A stretch of 64,000 nt of DNA from Cycas panzhihuaensis (Eukaryota; Plantae; Cycadophyta): positions 88,543,741 through 88,607,740 of the forward strand of contig CM041465.1 in the NCBI GenBank assembly GCA_023213395.1. Direction: 5' to 3'. Of this stretch, positions 1 to 64,000 are shown piece by piece; position 1 is the first letter of the stretch, and each line of letters opens with the position of its first letter. The notes beneath the pieces are model-generated. The model saw nothing but the letters and a program-made list of their open reading frames with translations. It was not told where the DNA came from and ran no database searches. Position numbers and translations under genes: made by a program.

Positions 1-1288
1 CCTAAGTGGGTCCAACAATTACTAAAGGATGCTTCTCCTCCTCCCATAACTGCCAAAAGAGCATAAAAAGTAAGACACTCCATCATCTTTGCCTTAATGG
101 AACATGTCTTAGAAACCTCTAAGCCTTCTACATTTAAGGAGGCAATCGAAGACCAAATGTAAAAAGTAGCAATGGATGAAGAGATGAGTTCCATCTTGAA
201 AAATGAAACTTAGGAGCTAACAGTATTGCCATATAGGAAAAATCCAATTAATTATTAATGGCTCTATAAAACTAAGTTTCATGCGATGGCAATCACAAAT
301 ATTACAAAACTTGTCTAGTTGCAAAAGGTTTCAAATAACAGGAGGGGATAGACTATGATGAGACCGATGCCTTGGTAGCCAATATAATCGCATTCCATTT
401 GGTGATGTCTCTAGGAGGCCAATTCAACTGGCCAATATACTAAATAGATGTGAAGAGTGCTTTCCTCAATAAAGAGCTCATAGAAGAGGTTTTTTAAAGA
501 AACCTCTTAGCTATGTTATTCTTGGTAAAGAACACTTAGTTTGTAAGTCTAAGAAGGCCTTATATGGATTGAAGTGTACCACATAACTAGTATATAAAAA
601 TTGATGCTTTTTTAACCAACATGGATTCTATCATTCACCTTTTGCGCCAAACTTATACATTCAGATTAGAGAAAATTAGATCACCATTATTATACTCTAT
701 GTAGACAACTTGGCAATCATAAGCAATGACAATAAAGGCATAGCTTAGTTATAATCTAAATTGAAAAGCAACTTTGAGATGATAGATCTTAAGTTGCCAC
801 ACTATTTCCTTGGTATTGAAGTATGGTAGGATCTAGGACATATCTTCTTATCACAATCAAAGTATGCCAATGAACTCTTACAACAATTTAAAATAATAGA
901 ATGTTGGCAAGCCCCAATTCTAATGGAAATGGGAACTAAGCTAAACCCGGATGAACAAGACAAGTCATTTGATCCTACTTTATCTTGGCGGTTAGTTGGG
1001 AAGCATCATTTACCTCACACATACTTTCCTAGATATTTCTTATGCAATTAAGATATGCTCCGTACATGTCAAAGCCAAAAATATCCCATTAGAAAGATGC
1101 TACTAGAATCCTTAAGTACATTTGTAATATATATCAATTTGGATTTGACTACAACCAAACTAAATTTCCTATCTTGAAAGGACACATAGATGCTAATTGG
1201 GTAGGTTTCCAAGATACATACCATTCAACATTGGGTACTATTTTGATATAGATTTAGCTATAAACTCTTGAAGTTACAAGAAGTAGCT
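1..1288 (+). pseudogene. Copia reverse transcriptase / start of RNase H, many stops and frameshifts
   Basis: Manual translation shows RVT_2-type motifs (LVAKGF, DVKSAF, LYGLK, YVD). Confidence 0.88.
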
Positions 1289-2738
1289 TGTAATGACCCC
1301 ATACTACATGTAATAGGGTAGAAGGTTAAGGGTTAAGGAGGATAAGAATATGGGATTAGGTAGCTCAGTAGTAACATAATATAATAATGGGTGGCCCTCT
1401 TATAAATATGGCACCCCCATCTTATGTAAGGTAGCTTGATATATTTTGAATACAATCTATTAGGGTTCACTTCAGTGCCCCTTTTGGTCTTCAGTTTGGT
1501 GACCATTCTATTTTCCAGCTTTATTCCCTCTTACTCTCTTATGGTTACAGGAGTTGGCTTATAACAAGTGGTATCAGATCTAGGGCAAGGGTAATTTTTT
1601 TTTTATTTCCTCTTTATTTATTGTAGGTATTAAAGATATAATCCTTAGTGGAGGATTGGAAATCCTATTGAAGGGTTTACAACGCTAAAGATCCTACTTA
1701 TGGCTAAAAATAAATACCCTAATAAGGATTTGTTCACTTTGCTACTAAAGTTTCAAGAGACCCATTATTATTTTACATTTAGTGTTTATGTGAGAAGCAA
1801 TTTATCACTTATGAAGAGTCGCCATTCTAAGAATATTAGAGATCTACCTATAGTCTTCATTATAGATGATATTTTATATCACTTAAAATCATAGTGGATG
1901 GACATAATATAGGGTCAAAGCTCTATTATCATGGAGGATTTTCGCTATTGGCCCACGCCCAAATCCTTGTTGTGAGTGTAAGACTCTATGCCTTTAGATC
2001 ACCTACAACTTGGTGATTTCCCACTACATAGATGCTTGTAACCTATGGCCATTGAAGAGCCAACTCTTAGATCTAGGGTCGAGCAACATCTTGCCTATTT
2101 ACGATTAGTCATATATAGTCATTGAAGTGCCCAACAACTAAAAGATGGTCATTTTCCACGAGATCTAATTTTAGGTGTGTGAAGTAGTACCTTACTAACA
2201 AGAAAGAAGAGCTTAATCACTTAGCTATAGAGCATGAATGGCACTCCTCAAGAGCTTTACTGGTGGTTGCCTTGTTAACCCCCACTGTCTGTATTCATAA
2301 AGGTGACTATGGAGAACCCTGGTTTCCTATTCTAAGTGACTAATCTTTACAAGATATGGTTATTAGATGGAACATATAACTCAAGATCCTAAAGATCCTT
2401 CGAAGCATCAATTCCATATAAGGTTTTAAGGTCCAGAGGAAGAGGATTTGATGCTTTCTTGACTATCTAGTTCATTTGTCCTTTTGTCCACTTAGAGTTG
2501 GGATTCAATTCATGATAGGGTAGGGAGGATGCACATTAAGCAACACCATAAGTCCTTGTTATGTGGATGAAACCAATAGAGGGACATGAAAGTCGCTAAA
2601 ATCGAGTAGAACAAGCACTTTAATACCTTGCTTATTCAAAGGATAAAGAATTTTTGAGGACACTATAGGTTTTGAACCACTGATATATGAATCCTTATTG
2701 CATTATCTGAAACAGAAATTTTGGCATTTATATCTTCA

Positions 2739-2828
2739 TTTTCCTTGGATACCTTCATAAAGATCTTTGTGGAGGGATCCTCTTAGATTGTAAATCGTCC
2801 TTATCACATCATAGACACCTACGTATCG
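2739..2828 (-). pseudogene. Possible captured mitochondrial carrier family fragment
   Basis: Minus-strand translation RYVGVYDVIRTIYNLRGSLHKDLYEG resembles the carrier-repeat segment Y.G..D....IY...G...LY.G; short, recognised by eye only. Confidence 0.35.
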
Positions 2829-3082
2829 ACTTTAAAACATGCATAAAAAATGCTACGAATGCAACATTCAAATACAGCTTTATAATGAGTCGGGATATGG
2901 CAAGTGAAAATGTTTGTAAAATTATTTGTATTATGGTTGTAAGTCAAATCACATAGGTACCAATGATGACGAATCGTTTAGTTATCAATAACATTGATAA
3001 GTTTCTAATTTTAATATTTATTTGATTACTAAATTGCTAAAGTTAAATAAAATTAAATTAAATTACAATTGCACTTGAAATC

Positions 3083-3153
3083 TACCTCTCTCATAAGATA
3101 ATCAATGGTCATATGGAATGCCTAAATGACTCTTTTCTTTCTAAAAGGGGCTT
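3083..3153 (+). other. Conserved hairpin motif, most diverged copy (element C)
   Basis: GGTCATAT-n11-ATGACT-n9-CTAAAAGGGGCTT matches the B1 copy (GGTCACAT-n9-ATGACC-n12-CTAAAGGGCTT); similar downstream context. Confidence 0.5.
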
Positions 3154-4633
3154 AATGACAATTAAAATAGTCTTGTAAAAATATTTTATACCTATGTACA
3201 TTTTTGTCATATCTTCTTCATAGAACGAATTGAGTTCTCCCAGATTTATTTGGTTCTTTGGTTCGAAAACTTTGATTTGGACTATGATATGTGATATTTT
3301 AAACTTTTCTTATAGTATATATTAATGTTTGAAGTTGAGTCTCATGATTATATGTCATTTTTATATAATTTTATAGTTTTTAGGTTGTTTAGATTTTATC
3401 TTGCATGCCATTGCTCTTGAGGTGACAACATTAAGGGGCTAACCATTTATGGACACCCCTTGAAAAAAAGGGACAAATGGAGCTAGGGACTGATAGGAAA
3501 TTACTTGCATCCTCTAAAAAAAATGGTCTTCTCGATTGCTACTATGACTATGAATAATTCCTTTTCAACTACAATGATGACCTTGACCTTGTTTACTTTG
3601 GGATGGATGGTGATATTCAACTTTATGACCGGGTTGCCACTCTAGAATAGTTATTTGAAGATTATTCTATAGTTTATTACTTCAAGCATGACTATGCTAA
3701 GGCCATATTTTCTATGCTATTCTTGCAATAGGACCTCCATCGAATGGTTTGAGAGTGGTGTCTTTCATACCCAGATCTAAATTGAGCTCCTTTAAGATGG
3801 AACTTCAAAGAGAAATAGGGGCTTGTCTAGCCATTGAGGCTTTTAGAAAAGAAAATGTGCAAGACCAAGATATTGGGTTGCAAGATGATCATCAACATAT
3901 TGAAGCAATCATTCCTAATTAGAGCACCCATCTAGAAGGAGAGGCTAAACAAGAGGAAGAAAAAGAAGATGAGGTACATTTTACTTTGAATCAACATGAT
4001 GAAATCCCTTTACTTAAAGGTGTAAATATTAAGCTAGCTCCATCATCATTCAAATTATAGGAGCATTTGGGTTCTTATTTTTATGGATTCTCATATCACT
4101 ATACCACATGCCCACGCTTTCTTTGGTTTTTATAGTTAGATGAAGGAGTCACTCTTTTTGGGACCACATCACTATCTACATGGACTTATGCATCTTTTCT
4201 CAACAATAAGATCTCAATAACATGATCTGTAACAATAATATCTCTTCATCGTCACCTTGACCAAACTACTACTTATGATATATTAGGTGATGGTGGTAGA
4301 TATATATTTTTGTATTAGGATGCTTTGAGGGTAAATCATCCGAGGGAAGAGGGCATGCAATGACCCCATACTACATATAATAGGATAGAAGGTTAAGGGT
4401 TAAGGGAGATAAGAATGTAGGATTGGGTAGTTTAGTAGCAACATAATATAATAATGGGTGGCCCTCTTATAAATATGTCACCCCCATCTTATATAAGGTA
4501 GCTTGATATATTTTGAATATAATCTATTAGGGTTCACTTTGGCACCCATTTTGGTCTTCATTTTGGTAATTATTCCATCTTCTGGTTTTCCTTCCTCTTA
4601 CTCTCTTATGGTTATAGGAGTTGGCCTATAATG

Positions 4634-4990
4634 CATCCTAATGTTACTCTCTCATCTACCAAAATAGAATACAAAGTAACTATCCATGCCACCACAGAGT
4701 TGATTTCGCTTAGAAGGATTCTTATCGAGCTTGGACTTTAACAAAATTTAACTACCATTCTCTATTGTGACAATTAAAGTGTATTAAAGATGACAAATAA
4801 TCATGTTTTCTATGCTAGAACTATGCACAAAGGTCCATCATCACTTCATCCATGAGCATGTTCAAAACGAAGAAGTAGACCTTGTAAATCGACCAACCGA
4901 GGATTTGGCTATAGATATCTTCACCAGAGCATTTGGTAAACCAAAGTTTGAATTATTTTTCATGACCTCAATATCGATGTAATAAAGCTT
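4634..4990 (+). pseudogene. Copia RNase H remainder
   Basis: VTLSSTKIEY, ILYCDN and DIFT-like motifs resume right after element C. Confidence 0.85.
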
Positions 4991-5002
4991 TCATTAAGGG
5001 GG

Positions 5003-5381
5003 TGTTAAAACATCTAACAACCCCTTCATTACCTTGTAATTTATAAATATTTGTATCTATGTAATATAGGTATGACACCCTATTATAAATTTAATTGTAA
5101 TATAAAGATTTGTTGGGTCTGTCTCCTTTGTTGATACATCATCCAATTATTTCATTATATTTTTAAGGTGGTTTGCTTATAAATTAAGCCCACATCTTAT
5201 GCTTTGTACATTGAATTATATTACATGCAGAAGCACTGCTGAAATTGAGATGCATTGTGTAACCAATTTACCCGTAGTGTATTTCTACTACATTTTACTC
5301 TACTGTCTTATATTTTGATCTTAGTTTCTGAGTTATTTATGTTAATGCACATTGATTTAGATCCTATTGCTTGATTTAACA
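5003..5381 (+). repeat. 3' LTR of first Copia element
   Basis: Follows PPT; TG...CA termini with short terminal inverted repeat; partner LTR outside window. Confidence 0.7.
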
Positions 5382-5989
5382 ATTACCCATTCTAGTCAAT
5401 AGGTAGTTCTTTCCAACTTTCTTTCAATTGGAATGCAAAGGAATCGCCACTATAAATGTTGTGTATAAACCCTTCCTTGGCTAGGTAGTATAAATATAAA
5501 TTTTGGCTTTCAACAACAAAGATTAGGAGGTAAAATTTAAAATTTTTAAATAAATATTTTAAGTCACTCGTAGGGGGTGGCTCAATGTAGGAGGCTAATC
5601 ATTACCATATTAATAATGTCTTTAAAATTTTTCTTAGAAATTTATAGATGCATCAAGTGGGAGTAAGGATTTCTAGAAATAAAGCAATTACATAGAATAG
5701 GTAGCATGGGGTTATCAAATATAGATATAAATAATTTTAGGGTTGATAGACTAATAGGTTTATTTAGTATTTCAAAAATAAGCATTGCATATTTGTTGTT
5801 CATTACGAGTGATATTGCAAAGAAAAATTTATGTTAGGTAATGATTTGTAAGAAGGAGAACCTTGAAATCAATTGCCACCATGGATTTGTAGACACAACG
5901 TCATCTAGAGCACTTGTAATGTTAAACTTTACTTGTTATTAGTCTCAACAAAATGGTTCTATTTTGTGAATTGTGAAGGAGTGACTTGT

Positions 5990-7570
5990 GAGTCTTATCA
6001 TAGTTGTTTGATTAAGGGATATGTGAAAAAATCTTGGCCATTCACCGGATGAGTCATTGCTAATAAGAAATAATGAAAGAAAAGGAGCATTTGCATATTA
6101 CTTTATAATTATTAGATTAAGGGATACATGGATGTCTTTAAGAGTATTTGTAAGACTAAACTTTATACATGAGAATTTTAGTCGAGGTAGGTTTATGAAG
6201 AGGCCCTTATAAAGATAGTATTTGCAAAGTAAATCACCACCATCGAATTATCTACCATGATGAATCTTAGATCATTCATAAGAAATTTATTAATCTTTGT
6301 GAAGTGATAGGAAAAAGAAGAAGTGAATATGATGTGATGTAAGGAAAATCATGGCCGTTAGATGGTGGTCATGTGGCATTTGTTAGAAGGATTCATGAGA
6401 GGAGGATTAGTAGAGGGCTATTTATTACAAAGGCAACCCCCGAAAAGGACCATGGCCATTGATTTGAAAATATATGATTGCCATCTAACTATACTCATAG
6501 TTAGAATCTTCACTTGAAAAGATAAATGAACTAAAGAAAACTATGAATGGGTGAGTTGCAAAGTAAATCATAGCAATTGGTCAAATGACATGTTTTTATA
6601 TTTGAGAGAACTCACAAGACTATTTTTCATAAAGGGATATGAGTTGTAAATGTTGGTTCATAATGGATAATGCCATAAGGTACATCATGACCATCTATAA
6701 AGAACATATAGAGGAATTCTATGGTATTACAGAAATGAACCTGGCTCAAATGATTGGTTAGGAAATGATGAATCCACAAAGTTGGAAGGTGTGAAAGGAA
6801 CTATAAGCATTGATGTCATAACATGTGTTTGCATCTAGGATCACTTGCAAAAAGTAATAGCTTGTTCATTATGAAAAATGAGAAAAAGAAAATAGGGATT
6901 TGGGAGTAAATAGAGCTGTGAATCTAATTTGGGCTATTGATTGAAGGACATGTAGATATAACATAAGTCACCTCTCAAACAAGGACTTCATCACTAGTGA
7001 ATAATCAAATGAGTGTACATTGAATAATCTATGAATGAGCAGAGTGCGAGTTAAGATCTTGGCCATCAATTTAAAGGACACATGGAAAAATCATAAAACA
7101 TTTGTAAGGGACATATTTGACAACTTTGAATGATATATTAAAGTTTCAATTGTGTAAAATATAGAGTAGTAGGTCACATGGCAAGGTTGACTATTAGATC
7201 TAATAACTTATGGCCATCATCCAAGGATCCTTGCATTTAGATACCTCACTAAAGGGAAAGAGGAAGTTAGAGCAATTTGTGAATGAGTTGAGCATGAGGC
7301 AAAATCAATTGCCTAATTTAGGTACATGTATCAATATCGAAGCAATTTCATAGATTAGGTATTTAACAAAAAGATGGGATGTGGTAGCAATGATAGATTG
7401 TAAACCAATTATTTCCAAAGCGAGTCAAGATCGCCTATGGATAAACATCCAATAGCTTTACGAGTCAATAACCTTCTCCCTAAGATAAAGATAAATTTAA
7501 AATGATTGAAAATAATAGCAAGCTAGTGAATATGCAAAGCAATATTGACCATTAGCCTTGAACATTTATA
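5990..7570 (+). repeat. Degenerate dispersed/tandem motif array, consensus ~TGGCCATTGATTTAAGGGACACATGG
   Basis: Variants at ~6001, 6108, 6351, 6451, 6686, 6929, 7059, 7211, 7310, 7546. Confidence 0.55.
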
Positions 7571-10473
7571 GGATTACTAAACTATGGGGATGAATCAAGT
7601 TCATCTAATGGGTTGGTGATGTATTAAATCCAGATTTTACAAGGTGCCAAATGCTTCATTAAAATTTAAGCTTGTGAAGGTGGAAACTTTGTTGAGTGTT
7701 TGATCGATAAATTTTAACTTTGTATCTTCATTCTTCACATTATTCACAATGCAAATCATATTGAAGAATAAAGCATTTCCTAGGGAGAGTTTGAAGAACT
7801 TAGGAAGCTAAATTGGCCAAATCATACTTTATTTATAGTTTTAAAATATATGCAAATATTTATAAGAATTCCAATCATTGAGGACATTGTTACTAGCTAC
7901 AAAATATAAGATTAGAGCCTTTTAAAGTAGAAAGGGATGTAAAGAGTAATCTAAGGTAAATTGAACTAACACAAATAGGTTTTGATCTTTAGCTTTTGTT
8001 ATCCTAAGTTGGTTTTCTTATTTTTCCAAAGATCTCAATTCAAACAAGAGGATTATCATCAACCCAAATAGCCAAGTAATTTATGGCCTTTTGCCAAACA
8101 AGTTTTAAACAATTTCCTATTTATCCAATCCCACCATAACGCTTTGATGAGATCAAACTTGAACAATCTATGAAGGACAAATAATTGGATATGAATATGT
8201 CATCTAGAGAAACCTAAACTTAATAGGAAAAGAGATGGTTTTAAAGTAGAAGTTGTTGGCTAATTGGGGCCTCATGACCTCACTCCACCAATGTGCCATT
8301 ATAGTGAATATGACATAAACAATCAAGTAATATTCATCATAATTGCATCAACAAGGCATCAAATAGTACCATAATCATAAGAGGAGAGAGAATATTAAAA
8401 ATAAGAGAATGTAAATATGAGCAGAATGTTATTATTTATTAACAAAAGAGATTACATAGTCAATTACATATGAAGAAGGTGCAGCCTTAAATCAATAGAT
8501 CAATCTTCCACCAATCTCTCATAACTACTCATCTTATATCTTAATGACTTTCTCATATAGCTTATTTATACATCACTTGGGTGGTTCAACTACCCAATTA
8601 ATCCTTCATTAATGTATTTGTTTATATTAATTAATCATAATTTAATAAGATCAATAATCCCTATTTTCTAATGTATTATTAAATGTTTTATCATGGCCCT
8701 TTCCGAAAGATTATAAAATGATGGAGACAGAGTACAACATAATCAAATAATCAAAACATTGTTGCATAAACACATAAATCTTTGTATTCAATCCATGATG
8801 AGTGAGTACATAATAAATTTTAAATGTAGAAGGTTCTAAAGACACCAAGGTTGCACACCCTCCAAATATATAATTTGGGAGGAGGGAAACCTCAACCCTT
8901 AGAATTCAAACAATAATAAAATATTACATAACATAATTTAACTTAACTTAACTCAAACTAACTTAACCTTACCTTACACTTACCTTCATATGTGAGTACT
9001 CACATATATAAATTGGTAGGAGTGGGGTGTGCACTCCTAGGTTAAAGGTGGGAGTGGGGTGATAATCATTAACCCCAACATTCTCCTCCTTAATGGTCAT
9101 CATGAACAACTTTGTTTTCTCTTTAAGTATATATGCTTTCACTTTGAAAAGATAAAAATGAAGAAAACTTCCAAAAAATGAATTGTACCCATTTTTATAT
9201 TATAGGACCACTTGACTTGTCACTTGCTTTAGATGTATATGAGTAATTTCTATAAATGAACTTAAAAAGATATATGAAAGTCAAATGAAAACCTTAAACA
9301 TGTGTTATAAATGATCAATAAGAAATGAAATAAAGAACTCCTTAAAAAGGTTTGAAGACAAGACTGCTTTGGATATCTTAAATGATCAAGTTGATCACCT
9401 TCAAATCTATACTAAAAAGTGGCAAAATAAGATGAGATTACACCAATTTGAAGATTAATGAAATATCTAGTCAACGAAACCCACTGCTTTGAAAATGGAT
9501 TCCTATAAGTCAAAAATTTAATGTATCAAAATGTAGTCCTCCTTTTGAGGCTTAACGGGAGCTTGAGGCTTAAAATATTATGAAATGCTAGGAAAATAAC
9601 TTGTAGGACAATGTAAAATAATCAAATATAGTGTAGAGATCTACTTAATATACTTTGAGTTAAAAACTTTAAGAAATAATGTATTAAAAATATGTCATAA
9701 TAGTAAATTGGAAACTATTTTGTACCTCAACTTTGATGGCTTAGAACACCTACAAAATAGACTTAAAATGAAGTAAAAATAACTTAAAACTATAGATCTC
9801 TAAAAATCTTTACTAAAATTAGATGATACTCAATTCGAGCTATGAATCTTAAGACATTAAAAAACTGTAAAAGGTGTCTTACTAAGATTAATAAAATAGG
9901 GAGCAAAAAATAAGGTCAACATTGACCTACTTAAACTTGCAAGATATTGAGTCAAATTAAGAAAAATACTTCAAGAGTGATCTAAATCAAGATTTCAATG
10001 AATCTTACGGTTTTGAAACTGATCGTTGAGGAGATATAGCTAAAAATGTAAGTAGTATTTTTATGTAAATACGCTTAAAAACATAAAAGTGTCACTTTCA
10101 CCAATTAAAATAAATCCTAAAAATAAAATGAATAGCTGGTGATGAAGTTTGCTGAAAATAAATTGCTACAGAGTAGATTTGGGTAAAAATTAATATTTCA
10201 AAGTGATAAAAATATAACTTAATAAAAAGGGATTTTATGAAAATAGTTTAAAAAGCTTTAAAATGAATAATTGACTTTAAACTAATTAAAAGCTGGTCAA
10301 ATTAGCTCCAAATATGGTATATGATCACAAAATTATATCTCAAAAATGTTAGATGCAATGGTATAGGTTTTGTCGAAATCGATAACCCAATCAAAAGATA
10401 TGGCGAAAATTAAAATTACCTATGTTTAATGAATAATTTAAAAAAGAAAAAGAAAAAGGTTATAAAGTTTAAG

Positions 10474-10544
10474 AAGCCCTTTAGCAATGAGCTAATGGTC
10501 ATGTTGAAGAGATGTGACCGGGGGCTAAGTTCTCAAGGGGGCTT
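10474..10544 (-). other. Conserved ~70-nt hairpin motif (B1 copy)
   Basis: AAGCCC...GGGCTT closing stem, GGTCA/TGACC inner stem; homologous to 29441-29514, 51033-51102, 23277-23346. Confidence 0.75.
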
Positions 10545-11119
10545 AGGCCTTAATAACCTAGAATTCAAAGTTTATATAACATAATTTCATTAAATTTAAA
10601 GTTTATATTAAAAAAATAAAAATAAAAATAAATAAAAAACAGTATGCCACTGTCATTTGTTGTCATACAGTGTGATACGCTACCATCAGAATCACCATCA
10701 CCACTTTGGATCGCACAAACGGTGAATAATGACTGACTGCCAGACACGCCTGTCGGGTGCCGAGCAATAATCCTCCAATCGCAAGATTCACAGAAGACGA
10801 GAAGGTTCCAGATACTTTTTAGATGTGGGGATTCCTCACGCAGGTTGGGAGCAATGGTAGTGAGTCTAAGCTACATAATTTCATTAAAACATAATATTCA
10901 TGGCAAGCATTTAAGGAATTCAAAGATTAATCATGCTATCTTAAGTAGAAACAAAAGAGGGTAACAATGTCCGGAAAATTGTGGAAGAAACAATGGTGCT
11001 TCCACTAAGAGTAGTGAATTCAACCTCTCTTGTGTTAATTGGAGATACTATTGCTTAAGTTAGAGGCATTGGGGATGCAGAGAAAATACCTCCCAGATCG
11101 ATATCCTCATCGCAAGAGG

Positions 11120-11299
11120 AAGGTAATTTTGAATCAAATAATCGTTGGTCCTTGTGTAGTTGGCATTATTGTTGCCTAGAATAGTCTTTAGCAAGGTAAG
11201 CTTGGAGAACTTGCCACACAAAGATCGAATAATGCAATCCCTACCCTTATTATAGGTTGGAAGTTTTGGGTTTCAATCATCCTTTTAAACTTTTGGGTA
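11120..11299 (+). pseudogene. Captured Mpv17/PMP22-family gene fragment
   Basis: 60 codons KVILNQIIVGPCVVGIIVA*NSL*QGKLGELATQRSNNAIPTLIIGWKFWVSIILLNFWV; matches the plant Mpv17/PMP22 pattern (KV.LNQ...GP...WN.LWQGKL.EL...PTL..G..FW....LNFW); both stops are TAG at expected Trp positions. Confidence 0.82.
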
Positions 11300-11521
11300 C
11301 TAAATGATGGAGTAAAAATATAAATACAAAACAGAAAATGCTGGGGGACTATTTTTCTAGTAAAAAATCAAGCTCAATATGGGAACAAGGCAAGATATAC
11401 CATATAAATAGTTATAATAAAGAAATATTTCAAAAATTATATATTTATATAAAAAACATGAAAAATCTGATTCAATGGAGCCACAAATGAAACCAAATTT
11501 TTTCAAATATAACAGAGAGAA

Positions 11522-11543
11522 ATATATATATATATATATATAT
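11522..11543. repeat. (TA)n microsatellite
   Basis: Direct reading. Confidence 0.85.
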
Positions 11544-11779
11544 TTGTATATAAAATCTTTCAAATATATAGGAGAAGTTATATCAAAGAACCAAGAAACA
11601 TATATGTTTATATCTAAATATAAAAATAGGAAGAAGCTAGTAATGCAACTATGGCATCTTTGAAGAAAAATAACTTCTAAGGACAAGATCTTCTTCCACA
11701 ATGGTCGAAACTTCAAACGGATTCCTCCAGTAGACAGATCGGCTATAGTATAACTTCTCCAGGAAACTTGTTAGACTAA

Positions 11780-12290
11780 ATATACACCAAATCTTGCACA
11801 GATCTAAAAAAAAAATATTAAATAAATAGACCAAATGTACAAAAAATGGTTAAATATTTAATAAAATATGTAGATCTAGAAAAAATATTGCATAAATCTA
11901 GAGAAAATCTTGAATAAATGGATCAAATATACATAAAATGGTCAAATATTTAACAAAATATGTAGATCTAGAGAAAATATTACATAGATCTAGAGAAAAT
12001 ATTGAATAAATGGACCAAATATGCCAAAAATAGTTAAATATTTAATAAAATATGCAGATCTTGTTGATAAGACTTCGTAAAGTGATAAAACTTTGAATAT
12101 TTACTGATTATAGCTATGTTCCTACATAGATCTAAAAAAATATTGAATAAATAGATAAAGTACACTAGAAAATGATCAAATATTTGAAAAAAATATGTAA
12201 AACTTATTAATAAGAACTTTGTAAAGTGATGAGATCTTAAATATTCTTGATTGCAATTTATGCTCCTGCAGATTTGAAAAAATATCTAAA
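11780..12290. repeat. AGATCT-rich tandem repeats (92-bp unit x~3, plus a ~143-bp duplication) in the B1 5' region
   Basis: (T/C)AGATCT anchors at 11871, 11963, 12055; GTAAAGTGAT at ~12077 and ~12220. Confidence 0.85.
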
Positions 12291-14739
12291 AAATATTTAT
12301 TATTTCACAAATATAAATAAAGAATAATCAGAACTCTGATAAAAAATAATACAAGAAACTACTAAAAAACTTTGTAAAAGATAAATATAACCAATATTTG
12401 GCTTGACATGAGTAGATCTGCTATAAATGCTAATGGATCTTCTTTCTCCTAAGAAAACTTTAACAGGTTAACAAAATTTGAGTAACAGGCTAGCAATTTA
12501 TGATGTGATACTAGATGAAGGATTATAAAATGATAGAGACAGAGCATAGCATAACCAAATAATAAAATCATTATTGCATAAACACATAAATCTTTTATAT
12601 TCAATCCATAATGAGTGAGTACATAGCAAATCTCCAAATGTAAGCAGTGTTTAAAGACACCACGGTTGCACACCCCTCCAAATATATAATTTGGGGGAGG
12701 AGGGAAACTACTCAACCCCTAGAATTGAAACAATAATAAAATATTAAATAACTTAACTTAACTCAAATTAACTCAAATCAACTTAACCTTACCTTACACT
12801 TACCTTCACATGTGAGCACCTACATGTGTAAATTGGTGGGAGTGGGGTGTGCACTCTTGGGTGAAAGGTAGAGTGGGGTGATGATCATTAACCCCAATAT
12901 TCGATAAGCTAACATCTATCTTAGACTTGAAATATATTTCATCCTAGAATGCCATCAAATCTAAAATCTCTTTCAGTCTTAAGAAGTTACACATGCCTAC
13001 AAAAGCTAGTACATATTTATGTGATAAAAGTAATTAATGATATCTATATAAAGGATCAACCATCTACTAGTCTACATGGGCAACTAGTCATTGTAATTAC
13101 TAGTTCTTTAGGAAGTCCTTTGGATACATGGTTTATCACTAACAATTGGGAGAGTACAAATAATATACTTAAGTACTCTAGAAGTTTTGTCAACATAATA
13201 ATAACTTATGTGCAAGGAGTTCACTTGAGTTAATCACCCACATATGCAACCACCAATTCATCTACTAAATTTCCTCAGTAATTCCTAAAACTAGGTTTCA
13301 CTTGCATACCTGTAACACTCCTTATTAGAAACAATGCCCAAACCTAATGGGACCATCCATAGTCTATGGACTTTGTATGTTATCATGTTGAGGGGTTTTC
13401 TCAACCTTTCAATTTGAAAGATCTACCTCTTCCATGATTCTTTTAATAATAGAATCACTTATCATATATGGAATAATTACTGAAGAGAGTGGTTGCATCA
13501 TAAAGGGTATTCATTCATTGGGATCATGTTTAAGTTAAACTAGTTAAAATTTGTCTAATATTATCTTTTGCTAAGAAGAGTATGAATTCCACATAGTACT
13601 TCCTATATACCTTCTTAATGCATTGATATCTCAAGTTTTAACTATCAAGAAATTGCACAAAAACATCTTCATTATGTCTTTAGAAAATCTTCATTATAAT
13701 TAATCTTCATTCATTACTTCAACTTATCTTAACTCGTGCTTATGATCTTATTACTATAACCTAGTCAATCACAAGGTGCCTAGAGACTCTTTAGGTTTTC
13801 ATATGAGTAATGATGCCAAATGTTGGTTAATTAGGGCCTTATGGCATCACTCCACCAATATATCATTGTAGTGTAGATAACATAGGCAATCAAGTAACAT
13901 TCATCATAATTACATCAACAAGACATTGAACAATACCACATTCATAAGAGGATTACGAATATTGAAGATAAGAGAATGTAAATGTGAGAAACAATGTTAT
14001 TATTTATTAATAAAAGAGATTATAGCATTGTCTAGGCATCAAAGGCTACTAACTTCATATAATACATTAGTCCTTCTAGTAATCACACACAACTACCCAT
14101 CTCATATTTTAATGCCTCTTTTATGTAGCCTATTTATAGATATGTTAGGTGGGTCAATTACCCAACTAATCCTCAACTACCCCTTCATTAATATACTCAT
14201 TTACATTAATTAACCCTCATTTAATATAAGTACAAATGATCCCCCTTTGCTAATGTATTATTAAATGTTTTGACTATGGCCCTTTTATAGGCTGATAGAA
14301 GTTTTGTTGAACACATCCACCTTTGGATCTCCTTGCTGGAAAAAGTTTTTAGTTGTAATGATGATTTAGAGGTGAAATTATTACATGCATACATTATATC
14401 ACAAATCCAAAAAGAAAACCACTTATTGGATTAGGCCATGATAGTAAGTGACAACCTAGTTTTCTAGTTGAAGGAAGTAAATTCTAGCACCAAATTCCAC
14501 ATGGTGATATACCTGGTTTATGCACTGCTTAGGTTGAAGTAATTTGTTTATTTTAAACCAAAAAAAGACAATATTAATGATGATGTGTTAATTTCTTTAA
14601 AAATTTCAAAAGTATGGATAATAAAAGCACCATTAATTTTATATAAGTAGTTAGATAGCTTTTTATATATCATACAACACTATATTCACTAGCCTCTAAG
14701 GATAGATGAATAGGTTAAAATTTAGATTAAATGGAAAGA

Positions 14740-14880
14740 TGGCAAAAGGAATGGTGATTTTTATTTATTTTAAGATCAATTCATTATTTGGTTGCATGGC
14801 TATAAAGGCTATGCCTTATACCTGTCCAAATTCCCTCATCCTTGACTTTATTTTATGGAAGCACATAGATAATTATCATT
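14740..14880 (+). pseudogene. Remnant of an accessory ORF of fragmented Gypsy-like host element H
   Basis: Approximate translation DQFIIWLHGYKGYALYLSKFPHP*LYFMEAHR looks coding and resembles extra ORFs of non-chromoviral Gypsy elements; host sequence continues across TSD-flanked insertions. Confidence 0.3.
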
Positions 14881-15423
14881 GATTAGGGGTAGATTATATC
14901 ATAGGTATAAAAAGATGCCATATCAGAAAAGGCCAGTATATATGGGATATTAGGAAGATAATGGATGGGTTGAAATAGAAATTGTATGCTCCTTATTAAA
15001 GGCATATAACTTAAGGAAAACTCCATAGAGGCATTATTATTAGATGGGATAATGGTTAGTTATATGATAAGAAACATATATCAGATGCATGGTATAATGA
15101 AGATAGTTTGAAGAGCTTTAAAAATTTGAGGATGAATCATATATTTGTACTTCAAAGCCCATGTTTCATTCTTTAAATTTTGAGGGTACTAGTACCATAC
15201 CTCTTAAATTTATAAAGCACTAAAGGTCCATCCATGGTTGAGGTAAGCAACAATGATGTGATAAAGCATAATCTACATAAACCTAAGAAGAAAGAAGAGA
15301 ATCATAATTAATCATCTAAATACAAGAGAAGCTCTAGTTATTAGCTCTCCTCACTGAATTATAAAACCCTAACAACTACTAGTGGCACTAGTGACAATAT
15401 AAATTATCTCATAAGCCACCTCA

Positions 15424-18400
15424 TATAGTGATATAATTCACTTAGAATTGAATTATCTATTAGAAAGGACTTTAAATAAAAATAATACACAACAAGTATA
15501 ACAAAATATGATAATAATGCAATAATAAATGAATGTGAAAGAGGGCTACCCAAATCATAAAGTAAATGAGGAATGAATGAGCAAAATATCACCAAATATA
15601 GGGTAATAAAATCTTAATTAAGCATAGTATTGGAGTTGAAATAATGCCCCCTCTTCAAGGCAAGGTAGCCTCCAAATATTACTACTCAAAGGGTCAAAGT
15701 ACTACTATCTTAAAGGCCAAAAATATATTTCTAAATCAGTGCTAGGATGCTTGGTAATGAAGCCCTTAGGTCCTTTAGATAGTTGGATTCTACACCCATA
15801 TAGAGGTTAGCCGAGATAGAGTGAAATATTGACTTGAACATCACCTATAAGTCAACCAAAATAATGCGCTTCTAAGTTGACCAATATTAAGTAATTTAGT
15901 TTACTACATGTCTTGCCCCTTGAAAACATGCTTTGCCCTCAAAGCATGGGTAAATTAGGATGTTGTTGCATCTATGCTTTGGACACCTAAGTGGCATCTT
16001 CTATATCTAGAGTCTTCTATTTTATGAAGAACTCTTAGATTCTTCTAGTGCATAGTTCTTTGATCCTTATATATAAGATCCCTTCAAGTTTGATAGTAAA
16101 ATTCCCCTCCTCGTCTAATTCTAGAATTGTTATCTAAGGGGTTATCTCCTCACCTATCTTCTTTTTCATTCATGACACATGGCAGATGTTGTGAATTTTT
16201 CTTTCTAGAGGTAAGAGTAGGCAATATGCTACTTTCTCGATCATTTATTTAACTTGGTATGGTCTATAAATTATGGTGCTAATTTCTATTTATTCATTTA
16301 TCACATTAATACTTATTTGTAAGATTGAAGTTGAAGAAAGTCCTAATCCCCTACTTTAGAACCCCTCTTTGTTCTTTTTGCATTTGCTTGTTATTTCATC
16401 CTATTCCTTATAGTATTTAGATTATCTTTTAATATATGTATTATTTGCTCTACTTTCTCTTGTTATTTACACACTGATTGAACTTGTGATACTTTTGTCT
16501 AGGTAAGTATAGATGGGGATTTATATCTATATAATACCTAGAAAGGAATCGTTTTAGCTGACATATGGTATATGGTATTGTACCACCATTTTACTAAGTG
16601 GAACCACTTGTGCCATTGATTTTGTTTGTTTAAGGAGAAATTTCATAAGTATCCTTCTAGACACTTATTTACTACTTTAGTTTGCCCATTCATTTATGAG
16701 TCATAAGCAATGCTCATATGTAATTTTATTCTTGCCAACTTCAACAAATCCTACCAAAAATAGCGAGTAAATTTTGGGTCTTTATCACTAACTATAATCT
16801 TTGGAAACTCATGTAATCGATGTATTTCTTTTATATAAACTTTTACAATTTGACTTGCCTTTGCCATAGTCTGCATCCCCCTAAAGTATCTATATTTAAT
16901 AAGTTTGTCCACTACTATGAAAATAACATCCTTTCCTTTTGATCGTAGGAGCCTTGTAATGAAATCCATAGAAATTTCTTCCCATTTTTGGGTTGGGATA
17001 TATAGGGGTTGTAATAGTCTTGGGCTTTTTACATATTTGCCTTTATTATATTAACAAATGTCACATTCTGATATCCTTTTTAAGACATTTGATTTCATCT
17101 CCTTCCAGTAGAAAGAATTCATTATTTTTTGGTAGGTTTTATCAATTCTTATGTGTCCTCCTATAGGCACTTGGTGAGTCTCATCTAGTAAGACCTCCTT
17201 TACTTTGGACTTCATTGGGATAATATCTTTCCTTCTTATATGATCAAATCTCTATGTAGATCAAACTTTGACATCTTTTGGGTCTATATATATTCTATCA
17301 CTTTTTGTGAGAATGGATCTCCCTTATATTCTATAATCAATTCAAGCCCAATTTTAGATTACTACTATTACAACCTTGAGAGATATTTCCTCATTGTTCT
17401 CCTTAGGTAGCCTTGATAGGGCATCAACTATGATATTTTCTTTCCCTTTCTTTGTATTTGATACTAAAATCAAATGTTTGTAGTTTACTCACCCATTTTT
17501 AATATTCATTTGATAACATTTTCTAATTCAATATGTATTTTAGGCTATCGTGATCTGTTTGAACTATGAATTTATTTCTGAGTAGATATTACCTCTATTG
17601 TTAAATTGCATGTATAATTGCCAGTATCTCTTTGTCATATATTAGTTTTAACTTTTCTTTATTATTTAACTTCTTACTTTCATATACTATTGGCTTACCA
17701 TCTCATGTTAAAATTGCTCCAATCTAAAATATGGAAGCATTACATTCTAAGATAAATGCTTGAGAAAAGTTTGGTATTTTGCTTAAATTGGTGCAATAAC
17801 CATTACTCGTTTGAGGTGTTCAAAGGCTTTTTCTACTAATAGGTTCTATTCAAACTCATCTTTCTTTATAATATCTATCAGAGGTACTACAATATGGGTG
17901 TATCCCTAAATAAAGTTTTGAAGGAACCTTGTTTCTTCTAAAAAACTTCTTATCCCTATCATATTCTTTGGAATTAACCAATTGACGATAGCTTGTGTCT
18001 TTTTTGGATCTGTCTTGATCCCTTCCTTGGTAGTGATGTCCCCTAGATATTCCAACTCTTCTTTTATAAAGGTGCATTTTCCTATGTTTGTATATAATTA
18101 GTATTTTCCCAAGATCATCAAGACTGCCCTGATATACTCTAGGTATTCTTCCCAAGTTTTATTGTATATCAAGATATCATAAAAAAAAACTAGTACAAAT
18201 TTCTATAATAGTCGTTTGAGTATTGCATTCGTGGTATTTTAGAATATAGCTAGGACATTTGTTAATTTGAATAATATAACTTTGAACTCAAACAACCCCT
18301 CATGGGTGCGAAAAGCTATTTTGTAAATATCCTCTTCTTTAACATGGATCTAATATAACCCAGATTTAAGATTGATTTTCAAGAAATATCTTGCTCTGTA

Positions 18401-20290
18401 AATCTCATTGAGAAAATCGTCTATCTTAGGGGTGGGATAATGATTATTTACTATCGATTTGTTTAATCCTTAATAGTTTATACACATCCTGTAAGATATG
18501 TCCTTTTTGGGATTCATCACCATTGGTGACATAAATGGGCTTGTACTATTTATTATCTATCCCTATGTTAGGAGTTCCCTTATGATATTTTCAATCTCAT
18601 TTCTTAAGTGATATGTGTGTTTGTATGGTCATATGTTTACTGGTGTTGCTCTTGGTACTAGCCCAATAGCATGCTGATGCTCGTGTTGAGGAGTCCTTGA
18701 GGTTCCTTAAATACTGAGGTGTGCTCATTTAGGATGTCTTATACTTTAGGTGGCACATCCTCTACTACTATTTTATAGTATGTTCATATATATGCCAAAC
18801 AATTTTTCTTCAGTATTTTCTCAATTTGATGTGAGTATACCAATTATACTAGTGGTGTAGTAGGTGCTTAAAACCTGTACTTTTATTCCTTCTAGTAGAA
18901 GCACATAAATTACATCATATAGTTTGTAACTATATTCCCCAGTGTTTATAACCATTGAATACTTAAGACTACATCCACATCTTTAATCGGTATTGCGAAC
19001 ATGCATGTGGTTACTGAATAATCCCCAATTTATAAATTTATGGACTTGTAATACTCTCCATATGGGGTATTGTTTTCCATTTTTAATGGACACCTAGAAT
19101 GTATTTAATGATTAGATTGCTAATCCTAACTTCTTCACTATGGATCAATTGATAAAATTATGGGTACTGCCACTATCTACTAAAGTTCCCATCTCAGCAC
19201 CTTTAATCATCCCTTGGAACTTGAGGGTTAAAGGAGTAACTTGTTATCTTATAATGGCTTGTAAGAAAATTTGCATATTCTTAGTATCCATTTCTAAAAG
19301 TTAGTCTACTTTGGCTTCCTCTTCTAGAGCTTACTTAATCTCTTCTTCTTCTAGAATTTCCTCGTCTTTATTATTGATCATGAACATCTTTTTTGCTGGG
19401 CATTGGTGTTCTTGGTTCTATTTTTCCTCATACTTGAAACATGTCCCCTTTTTGAGATGTTCATCTCTTGATATTCCATTTGTATCATTCAAATTTCTTC
19501 CTACTAATAGTGGGTCTACTTTTATGCCTAACTTTATCCAATTTGGGTTTGACCCTTGGTGCTAATATGTATTTGGCTCATATTTATACATAAATGTTGG
19601 TTGACTCTCCTTGAATTTTGCTTTGATGTTTTTTGGCTAATTTAATCGTGTGTTAAATATTTATTAGACTCATGGACTTAATGTAGAGCCTAATTGGTCC
19701 CTTTAAGCCACTGATGTACATTTCCATGAGACATTGCATTGGTATTCTCTTTGAAATAAGACATTGATGATTTACCACTTCCCTCTAAATTCTTACTTCA
19801 TAACAAAGCTCTAATACCACTTGCTTGGAACTATATTATTTGCTAGAAAGGACTCTGAATAAAAATAATACACAACAAGTAATAACAAAATATGATAATA
19901 TTATAGCAATAAATGAATGTGAAAGAGGGTTGCCTAAATCACAAAGTAAATAAGGAATGAATGCATAGAATATCACTAAATATAAGGCAATGGAATCTTA
20001 ATTAAGCACAATATTAGAGCCAAAATAATGCTCCCTCTTCGAGGTGAGGTAGCCTCCAAATACTATTGCCTAAAGGGTCAAATTACTATTGCCTTAAAGG
20101 CCAAAAATATCTTGCCAAATCAGCACCAAGATGCTTGGGAATGAAGCTTTTAGGTCCCTTATATAGTTAGATTCTACCTCCATATAAAGGTTGGCCAGGA
20201 CATGGTGAAATATTAGTTTGAATATCATCTGCAAGTCAACTAGAATAATGTTTCTAAGTCAGCCAAGAGTAAGTAATTTGGTTTACTATA
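15424..20290 (-). mobile_element. Ty3/Gypsy chromovirus (partial gag-PR-RT-RH-INT-chromodomain), LTRs 15424-15908 and 19822-20290
   Basis: Aligned LTRs; TSD CCTCA at 15419-15423 and 20291-20295; PBS complement 19808-19819; integrase ORF 16751-16969 (MDFIT..P..IVSDKDPKF); RT remnants ~17850-18700; chromodomain EFFIK*KTLDIEDAT* at ~15990-16035. Confidence 0.93.
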
Positions 20291-21123
20291 CCTCACAATT
20301 GACATCATCACCTTGTACCCAAATGGTGGCTTTAGCATCTCCTCCCGAGGCACCACAACTTGGATAAAAAAAAGTGAAGCTTGTATAAGGGAGTTAATAG
20401 GTGCCCCATTTGATACTAATCAAGAGAGGAATGCATAAGAAATAAGTACTTTAGCCATATAAAAGGAGGTAACATAGAATATGAACCCACCTATTGACAC
20501 TATAGGAGTGGCCAAAACCAATAATTTTGAGGTCACAAGTAATCAAATAGAGTCACAACTAGATATGAGTGCTTCTCTAGAAAGAGCTATATCATAGTTG
20601 CCAAGAGTATTGTTGACTTACACTCTGAATTTAGTATTGTAAATTATTACCATAGAGTAGGAAGAGATAATAGTCAATCCACCATAGATTTCTAAATAAA
20701 TTAGGACCATTACTTAATATGCCTCTAATAAATTGAGCCTCATATCCAAGGAACGATATACCCAAAAAAAGATATAGAAGAAGTAAGCTATCCTTCATCA
20801 TGAGAGTAGGATAGAACAAAATTATAGAAGACATAAGCCATAGAAATAGTGGGTGATAACCATTAATATGATTGTAGGCTAAGTAACCCCAAAAGGATGT
20901 TGCTAACCAAACATTCACATCAAATCCTTAGATGATAGAATGTATCAAGGCCTAGAGGATATCCTCAAAGGAGATGTAAGGATTGTCCTTTAATCAAGTG
21001 ACTAAAAAATGTTTTTATTAATGGAGTAAACAAGACAAAACACTACAAAAAGCTATGGTAAAATATAATAAGCAAGTAGAGATTACAACTTGCTCAATGA
21101 AAGATGATTCTATAGTTGAGTCT

Positions 21124-24100
21124 TGTTGGATAACAATATCTAATTATATATATAATATGATCCCAAACTCTATTTACACTCAATTATTATGAATTTTATA
21201 TTATATATCCTAATTATATCTGCGACTTAGATGTTGTGAATTATATATTATACTTACCTATTTATATATACTACTTTGATGTGTGATAGTACATAAATAT
21301 TGACTTTGAAGGTTCTCCACTTGAGGTGAGCTTTATTCTAAATATGTACTTAATTGTTTGGATATGATGAAGATTAACTATTCTTTTAGATTCTTGTTTA
21401 TTATTTATTTGTAAATATTTCATCTTATTGACTATTTTTGTATTATCTCTCATTCATCTCCTAATCAATTTCATGTTTATATCAAGTTCATTAATCTTAT
21501 AATTAGCTTTTGCATTTATTCACCAAATATCATGGTATTAGAGTTTCATTCCAATATCCAACATTATGGTACTAGAGGCCAAAATTGGTTCCTTTGGGAG
21601 GATATTTGTAGACTCTATTTTTCAATTTCTTTAGAGCCATTTTTTTATGGGTTTGATGTATTTTTTGGAACCCAAATAATGCCTATTTTATGATCTTTAT
21701 TATGCCTTTTTTGAAGAGTTTTTAAAGCTAGTTTGGGGCTCATCTTAAAGTCCTTTTAGGGTTAAAATATTGAGTAGATAATTGTACTTTTTTTAGGCTA
21801 ATTTATTCATATTTTTGAATTCATTTTGGGGCATGTTTGAAGCTAAGTTTTATAAAAAAAGGGAGATTTTATTTTAAAAACATGTAATTTTGGTGACTTA
21901 TTTTATAATGCATGTGGACCCAAAGTTATATACATATAGGTTGTTATTGAGGTTATAAAAAAGGTTTCTTTTTAAACTCATTTTTTATGATGAAAAATTA
22001 GGTTGATGAGTTGCAAAAGCAGGATTGGTCACCTTCTAAGGGCAATAAATTAGTTGTAAAAAATAAGGAAAAAAAAATTAAGAGAGGTTTGAAATAACTA
22101 TTTTATGCCTCATTTTAGAGGCTATTGCAAGCATCTTTTGATAAGGATTCCTACTAGATTGAGACCCATGTGAAGGCCATAAAAGGATTGAAAATATTAT
22201 TTTTGATTATTGATTTTATTAATATTGATGCCAAGTAAAAAAAAAATGTTGATCAACAATACGAAATATTTCAAAGGTTGATGATCTTTTATTTAAAAGT
22301 CCATATAGGGTTTACATAAAATAAAGGAAAAATATATTTAAAAAAAAGAGAGCATATTTCTTTCTTGATCAAAGGCCCTTTCCCCACTAGAATAATTATT
22401 GTAGTTGGTCTTTTTTATAGTGAAAAAAGAAAAGAAAAGAAAATATATATATGAAGAGAATTTTTTTCTATTATTTTTTCAAATGAATGATATCTCTCAT
22501 ATATATGGATGGTACATATTATAGATATGTACAAAGAATTTGGGAGCAGGGGAGAATGGAGGATGAGTGGATATGAATTGGAAGCCCTAGAGGCAAAGCT
22601 TAAGTAAAGAGTAAGAAAATAATCCTAAGGCACATATATAAGAAGAGAGCATACCTAGGGATATAAAGAAGACATCAAAAGATGTCTTAGTAGGAAAGAA
22701 TCTCCATAAACATAGAGGCCTAGGAGTTTAATATATACATAATGACATGATGAATGTCCTAGAATAGAGGACCAATGATAGTGCTATAGAAAAATAGAGG
22801 AGAGATAGCTTCATTAACCCTCAAATAGAACAACATGCTCAATGCATATGGATTAATAAAAAAATGATGGACAATGTTGATGGTATAGATAATCGTAATG
22901 AGATGGTGTGCAGTGGGTAAAAATATTGAGTCATAAGAAGCATCAATATAATAGATGTTATAGAGGAATGAGATAAATTGATCTCACTATGGCAAATTCA
23001 TAGAATACAGAGAGATCAGAAAAATAACACAATAAACCAAAAATGTGTAATCGAAGGAGAAGGAGAGATATAACCCCCTTAGTTGTGTATCAATGGGATA
23101 AAAGGTTATCATCTTATTCATCTACTTATCATAGCAAATAGTGCTCTTATCCCCACATCATTAATATATTGATTTGATCTGATTTTATTTAGAGTAAACA
23201 ATTTTGGGAGGGCCATGATGTTTTTAAAGTGAAGACAAAAATTTAGTTATTTTTTATATTTAGTATAAGTCTACAAGGATCCTTTGCAGTCAGTCCCTAG
23301 TTATACAACAAACCAATGTGACGAATAACTCAACAAAAAAGGAGCTATGTGCTATTTTTCAGTCCTCTTCCCATTTTTAAGGATATATATTTATATTTTC
23401 TTCAATATCTTGATCAAATGAAGCCCATTTCAAATTCAAAAGATGCATTGGAATTCTGATTTAACCCCCTTCACAATGACATGCCATATGAAGTATTTTG
23501 GAGTTGATTTATTGTAGAAAATTTAGCTTAAAATTAAGACAAAATTTTAAGGGAGTTTTCTTTATGAATTTTAAAATTTATTTTAGGCATATTTATCCTC
23601 TTTCTATGATTCCAAATTATTTGATAAAATTTTTATTGATATAATGTATTTGAGAAGGGGGAAAAATATAAAAATTTAAATAATGGGATTTATTTATAAG
23701 TTCTAAAGGACCCATTCCTTATAAAAAATTATCAAAATTATCACATGAAAGAGTTATTTCTTAATGTTCTTGAGTCACATTCTTTTAATATCATGTTTAA
23801 GATATTATCTTTATATTGTTGGACTATTGTAAGCCCATAAAGGTACTTGTAAGGCTAAAATATCCTTTTATCATAAATTTTTTGGTCATAGTTATTGATA
23901 ATATTATAATTTCGATTATTGGTTGATGATGAAATTACATATAGTCCCATTTGGTAAAAGATGGGATATTTTTTTGACTGCTCTTGTACTTTATTTCCAC
24001 CTCATTTATCTTGGCTTTGTAGGATGATATGTTCTTGGAGTGATGTTGATATGTTGTTGACTAAACCATGTAACCAAATGAACCACCTATTGAACTAGTA

Positions 24101-24653
24101 TTCACAATGATTGGTTACCTATATGGTCTAGTATATCAAGGATTTTTCATAAAGATGTTAATAACATTGAAGAAATTTAAAGTTATGTGGATTTCAACAA
24201 ATTTGAAGACCAAATTTTATATTGATATGATATTTAATATTATGCACTTGGATATTATAGAGGGTGAATGCTAGATAATAATATTCAATTATATATAATA
24301 TGATTTCAAATTCCATTAACTCTCTTTCAATTATTATGAATTTTATATTATAGTTACATAGTTACGTGTACCCCTTAACAATATACAAAGGTTGATTTTA
24401 AAGGTTCTTCTTCTGTGGTAAGTTGTGTAATAAAAATATATACTTAATTCTTTGAATAAAATGAAAATTAGTCATTCTTTCTCATTTTTGTTCATTATTT
24501 ATTTCTATATATTTCATCTTATTTAGTCGTTTTGTGCTATCTCTTACCTCCTCATGTGTTTCATGTTTATATTAGGTCTATTTACTTTATGATTAGTTTA
24601 TGTAGTTATTCGCCTCATTTCATGGTATCAAAACTTCCTTCCAATGTCCAACA
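21124..24653 (+). mobile_element. Element E: non-autonomous LTR element (LTRs 21124-21563 and 24269-24653) with duplicated PBS
   Basis: Diverged LTR pair with TG...TCCAACA ends; PBS-like sites at 21533, 21567, 24623, 24657; no pol; no TSD found. Confidence 0.75.
23277..23346 (+). other. Conserved hairpin motif (element E copy)
   Basis: TCAGTCCCTAGT-n14-ATGTGAC-n16-AAGGAGCT versus B2 element-sense TCAGCCCCCAGT-n14-ACGTGAC-n16-AAGGGGCT. Confidence 0.65.
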
Positions 24654-25199
24654 TTATGATATTAGAACTTCATGCCAATATTTAATAATTCTATGAAGCT
24701 ACACATGGCCATTAAGTAGATAGTGAAAGATAAGGTTTAATTTTGCAATTATAATTGCAAGGCATGATGCAAGAAAATAAGTCTTTAAGGGGATAAAACC
24801 TAACCCTAAATAAAAATATGAATCATCTCATATTATCATGGGAGAGATTGCTTGTGTAACCTCTACAAGAGGGAGCTAGAAAAGGAATAAAGAAAATGCA
24901 TAATAATGCAACCAAAGGTGGAAGGGCTTATTAACAATCTCAACAGTAATGAGAGAAGGAAATGACTTGTATTCCATAGAGATCTAGTCTCCTTTAAATA
25001 TACATCCTCAAAGATGACCATTACAAACTTAAATGTAATCAATCTATGACAGACAACCAAGTGTCATTACCTTAGACTTAAGTTACATTTAAGGGTGCTC
25101 AACATGACCCCTTTTTATACCTAGATAAAACATTACATTTCAAACCTAGATAAAACATTACATCTCAATAGCCTCTCTTAATGTTTTATCTCTAACAAG

Positions 25200-26783
25200 C
25201 CTAATTTGTTTCTTAGATATTGAAGTCTCTCTTTTCCAAGAAATTTTGTTAGAAGATCTACAACTTGTTTAGAAGATGGATAATATTCTAAATTAATTTC
25301 TTTGTTGTTGACTTTTTCCCTTATGAAATGATGATGGACTTCTATATGCTTGGTTCTTGTATGAAGAACTGTGTTTTTGGTTAGCTTGATAGCGCTCTGA
25401 TTGTCACACTTTAGAGGAGTTATTTCAATCTATCATTATTCCAGATTGGTCAAGAGTTATCTCAACCAGATGGCTTTACATGGTACTGTCACAACTACTT
25501 TGTATTCTACTTCGATGGAAGATAATGCCATAATAGCTTAATTTTCACTGCACCATGAGATTACATGAGAGCCTAGAAAGAAACAATATCTACTAGTTGA
25601 TTTCCTTTATTCCTAGTCTCTTGCCAAATCAGAGTATAAAAGCCTAATAATTTAACTAATCCTCCTTTGGGATATACCAGTTTTAGATTTGCTATTCCTT
25701 TCAGGTATCTTAGAATTCTCTTAGGATTCTTCATATATCTGGATGCTAATCCCACTGAATGAGATATATCGGGCCTGGTAGATGTTAGATAGATTAGATA
25801 CCTAATCATTTACCTGTATAAGGTGATATCCGTTGCTACCTCTATATCATCTGCCGTTAATATATAATTTGTTTCCATGGGTGTGGCACATGGATTATAG
25901 TTTTCCATCTAAAACCTGATCAATAGATCTCTGATGTATTTGCTTTGAGATAGGTTACATAACCTTGTTGTTGATATATTTCTAATCCCAAGTAGTAGCT
26001 TAAAAGACCCAAGTCTGTTATTTCAAATTCTTGCTTGAGTTGTTCTTTTATGTCTTTAGTGACTTCTTCATCATTCCTAGTGAGAAGCATATCATCAACG
26101 TAAACAACAATTATTATGATTTTATTACCCTTTTTCCTTATGTACAAGTTGGGGTCTGAATCACATCGTTTAAAGCTATTCTTGCATAGGTACTGATCCA
26201 GTTTTGCATACTAGGCTCGAGGAGCTTGCTTTAATCTATATAATGTTTTTTTTAGTTTGCATACTAAATGCTCTTGTCCTTCTTTGACATATCCATCAGG
26301 CTACTTCATGTAAACTTCTTCTTCCAATTCTCCATTTAAAAAGGCACTTTTTATATCTACCTGAGAGATTTTATAATTATGTGCAATAACTAATGTAATT
26401 ATTGTCCTTACAGTGTTCATCTTAGCCATAAGAGAAAAGGTTTCCTTAAAGTCTACTCCAGTTGTTTGAGTGTATCCCTTTGTGACCAGTCTTGATTTGT
26501 ACTTTTCTACTTTGCCATTAGTTCCTTCTTTAACTTTATAGACCCATTTGCAATCGATAACAGATTTGTTGGCAGACAATTCTATCAATACCCATGTTTG
26601 ATTCTTCTTAATTAAATCCATTTCATTGTCCATGGCTACTTTCCACACATGTTGGTATTTGGTTTCTTGGAAAGTCTGAGGTTCAACTTTGCTTATCAGG
26701 GCCTTCAACTTTTGACTTCTAGTTCTGTGTTCAAATATGTTGTCTTTTCCTTCCTCAATTATTTTGATGAACCATCTAGGCAA
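25200..26783 (-). pseudogene. Copia RT and RNase H of element F
   Basis: ORF fragments 26301-26783 (KWVYKVK, DIKSAFLNG), 25920-26147 (VYVDD), 25573-25809 (TRPDI). Confidence 0.93.
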
Positions 26784-27797
26784 CTTCTTTTATTTTTGTG
26801 TGCCTTCTTTAATGTCTGTCTCTTCCACTAGTTGTTCTATGACTGATTCTATTTCATCTGTCATCTTGGTTTGGGTTGAAGAAGAAGGGGCCAATTCTGT
26901 AGAGGGTACTTCTTCTGAAGCAATTTCAGACACAACTTCCTATTCTGTCTCTTTCTTAGTTTCTTCAATTATTCTAGCTTGTGCAATTTCATTTGTGTTG
27001 GGAAAAATATTTGTAGGAGAACATGGCAAAACATAGAATAGAATCACATAGCTCAATATTGCAATACATCAATATACATTAAACTGAAAATCCATTGTAG
27101 TCATTCTATTATAGTGAAGAGAGTTATAAATTTCCCAAATAAGGGCAGTGTCTAAAGACACCAGGGTTGCACACCCCTCAATACTTATAATTTGGGGGAG
27201 GAGGGAAACTCCTCAATCCACAATTCAAAATAATAATAAAATAATATTAACTCAAATGAAACTAACTTAAATCAAAGTTAAATTTACCTTAACTTACCTT
27301 GACATATTGAGCATCACATGTCTAAATTGAAGTTGATGAGGTGTACAATCACAGTTGGAAAGGTGGGAGTGGAGTGATGACAATTAACTCAACATTCTCC
27401 CCTTAATGTCATCATGAATACTTGTATCTTCTCCTTGAACTTATGGAACTTATATTTGAAAAAACTTTAAAATTCTAATCTTCATCAACATACTTCAACC
27501 TTCTTACAAAATATATCTCTTTACCAAAGAACGATGCAAAGAAAGCGTAAGTAGATGATGTTTTATTCAAGTATGTATGTATAGATGCAGCTTTGACTTT
27601 GTCAACTAGAACATTGAGAAAAATTTAAATTTAAACTTTATCTTTTGTAATCTATATGCTGTCAACAATTGTCATATCATAAGATTCCTTTTTTGTCATA
27701 TCAGATTCATTCTCTATCATGTCATAGGATTCATTTTCATTCTCCCCCTCAAATGGAGGATCAAATCCTTGTGTAATAAGTTGGTACTGCATTTAAT

Positions 27798-28142
27798 TCA
27801 ATCTTCATTAGTTTTGTCATCATGATCCACTTTTGTTACACATCTCACATTCTCATAAAAAATATTATTAAATACATGGAGGGTATCTCCCCCATAAGTA
27901 GAAATTAAAATACCCCAAACAGATTTAGAAGTAGTTAATTCACAAACCTTTAAAAAAATATCATCAGTCATAGTGCAAAATAATAAGCCTAATGCTTCAT
28001 TATCTTTTCTAAACTCTTCTTTAATACCTAGATCACATTCACATCGTAAATATTTCACAAGATCATGTTCAATAAAATAATCTTGCATAGTTCTATACCA
28101 TTGTGAAAAATTATGGCCATTAAAAATGGGAAATTGTACCAT
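27798..28142 (-). CDS. Truncated Copia Gag N-terminus (DUF4219/UBN2-like) of B2
   Basis: MVQFPIFNGHNFSQWYRTMQDYF...TSKSVWGILISTYGG, typical Copia gag start. Confidence 0.75.
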   Translation of the reverse strand: MVQFPIFNGHNFSQWYRTMQDYFIEHDLVKYLRCECDLGIKEEFRKDNEALGLLFCTMTDDIFLKVCELTTSKSVWGILISTYGGDTLHVFNNIFYENVRCVTKVDHDDKTNED

Positions 28143-29440
28143 TTTATTAAATAGTATACTTTTATTAAGTCAAGAAGGTCAATAAATATAATGAATATTT
28201 ATGATTTTAAATAAAGCTTTTGAAGTGGATGTAATACCCTTTAGAAAGTTAATCAACTAGGCACAGCAAGGAAATGATGGATGTATAAACAAATTTGCAT
28301 GTAATAAAGATCTTTATAGCAATACAAATCTGAAATGTAACTTTGATGATAAAAGAAATAATCCTTAACCTTTTAATTTTCTTCAAATGAATAAATGTAA
28401 AATTTTAATGCAATAAATCCTTAGCCTTGATGATAATATATAATACTGAAAAAACTAAAATATATGTATATTTTACTTTAAAAGATAAGGAGTATGAAGA
28501 AACTTTTAAGAAAAGGGTTAGAGGACAACCTCAAGTTTGACAATTAAAAAGTATACTAACCGATGTTAGAAGAATATAAAACTTCACCAATGAAGATAAA
28601 CAAAATATGAATCCAACGAAACTAATCGTTTTGAAAATGGGTTCGTATAAGTCAAGTTTTGGTGAATCAAAGAAACAGGCCTTGTTTGAGGCCTAACAGC
28701 TAGGGCCCAAAATTATATAAAAATGCTAACAAAACTTTATAAAATACTGAGAAATGATTAAATATTATTTAGAATACTGCTCAATATACTTTCAGTTGAA
28801 ATTTTTTGAGAAATATATATATAAATGTGTAAAAAATGATAAGTTTAAAGTAATAAAGTACCTCTACTTTGAGCAATTTAAAAATCAGTAAAAATATGTT
28901 AAAGTGCACTAAAAAGCTATATCATATTGAAGAGAATTAAGTCAGCTTCCCAACGAAACTGAATTTGGATGTCAAACAGAAAAGTTATTATAGAAATAGT
29001 AACAAGTATCTTTATGGTAAAATGTTAAGAAAAATACTGAAAACTACTAAAATGCCACTTTTAGTGATTAAAATAGTGGTCAAAATAAATTACAAAAAAT
29101 AAAATAAAAGGAGTGTAATAAAGTTTGTTAAATGTAAATCACTTTAGAATAAATCCAGGTAGAAAATAGTTTCTCGTTAACAAAATACAATCAGTTTAAA
29201 AAATGATTTTATAAAAAGTTTAAAAAGCCTAAAAAGGATTGATTGACTTTAAATCGTCATTGAAATAGGATCAAATCACACCAAATTGGTCATATGACTA
29301 GTAAAATTAATCTACAAAAAATTTTAATCCAATAAAATTAGTTTCATCGAAATGATGCTTTCATGAGGAGTTATGGCAAAAACACCAATAATCCTATGTA
29401 AATAAAAAAAAAAAATGAAAAATATTTATATAAAAGTGAA

Positions 29441-29514
29441 AAGCCCCTTTCTGAAGTGACTAATGGTCACGTGATGGTGAAATGAGACTGGGGGCTGAGA
29501 TTTAAGAGGGGCTT
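29441..29514 (-). other. Conserved ~70-nt hairpin motif (B2 copy) containing TCACGTGA, followed by telo-box-like AAACCCTA
   Basis: AAGCCCC...GGGGCTT closing stem; AAACCCTA at 29523-29530. Confidence 0.75.
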
Positions 29515-29746
29515 AAAGTTTAAAACCCTAGATCTAAAAAGTTATACAATAAAGTTTAATTTTTGACAACTTTATATTAAAAATATACACTAAAAAATGT
29601 TTGAAACAGGAAATAGTCACCGATGGGCTATCTCTCTCACGATGCTTTGTCTTTGTTGATACGCAGGCTCGACACGCACCCATCCACCCTTCGCGTCTAC
29701 AACGAGCACTAAGACACGGTAGAGGAGCGACTCGAGGCATAGGGAG

Positions 29747-30175
29747 ATGCTAAGATGCAGAACCAGGGTTATTTTGCAGCAAATGAGATTCAAAGTATGC
29801 GAGATAACTCAGTGCATGTATAATAGTTTGATTAAATCATATGGGTTTGATTGCAGAATCAAGGAATCACTAGAAGTCTTCAATTTCATGAAAAATGAGG
29901 GCTATAAACCTGCTCTTTCTTCCTACAATACTATTATGGGAGCTTTGGTAAAAAACAGAGAGCTTGACATGGCTGAAAATCTATTCATAGAGATGCTTGT
30001 TAATGGGGTTTTTGCCAATACTCTAACTTATACTAACGTGATTTACTGCATGTGCTTGAAGGGCAAGGTGGATGTTGCTCTCTGCTCTCTAGATGAAAGG
30101 ATAAAAACAGAGAAGTTGGAATGTTATACACGGATGCGAGTTTCTTTGGAATATTATTTTAGCATTGTAACTTGA
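29747..30175 (+). pseudogene. Captured P-class PPR gene fragment (~3 PPR motifs) inside B2
   Basis: 35-aa repeats CMYNSLIKSYG...GYKPAL, SSYNTIMGALVK...GVFANT, LTYTNVIYCMC...; lies between B2 LTRs, antisense to B2. Confidence 0.9.
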
Positions 30176-30347
30176 AGGTTTTTATGGAGCCTATGGTGAA
30201 TGACTGTTATGAGTTTGAAGATTACCACTTATATAATGATAATTCTTGTTCTACTTACGATATGTGGTTTTGTTCATATTTATTTTCTTTGTTTAAGCTT
30301 TAATAGAAATACTATTTCTGAATGAACTCTAAATGAGATGCAAGTAT

Positions 30348-30380
30348 GCAGAGGAGTTCAAGCCTGAGCGATGGCTTCAA
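30348..30380 (+). pseudogene. Cytochrome P450 micro-fragment (PERF/PERW motif)
   Basis: AEEFKPERWLQ; motif typical of CYP86-clan P450s, but only 11 codons. Confidence 0.55.
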
Positions 30381-30668
30381 GTTATAAATGGATTGATTCA
30401 AACCCTACTATCCAGTTACAAAGTCTAAATGCATTCTCCAATGAAGGGCACATTGACCGAATGGCTTTCTGCCATTACTGTAATTCTTTTTATTGAGATT
30501 TAGATTATTGTTCTCTATTGTTAATTTATTTTTATCTTACATTTATTTGTAATGGTACAAACTGGTTTATATACTACACAAGAGTGCTATATTGAAACAA
30601 ACTTTAGAAAAGAGATACTAGAGATATTTTGCTAAGGCTAACTATTGATAATGCTTTGGCTTTCCAGA

Positions 30669-30783
30669 GTCAAAGAGAAATATGATGAGTTTGAAATAGA
30701 ACTTTTAGAGATCAATGTAAACAATAAAAAAACTTCAGTGTGGTTACAGTGAACTTTTAGAGTTTAAGCTTGTGTTGCAAAAG
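30669..30783 (+). pseudogene. Captured V-ATPase subunit a (VHA-a) exon fragment
   Basis: VKEKYDEFEIELLEINVNN-(+1 A)-KKLQCGYSELLEFKLVLQK ending AAG|GTAGG; matches plant VHA-a [32 protein letters not shown] as recalled. Confidence 0.82.
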
Positions 30784-31899
30784 GTAGGTGTATTCTTCTC
30801 TTCTGCATGAAGTAATGCAGTTATTTATCAGAGAGAAAGAGAAGAAACCTTTTATAGTCCCTTGTTATTAGAGCAATAGTGTGTAGATCTTTTAAATATA
30901 TTGATATAAGAAGTATATATATTTGTATTAAATAAATTTCTATTATCTACTTGGATTGGGTGGTGCAGTCTATAAGATTTTGAGACTACTATTCAGCCTT
31001 ATATTATAGCAACGGAGCTGGATGATGAAGATATCTCATACACCAGAAATAGGGCAACTGTTGGAGCTCTTTCAGAATTGAGAAGCAGTTTGGTAAAAGT
31101 CTTTGCAATTTGAAAAAACTTGTGCAAAAAGTTAAATGACAATTTATTTAACCCAAAGAGTAAATCAAAAGTCACAGGTAAAGGTTTTGATCTTACTCCT
31201 ATTGCAACTTTAGACAAATTATTATCTTCAAGTGCATGGAGATGTCTTTTCTTAAAATTGAATACTTAGATTCTACTATAGAGAAAATGATGTCCCCAAA
31301 GTCAGATGCTTCACAAGGCTTAAGTGCTGCAGATCGAGAGGATGTATAGATCATATCAAAACCAAAGAAAACTGGTGATGTGAAGATGCAGATCTAATTG
31401 TTAATATTGTAATGATTACAGGTTATGATTCAAAAATGGACAAGATTGGATTTTTCCTTCTTAGCTACCAATTTCAAATGTAAACTCAAGATCTATTTTG
31501 AAATGGAAACAAGTGCTAATGAAAAAGGTTGTTTTCCAGTATATTATTTTTAATTTTTCACATATGAATTTCTTATTCTAATTGAGAAACTCTTGCTGAA
31601 ATATGTGCCAGATCTTGTAAAAAAAGATGAAAAATAAATTAATAATATAAGAAGTATTAATATGTATATGTCTTTTTTCTTCTAATAGTCCACTTGGGAT
31701 ATTGTAACTCAATGAGTTTTGATATCACATTCAAAGACGGCTTGACAAAAAATGAAACTGGATTTGTATGGCTATTTTTATACTTTTAATAAAACCACAA
31801 TGAACTAATTTTCTTTTTAGATATTTTGGCAGAAATATATCAAACATATAAAATGTATGTATATGTACTTGAGATCTTTTCAGAATAAAAAATAGATAA

Positions 31900-32800
31900 T
31901 ATGTTGCAGATATATCAAAAATATATATTTAAATCTAAAAGGAAATTGAAGAACTCGAAAAAATGCGGTGTAGTAGACTTATGTTAGTGAAATCTATTGT
32001 ATATCTTCTTCAAAAGGTGAATATATGCCCCAAATAATTATAGATCTAGTAATGTAGTTGATGTATAAATGAAAATAGACTTCAAAAGCTTCTAATAGAC
32101 AGATCTACAGTATATACTTCTTCAGAAACCTGAATATGCTCCAAAGTTTATAGATTTGTAAAAAGACTTAAAAATGTAGTCAAAATATGTGATGAAAAAA
32201 TATAGATCTAAAAAGGAATAGAGCATATCTGAACTAAATATTATAGATTTAAAATAACTATGCAGAAAATATTGTAATACTTCTTAAAATAAGTAGATCT
32301 AAAGTAAAACCAAGAGATCTAAAAAATATTGAATATTTAAATAGAATAAACTATGAAACTATCAAATATTTGATAGAAAAGTAAATTTGAAAATATAACC
32401 TAGATTTGTGAAAAGCGTGGTAGATCCGAAGTAAAAATTATAGATCTTGAAGAAAAACCATATAAATCTTGCATGCAACTGATCTCCTTTACGGATCTAC
32501 AAAAAATATTAGATAAGTAGACAAAAAACTGCCCCGAAATAATGCAATGTATGGTAAAATATGTAAATCTGAAGAAAGGTAGCTCAAATCTAAGAAAAAA
32601 ACTTGAGTAAATGTAGCTTGCTACTGATCTCCTTAATAAATCTTTGAAAAAATATAGCTTGTAGCTGAAATCCTTCATAAATCTACATAAATCTGTGAAA
32701 AATCTGAAATATACTTGTTATAGCATAAATATATCTTAAAAATAAGCAAATCTGCTGAAAAATATATAAAACTTGCTAAAAAAATTTTAGAAAATAAATA
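31900..32800. repeat. AGATCT-rich degenerate repeat region adjoining the B2 PBS
   Basis: Numerous TAGATCT/AAATCT cores; positionally equivalent to the B1 array. Confidence 0.55.
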
Positions 32801-33322
32801 TAGCTAATATTTCTTGCTTGTAAGGAAATCTGCCATAGAATGCCAGTAAATCCTATTGCTCTTCTTAAAAAAACTTCACCAATGGAGATGCAATAGTCCA
32901 AAATCTCACTCTGATACCAAATGTTGGAAAAAATATTTGTAGGAGAACAGGGCAGAACATAGAATAGAATCATATATCTCAATATTGTAATACATCAATA
33001 TAACATAAACTAAAAATCCATTGTAGTCATTCTATTGTAGTGAAAAGAGTTACAAATTTTCCAAATAAAGGCAGTGTCTAAAGACAACAGGGTTGCACAC
33101 CCCTCAATATTTATAATTTGTGGGAGGAGGGAAACTCCTCAACCCCTAAATTTAAAATAATAATAAAATGATGTTAACTCAAATGAAACTAACTTAAATC
33201 AAAGTTAAAATTACCTTAACTTACCTCGACATGTTGAGCATCACATGTTTAAATTGAAGTTGATAAGGTATACAATCCTAGTTGGAAAGGTGGGAGTGGA
33301 GTGATGACGAGTAACTCCAACA

Positions 33323-34506
33323 ATTTAAACTATCTCCTTCATTAAAAACCACATCTCTACTTACATAGATCTTGTTGGATTTTAGATCTATGCATTTGTA
33401 GGAGAGTTTTTGTTGTAGCCTATCATAATACACTGTATGTTTTTTGCATCCATTTTAGACCTTCTTTTATCAGGTATGTGAACAAAAGCTTGACTACCAA
33501 AAACTTTAAGTGAACTTACATCAGGTTTCTTACCTGTCCAGGCTTCTTCAGGAGTGATATCTTTGAAAGCTTTTGTAGGGCTTCGATTTATCAGGTAGCA
33601 AGTAGAGCTTATTGCTTCTGCCCAATAAGATTTTGGGACATTCTTCTCATAGACCACACTTCTTGCCATTTCCATTAAAGTCTTGTTTTTACTACGCTAC
33701 TACATTTCTCTTGTGGTGTGTAAGGAGTTATGATCTGTCTACGAATTCCCTGGAATTTGTAATAGTTCAAGAATTCTTTTGACATATAATCACCTCCTCC
33801 ATATGATTTGATGCATTTAATTTTTGTTTCCAATTCCATTTCTACCTCTACTTTAAATTCTTTAAACACTTTATATACTTATGATTTGTTATGGAGAAAG
33901 TATGCCCACACTTTTTGAGTAAAATCATTAATAAAGGTTAGGAAATACTTGCAACCATTAATTGAAAGTGGTGTGATGGGACCACAAAGATCTGTATGAA
34001 TCAATTCTAACTTTGACTGTGCTCTCCAAGTGCTTTCTTTAAAAGGATGTCGGTGTTGTTTGCCAAGTTGGAAACCTTTGCAGACAAAGTTATCAGAAAA
34101 GATATGAGGCAATCCACTTACTATTCTAGATTTTTTCATTAATTTTAGCATCTCAATTGGGAGATGTCCATACTTTAAATGCTAAATTTTATTACTAGTC
34201 TCAATAATAGTACAAGATTTTTCCTCCACATTGGGAAGTATAGGATCTGACAAGAGTTTGTATAGATCATTATATCTTATGCCCTTTGCAATGATTTCTC
34301 CATTATTTTTCATGTCCATAATGTGGCAATATCCTTCTTCATCAAAGATTGTTCTTAGTCCCTTTTTACTAAGTTGTGAAATAGAAAGGAGATTCATTTT
34401 TAATTCAGGGACTAGCAAAATATTTCTGATTTTTTTTACATTTCCCCTCAGACTGATGGCAATGGTTCCAACCTCCTCTATATCAAATGGGTATTTATCT
34501 CCAAGT
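33323..34506 (-). pseudogene. Copia integrase / GAG-pre-integrase / protease C-part of element F
   Basis: ORFs 33388-33675, 33675-33869, 33879-34151 (LIHTDLCGP, TPYTPQ, WAEAI). Confidence 0.92.
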
Positions 34507-36030
34507 TGTTGGAATATTAATGCACATTTATTTTGTCCCACATGCAAGTGGGTTCCTACTCTCTCTATATTGGCATGTACTATAAATACACAAAGATAGT
34601 GTATCATATTATAATCATGATGTAAGGATGTTTTGTTAATACAATGGAGGTACCTTAAGGGTACCATTCGATCCTGTGGAGGTGTGTTTTGTTCTGTTTG
34701 TAAATATCTTATTGCAGGTCTATTTTCCAACATGGTATCGGGCGCCTGTTGAGAGAGGTATTTTGTTCGGTATTAGAGCGTTGATTTGGGAGGTGACATA
34801 ACGTTGAAATTTCAAAAGCAATACGAATTTGAGACAAAATAGCTCGTTCTGTAAAATTTGAGTGGTTGCACTACAGATTTAGGGTGAAAGTATGAAAATT
34901 ATAGCGAATTAATTTTACTGCATTTTTCCGTCTCCGTATTTTTGGGACAAATCTACAACCTCAACTTCAAGGAGCCATAACTTTGGCTAAGGTATCCAAA
35001 TGACCTCAATTATTTTTGATTATGCGTTTTTAAATTCTCTTTCTAATGGAAGTAGGTTGAGGTTCATTAGAGTTTAGAATAAAAGTTATGAGCAATTTAT
35101 CGAAGGTACTATTATAAATTTCTAGAAACCCTAATTGTGAAATTCTTAAAAGGAGCATAACTTTTGATCTAGATATCAGAATTCAATTTTGTTTGAACCG
35201 TTGGAATTGTATTTCGATGCCATCATTTCCATCTATATTTTATGTATTTTGAGCTATACTTTTTTAGAAATAAGGTTTGTGAATTTAAGGGTTTGATATT
35301 GATATGGTGACATGAATGAGGCAATGGTAATGAAGTGATTGTTTGAGGCTCTCTTATATATGTTGTGCATGGGAGAGTATTGTTACAAATGAGATGATAT
35401 TAAGTTATATTGATGTGAATGTATTTGGCACTCTATTGGTGATTTGAAGTGCATGATGGTGATTGTTTAATGGAAAATTAAGTACCTTCTTACATGTGTT
35501 CATATGAGAGAGCTATTGTGATGATGACATAGTATGGTGATGAAGCAACGGTGAATGTGTTTGCATTAATGAGTTGGGTGGCATATGGTGATTTAGTGAT
35601 CCTTGGAATGTGATTTATCTGAAGGGACTTTATGGGCATGATAAGACTAATTTGAGGGCAAGAAAGATAGTGATATAAGGCGATGAGATGCTTGTTGCAT
35701 GTGAGGTTAACATGACAAGATTGGGTAATTATTAGGCAATTAAGTGAAGTGTGATGTGTCTTGGTGATTTAATGGTGATATGAAGTATGCATGATTCCTA
35801 TGAGATGTATGTGGTATAAGCTTTGATTCTATGGTGAAGAAAGTGCTTCAGATATTCTTTGTATATGACTATTTGGCAATATGGGAGATGCATAAGGCAA
35901 TGATGTGATAATGAAGTCAGTGATATGAGGGACATGAGACATGAGAAAGTTTGTTGAGATTGATGGGTGAATTTGTTGATTAGAATAGGGACATGGTGTT
36001 AGAAAATGGCATTTACAATCATGGAGGATA

Positions 36031-36471
36031 ATGATGTGGTTATATATGCCCCAAACAAATGAATATTACTTAAGGGATTCATTTCTTCCAAGACCTAAGT
36101 GCAATGGTGAAGACTACTTTTGGACAATTAAAATGAGATATCTATTCATAGCTAGAGGTTTATGGAAGATTGTTACTGATGAATATGATATCCCTAATGA
36201 TGAAGAAGAAAAGGAAATGCTTGAGAAGAAAGATAAGAAAGCATTCATTATGATTCGTGCTGCATTCAATGATATTGATCTTCCTTCCAAATTCCATTTT
36301 GTTATTCCTATGATTCTACATGCAAGTAATGCTAAAGAAGCTTGGGATTTTCTAAGGGAAGTATTTAAACAAACTCCTGAAGAAATACAACGAATGATTG
36401 AAAAAGCAATTAAGGCTAGTTATGGTATAGGTACAACAAATGAAAAGGTATCATCAACATCGATGAGATAG
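36031..36471 (+). CDS. Truncated Copia Gag N-terminus (DUF4219/UBN2-like) of D
   Basis: NGEDYFWTIKMRYLFIARGLWKIV...KKDKKAFIMI...NAKEAWDFL. Confidence 0.8.
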   Translation: MMWLYMPQTNEYYLRDSFLPRPKCNGEDYFWTIKMRYLFIARGLWKIVTDEYDIPNDEEEKEMLEKKDKKAFIMIRAAFNDIDLPSKFHFVIPMILHASNAKEAWDFLREVFKQTPEEIQRMIEKAIKASYGIGTTNEKVSSTSMR

Positions 36472-36879
36472 CATGTCAAGATGAAGAATGTTTAAGTATT
36501 GAAACTTCTCTTGTTGAATGCATTGATAAGATTACATATGAAGATATTGAAAGTGATGAATTGATTTCAAGGGAGATTGAATATGAATCGATGGTTCTAT
36601 AAAGGACGAGTCTTATATTGATGATATTCCTACTTTGAGTATTGATTCAAGTTTGAATGATATTTCTTCTTTGAGCATTGTTTCAAGTTCAAAGAGTATC
36701 AAGTTGATCAAGACTCCACCCTAAGGTTGAAGAACTCACTATTGTACATGGTGATCAAGAGTTTATACAAGATAATTATGACAAGCAAGTTGTGATTAAA
36801 GATGGTTGTTTACAGGGTCTACATCAAAATCGACTAGACTGTGCGATGAAGAATCATGATTTGTACTTGCTAGAGTTGC

Positions 36880-37055
36880 TACTTCAACATCATCACTACA
36901 GGATTGAAGATAGAAATCAAGTTGAGGACATCATCCTACAAAGGCATCAAGACATAATTGAAGATACAAATCAAGATAAAGACATCATTCTACAAAGAAA
37001 GACATCATTACAAATTTGAAGACAAGGATCAAGTTGAAGATATCATTTTCAAGAC
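36880..37055 (+). repeat. ~57-60-bp degenerate tandem repeat (TTGAAGA...ATCAAG...GACATCAT)
   Basis: Three units; visible as repeated IED.NQ..DIILQR in ORF 36792-37019. Confidence 0.7.
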
Positions 37056-40000
37056 ACTTCCAAGGACAAAGTGTTACAAGTACAAATGATCCAAATGTGC
37101 ATTAAGGGGGAGTGTTGGAATATTAATGCACATTTGTTTTGTACCACATACAAGTGGGTTCCACTCTCTATATTGGCCTGTACTATAAATACACAACATA
37201 GTGTATCATATTGTAATCATGATGTAAGGATGTTTTGTTAATACAATGGAGGTACCTTAAGGGTACAGATTCGATCTTGTGGAGGTGTGTTTTGTCTGCT
37301 TGTAAATATCTTATTACAGTGTCTATTTTCCAACACAAGTTCGGATCGATTTATCGAAGTCACAGGGTTTTAAAGTCTCAAATCAATCTTCCTGGCTGGT
37401 CATATGTCATGAAGCTCCTGCATCAATATACCATATGTCGCCATCCTTCAAACTAGTAGCCAAGGCAATAATGAGCACATTTTCTTCTTCCTTTTCTTCT
37501 ATTTTTTCCTTTCTATATCCTTCGATAGGCCATTTTCCTTTCTGGATCTCACTTCTTCGCTATGGGCATTGATATGGATAATGCTTGGTCTGCCCATAGT
37601 AGCAGAAAATGCCAAAAATTCTATAATTACTAGAGATAGGCCTAGTTTTTCCATAATTAAAACAAATTCTGGTATATCTACCTCATCCACATCCTCTATA
37701 TTCTTGCTAACATCCACACCCTCTAAAGTCTGATGTCAAGGCTCATCCATGATTCTAGTTTCTCCCATGTGGGCCTAGGTTCAACCTAGATGAAAAAGCA
37801 TCCTCCAGTTCTGAAGAATCCTCATACCTCTTGTTTCTCTGTTCCTATCTCAATAGCAACCCTGTTAATTCATCAAGAGTCATTTTATCAATCTGATCAC
37901 TATTCGTGATAGTGTTAATAGTTGTCTCAAAATATTTTGGCAACTTGGTTGCTACCAATTCCACCAATTCTTATTCTGAGATCAAGCCTCCTGCACTTAA
38001 TAGAATATTTTGAATTGAAATAACTTTATGCATGAACTCTGTTATAGTCTTACTCTCTTTCTTGTGTAATCTATATAATTCTTCTTTAAGAGCAATTATC
38101 TTGACCTTGTTCTTTTGTCCATATAAATTTTCAAGACATTTCCAAATAGCAGAAGATAAATTCAGTTTTTCAACATACACCAAGATTGAATTAGAGATTA
38201 ACATTTTCAGAGTGAGCATTCCTATATTATCTCTTTCCTCTTAATTTGCTAGCTTTGGATCTGAGCTATTTGGTCGAATTTCAGTTCCATTTACAATGCT
38301 CCAGGCATTTTAAACTCTCAAAATGGTTTCTACCTTAATCTTCCAGACATGGTAATTAAAATCAGTTAGCTTTTCTTGTTCTGGTAAGGAAATGAGTGTA
38401 GAGGCTATTGAGTCTAAGAAAATCTAAGATGACACAGTTTGGGGTATACACTTATACATATTTTTGTACAAAAATGAAGTTGTATAGAATTGAATAAAAT
38501 GCACCTCAAAAGAAAGAGGGCAAAGCGAGGACCTCAGATCTGCTATTAGTTTTTTGAAACAACTTATAGATTTTGAGAAAATAGTCTTAAAAGATAAGGA
38601 GGCATGGCTAGGGCAAGATACATTTTTACTTGAATTTTTAAAAACACTATGCCAAATTCTTCAATATTGGTCACAATGTCTTTTTGATGTTAATACACAA
38701 CATTTATGATAGATTTGATCTAAAGAATTGTGAGGAAATAAAAGAAATCTGTGAAAATAGCTCAAACCCTGCATGGACTAGTAAAGTGGGAAAAATGACC
38801 TTAAAACTTTCTCGGATGACTTCGACCTTGAAGAGAAAAGTGATGGGAAGACTAAGATCTACTTGTTGGTGAAATTTTGTCTCAATATTAAACACTTGAA
38901 TTTTTCTATCTGTACAACCATACAGTTCCATACACAGGTCGTATAACACCTTAAATTCACCTTCAGATAAGTTCTTCTAATAGTCTTGACACTCAGTCTG
39001 GCCTTATTAGCTTCTATGTTTATTGGCCTCTCTATCTGCCTTATACTGGGACTACCTTTCTCAGGCACCAAACCCTTTCTCAAACAGGCAAGGTAACCTA
39101 CTCTGATACCATGTTAGCAATCTCAGCAGTAATAAGGCAAGGAAATGACTTTTATTCCATGGAGATCTAGTCTCCTTTAAATATACATCCTCAAAGATGA
39201 CCGATACCAATTGAAATATAAATGATCTATGATAAACAACCAAGTGTCATTACCTTAGACTTAAGTTACATTTAAGGGTGCTCAACTTGACCCCTTTTTA
39301 CACTTAGATAAAACATTACATTTCAAACCTAGATAAAACATTACATCTCAATAGGGCTTTATAAGATATAAAGCCTCTAATAGAGATGTTTCTAGATGAT
39401 TATAGGTGGGTAGTCCCACACCTATGAGATTTCATAAATTGATTGCTTGTGTTCAAGAAAAGAATAAACATACTCAAGTTGGTCTCTAGTAGGCTGTAGG
39501 CTACTTTTGAAAAAGAGCTATAGGAGTCTAATAGGTTTAGCATCTTCAAATAATAAGGTTCTAGGCCTAGTACTTATGGTAACTTGATAAAATCCATTTA
39601 TCTAAAAATGGTAGTACATATTAAATACAAGTCTAGACAAAGCCAAATTAGTGGTTATAGATATTAAGAAGATAGAAGAAGTGGTTGAATCTTTGTTATC
39701 TAAGATAAACTCCTTAACTAATGAATATAATGCTTATTCTCTAGATAATGAAGTACTTATGAGTAAGCACAAATTCATCAAAACCTCAAAGGAGGAGACA
39801 AAGGAAGCTATGAAGTAGTTTACCTTTGACCAAGAAACAAAGCCCAATAAATGAGTTTTATAAATATTTAAATAGGCTTCCCAATATGTAGGCCTCTGGG
39901 GTTTGATGGTAAGAGAGAAATACAACCTTACCCTATTTAATGATGAGATATATAAATTAGAGGGAAGTATACAAGTGATTAACCTATAAGTAATCCCCCT

Positions 40001-40317
40001 TCTACAATAAGAATTGGCATCAAAGATGGGGGAATTAATAGTGGAAGAAGGAACCTAGGGTTATTAAAGAATCAACAAATGAACTAGGTTCAAAATGTCT
40101 ACTTTTGTATAACTAGAGGACTAGATATTAAGAATTAACCATTAAAGGGTTGGTTAGATTACTTTAGGGTAGTCATGTTCATACTTAATGTGCCTTAATT
40201 GCTATAATAATAACCAGAAATAGGTGGAAAAGAACTAACAACATTCATCAATGATCAATTAAGTGGTTGGATACATTTAAGCCTCAACATATAGAACATG
40301 AAGGTAAAAGGAGGGGT

Positions 40318-41470
40318 TGTAAAGAAAAAATATGTAACTTTTGCTTAAAGCACATTAATATTGTTTTGCTTTAGTTCTTTGTTTGTTTTACTTATTTTCC
40401 CTCTTTCCTATTCATTTATATACAAGAGTCTAATGATTTATCATCCTTCTCAAATTTGTATTTTGTAAAGTTAAACCCACACAAGAATCTTGGGTTGTGG
40501 GAAGAAGACTAACAATAGTGGAGGTGCTAAACATATTGAAGTTATGAAGTGTTAGAGTCTATTGGTACTTAATTGAGAATTATTTTATAGCTTGTTATAG
40601 GATTTTAGGTAGCTCTACTCCTATTTTTGTTGTAAACTTATTATCCTTGGATATCTAAATGTAATACAAGTTTATTTAGAGCTACTGGTGCAACTTATAA
40701 AATATTTTGATATGTAATATATGTATTTATTCATAAGTTTTCACTACTTCATTGGTGTAATTAATTAATGAATGTATCTCAACCTTGAGAAGTGTATATC
40801 CATAAGTTGTTTATCATTAGTCTCTATTTTTCTTATTTTATTATGGGTATTACATTATTGTTCTTTCACTGATATAAGGGTTTAGTCTATTTGGTTATTG
40901 AATCAAAGAAATAAATAGATTTATACATTAGTTATCTTTTTTGGGTTGGTTTGTAGCTAGAATCAATAGATTAAGCTATATTTCAAATTATTTAGTTTGG
41001 TTAGTAGCTTTGAATGGTAGTTAATATCATGGTTTAGGGCATGTTACTCTTCATCTTATTTGCTTATTCTTCCTCTAATTATCATAGTGGTGAATTAAGT
41101 GATCCATCTCTATTGATCTACGTAAATGATAATTTGTTATCTCTTTTCATTCTTGCTTTCTTTTTGTTTGTCATACCTTTAGGTTTTTAATCATATCACC
41201 TTGGTGTTATAACAATAATAATCACATTCTCTAAAGTAAATCATTCCTATTTAAGTAAAGGGTCTTTTTAACTCCTTAGTGTTGATCTTTATGTTTAAGC
41301 TAGTCTTAGATATCTACAAACTAATAAGTCATTTCCAAGACACTTTTGGACACAACAAAGATAGATTAATAGGTCTTGTAACCCCTTACTATTGACTATT
41401 ACCCTTGAGGTAGCTTGAGGTATTTGCTAACTAGTTATTCCATATTAAGGCATTTTTGGATAACACAACG
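40318..41470 (+). repeat. Probable 3' LTR of Gypsy-like host H
   Basis: Preceded by purine tract AAAAGGAGGGG; starts TGT; ends TTTTTGG...CAAC; partner not in window. Confidence 0.45.
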
Positions 41471-41489
41471 ACAATGAGCAACATGTGGC

Positions 41490-43302
41490 TAATTTTATTT
41501 TTATAAGGAAGAAGAATGAAGATAAAGGTTATGTGGTGGTTTTAGGAATTTAAATGAAGAGTCCCTAAGGAATAATTACCCTCTTCCTAAAATGGAATGA
41601 ATTCTATAAATAATTATGAGCTTTAAGATGGTGTCTTTGCTTGATGGTTTTTTAGGATCCAACCGAGTCCTTGTAGTTGAGGAAGACCAATTTAAGGCTA
41701 CATTTATAATAATTTAGAAAACCATTACTTATAAAATGATACCATTCGACCTGGTGAGTGTATGAGTAACCTTCCATAGAGTAATGGATCATGCATTTAA
41801 AGACTTGATAGGTATTATCAATGTTATTTATTTAGATGAAATGACATTGTTTTATAAAAATTAGATTTATCACAGAAGGAGGGTGTTGCAAAGGTGTATA
41901 GAGTTTAACATTTTAGTAAATCCAAAGAAAATGATCTTCGAGATAAGCATTGGTAAGCTACTAGGTTTATATTATTTCTAAAGGAGGACTTTATATATAG
42001 ACCTAGATTATGTTAAAGGCATCAAAGAGTTATCACTTCCTATAAATAAGAAAGTAGTTTAGGCCTTCTTTAGGAAGATTTACTTCTTATGAAGATTCAT
42101 TCTATATTTTTCCAAGATCATCATCCCTATAAACATGCCTTGAATAAAAAATATAGAGTTCAAATGGACCAAAGAAGTTAAGTAGGTCTTTTTTCAAATC
42201 AATGAGTGGATTTCAAAAGTACCCATACAGATTAGTTCTGATTTTGAAGAGGATTTTATTATCTACTCCTATTCCTTTGAAGGAGCTTATGCAACCATGC
42301 TATTACAAAAGGATGAAGAAGGGTAAGAAAATTCTATTGCATTCCTAAGCAAGTTCTAGAGGACTACTAATTGAGGTATACTAATGTTGAAAAGCAAGGT
42401 TATACTTTTGTTAAAACCATGCAAGACTTTAAAAGTTATATTGTTCATAATCATACTATAACTTATGTTCCCTTGACCCCAGTTAAAACCATGCTCAATA
42501 AAGCAAATCCAACTAAAAGTTGGACTAAATAGTTGGCCAAAATTTAATAACTTAATATAGATATAAACTTAATGAAAATAGTTAAAGATTAGGGTTGTTA
42601 TAAGTTAATGTTAAAGATTGGGTTGTAAATCTAGTCAAACTTAAGGAAGAATAAAGATTGCACCATGAGGAGTTAATCAATACTTAGCTTAAAGAAGGAG
42701 ATTATTCTAACCTTGATCATTTCCTCCAAAATGTTCATACTATTTGTATAATAGGTTCTATCTTAAATCCATAGATAAAAGATCTTAAAGTTAAGAGTAG
42801 TTTCATGTGTCCTCTTATAAAGATAATTATATAGGAGAGGTTATGATGGAACTCTATTGGAATGCTTGGGAAAAAAAGAGGACTCTAGGTGATGGAAAAT
42901 TTTCATATTAGATTATATTGAGGGAAACACTTAATAGAAGTTATTACACATAATATTATTAGGGTAGGCTACCTTTTGCCTACCATATTCAAGCATGCTT
43001 TTTAAAGGATACAGATTTGCTTAGTTTACTAGAAATTTATTGGAAAATAAAATTAATAACTATACATCTATAACTAGTGTTTTCCAACCATCATTTAAAC
43101 AATGAGATTTGAACTTCATCGAACCTATAAATCTAGGTTTTAATAAAAGTCATACCTTTATTCTTACAACCATTGATTATTTTACAAGGTAGGTTTAATT
43201 CCTAGCATCTATAAAATCCATCTTTACTTTAATCATTGAATTTTTTAAAACATATTATATTGCTAAAATTTGGCATTTTAACTTGGCTTTTAATAATGGC
43301 TT
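41490..43302 (+). pseudogene. Non-chromoviral Ty3/Gypsy pol remnant (RT-RNase H-integrase)
   Basis: FRNLN...NYPLPKM...LDGF (RT), YLDE ~41828-41840, YTNVEKQ (RNase H), TTIDYFTR (integrase). Confidence 0.85.
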
Positions 43303-46300
43303 TGTTGGATATGTTGAATACTTTGTAAATGTTATATGGATATAAACATTACACTTGAGTCTCTTTGTCAAGTTCGAGGTCCCATTATAGGCCCTTTGGC
43401 TAGGGGGTTTGGGGGGCTAATGGCACCCTAGGTGGGGTTCATAGGAGGGTTTTTGGGGAGCCCCTAAGAAAAAATTTTGGGTGTCTTATGGGGTTCTTTT
43501 TTGGCTCATGGTTTATGCCCATTCTATAATAAAACCGCAAGGTGGTATCTTATAAAGTTGTTTCTATATATTCTTCTATAATGGTATATGTAAAGAGGTT
43601 AAATGAATCTTTAATGAGTTGATGAGAAGAGTTGGGATTTTTATCTCTATAATTCTTCAACTGTTACTTAGATTAATAAAAGGTCTATGCTTAGACCAAA
43701 ATTTCCTAGTATTCTTTATTATGTGATTGGTTTACTTATGTTATTCACTCTTTGCATGGTTTAGAGTTCTGTTAATACATTACTTCTATGGTTATATTTT
43801 CTCTTTATTTGGTATTAGAGTTAAGGGTTTTAGTTTTGTGAAGATCCATTTGATGAGTAGGAGCCTTGTTTGGTGAACTTGGGTGCAAAGATTATGGTAA
43901 GTGCTACAAAGATAGAGATTAAAATGTTCAATGGCCAAAACTTTGAGTTGCGGAAGTTAAAGATGGAATATATCCTCATAAAAAAGGATCAATGGATTAC
44001 TATAGTAGAAACAAATCCTATAAATATTATTGATAAAGACTAAAAGAAGCTTGATAAAAAAGTAATTATTTTAATAAGGTTATGCCTTTTAGGCATGATA
44101 TTATTAAATATTACCATAGAGTCTACAACTAAAGATCTATGGAATAAGTTAGAGGTACTGTATTAGACTAAGTCCTTAGTTAATAAGTTATTTCTTTGAA
44201 AAGAACTATATTCACGTAAGATGAGTGATGGAGATGTAGTTATAGATCATCTCACTACATTTAACACCATGGTGAGCTAGCTTATTTTATTTGGGATAAC
44301 AATGTCTAAGAAAGACAAGTGTATTACCCTACTATATTCAGTTCCTAATTCTCAGGATAATCTTATGATGATGATTAGTAGCACAAATGCTAACAATCTA
44401 AAATTTGATAATGTTATTATTGCTATTTTATTAAAAGAGATAAGGCAACAATAAGAGGCACACATAAGGCCTAAGAACAATAAAGGTCTAGGAACAAACA
44501 AACAAAATTAAGAGGGAAATCTAAACCTCTAATTAGAGGCACCTTGGTATGTTAGAGATGTGGGAAGGCTAACCATGTGAAGAGATAATGTTGAGTCAAG
44601 GTTGATAAGGGAAAGTCACTTGAAGCTACTTCTTGCACAATAGTAAAAATCTTCAATGAAGCTAATGATGATGTTTATTGGCAACCTTAGGTAAGTTATC
44701 AAATGTTGAGACTTAGTTAATTGACTCTAATACCTTACTTCATGTTACTGTCCATAGGGAGTGGTTTTAGAAATACAAAAGTATTAATGGAAGTGAAGTA
44801 TTTCTTAGGGATTATTACTCATATAAAATTACAAGTTGTGGAAAGGTAAAGGTTCAATTTATAGATAGAAGAATTAAAACTATCTCTAATATAAATAATA
44901 TTCTTAATTTGACTATGAGTATATTATTTATTAGTCAATTGGGTGATATAGAATTAAAAGTAATTTTTAATAAAGATAGTTACAAAATTGTTTAAGGAAT
45001 ATTAGTGTTAGTAAGAGGGGTCTAATTTGGAATGCTATATAATCTTAATGTAAGCACTATGTGTGTTGGCAATTGCAGTTTGATTATTATAGAAAGTAGC
45101 AATAAGGTAGGTGGGACCCAAGTATCACTTGCTAGTAAAATTGTATTGTGACATCAAAGATTGGGCCATATTAGAGAGAAAGGCCCCCATGGTTTATTCT
45201 CTAAAGATATGGCATAAGACATCTCTAGAATTAATGGCTTCTTTGATTTTGATTTCTATGAACATTATGTGTATAGTAAATAGTATCATGTCAATTTTCT
45301 TTCAAGCTCGAAGATAGTAAAGGGTATTCTATAACTAGTACACAATGATATTTTTAGACTTTTTAATGTGGGTGGGTCTAAGTACTTTATCTCATTCATA
45401 AATGATTTCTCGAAAAGACATGGTTGTACTTTCTTAGGAAGAAATTTGAGATCTTCTATAAATTTAAAAAATTTAAGGCCTTGATAAAAAATTAGAGTGA
45501 TAGGTAGATCATGGTATTTAAGACTGATAATGGAGGTGAGTTTTGGTTAAAGGAGTTTGAGTAGTTCTATACATAGTATGAGATAATATAGTAGAAGATA
45601 AATCCCTATACACCATGACAGAACAACATGGTTAAAAGGATGAATAGGACCTTACTGGAGAGATCAAGGGGTATGCTCACTACTATAGGTTTAGAAAAGA
45701 AATTCTGGGCTAAGGCTATGATGACAATAAGCTACATGATAAATAGATCATTGACTATTATCTTAATATACAAAACACTTAAAGAAGTGTGGTCTGGTAA
45801 GAAGCCATCTCTTGGTCATTTTAAAGTTTTTGGTTGTGAAGCTTTTATGCATGTTCCTAACATATAGAGGACTAAGCTTGATTACAAAGCACAAAAGACT
45901 ATTTTCATTGACTATGATGATGGCATTAAATGATTCAAGCTTTATTACCCTGAAACATATAAATTTATGTATAGTCATGATGTTATCTTTAGATAGAAGT
46001 TTAAATATCTAAAGCAGGATAAAGAACTAAAGGAGGAAGACTCTAAAAAGTTATAGTTTAAGATAAGGGATGAAGATTCTATATCAAACTATGAGTTAGT
46101 TGAAGAGGAAGGACTAGTTGTGGAGGTAGTCTAACATCAAGAATCCCACATCTTGAGGAGATTAATTCATAAGAGAAGATAACCTAACAGGTATATTCTT
46201 AAAGACTTCCATCACTTTTATTTCATTTTATCTACTATAGATGATGATCTAGGTATTGTTTGGAAGGCTCTAGAGTTAAAAGAAAGCCAACTTTGGATGA

Positions 46301-46679
46301 AGGCTATAGAAGAAGAAATGATGGCCTTGGATAAAAATAACACATGGGACTTGATGGACCTGCTTGATGATAGAAAACCTATTGATAATAAATAGATCTT
46401 TAAGAAGAATTTTTGGGAAAATAATACTATGAAAAAGTACAAGGCCTACTTGGTAGCAAAGGGCTATTCCCAGGTCAAAGGAATATGTTTTGATGAGCTA
46501 TTTTCTTCTATTGCAAAGGTATCTTTAATTAGATTTTTATTGCCTATAGTAGTTGCCTACGGTCTTGAGGTGGATCAAATGAATTTGAATATTACATTTT
46601 TTTCATGATGACCACGAGGAAGGAAATTACATGTTATAGCTTAAAGGTTTTGAAGTTGTAGGAAAGGAGAATATGGTGT
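43303..46679 (+). mobile_element. Element I: Ty1/Copia (Tork/Tnt1-like) 5' part: LTR 43303-~43807, gag, PR, INT, start of RT; interrupted by J
   Basis: PBS TGGTATTAGAG at 43810; gag start KIEIKMFNGQNF; zinc knuckle ~44550-44592; integrase ORF 45628-45867; RT LVAKGYSQ ~46450. Confidence 0.88.
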
Positions 46680-49600
46680 TGGAAGCACACCTCTAGGGGG
46701 TCATTAGATGTAAGGAGATCAAGCCTATACAATCAACAACTATAGAGCTAAAAAACATTTGGACGCAAAGGAAAGGATTACCTACAAAGGGTATCCATGT
46801 ATCAGAACATAGGTTTGAGGACCCAATAAATGGCATACAAACCTTCCCTTATGGTGAGTACCTTCTTAGATTTGAGATGGGAAAGGGGGCTTCCTCAGTT
46901 TGCTAAGTAGCCTTAAAGGGACCTTCCTATCCTCAATAGTCAAGGAAGGAGGATTGAGATGAAAGATGCCTTTCCCAAGAAAGGAGAAAGGAAGGAGGTA
47001 GACCCTAATGGAGAAAAGGTGTACCTACAAACAAGAAATGAGTGATAGGTAATGAAGCTGCAAGGAGGAAGTTGGTTGGAAAAGAACCAAATCCTAAATA
47101 AAGATAAGACAAGAAAGAGGGCACCTTGAGGAGGATGCTCCTAAGGTACCAACACCCTAAATCGATGGTTAGGTGTGCAAAGGTTAGGCAAGGTGTCCTT
47201 TATTTCATTTTACAATGAGTTAGATAGTGTTATGGGTTGTTACTATTTTTGATTTATCATAAATTATGAGGGGAAAGAAAGAACAATACTACTCTCTCTC
47301 TCTCTCTCAACTCTAGCCTCTCTCTCTTTGCTTTTTATAAATGTTAAAGAAACTAAGAAAATAGGAATCATATGCAGAGAAGCCCCAAGGAGTGATGAAG
47401 GCCATTTTGTGACAGTCTTTAGGAAAGATATGGATTTGGTTATACCTAGAGAAGCCATCCATCAAGGACATGACTTTGAATCTAACATTTGATTAATGAA
47501 AGGAAGAGGGAAGTTGTCTTTAGGGCATACATTATTAATATCATATAAATCAATGTATATATGTATCATTCCATTCTTTTTAGCAACAGGAATGATATTT
47601 AAGACCCACTTGGGGTAATTGATGGAGGTGATCAACTCTGCATCCAAGAGTTTCTTAACTTCCATCTTCACGACGGTGGATAGCTTAGGATGGAGGGGGC
47701 ATTGCTTTTGCCGCATAGGGTGAGTGCCTGGAATAGTAGTAAGGTTATGGGTGATGATGGAAGGGTCTATTCCCTTCATGTTAGTGTAATCCCATGTGAA
47801 GATGTCATAAAAGTCCTGAAAAAGAAGGGTATATTCCTTTATTTCCTCATGAGAACACTCCACTCCCACCTTGATGACCTTGTTGAGAGTAAGGACAATG
47901 TCCTTGGTTGCCCCCATGTACATGGCATTCCCTTCCTTGGAATGAAGAGGGGCTCAATCAATAAGAAAGGGTGAAGAAGAGGAATTAGGCAGACTTGGGT
48001 CAGCTAAGGGTGACCCAAGGGCTAAAATCTTCTAGTAACCAAGTTTGTGATGACCAGGAGGAAGGTTAGGCACATAGCCTACTAGATGCTCTAATAATGC
48101 CTTGTCGTTCTCGAAGCAATCTACCCCATGGATAGTTATGCTTGGAGAAGATGTGGGACAAGGAGTAGGAGGAGTGGTGAGACCATAGCAGTTGACCCAC
48201 CACTCAATATAGTTGGGAGACCTTCGGAAGAGTTAGAGGGTGGTCTCCTGGGATAGGTGACAGGATGTTCCCTTACCTCACCACTCAAGGAGGGTGATGA
48301 GGTATAAGATAAAGTGAGGTGGAAAGTTACATAAGAGATAGGTGTAACAATGTGTGACTCAGAAAAAAGACTAGACTCCTCAACAAAAGAGGCTTTAGGC
48401 CAGGAATTAAAATGAAATAAACACCTCTTACTCATGTTCAGGAGGGATATGGGATAAGGGAGGTCCCTATCCTCACTGTCAGACTCATCATTGCTCAACA
48501 TGAAGAGGTACCTATAACTCCCCACAACAATAGAGGTGAAGCAAATAAGGTTAGAGGAAGAAGGGGAAGGACCTTCTTCTAAACAAGATGAGTTAGGGAT
48601 GTTAATAGAGCAAGTGAAAGTATGGGAAAATGGGCCCTTATTGCCCTTAACTAGGTCACAAATAACTTAACAGGATTAATATGATTGCTTAGTGGGAGGA
48701 GGCTCCTAGGAAATAACCTTCGGAGGAGGCTCCTAGGAAATAACCTTCATTTGCTCCTCATGGATGAATTTGAGTTACCCCCAACAAGATGAACATACGC
48801 CTTCTATTTGGTCTATCCATGGATGTCCTAACAAAAGATTATAGTCCATGTCAACATCGAGGACCATGATGTCAGTGAGGACATCTTTATCCTTGAGGAT
48901 AAGAGGAATGGAAACTGACCCTAAAGGTATTTTCTTACTACCATCGTGGCCTTAACAACTCCACATGACTAGTTCGAGAGATGCTATACCCAACACTTGC
49001 ATGATTTGCAAGAGCATAGCATTGACAGAAGAACAATTATCTATAATAGTTCTTCAAAGAGTACACTCAAGAGTGTCTATAGATATAATGAAAGGGTAGT
49101 ACCATTGGCATTCCCTTTCACTAATTGGAGGGAGATCTTTAAGGTCAAATGAGATAATAGATTGATGGCTTGGGGCAGTACCCAAGTTGTGAACAGAAGC
49201 ATTGACTAACCCTAAAATCTCTAGGAGGAGAGTACACTGCTCTAGATAGCTCCTCAAGACATCCATCATGGACATCCCTATAGCCACGATATAGAGCTCG
49301 TCGATGATGGAGAAGGGCTTTCTCTTCCCAGTGGGTTGGGGAAGCACCCTTCGAATATCATAACGACTGAGGCAAACACGGATTGTCTTGTGAAGTGACA
49401 GAATCTCTGAAGGAGGATTCTCCAAAGGAAGGTCAAGATGAGAGGAAGAAGAAATACCTATGGTTTCTTTGGTCACTTGAGACTGGGTCAAAGCATATAA
49501 AGGTGTAGTCTCAAGTATCTAGATAACTCTCTTTCCCTTATTTCAGGATTGAGATGGAGAAGATGTTTGATGGTGAAAACCAGAAGAGGAGAAAGAGTTC

Positions 49601-50584
49601 CTTACCCCCTTTCCCTTAGCTTGTGTAGGGCGAGGATTAGGGGATCTTCCTCTATTTCGATTCCCCCTTTGTTGGGTATGCTGTTCCTATTCCCTATGTT
49701 TGGGGAAGGGGTCTCTATAAACAGGTTAGTTTAGATTGGACCTAGATGCTCGTTTAGGAGAGGAGTCACAATACGAGGCAGATTTGGGGTGTTGTACCCT
49801 ACATTGCAAGTCCTCATAGAAGTACTCACCATGAATGGAACATTATTTCTTCTCCAAGGAAGATTTCATCTTCCTTGCTTCAGAAGCATGGGTATTTCTA
49901 TTCTTGGGAGGCACGACTTAGGAGGCTTGATGAATAGGTTTATGGGAAGTTGGTGATGAAGGTGGTATTTAGAGTTTAAGCTCCTTCATCGTACGTTCAA
50001 AAGAACATATAGTAGAAGTCAATGGGTCCAATGTCTTCTCTATTAAATGAGTTGAAGGCTTGGAAGGTTGTTGGGTTTTGGTGTCATGGGACGGAGGGGC
50101 TACCTCATGTCATAGCGATGACTTGAGAGGTTTCTTGAGACTCACTTGGATCTTAATAGCCTTAAGAGCCAAACATTTGGCTATGGTAGAGTCACATGTT
50201 GTTTCCCTTATCTTGAGAACTTCAACATGTACTTCAAGATGAAGAGCATTTATAAAAAGATCCCTTTTTAACTCCTTGGGCAGAGTTGCCTTCGTGGAGT
50301 AGAAGAGATCATGGAAATATCTCACAAAGTCACAATTCATTTCATCGTGACCTTCTTTTAGGGATAAGAGGGCCTTCATTCCACTCTTGAAGGGACAAGC
50401 AATGTCAAAGTAGTTTACAAACTCATCGATGAGTTGTTGGAATGACTGAATTGAATGTTTAGGAAGGTTATAGAACCACTTAAGGGCATTGCCTTGCAAG
50501 GAACACAAGAAAAGTTTCATCAAAATGTGATCATAAGCCCAATAATCGATACACACCATATAAAAGCTTCTGACATGTTCACTT
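46680..50584 (-). mobile_element. Element J: Tat/Ogre-like Gypsy, internally deleted (LTR end, RT N-part, protease, gag), interrupted by K
   Basis: Terminus TGGAAGCACACCTCTAGGGGGTCATTAGA mirrors the K LTR end; RT ORF 47462-47923 (CPKDNFPLPFI); protease IIDNCSSVN ~49020-49050; gag ORF 50110-50559. Confidence 0.82.
48695..48748. repeat. Perfect 27-bp tandem duplication
   Basis: GGAGGAGGCTCCTAGGAAATAACCTTC x2. Confidence 0.95.
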
Positions 50585-51032
50585 TGAAAGTCATAATTTT
50601 GGACTTGTTTTTAAATGTAATCCACTACTGTTGATACTTAGAGCCTTATAAACCTCTTGTAGCTTTCCTTCGATCAGTCTCAACTCTGTCTTATTGATCC
50701 CTAGCTTGCGCGGAGTTGCCTATCTCTCTCCATTCCTCCACAGCATCCGCGCATTGTTAACACCATTTTTTTGTTTTCTATTATATAAAAATTAAGTATT
50801 TTTTAAAAATTTTCATTGATCCATCTGTGTGGATCCTTAGCACCCCTGATCTGGTGTTTTTCAATCATTTTTTTATTATTTTAATTTCCTGTTTCGACCT
50901 CTACACAATCACGATGACGATAATGGCAATTCACAATATAAACATATGTTATAAACATTTTTTTAAATAAAAGTTTAAACAAATTTAATATATTACATTC
51001 CTCTTGGCATCTGTGTATGTGTTGAAGTCCTT

Positions 51033-51102
51033 GGGCCCTTTTGGATGATTAACCCCCAGTTCTTGACCTCCATGTGATCATAAGCTACTTAATAAAAGGG
51101 CT
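51033..51102 (+). other. Conserved hairpin motif (K LTR copy)
   Basis: GCCCTTTT...TTAACCCCCAGT...CATGTGATCATAAG...AAAAGGGCT, aligns with B1/B2 reverse complements. Confidence 0.72.
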
Positions 51103-54100
51103 AATCAACCTTTATAAAAATATTTCTTTTATATTTTTTAAATTTATTACTCAAAAAGAGTAACATGTAGTTTTTCTATTGTAACTCCTCACTAGAATAC
51201 CAATTTTTAATGAAACTAATCTCACCACGATTGTGACTTTGCGAGCTTCACCATGGACTAGCCACTTTTTAAATTTGGATCTGTTTTGATCAAGATTTAA
51301 TAGTTTGAAGTCACTTAAATTTTCAGCCTTTATTTTGATAATGATAAAGAGGTCCCTTCATTGTTTTCACTATAACTTTCTCATCTAATATCCATTTTCT
51401 GAACGGTTAGCTTTGTTGGAAAGTTAATTTAACCCTCTTCGTGATGATATATTTTTTTAAGTAATTCAAAGTTGTTTTATAGATATTTCAAGCTAGTGAA
51501 GTTAAGGTACTTAATTAAACCTAGTTCTTCATTATTTAATGTTTTTTGAAGTATTTTCTTCAAGTTTTTTTGAATAAGCCAATTAAAAGGTCTTTAATTT
51601 ATAGGTGAGTTTTTTTATACCTTTTGATAAAGTTATAATTTATTTTTATAGTATTTTAGTCTTATGGATCATATTCAAGCCCTAAAAATGATCTCTACAC
51701 TTTTTTTTTTTTAATCTTAAGTTATAAGAATCAATTTTCCAAACGGTCAAATCTGTCAGAAAGGTTATTCAATACTCTTTAGTCTAAAATAGGTTTCACT
51801 CAATTCTAACTTCATTTGGTAAGTGTTTGAAGCTAGTTACCTTTAGCTTCTTGTTTAGTCCTTATAGGCATTATCCTATAACTTTTCAAGCATTACATTA
51901 TCTCAAAAAAAGTTATATCTACTTTATTAATTACTAACAATTTATTATTGAAGCTATTATTATTCTTTATTTATATTTTTCAAGTTTTTTTTGCAACAAG
52001 AAGCTAGATCTTTAGTACTTTAAGATAAGTAGAGCTACCTTATTAAATAGGTATATTTTGTGCTATATTTGTTCATTTTCTATATTTCTTAGAAGAAACT
52101 TGTCATTTTTAGACATTTCTATCATCTAAAGCAAAGGTTACACTTTAGATTTTTTGTTTTTTTTTTTTTTACTACTTTCAAAAGGATCTACTACTTTCAA
52201 GAGGATAGCTACTCATCTTCATAATCTAGCATACTTTATTTTGCATTGATAAAGGTCATTCATTTTACTTTAAGTACTCACTTTGAAAAATTCAAGCTTA
52301 GTTGAAGAATATCATTGATTATCTATCCTTTTATCATTAAAGGTAGTTATATTTCATATTTGTATGGATAAAGCTTCAAAATAGCATTTGAATCTCTACA
52401 TCATGTCAAATTAAAAACCAAGTTGTATATCTTTCTGTATTCTTTTGATTAATTAGAAAGAAAAAACAAAGGCTCATTAATTGATTTATTTGACTTGAAG
52501 GAAAGGTTATTGCTTGTATCTTCTTTTTGATAATTTGTTATCTCGTTTATTTATTCTTACTTAATAAATATTGTCTTTCCTTTTAGTTTTTTTTTTGTAT
52601 AAAAAGAACTTTTTAAAACCCTAAGTAAGACCACAAGCATTAATTAATTTATTATCACATTAAAAAGATAAATCCTGAATTGAATAACCGTATCTTTCTA
52701 GCCTTGCAAGGGGAACGATTAGGACCCCTGAAGTTACCACCTTACACACACTAATTGGCCTACTCATATTAGATAAGGAAATCCATTAGCTATCAGGTGT
52801 TTTCAGTGGCAAGCTGAGGTGCAGAACCTTTTCCTTATTTGGTGTTTGGAGACCAAGGCTAGACATAGAGAGGATGAGTGCCTTGGCTTGAGTAACCTTC
52901 ATCGCTAGATCTATTGCTAGGCATAAGTCTGGCACAGGTGGGTCCATAATTTAAGGGGTGTAAAAACCTTCTTAGCAGCCTACATATTTAAAAGGAGAAA
53001 ATCCCTTCATCTCTTCTTCTCCTCATCTCACATAAAAAAGAACCATATTAATAAAAAGTAGTATTATATTTGCATAGAAAATGTTCCTCCTTTCTTGTCT
53101 CCTTACATTACTTTCAATCACATCATTGATTATCCTTTTTATGCATATAATCTTAGAGTTCCCTTTCAAGATAAAAGGTAAAATAGTGTGAATTGAGAGT
53201 GAGGATTTACTTGTTTCACTTATTAACTCTTTTATTTCATTGTAACACAAATACAACTTGAAACATCATATTTGAGACAAAGTATAACACCGAAACAAGG
53301 AACTTCACCTTCTTACATAACCAAAAAGAACCTTTTAGATGAAGAGAGAAAAGGAAACCTTGTTTCTTCTACCTTCAAAATTATTTTGTTTATATTTGCC
53401 TGCGCATGTAAAATAGAAGTTGAAGGTTTAATTCAAAAGAGCATATCTCCTTGCATAAACAAAGATGGAAGACATTTAATAAAAAAGACTCCTTTCTCTT
53501 ACCCTTTCATTTCTGCATAAGAGAAAATCATACTAAGGAAAGGAAACATTGCATGTGCATAAGAATATTTATTTTTTCTTTCTCCTTTACATTACTTCCT
53601 ATCGCATTATTGACTCTTTCATTTTAGGCACGTAACTCTAAAGAATTTTTTTTCTTTACCAAAAAATAAAGAGAGCAATTTGAGATTGAGGATTTACATT
53701 TTTCATACATTTTTAGTGACATTTATTCATTGCTTTATTTTGTGATAACACAATTATAACCTACAACACACAAAATACTGCACTTTCCAATAAAACACCA
53801 CACTCAAGTAAAACTTTGTATTCTCATGTAACCCTAAAGAGGATACTTTAGACAACTAGGAAACATACTAAACCTCTCCTACCTTTGTTTCATAATGATC
53901 ACTGCCTCTTTTTCTGAAAGAGGAATTTATTCCCTCCTTCAAAATGAGGATAGGGGAAGATTCCCAACCTAAACACATCACCAACCAACTTAAATCCAAA
54001 ACCCTATAGGTAAAAAGAGAACATGTGTCCTGTGAGTCCTCAAACCTATACTCATGAGGTGCATGAATATCCTTCAAGGACAAGCTAAGACCTATCCTCA

Positions 54101-56206
54101 CCTCTAGGCTTCCATTCAATATGCCTACCCATAATTAGAGTGTAGTAGCTTCTAATGACCCCCTAGAGGCATGCTTCCATTAGTGACCATACTAGGGAAC
54201 AACCAATGAGGAAACCTTAGGATTCCTTTAGTTGCCTTGCATTAGCCCCTCTCCACCTCATAGGGTCTTCGTAGTATATTAGGTAATCCCAACGCTTTCT
54301 TCTGAATACTAATTTTTATTCTTCCATGATTCTTAGGACGAGGCATAAATGTAATGCTTCTCTCATCACCAATGTGGCCTCCCTCTTGCGGAAGAAGAAC
54401 CCTTCTATTCCTCCATTGCTACATCCAAACCAAGATCACCAATGGAGGGTTATCCATTGGATTGGGCATATCACTCATATGCTTCTAATTTTCATCATCC
54501 TCAAATGTCCTATCCTCACTAAGATCCTACCCAAGAAGGAGAGGATCTCATCTATTATTTGGATGAGCAAACATAAGTCCATCTAGATTTCCACCCCTAT
54601 CCTATGCATGATGTAGGGGGACCTTTCCCTATGGACCACTCTCATCCCAATGAGAGGGCCTATGAGGATCTTTCCTTAATATTCACTCAATATGAGGAAC
54701 CTTCTACCTCATACGAGCAAGCTAAAACTCCTCCTGGAGATGTGGTGGAGGTTTTGAGCTAATGCTTCAAAGTTGTGGGTTCCCAACCACCTCCTAAGTG
54801 GTTAGAGTGCTTCCTTCAAAGCATAGCCCCCCTTCTTCCACCATCGTTCCCCCCCACATCATCTCAACCCCTATTCTCTTTAATATCAAGACCTATTCCT
54901 ATAGTTCTCCCACCTATTGAGTGTTCCCTTAACTCAAAGGATACCCCATGGTATACTAATTTCTCAAATAGTGTTGAGCATACCTCCTCCTACCTAAACA
55001 ACTATGCCATAATCAATTGTAATCCATGCCCCTATGATTCTACCTCTGATTCCACCTCAAGCACCTTCACATTTCCATGCCTTCGGTCATGGAGGACCCA
55101 TCCCTATGTGCCCTTATCCACAACCCATGGACCCCTTACTTTATATGCCCCCAGAGTATACATCACAACCTTAAGGATATAGGGGCCAAACCTCTTCAAC
55201 AGGGCCCATCGCCCTATAAGGTTACACCCCCTGTAGGAGGACCTTATGGGCAACACCTGGTTCCTTATCTAGCACCATTTGCTTCATGTGCTACCTTATA
55301 TATAGCTCCCCTATAAGGGGGATCTATTCCCCCTCCCATTTCACATCCTTATGTGACTACTACTTCAAGGGCATACCTACACTCTTCTACTATGTACATG
55401 GTGTGCCTTCATAGTCTAATGAGGCATCCTTGCCTATCCTTTTACATGGCATATTCCCATATGGGGGTAGCCCCTTCCTATCAGTCTAGTTGGAACCTAT
55501 ACCCTCCTTACGATCACTCCCCTTACTTCCCACATGATGGGAGTAGCAACCCATGCCCACATCCTTCCACTTCCCAAGTTGATCTATTAACTCAACCAGG
55601 GGTCTAATCATTTGTTGATTACTAGTCAACCCCCTTATCCATCAAAGCTCTTAGGACAAACCTCCTACCTCATCCTCCTGAAGTACCCAAGTTTGATGAT
55701 ACTTTTTTAGAAGACCTAATTGAATATATGAGGGGCTTCACCATGGCATATATTGACTATCGGGCCTATGAACAAATCTTAATGAAATTATTTCCAAGAT
55801 CCCTTTAAGGAGATGTACTAAAATGATTCTATTATCTCCCTGCCCATTCTATTTTTACTTTCTAGTTGTTAGTTGATAAATTCATCAACTATTTTGATGT
55901 AGTCTAACCCTTTGAAAGTGGGGTCAAGGCCCTCTTATCATTGAAACAAGGTCACGACAAACTTAATCATGACTTTGTAAGATGATTCCATGATCTCCTT
56001 CACTCTTCCAAGGTCACTCTGCCTAAGGAGTTGAAGAGAGACATTTTTGTTAATGCTCTTTGCCCTAAGGTACACATGGAAGTCTTTAAAATGGGGGTAA
56101 TAACATGTGATTCTGCCATAGCTAAGTGCTTAGCATTGGAGGCTATTGAGATTCGAGCAGGTGTTAAGAAGTTACCTAAGCAATCATAGCATCATAAGGC
56201 AATCCC

Positions 56207-59200
56207 TAGAAAGAGTGGATCTATCCTTCATCTTCATGCACTAAACATAAAGGAAAACATAGGAACAAGAGAGACTTCAGAGAAAAAGAGTAGCTCTCAT
56301 AGAATGAGGAGGTAAGAATGAGCCTCTTCCATTGAGTTTTTACTTTTATATTGAGAAAGGGAGCATTAGAGTTAGGTGAAATGAAATTACGCATAATGCA
56401 CATGAAAGTGCACTTTACTTAAGTGATCTAATTTAAAGTTCACTTAAAACCTTTTTTAGAAATAATCAACTAATGTAATGACCTTGTGATATTAACCCTT
56501 TTCAATCTCTCCCTTAATGGTAGAAGTTCACTTCATCCTATTTTATTCTATCCTATGAGGTCTTCATTTGAGCGTCTTATAAAGCAAACTACTATGAAAC
56601 TTTTGTGGGAAACCCTCATAGGGAAGAAAACCCACAAATTTTCTAATATACTAACTTGGCTTCAGCGACTCTTTAAATAAAGCCAGATAACTAATCAGTA
56701 CAATGAATTTTGTAGCTAAAATCCACTAAGTCTCCATATACCATTTGGTCATCCCCCATGCCTTTTCAGGTTTTCATAGGTTCTAATTTTCCAAAATGAT
56801 ATAACCCTTATCCTTTCATTTCAATAAGGGATTTTCATAAATGGGATAGAGTAGAGACTTACTCTTGTCCTTTGGACCTACAAGGGGTCTTCACAAATGA
56901 GATTAAATATGATGGTCCTATTGTCATCTCCTTTAATCGGTTAGATATGGAGGTCCTAAGGCCAAGTTTCTTTCAAAACTATTCAAACTTCACCCTCTTC
57001 AGTGGTTTGATGAAGATATCAACCACTTGATCTAATGTGGGATAGTACTGTAGTTGAATTATGCCATCATAAACTAGTTCTCTAATCTTGTGGACTTTTG
57101 TACTTATATATTTGGTACGATCATGAAATATAAGAGTTTTATCTATTTAGATTATAGATTGATTATCTATATGTAATCTATTAGAACTTGTTTGGGTGGC
57201 ATTTAATGTATTCAAAAATTTTCTAAGCCATATCACCTCCTTGTTTGTCTAGAAAGTAGTAATTTATTCAGCTTTAGTAGTTGAGTTTATAACTATCTTA
57301 TGTCATCTTAATCTCCATGATATCATTGGTATTCCAAGAAATGTTATGTACCCAGATGCAGATCTTTTTATGTCTTTATCTATGACAAAATATGAGTCTG
57401 TGTATATATAAAGTTTAAATTCTGCATTGGGTTTATACAATAGACCATATTTGTTGGTCATCTTTAGGTACCTTAACACTCGTATTGCAACTTGCTAGTG
57501 ATTCTACTTAGGATTTGTCATGAATCTTACAAGAATTCTAATAGAGTGTGCAATATTTAGCCTTGTATTGGTAGTATAGATGAGACTACCTACAAGTTAC
57601 TTGTAGAGTGTTGTGTCTACCTCCCTAGTATCACCATCAGTTGAGAGTTTAATATTAGGTTCCATAGGTATATCCATTAGTCGAGCACCTTCCAATTGAA
57701 ACTTTGTTAGAAGATCATTGATATATTTTTCTTTGGAGAGTAAGGTTTTGCCATTCTTTAAGTTATTTCAATTCCTAAGTAATATTTCATCAACCCAAGG
57801 TCGTGCAATTTAAAAGTTTTAGTAAGGTCCTTCTTCAATCGGCCGATTACCTATTCACTATTCCCTATTATTAGCATATCATCCATAAAGATTAAAAAGT
57901 AAGTGACTTTATCATTTTGGTGCTTGATGAATAATGTTGCATTAATATCTTGATGGTCACAAACCTCATATCCAAGTTGCCTCATTATTTCAAACAACTT
58001 GGTAAACCAAGCACGAGTGGCTTGTTTTAGGCTGTATAAGGAATTTTTGAGCCTATAAACCTTATGCTCCTAACTGACAATCTTGTATCCTATTGACTAA
58101 GCCATATAAATTTCTTCTTTAAGGTCCCAATTGAGAAATATAGTCTTAACATCAAGTTGGTAGATTTTCCAACCCTGTTGAGCAGCCAAGGCTATAAGAG
58201 TTCTGATTATAGGCCACTTGGTTGTATGAGAAAAGATTTCAGTGTAGTTGATGCCTTCCCTTTGTGTGAATCCTTTTGCTACCAAGCTCATCTTATATTT
58301 TTCTAGGGTGCCATCTAATCTATACTTATTTTTTAACACCCATTTATTTTAAACTACCTTTCTTCCAAGTGGTAGATTAACAAGCTCCCATGTACTCTTC
58401 TTGATAAGAGATTGGTACTCATCATTTATAGCATTTCTCCAAGCTGCATGCTTTATAGATTCTTGGTACATTAGGGGCTCTTCATTAAGACCAAGGTGAA
58501 GTTCTACTAGTTCAAGCTCAACAAAAAGTGATTCATATATCCTTACTCTATGGGCACTTCTAATGCCAGTTTTGCCTATCTCATCTGGTTGCATGTCCTT
58601 GTATAGCTGGTAGGCTTCACAAAAACCTCAAGTTGGGAATGAGGTTTTTATTTCTATAGCCTATTGCTCTTCATTTTGATCCCAAAAAGCATCATATAAA
58701 ATGTTTGGCATGGAGGAAGTTGGTGATGCTAAAGAAGATGTGCCAGCTACTAATATTAGAGAAGATGATCCTTCTGCTATGGCTTTGCCTTTGTCAACTT
58801 CGCTATTTGTAAATAATGATGTTAGATGTATATACATTAGTTGAGAGTCATAGCTTACATCCTCCAGTGCTCTATTATCAGATTGCAAGATTTTGAGAAA
58901 TTGTTGAGCATCTCCCCCCCTAAATTTTGGAATCTAGACATCAAATTCAGTAGTATCATTAAATCAGTATGAAAGTACCTTGGAGTTAAGTCTAAGTAAT
59001 TAATATTTAGTCTCTATAAAGATAGCATCTCTAGTGATGATAATTTTATGTTGTGAAGGTATAAAAACCTTGTACCCCTTTTTGTCCATAGGGTATTTGA
59101 CAAAGATGCCTTTAAGGGTTCTATCTTGGAGTTTGTTCCTGTGTTCCTCTAAATGTGAGCATAACAAGTAGAGATAAAAATTTTGAAGTGGGAGATAGAG

Positions 59201-62200
59201 GGGGTTTATCCATACCATATTTCATATAGAGAGGGGCTGAGCTTGGAGGGACTAATAGTGTTAATGTAATACATAACAATCTAGATAGCCTCATCCCAAA
59301 GATAGGCAAGGGCATTCTTATATACCAACATAGTACGAGCCATATTCATGATGGTCCTATTCATGTACTCGACAACTCTATTTTGCTGGGGTGTACCTGA
59401 AACAATGGTCTGATGTTTGATTCCATGCTGACATAGGTACAATTTAAACTCATTAGACGTGTACTCGCCACCATTATAAGTCTTGAGTATTTTAATCTTG
59501 AATCTAAATTCATTTTCCACGTGGGCTTTAAAAGCTTGAAACATAGAAAAAGCTTCATCTTTCTTTGCAAGAAAAGCAACCCATACTTTCTTGGTAAAAT
59601 CATCAATGAAACTAATATAGTACTACTTCTGTTTGAGAGAAGGGATGGGCATAGTACTGCATATATCTAAGTGTACAAGCCATAAAGGTTGGCTAGACTT
59701 CCATTGACTACAAGGAAAGGGTTGTCTTTGAGATTTGGCAATGATACATGCTTCGCATTTGAAGGGCTTAGAGGAGATCCTAGGCATACTAAGAAGAGTG
59801 ATATGTAGTTCTCTTAAATGATAAATTTTGATATGGCCCATATGAGCATGTCATAGGGCTACTTAGGGCAATGTTTGAGGAGTCAAGGTTGTGGTAAAAG
59901 CAAAGTCATCATCAACATAGTTAACTTTAGAGGATGGTGAGCCAGTTAAGCAAAAAAGCTTGTCATCAAGAATTCTAGTCATAACCACAACATTTAAAAG
60001 AGGGTGAATGACATAGAGAGTTTAATTCTTTGTAGTTACACTTAGATCAAAACCACAAGAGATAAGGGTGTACATGGAGAGTAGGTTCTGCTTCAAAGTA
60101 GGAATATATAAAACACCAACAAGGGTAAAATCTGGAAGGCCTAGGATTTTTAGGCAAACAGTTCCAAGTCCTTCAACTAGCTGAGATGATTTGTCAGTCA
60201 TGTGTACAATACCACAAACTTTAGAGTCAAAACCCTGAAAGAACTAGCGATGATAAGTTATGTGTTATGTTACTCTAGTATCCATGATTCAAGATGAAGT
60301 ATTTGAGGTGGCACTATTTGCAACTCCAAGTGGTGAAGGTAAATGTGAATAAGCATAGCCACAATGAGCCTTAATATACTTAGTGGATCTATCAACAACA
60401 TTTGATGGAGTGGTCCTAATTCTTTGAAGGTGTGTATAAGCAAATTACATTCCACTAAAAGTATCTTCAAAAGAAGTATTTTTAGCATTATGTGCACCAT
60501 GGCATTGTTGATAGCTTGGTAGTTTATTAGTGGCAGTTTTATAATTTTTGGCATAGTGTCCATTCCTATTACACCTTTGGCCTACAATTATCTGATTGTC
60601 AGTCCCATAAGAAGTATTAGGCTGGTTGGATTATCTCTGATTACTAGATTTGGGTCCAAGTTAATTTTGGCCTTGGCCTTGAGATTATATTTATTGGAGT
60701 TAAGGAGCTTGTTGACCAAGAGGACATTATTCTTATTGTCTATCTCTGCCTCTTCCATGAGAATTACGACCTTTGCAAGAGTATTGACCTTGATTTTTGG
60801 TATAAAAAAGATCTTCTTCCATTTTGAAAGTAGCATAAGTTGGATTAGATATAGTGGAAAAGTTGGTATCAAAGGTCTTATCAAATTCAATGAACTTATA
60901 AGCAAGATCATCAAAGTTTAAGGTCTTCAAAGTGCCACTAGATTGAAGACTTCCCAGTGGATTTTTGTAATCTGGGATATGGAGACATGACTGAATCAAG
61001 AAAGCTTATGTAATGCATTGAGTTTTGAAATCTTTATCAATGGCTTGCTTAATTGGACGAAGGAGATTGATTGTCTCATTTGCGTGTCCTTTCCACATTT
61101 TTAATTTGTTCATTTTTAGCACTAAGTAAACAAATTCTAAATCTGAATTAGTGTTAAAGTTCTTCGTAAGAACTTCAAGAACTTTCCATGATGTATCATG
61201 TACAACTTCATCAATGAGATTATGTAGGGAATAATCAGTGACAAGAAGTATTCCTGAATAGATTTTATTATCATTAAGTTCCTATTAGCATTTAACTACA
61301 ACTTCAGTAGGAGCAGTTAGAGCACCTCCTCCAAAAATAACTGAGGTGGTTGTAGCTATAATATATGGTGTAGGTTGTAAGTTATCTCTCCAAAGACCTT
61401 CATACTTTATAGTATTTCTAACAAGAGTGAACTATATGTCTCAATTTTCTTTCCTTTTAAGAATGTAGTTTACATTTTACTTGAACTGTGAAGACATGGT
61501 GTTTTTTGAGAAGGGAAGAAATGAACAAGGGACTATAAAAGTGATAGTAATAAATGACTAATCACTATTTATAAATAGGAGATATAATGAAGTAGTGTAG
61601 CAGAAGGAAGAAGAAGTAAGAATGGTTGCTCAAAGATGAAGGAAGCAACTTAGAGAAAAGTCACTAAGACTTATGATAGATATTAACCTGACGCAGTAGG
61701 AATATGAGAAGCATTATGATGAAAATTGGCTACTAACACTTGTGGTAAATATTAATATGACATGACAGGAATATGAGAATCACTATTATTATGATTATAC
61801 TATGGATTACCTTTTACCAATAAATAAGTTATCAATATACAAGATTATAGGCCAATGTAGAAACTAACATCATTGGGTGTACATAACTTGAAACTCAAAT
61901 GTAGGATATATAATCAACCTAATAACCTCTAACTTATGTCCAACATATAGCTGAGGCCATTGAAGGGATTCTTAGGCTTCTAGTATAGTTAAGTTGGCCT
62001 TCACCTATGATACCCACAATTGTGCTTGGTGATGAAATCCAAGTCACAATGGAGTCTGGGTACTCCCAATCCTCACCCAATTCACTAATGAGCAGCTATA
62101 TACCTCCTCTAAAGAGTGGTACATGCATACTCATGGCTATAATAAATATTAGATTAGGTATATTTTAATCTTATATTTAAAGTTTTAGTTGTCCTGGTTG

Positions 62201-63817
62201 GTTATTAGGATGATCCCTGATTTAGGCACAATGGTATGGCTAACCAAACCTCACCAATATTCAAGTTCAATCTAGTCCTAACTTGAAACCCACACCTCCT
62301 TTATGGCATAATATTCTACTAACCAAGATATCTTAACATTGGCGAGTATATGAATAGGTAAAAGATGGCAGAAAATAATGTACGTGATGCATTCCTTTTA
62401 AAGAGACTTAAAAGATTATTAAATTTGCATCAAACGTACATATAATTAAAAAATATAATGCTTGCTTGTAGTGCTTACTTGGAGTGTCTTTAGAGTGCTT
62501 ACTTGAAGCAATTTTGGAGTGCTAAAATGTAATGATGATAAGTGAGTAAGGACACCAGATATTACTTCAATCCAAGTGTTTTTTTACTTACTTATACAAT
62601 GGAATTTTATGCCTTATAAAAAAAAGAAGAAAATTTCTTCACTTTTTTTTTAATAAAAAAAAAAAAAGTAGTCTTCACTAAATTAATAATAACTTTCTCT
62701 CACAATAACAAAATTGAGTACTAATTTTTGTACTAAAACTAGACTCAGAGCTTCATCTTAAGAAATAGAATCAAGTCTAAATGAGTTCTAAAAATTTTTT
62801 GGCATTCCCGCAAAGTTAGGAGAATATATTTTTTCAAAATTCTTACTAAAAATAATTGTTGTTTACTAAAACAACAATAACTTTCTCATACAACAACGAA
62901 ATTGGGTGCTAATTTTTGTGTTAGAAATTAGACTTAGAGACTCATCGTTGCAATTAGAATTAGGTCAATTGGAGCATTGTAGAAGATTTTGTAGACCTAT
63001 GAAGTTTAGCAAGCAAATTTTATTTCTATAAAAAATTTAGCTTACTAATATCTCATTAACACATGATACCATATAAAATTCCCATCATTTTTTTATCACC
63101 AAGATCCCAATATGGGCAAGGTGAAAGCATATAATAATGGACATTTTAAATGGATCCAATTTTATTTTAAAAAAAAGTGGGTAGAACCTTCCCTTACAAT
63201 CATTCTTCTAAAAGCTAGAAAACTTTTGGCAGCATTTCCCTTGTTAAATGGATAAAAAGAGGGAAAAGAAAAGAAGAATGAGATAGCATAAATGACCACC
63301 AAAGGATCTGAATCCTTGGGTCTTATAGCTCCTTATATTATGATTCCAAACCTATAAAAGAGAAAGGGAAAGTAAATAATACTAAATATTCTATGATAAT
63401 AACTTAAAAATATTTCTAAATCCACTTTCACAATCTTTTTTACCACATGGATTGTGGGGAAGAAAGAAGTGATGGCTCCATTGCAAGTGCAAGTGAGGAA
63501 TATGAAGGAAGTAAGCTCTGATACCATATGAAAAGAGTGGATCTATCCTTCATCTCCATGTACTAAACATAAAGATAAACATGGAAGTAAAAGAGACTTG
63601 AGAGAAAAAGAGTAGCTCTCATAAAATGGGGAGGTATGAATGAGCTTCCTCCATTGAGCTTTTACTTTTATATTGGGAGAGGGAGAATTAGAGTTAGGTG
63701 AAATGAAATTACACATAAAAGTATATTTCACTTAGGTGATCTAATTTAAAGTTTACTTAAGACCTTTTTTAGAAATAATCAACTAATATAATGACCTTAT
63801 GACATTAACCTTTTTCA
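56207..63817 (-). mobile_element. Element G: full-length decayed Ty1/Copia (LTRs 56207-56504 and 63529-63817)
   Basis: Perfect TSD ATCCC; PBS complement GCTCTGATACCA 63515-63526; PPT complement after 56504; integrase 59281-59544, RT 58097-58594, RNase H ~57000-57400, gag ~60500-61500. Confidence 0.95.
62688..63050. repeat. 188-bp tandem duplication of the palindromic unit in the 5' UTR of G
   Basis: AATAACTTTCTC at 62688 and 62876 with aligned downstream sequence; TAACTTT...AAAGTTA arms in unit 1. Confidence 0.85.
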
Positions 63818-64000
63818 ATCCCTCTACCATGTGACTAAAGAAGTTAATAGTAATCCCTAAGGCCTCCTACTGGTACAACTGATAGGACCTTAGATCCCCT
63901 CATTTTAGCCGTATGTTCTTCCAAATATATGATTAGAGAACTAAAATTTTAACCCTCTCAAACTTCTTTGGAGTCACATCTACCTATGCACCAAGCATTG

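Follow-up and report, generated by a model that had tools for sequence, protein, structure and literature searches.

Template switching between unrelated RNAs packaged together gives rise to chimeric LTR elements such as BARE-2 and Veju; BARE-2 of barley was derived in this way from BARE-1/Wis-2, and the long Veju TRIMs are found in wheat (PMC13317346). Gene capture by LTR retrotransposons has been described as well (e.g., maize Bs1; PMC13317346, PMC7264820). The transduced host fragments are usually in sense with gag-pol, and antisense additional ORFs or internal antisense promoters are found in Grande (gene23), RIRE2, Retand and AtRE1 (PMC7264820). Both phenomena, chimeric LTR elements and gene capture, are thus known already.

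For the 64-kb stretch of Cycas panzhihuaensis DNA analysed here (the window), a first-pass annotation had proposed that five LTR elements (B1, B2, C, E and K) share a portable module, consisting of variable cargo, a ~70-nt conserved hairpin and degenerate ~170-190-bp palindromic units. We found a ~1-kb homologous non-coding block in B1, in B2 and beside the Gypsy-type element K. The shared feature is best explained as one such ancestral block of ~1 kb and not as a cassette of hairpin plus units.

Two related elements with captured sequence

The features of B1 and B2 are as follows.

8705-12902, minus strand: B1, whole, with LTRs at 8705-9083 and 12517-12902
9386-10640, plus strand: B1 copy of the block (nhmmer, alignment)
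10641-11470, plus strand: B1 variable segment (only self match in the window)
11192-11320, plus strand: weak Mpv17/PMP22 fragment in B1 (PF04117, E 4.5e-4, 20.6 bits, under the cut-off of 27)
28531-29600, plus strand: B2 copy of the block, antisense to B2
29601-31785, plus strand: B2 variable segment ("cargo"; only self match in the window)
29747-30172, plus strand: PPR gene fragment in B2 (PPR_2, E 3.3e-17)
27801-28142, minus strand: Copia-type gag N-terminal fragment of B2 (Retrotran_gag_2, E 5e-6, 26.5 bits versus a cut-off of 27)
26996-27394 and 32922-33322, minus strand: 3' and 5' LTRs of B2 (91% identical, TGTTG...CAACA)
32908-32919, minus strand: primer-binding site of B2, TGGTATCAGAGT (tRNA-iMet type, 11/12 bases, 2 nt from the 5' LTR)

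B2 is a genuine LTR element of minus sense and is flanked by a target-site duplication (ATTTG/ATTTA). It is also a gene-capturing one, as the PPR host fragment lies inside the LTR-bounded element. B1 is related to B2: the LTRs of the two elements are 73-77% alike. The LTR pair of B1 is 87% identical, and polypurine tracts abut TGTTG in both. The primer-binding site of B1 is degenerate. B2 is devoid of pol, its only coding remnant of the element being the gag N-terminal fragment, and B1 retains no element coding remnant at all. The gag ORF of B2 begins with Met, has the Copia gag N-terminal pattern and marks the end of the leader; relatives of this fragment were not found in the protein collection.

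Because B2 is minus-sense, with an iMet primer-binding site and a gag N-terminus at 28142, the block and the cargo lie inside its leader and are antisense to the element; this leader runs for 4.8 kb from the primer-binding site to gag. The block is antisense to its carrier in B1 as in B2, the PPR and Mpv17/PMP22 fragments share the strand of the block, and the variable segments of the two elements begin at the same boundary after the motif described below. The annotation had viewed the cargo as variable and, where identifiable, as host-gene fragments antisense to the element. This description fits the unique segments of B1 and B2, with the PPR fragment in B2 and the weak Mpv17/PMP22 fragment in B1. 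It does not fit K, where the "cargo" comprises the element's own leader plus the beginning of gag, nor C; identifiable host fragments were found neither in C nor in E. As only one family shows host fragments beside the motif, there is no ground for claiming that they are enriched by position or by orientation.

The shared block and its terminal motif

The internal block common to B1 and B2 measures ~1.1-1.25 kb and is 66% identical between them. In nhmmer searches, the B2 block matched B1 with E 2.6e-27 and K with E 5.4e-10, and a profile built from B1 and B2 alone gave two matches in K, one of 65.0 bits (E 3.5e-20) and one of 17.8 bits (E 6.8e-6). Note that our homology calls rest on nhmmer and shuffled-window controls; BLAST with +1/-1 scoring gave abundant AT-rich chance matches among the five regions. 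The matches among the copies are collinear, and the homology spans the entire block, not the motif alone. Furthermore, conservation is even along the block: the 90-nt motif windows score 0.64-0.69, and other windows reach 0.72 (B1/B2) or 0.67 (B2/K). The block is non-coding, with similar tblastx results in all frames and ~10% stop codons in the B2 copy. A coding remnant such as the end of a LINE ORF2 was ruled out by this equality across frames. A second block-like copy beyond the cargo, i.e., an LTR-cargo-LTR element, received no nhmmer support. The copies in B1, B2 and K are homologous on these alignments, and a fourth copy, in E, is likely.

The features of K are:

50955-51844, minus strand: copy of the block in K, located upstream of gag and reading in the same direction; proposed U3-R of the 5' LTR
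50113-50610, minus strand: Gypsy-type gag of K (PF03732, E 2.7e-6, above the cut-off)
50823-50812, minus strand: candidate primer-binding site of K, TGGATCAATGAA (weak, not significant alone)

The block of K lies 170-340 bp upstream of gag and in sense with it; a G+C-richer, gag-like start is seen at about 50790. Its place and polarity fit those of U3-R in a 5' LTR, and a TATA-like run stands just before the motif; judged by this position, it is proposed to be part of the K LTR. K is truncated after RT, and its protease-like and RT-like pieces were recognized by eye only, in the expected order, with no Pfam match at E 0.1 or better. The window contains no second copy of 50590-51905 that could be the LTR partner. 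The gag of K is 62% identical to an inverted second copy at 55722-56186; upstream of this related copy (K2, 55626-56186) the block was not found. In the protein collection, the K gag has one relative of 182 aa, encoded on a 1.4-kb contig and beginning mid-gag.

That the segment is common to a Copia-type lineage and to Gypsy-type K points to at least one exchange of sequence between retroelement families. The proposal of a module spanning Copia and Gypsy backbones is therefore upheld as far as a homologous non-coding segment in B1/B2 (probably also E) and the 5' region of K is concerned, but not as a dedicated module.

The remaining two candidates are:

21126-21576 and 24269-24666 (both approximate), plus strand: LTRs of E, whole element (polypurine tract, LTR starts)
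23286-23506, minus strand: block remnant of E (~220 nt), with the block part at 23506-23354 and a motif-like stretch at 23349-23286
3103-3159, plus strand: claimed motif copy in C (5.6 bits, E 0.87; 7 of 30 shuffled windows as good)

E probably harbors a decayed remnant of the block, as suggested by the 15-bit profile match: ~150 nt match the best-conserved part of the block (15.4 bits, E 1.5e-5), and 35 shuffled windows gave 4.6 bits at most. The motif-like stretch (2.3 bits alone) follows directly, in the right order and on the right strand, and the remnant is antisense to E. Pairwise alignments of E with the individual block copies were not significant. In C, no block match was found, and its interior matches nothing else in the window; C was rejected as a fifth copy, its score level being reached by shuffles. 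Thus, B1, B2 and K (two of them from one family) are solid, E is weak and C is unsupported. The common order in element sense is seen in B1, B2 and E and is reversed in K.

The block is closed in B1 and B2 by a G+C-rich motif of ~90 nt:

10459-10575, plus strand: motif of B1 (fold z -3.65)
29426-29545, plus strand: motif of B2 (TATA-like run, then AGCCCC...GGGGGCT; fold z -2.7)
51119-51004, minus strand: motif of K (TATA-like run at about 51125; fold z +0.25)

The three copies show 73% mean column identity in a three-way alignment, and a degenerate motif pattern occurs three times in the window and never in 100 shuffles. The conserved hairpin is not supported: B1 and B2 fold better than shuffled sequence, whereas K and the motif-like stretch of E (z -0.23) do not, and the motif sequence is no more conserved than the rest of the block. 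The stem encloses a loop of roughly 50 nt, B1 and B2 do not share the same inner pairings, and the outer stem bases are either invariant or plainly lost in K, i.e., there is no covariation. The motif is not conserved in the manner of a structured RNA. An Rfam search with gathering and E-value thresholds returned no match for it, and a tRNA scan gave nothing relevant. The degenerate pattern also matched 23 metagenome loci, which we regard as chance matches (G+C 0.38-0.62, no match to the motif flanks or the block).

The ~170-190-bp palindromic units could not be recovered. Inverted self-alignments of all six regions stayed within shuffles (z -1.5 to +1.7), no autocorrelation peak was present at 170-190 nt (the positive control, a 92-bp array, gave z 7.7), and the best internal direct-repeat alignments in the claimed unit regions were within shuffles, too. 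TRF reported no repeats in these regions.

Origin of the block

In the explanation that we prefer, and to which we assign an about even probability, a Gypsy LTR segment was placed once in a Copia leader and then inherited. A K-like LTR segment would have joined the very long leader of a Copia-type non-autonomous lineage, antisense to the carrier, either by a template switch between RNAs packaged together while they were reverse-transcribed or by nesting of one element in another with later deletion. Descent would then account for the block in B1, in B2 and probably in E, which is much older. The B-type scaffold would have been amplified to a high copy number, with the block decaying evenly over its length, and the cargo of B1 and B2 would be host-gene fragments that this leader acquired through gene capture of the usual kind. 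In which direction the segment moved and how it was joined are both inferred, and the transfer could have gone the opposite way. In four runs of relatives, contigs accumulate over the LTR, the gag fragment and the greater part of the block, but are scarce on the motif and the cargo, with few over the B2 variable segment (29601-31785); these are summed contig word depths, which cannot rank the parts.

It is possible, though rather less likely, that the block is native to an abundant Copia-type leader (B, E), and that the K copy is a fragment brought beside a 5'-damaged Gypsy element by nesting and deletion, without any inter-family transfer. The window is indeed densely nested (B2 is inserted in the RT of another Copia element and B1 in element X), K is 3'-truncated and has no LTR partner, and the region upstream of K2 differs. 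Moreover, as far as the summed depth can tell, relatives seem to have very many copies of the B scaffold together with the greater part of the block, so that chance adjacency would not be rare. However, a stray fragment would have had to land on the gag strand, at the distance of a promoter LTR and with the TATA-like run correctly placed, and the stretch beyond the block (51850-54300) yielded neither a Copia gag nor a polypurine tract nor an LTR of the B/E type.

An independent mobile element, inserted separately in the B ancestor, E and K, is improbable, whether it is taken as the 3' part of a poly(A) retroposon such as a LINE, ending in a stem-loop and an A-rich tail, or as a Helitron end. 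The three-way homology stops at an A-rich tract ~90 nt past the motif, as a poly(A) tail might, but B2 and K still share a few bases beyond the A run, and the tract of B1 resembles slippage of an AAAAAT unit. Further on, the segments of B1, B2 and K are different, each being unique in the window. The left end is fuzzy like that of 5'-truncated retroposons: the alignments fade gradually into AT-rich sequence, and no sharp boundary was found in them. Nevertheless, the block contains no coding remnant, and neither a target-site duplication nor a terminal repeat was found. A Helitron 3' end is characterized by a short G+C-rich hairpin located 10-12 nt before a terminal CTRR at which homology stops. 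B1 and B2 have a CTAG at 30-40 nt past the motif, but K has ACAG there, the B1/B2 homology continues for ~60 nt beyond CTAG, and the ~50-nt loop is unlike Helitron hairpins; the motif was therefore rejected as a Helitron end.

The portable cis-module of the annotation, an internal antisense promoter with a hairpin and a slot for host fragments (decoy, siRNA source or capture hotspot), is very unlikely: the block does occur in at least three LTR contexts, the variable segments of B1 and B2 start at the same boundary, the host fragments are in sense with the TATA-like run and LTR elements with internal antisense promoters have been described (PMC7264820), but C is unsupported and E weak, host fragments are confined to one family, the hairpin is neither structurally kept nor exceptional in sequence, the unit structure is absent, the orientation is reversed in K, and the motif is far less covered in relatives than the rest of the block (by summed contig word depth), a distribution that speaks against the slot having a conserved boundary. 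We give equally little credence to a functional Gypsy-LTR cassette acquired repeatedly (B, E, other families), in which an internal antisense promoter and a start-site stem would mark the edge of a capture slot, and sense transcripts of host fragments would yield dsRNA or decoys. A single old chimerization with vertical descent thereafter would account for all the observations; a portable module fixing the capture site is not supported, nor is it needed.

Comparison with known elements

If the single transfer followed by descent is true, non-coding sequence has moved between both big plant LTR superfamilies and was then amplified in the leader of the recipient, which would add to the known within-superfamily chimeras (BARE-2, Veju). 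The block would then be a dated landmark in the unusually long mosaic Copia leaders of this genome, one by which captures could be put in order. The findings do not establish a new type of cis-element, and the claim loses the hairpin, the units and two of its five copies.

Similar to BARE-2 and Veju, a segment of one family sits here inside another and propagates with it. In contrast to them, the partners belong to different superfamilies (K is of Gypsy type, B/E of Copia type), the segment is located in the leader rather than in the LTR and runs antisense to the recipient, and the mechanism is presumed. The B family resembles Bs1 in being a non-autonomous LTR element with host fragments (PPR confirmed, Mpv17/PMP22 weak), but differs from capture of the Bs1 type in the antisense orientation of these fragments and in their place, which is between the primer-binding site and gag. 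As in Grande, RIRE2, Retand and AtRE1, a TATA-bearing, promoter-like segment opposes the transcription of the element; in those families, however, the segment is situated between pol and the 3' LTR and drives a family-specific ORF, whereas the block has no conserved ORF and its promoter is putative. Finally, B1, B2, C and E are similar to LARD and TRIM elements in that pol is absent whereas LTRs, primer-binding site and polypurine tract are present, and B2 stands apart from these in keeping the start of a Copia gag and an unusually long mosaic leader of 4.8 kb.

The shared block and its carriers

A ~1-kb non-coding block is shared by two related Copia-type non-autonomous LTR elements (B1, 9386-10640; B2, 28531-29600) and a truncated Gypsy-type element, K (51844-50955, minus strand). 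With the G+C-rich end of this block in B2 (the motif, 29426-29545) as query, matches in the window were confined to B1 (10459-10575, E-value 4e-8) and a site beside K (51119-51004, minus; E-value 2e-4). The three aligned motif copies have a mean column identity of 73%, and a degenerate pattern of the core occurs three times in the window and in none of 100 shuffles. Furthermore, a profile that combined just B1 and B2 recovered K at 51331-50957 (65.0 bits, E-value 3.5e-20) and, collinear with this, at 51839-51463 (17.8 bits, E-value 6.8e-6). Identity over the aligned block is 66% for B1/B2 and 51-54% for B/K. Stops make up ~10% of its codons, and tblastx matches are similar in every frame; an Rfam search of the block gave no match, and a metagenome scan with the degenerate motif pattern gave chance matches only.

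The non-autonomous element E matched the three-copy profile at 23506-23354 (minus; 15.4 bits, E-value 1.5e-5), the top score in 35 shuffled windows being 4.6 bits. A motif-like stretch (23349-23286) follows directly, in the correct order and strand; scored alone it reaches only 2.3 bits, and pairwise alignment of E with each block copy gave no significant result. Judged from sequence, E probably contains an internally deleted remnant of the block. For C, another non-autonomous element, the best motif match (3103-3159, 5.6 bits) was equalled in 7 of 30 shuffled windows, the profile search found no block, and the interior is unique in the window, so that C is unsupported as a carrier. The sharing proposed for five elements in the first-pass annotation thus stands for B1, B2, K and probably E, but not for C.

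The motif and the proposed palindromic units

The same annotation described the motif as a conserved hairpin followed by ~170-190-bp palindromic units. We found no such units. Inverted-repeat symmetry in the six regions concerned (B1, B2, K, C, E and 34797-35300) was within that of shuffles (z -1.5 to +1.7), and a 170-190-nt period was absent from all six, the positive control being a 92-bp array at 11812-12087 (z 7.7). TRF reported no tandem repeats in these regions, and their best internal direct alignments were no better than those of shuffles.

Only in B2 (z -2.7) and B1 (z -3.65), which have the outer stem AGCCCC/GGGGCU and unlike inner pairings, did the predicted RNA fold of the motif surpass that of shuffles; for K and E it was at chance level (z +0.25 and -0.23, respectively). 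In sliding 90-nt windows, conservation of the motif was 0.64-0.69 (B1/B2) and 0.59-0.67 (B2/K), and other parts of the block reached 0.72 and 0.67, respectively. Given these fold, conservation, repeat and Rfam results, the "hairpin" is the one G+C-rich, conspicuous landmark in an AT-rich block that has decayed evenly, and not a specially conserved structure.

LTR elements and the leaders of B1 and B2

The window is AT-rich (G+C 29-35% over most of its length) and consists of decayed plant LTR retrotransposons nested in one another.

LTR pairs identified by self-comparison of the window
1286-1564 / 4353-4631: C
8254-8702 / 13821-14285: X, host of B1
8705-9083 / 12517-12902: B1, nested in X
15441-15906 / 19824-20288: unnamed
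21129-21576 / 24274-24666: E
24931-25171 / 39114-39354: outer Copia
26996-27394 / 32922-33322: B2, nested in outer Copia
34507-34732 / 37113-37335: unnamed
56210-56511 / 63532-63824: unnamed

The LTRs of B1 and B2 are 73-77% alike; those of C and E match only their own partners in the window. C (primer-binding site 1569-1580) and E (primer-binding-site-like 21533-21544, polypurine tract before 24269) are both plus sense, and the block remnant is antisense to E as the block is in B1 and B2. Each copy of the direct repeat of E extends through a primer-binding-site-like sequence of tRNA-iMet type (21533-21544, 24623-24634), so that LTR and primer-binding site together form the unit that is repeated, resembling a tandem LTR-internal-LTR-internal arrangement. 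X, a short element, and E have a ~100-nt segment in common (13036-13138 vs 24058-24162, inverted, E-value 1e-7), located in E just before the 3' LTR; the two could be non-autonomous relatives.

B2 is a clear-cut LTR element in minus sense (ends TGTTG...CAACA), inserted in the RT of the outer Copia (flanks ATTTG/ATTTA). Only 2 nt separate its tRNA-iMet-type primer-binding site (32919-32908) from the 5' LTR, and a polypurine tract adjoins the 3' LTR. Its ORF 28142-27801, which has a Met start and matches Retrotran_gag_2 just below cut-off (E-value 5e-6), is the predicted N-terminus of a Copia gag, and 32907-28143 (4.8 kb) would therefore be leader throughout. In element sense this leader comprises the primer-binding-site-proximal part, a variable segment, the motif and the remaining block, followed by gag; B1 has the same layout without gag. 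The proximal part is common to both and includes 92-bp repeats, in tandem in B1 (11812-12087; 2.7 copies, 87% matches) and single and decayed in B2 (32235-32326). The variable segments, each unique in the window, contain host-gene fragments:

29747-30172, plus: PPR fragment in B2 (E-value 3.3e-17)
11192-11320, plus: weak Mpv17/PMP22 fragment in B1 (E-value 4.5e-4, below cut-off)

Lying on the plus strand, both are antisense to their elements, and they run in the direction of the block's TATA-like run. Antisense host cargo, as first described, is thus borne out for B2 and weakly for B1, but a search for host domains in C and E found none.

Relatives' contigs from four runs were compared with the B2 region at 80% likeness; no run contains more than one third of the words of 27000-32999.

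Summed word depth (run X1) along B2
27000-29199 (LTR, gag fragment, most of block): 2e4 to 1.5e5
29200-29399: ~5e3
29400-29599 (motif bin): ~270
29600-29799: ~10
remaining variable segment: tens to hundreds
toward primer-binding site: climbs back to 1e4

The shape is alike in all four runs, although summed contig word depth cannot rank parts and the profile is a hint only. It points to a B scaffold present in high copy number, a B2 cargo that was left unamplified, and a B2-like motif missing from most B2-like copies of relatives; the last point argues against a conserved slot boundary. The first 200 nt of the B2 variable segment before the PPR ORF (29600-29799) are G+C- and CpG-rich and almost without relatives' contigs, as expected of a young, single-copy captured gene start.

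Element K and the origin of the block

In K the block lies on the strand of gag, immediately upstream of it:

~51125, minus: TATA-like run
51119-51004, minus: motif
~50955, minus: A run, where three-way homology fades
50823-50812, minus: ...CACA, 2 nt and weak primer-binding-site-like TGGATCAATGAA
~50790, minus: G+C-richer gag-like start
50610-50113, minus: Gypsy-type gag (PF03732, E-value 2.7e-6, above cut-off)

Protease-like and RT-like pieces, recognized by eye only, follow in order to ~47316; Pfam gave no hits on them. This layout reads as putative U3, promoter, R, U5, primer-binding site and gag. The order of motif and block relative to the carrier is therefore reversed compared with B and E, and the "cargo" of K would be the U5, leader and gag start of K itself. 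Consequently, the common order claimed for all carriers holds for B1, B2 and E (block antisense) but not for K, and 50590-51850 is no plus-sense LTR, gag and block both being on the minus strand.

An exact 14-mer, GCTTATGATCACAT, is found in the K motif (51072-51085) and at the start of the gag ORF (50525-50538), both minus and 550 nt apart; it may be of chance origin. A second, inverted gag copy, K2 (55722-56186, plus), stands head-to-head with that of K, 5.2 kb apart (62% protein identity; 50132-50559, minus, vs 55743-56170, plus). Its upstream region differs from that of K, being G+C-rich (43%) over a 1.3-kb stretch absent from K (54287-55604), in which long proline-rich open pieces have no Pfam match.

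K is truncated after RT, adjoining a plus-sense Copia (RVT_2 46396-46605), and for this reason has no partner LTR within the window; that the block is the LTR of K is thus what we infer. The Copia (43810-46605; primer-binding-site-like 43810-43821, gag start ~43861, integrase SH3 45628-45864) abuts the truncated RT end of K near 46900-47300 with no LTR between, suggesting that a deletion or rearrangement created the junction.

The simplest account of the shared block, which we hold with middling confidence, is a single old Gypsy-Copia joining event followed by descent. A K-like Gypsy LTR segment (U3-R) would have been joined once, long ago, to a Copia-type leader in antisense and inherited by B1, B2 and probably E, with even decay along the block; the host-gene fragments would be separate acquisitions into the same leader. 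Speculatively, the antisense polarity could have come about if, once the second strand transfer was complete, plus-strand DNA synthesis switched to packaged RNAs. That the block is native to the Copia lineage and simply adjoins a damaged K is a less likely alternative. An independent retroposon or Helitron end and the functional portable module first proposed are both improbable.

The joining event would have precedents: BARE-2 and Veju are known chimeras that arose through template switches between unrelated RNAs packaged together (PMC13317346), and capture of host genes by LTR elements is known, e.g., from Bs1 (PMC13317346; PMC7264820). As transduced pieces are usually in sense orientation (PMC7264820), the antisense, leader-located fragments of B1 and B2 represent a variant.
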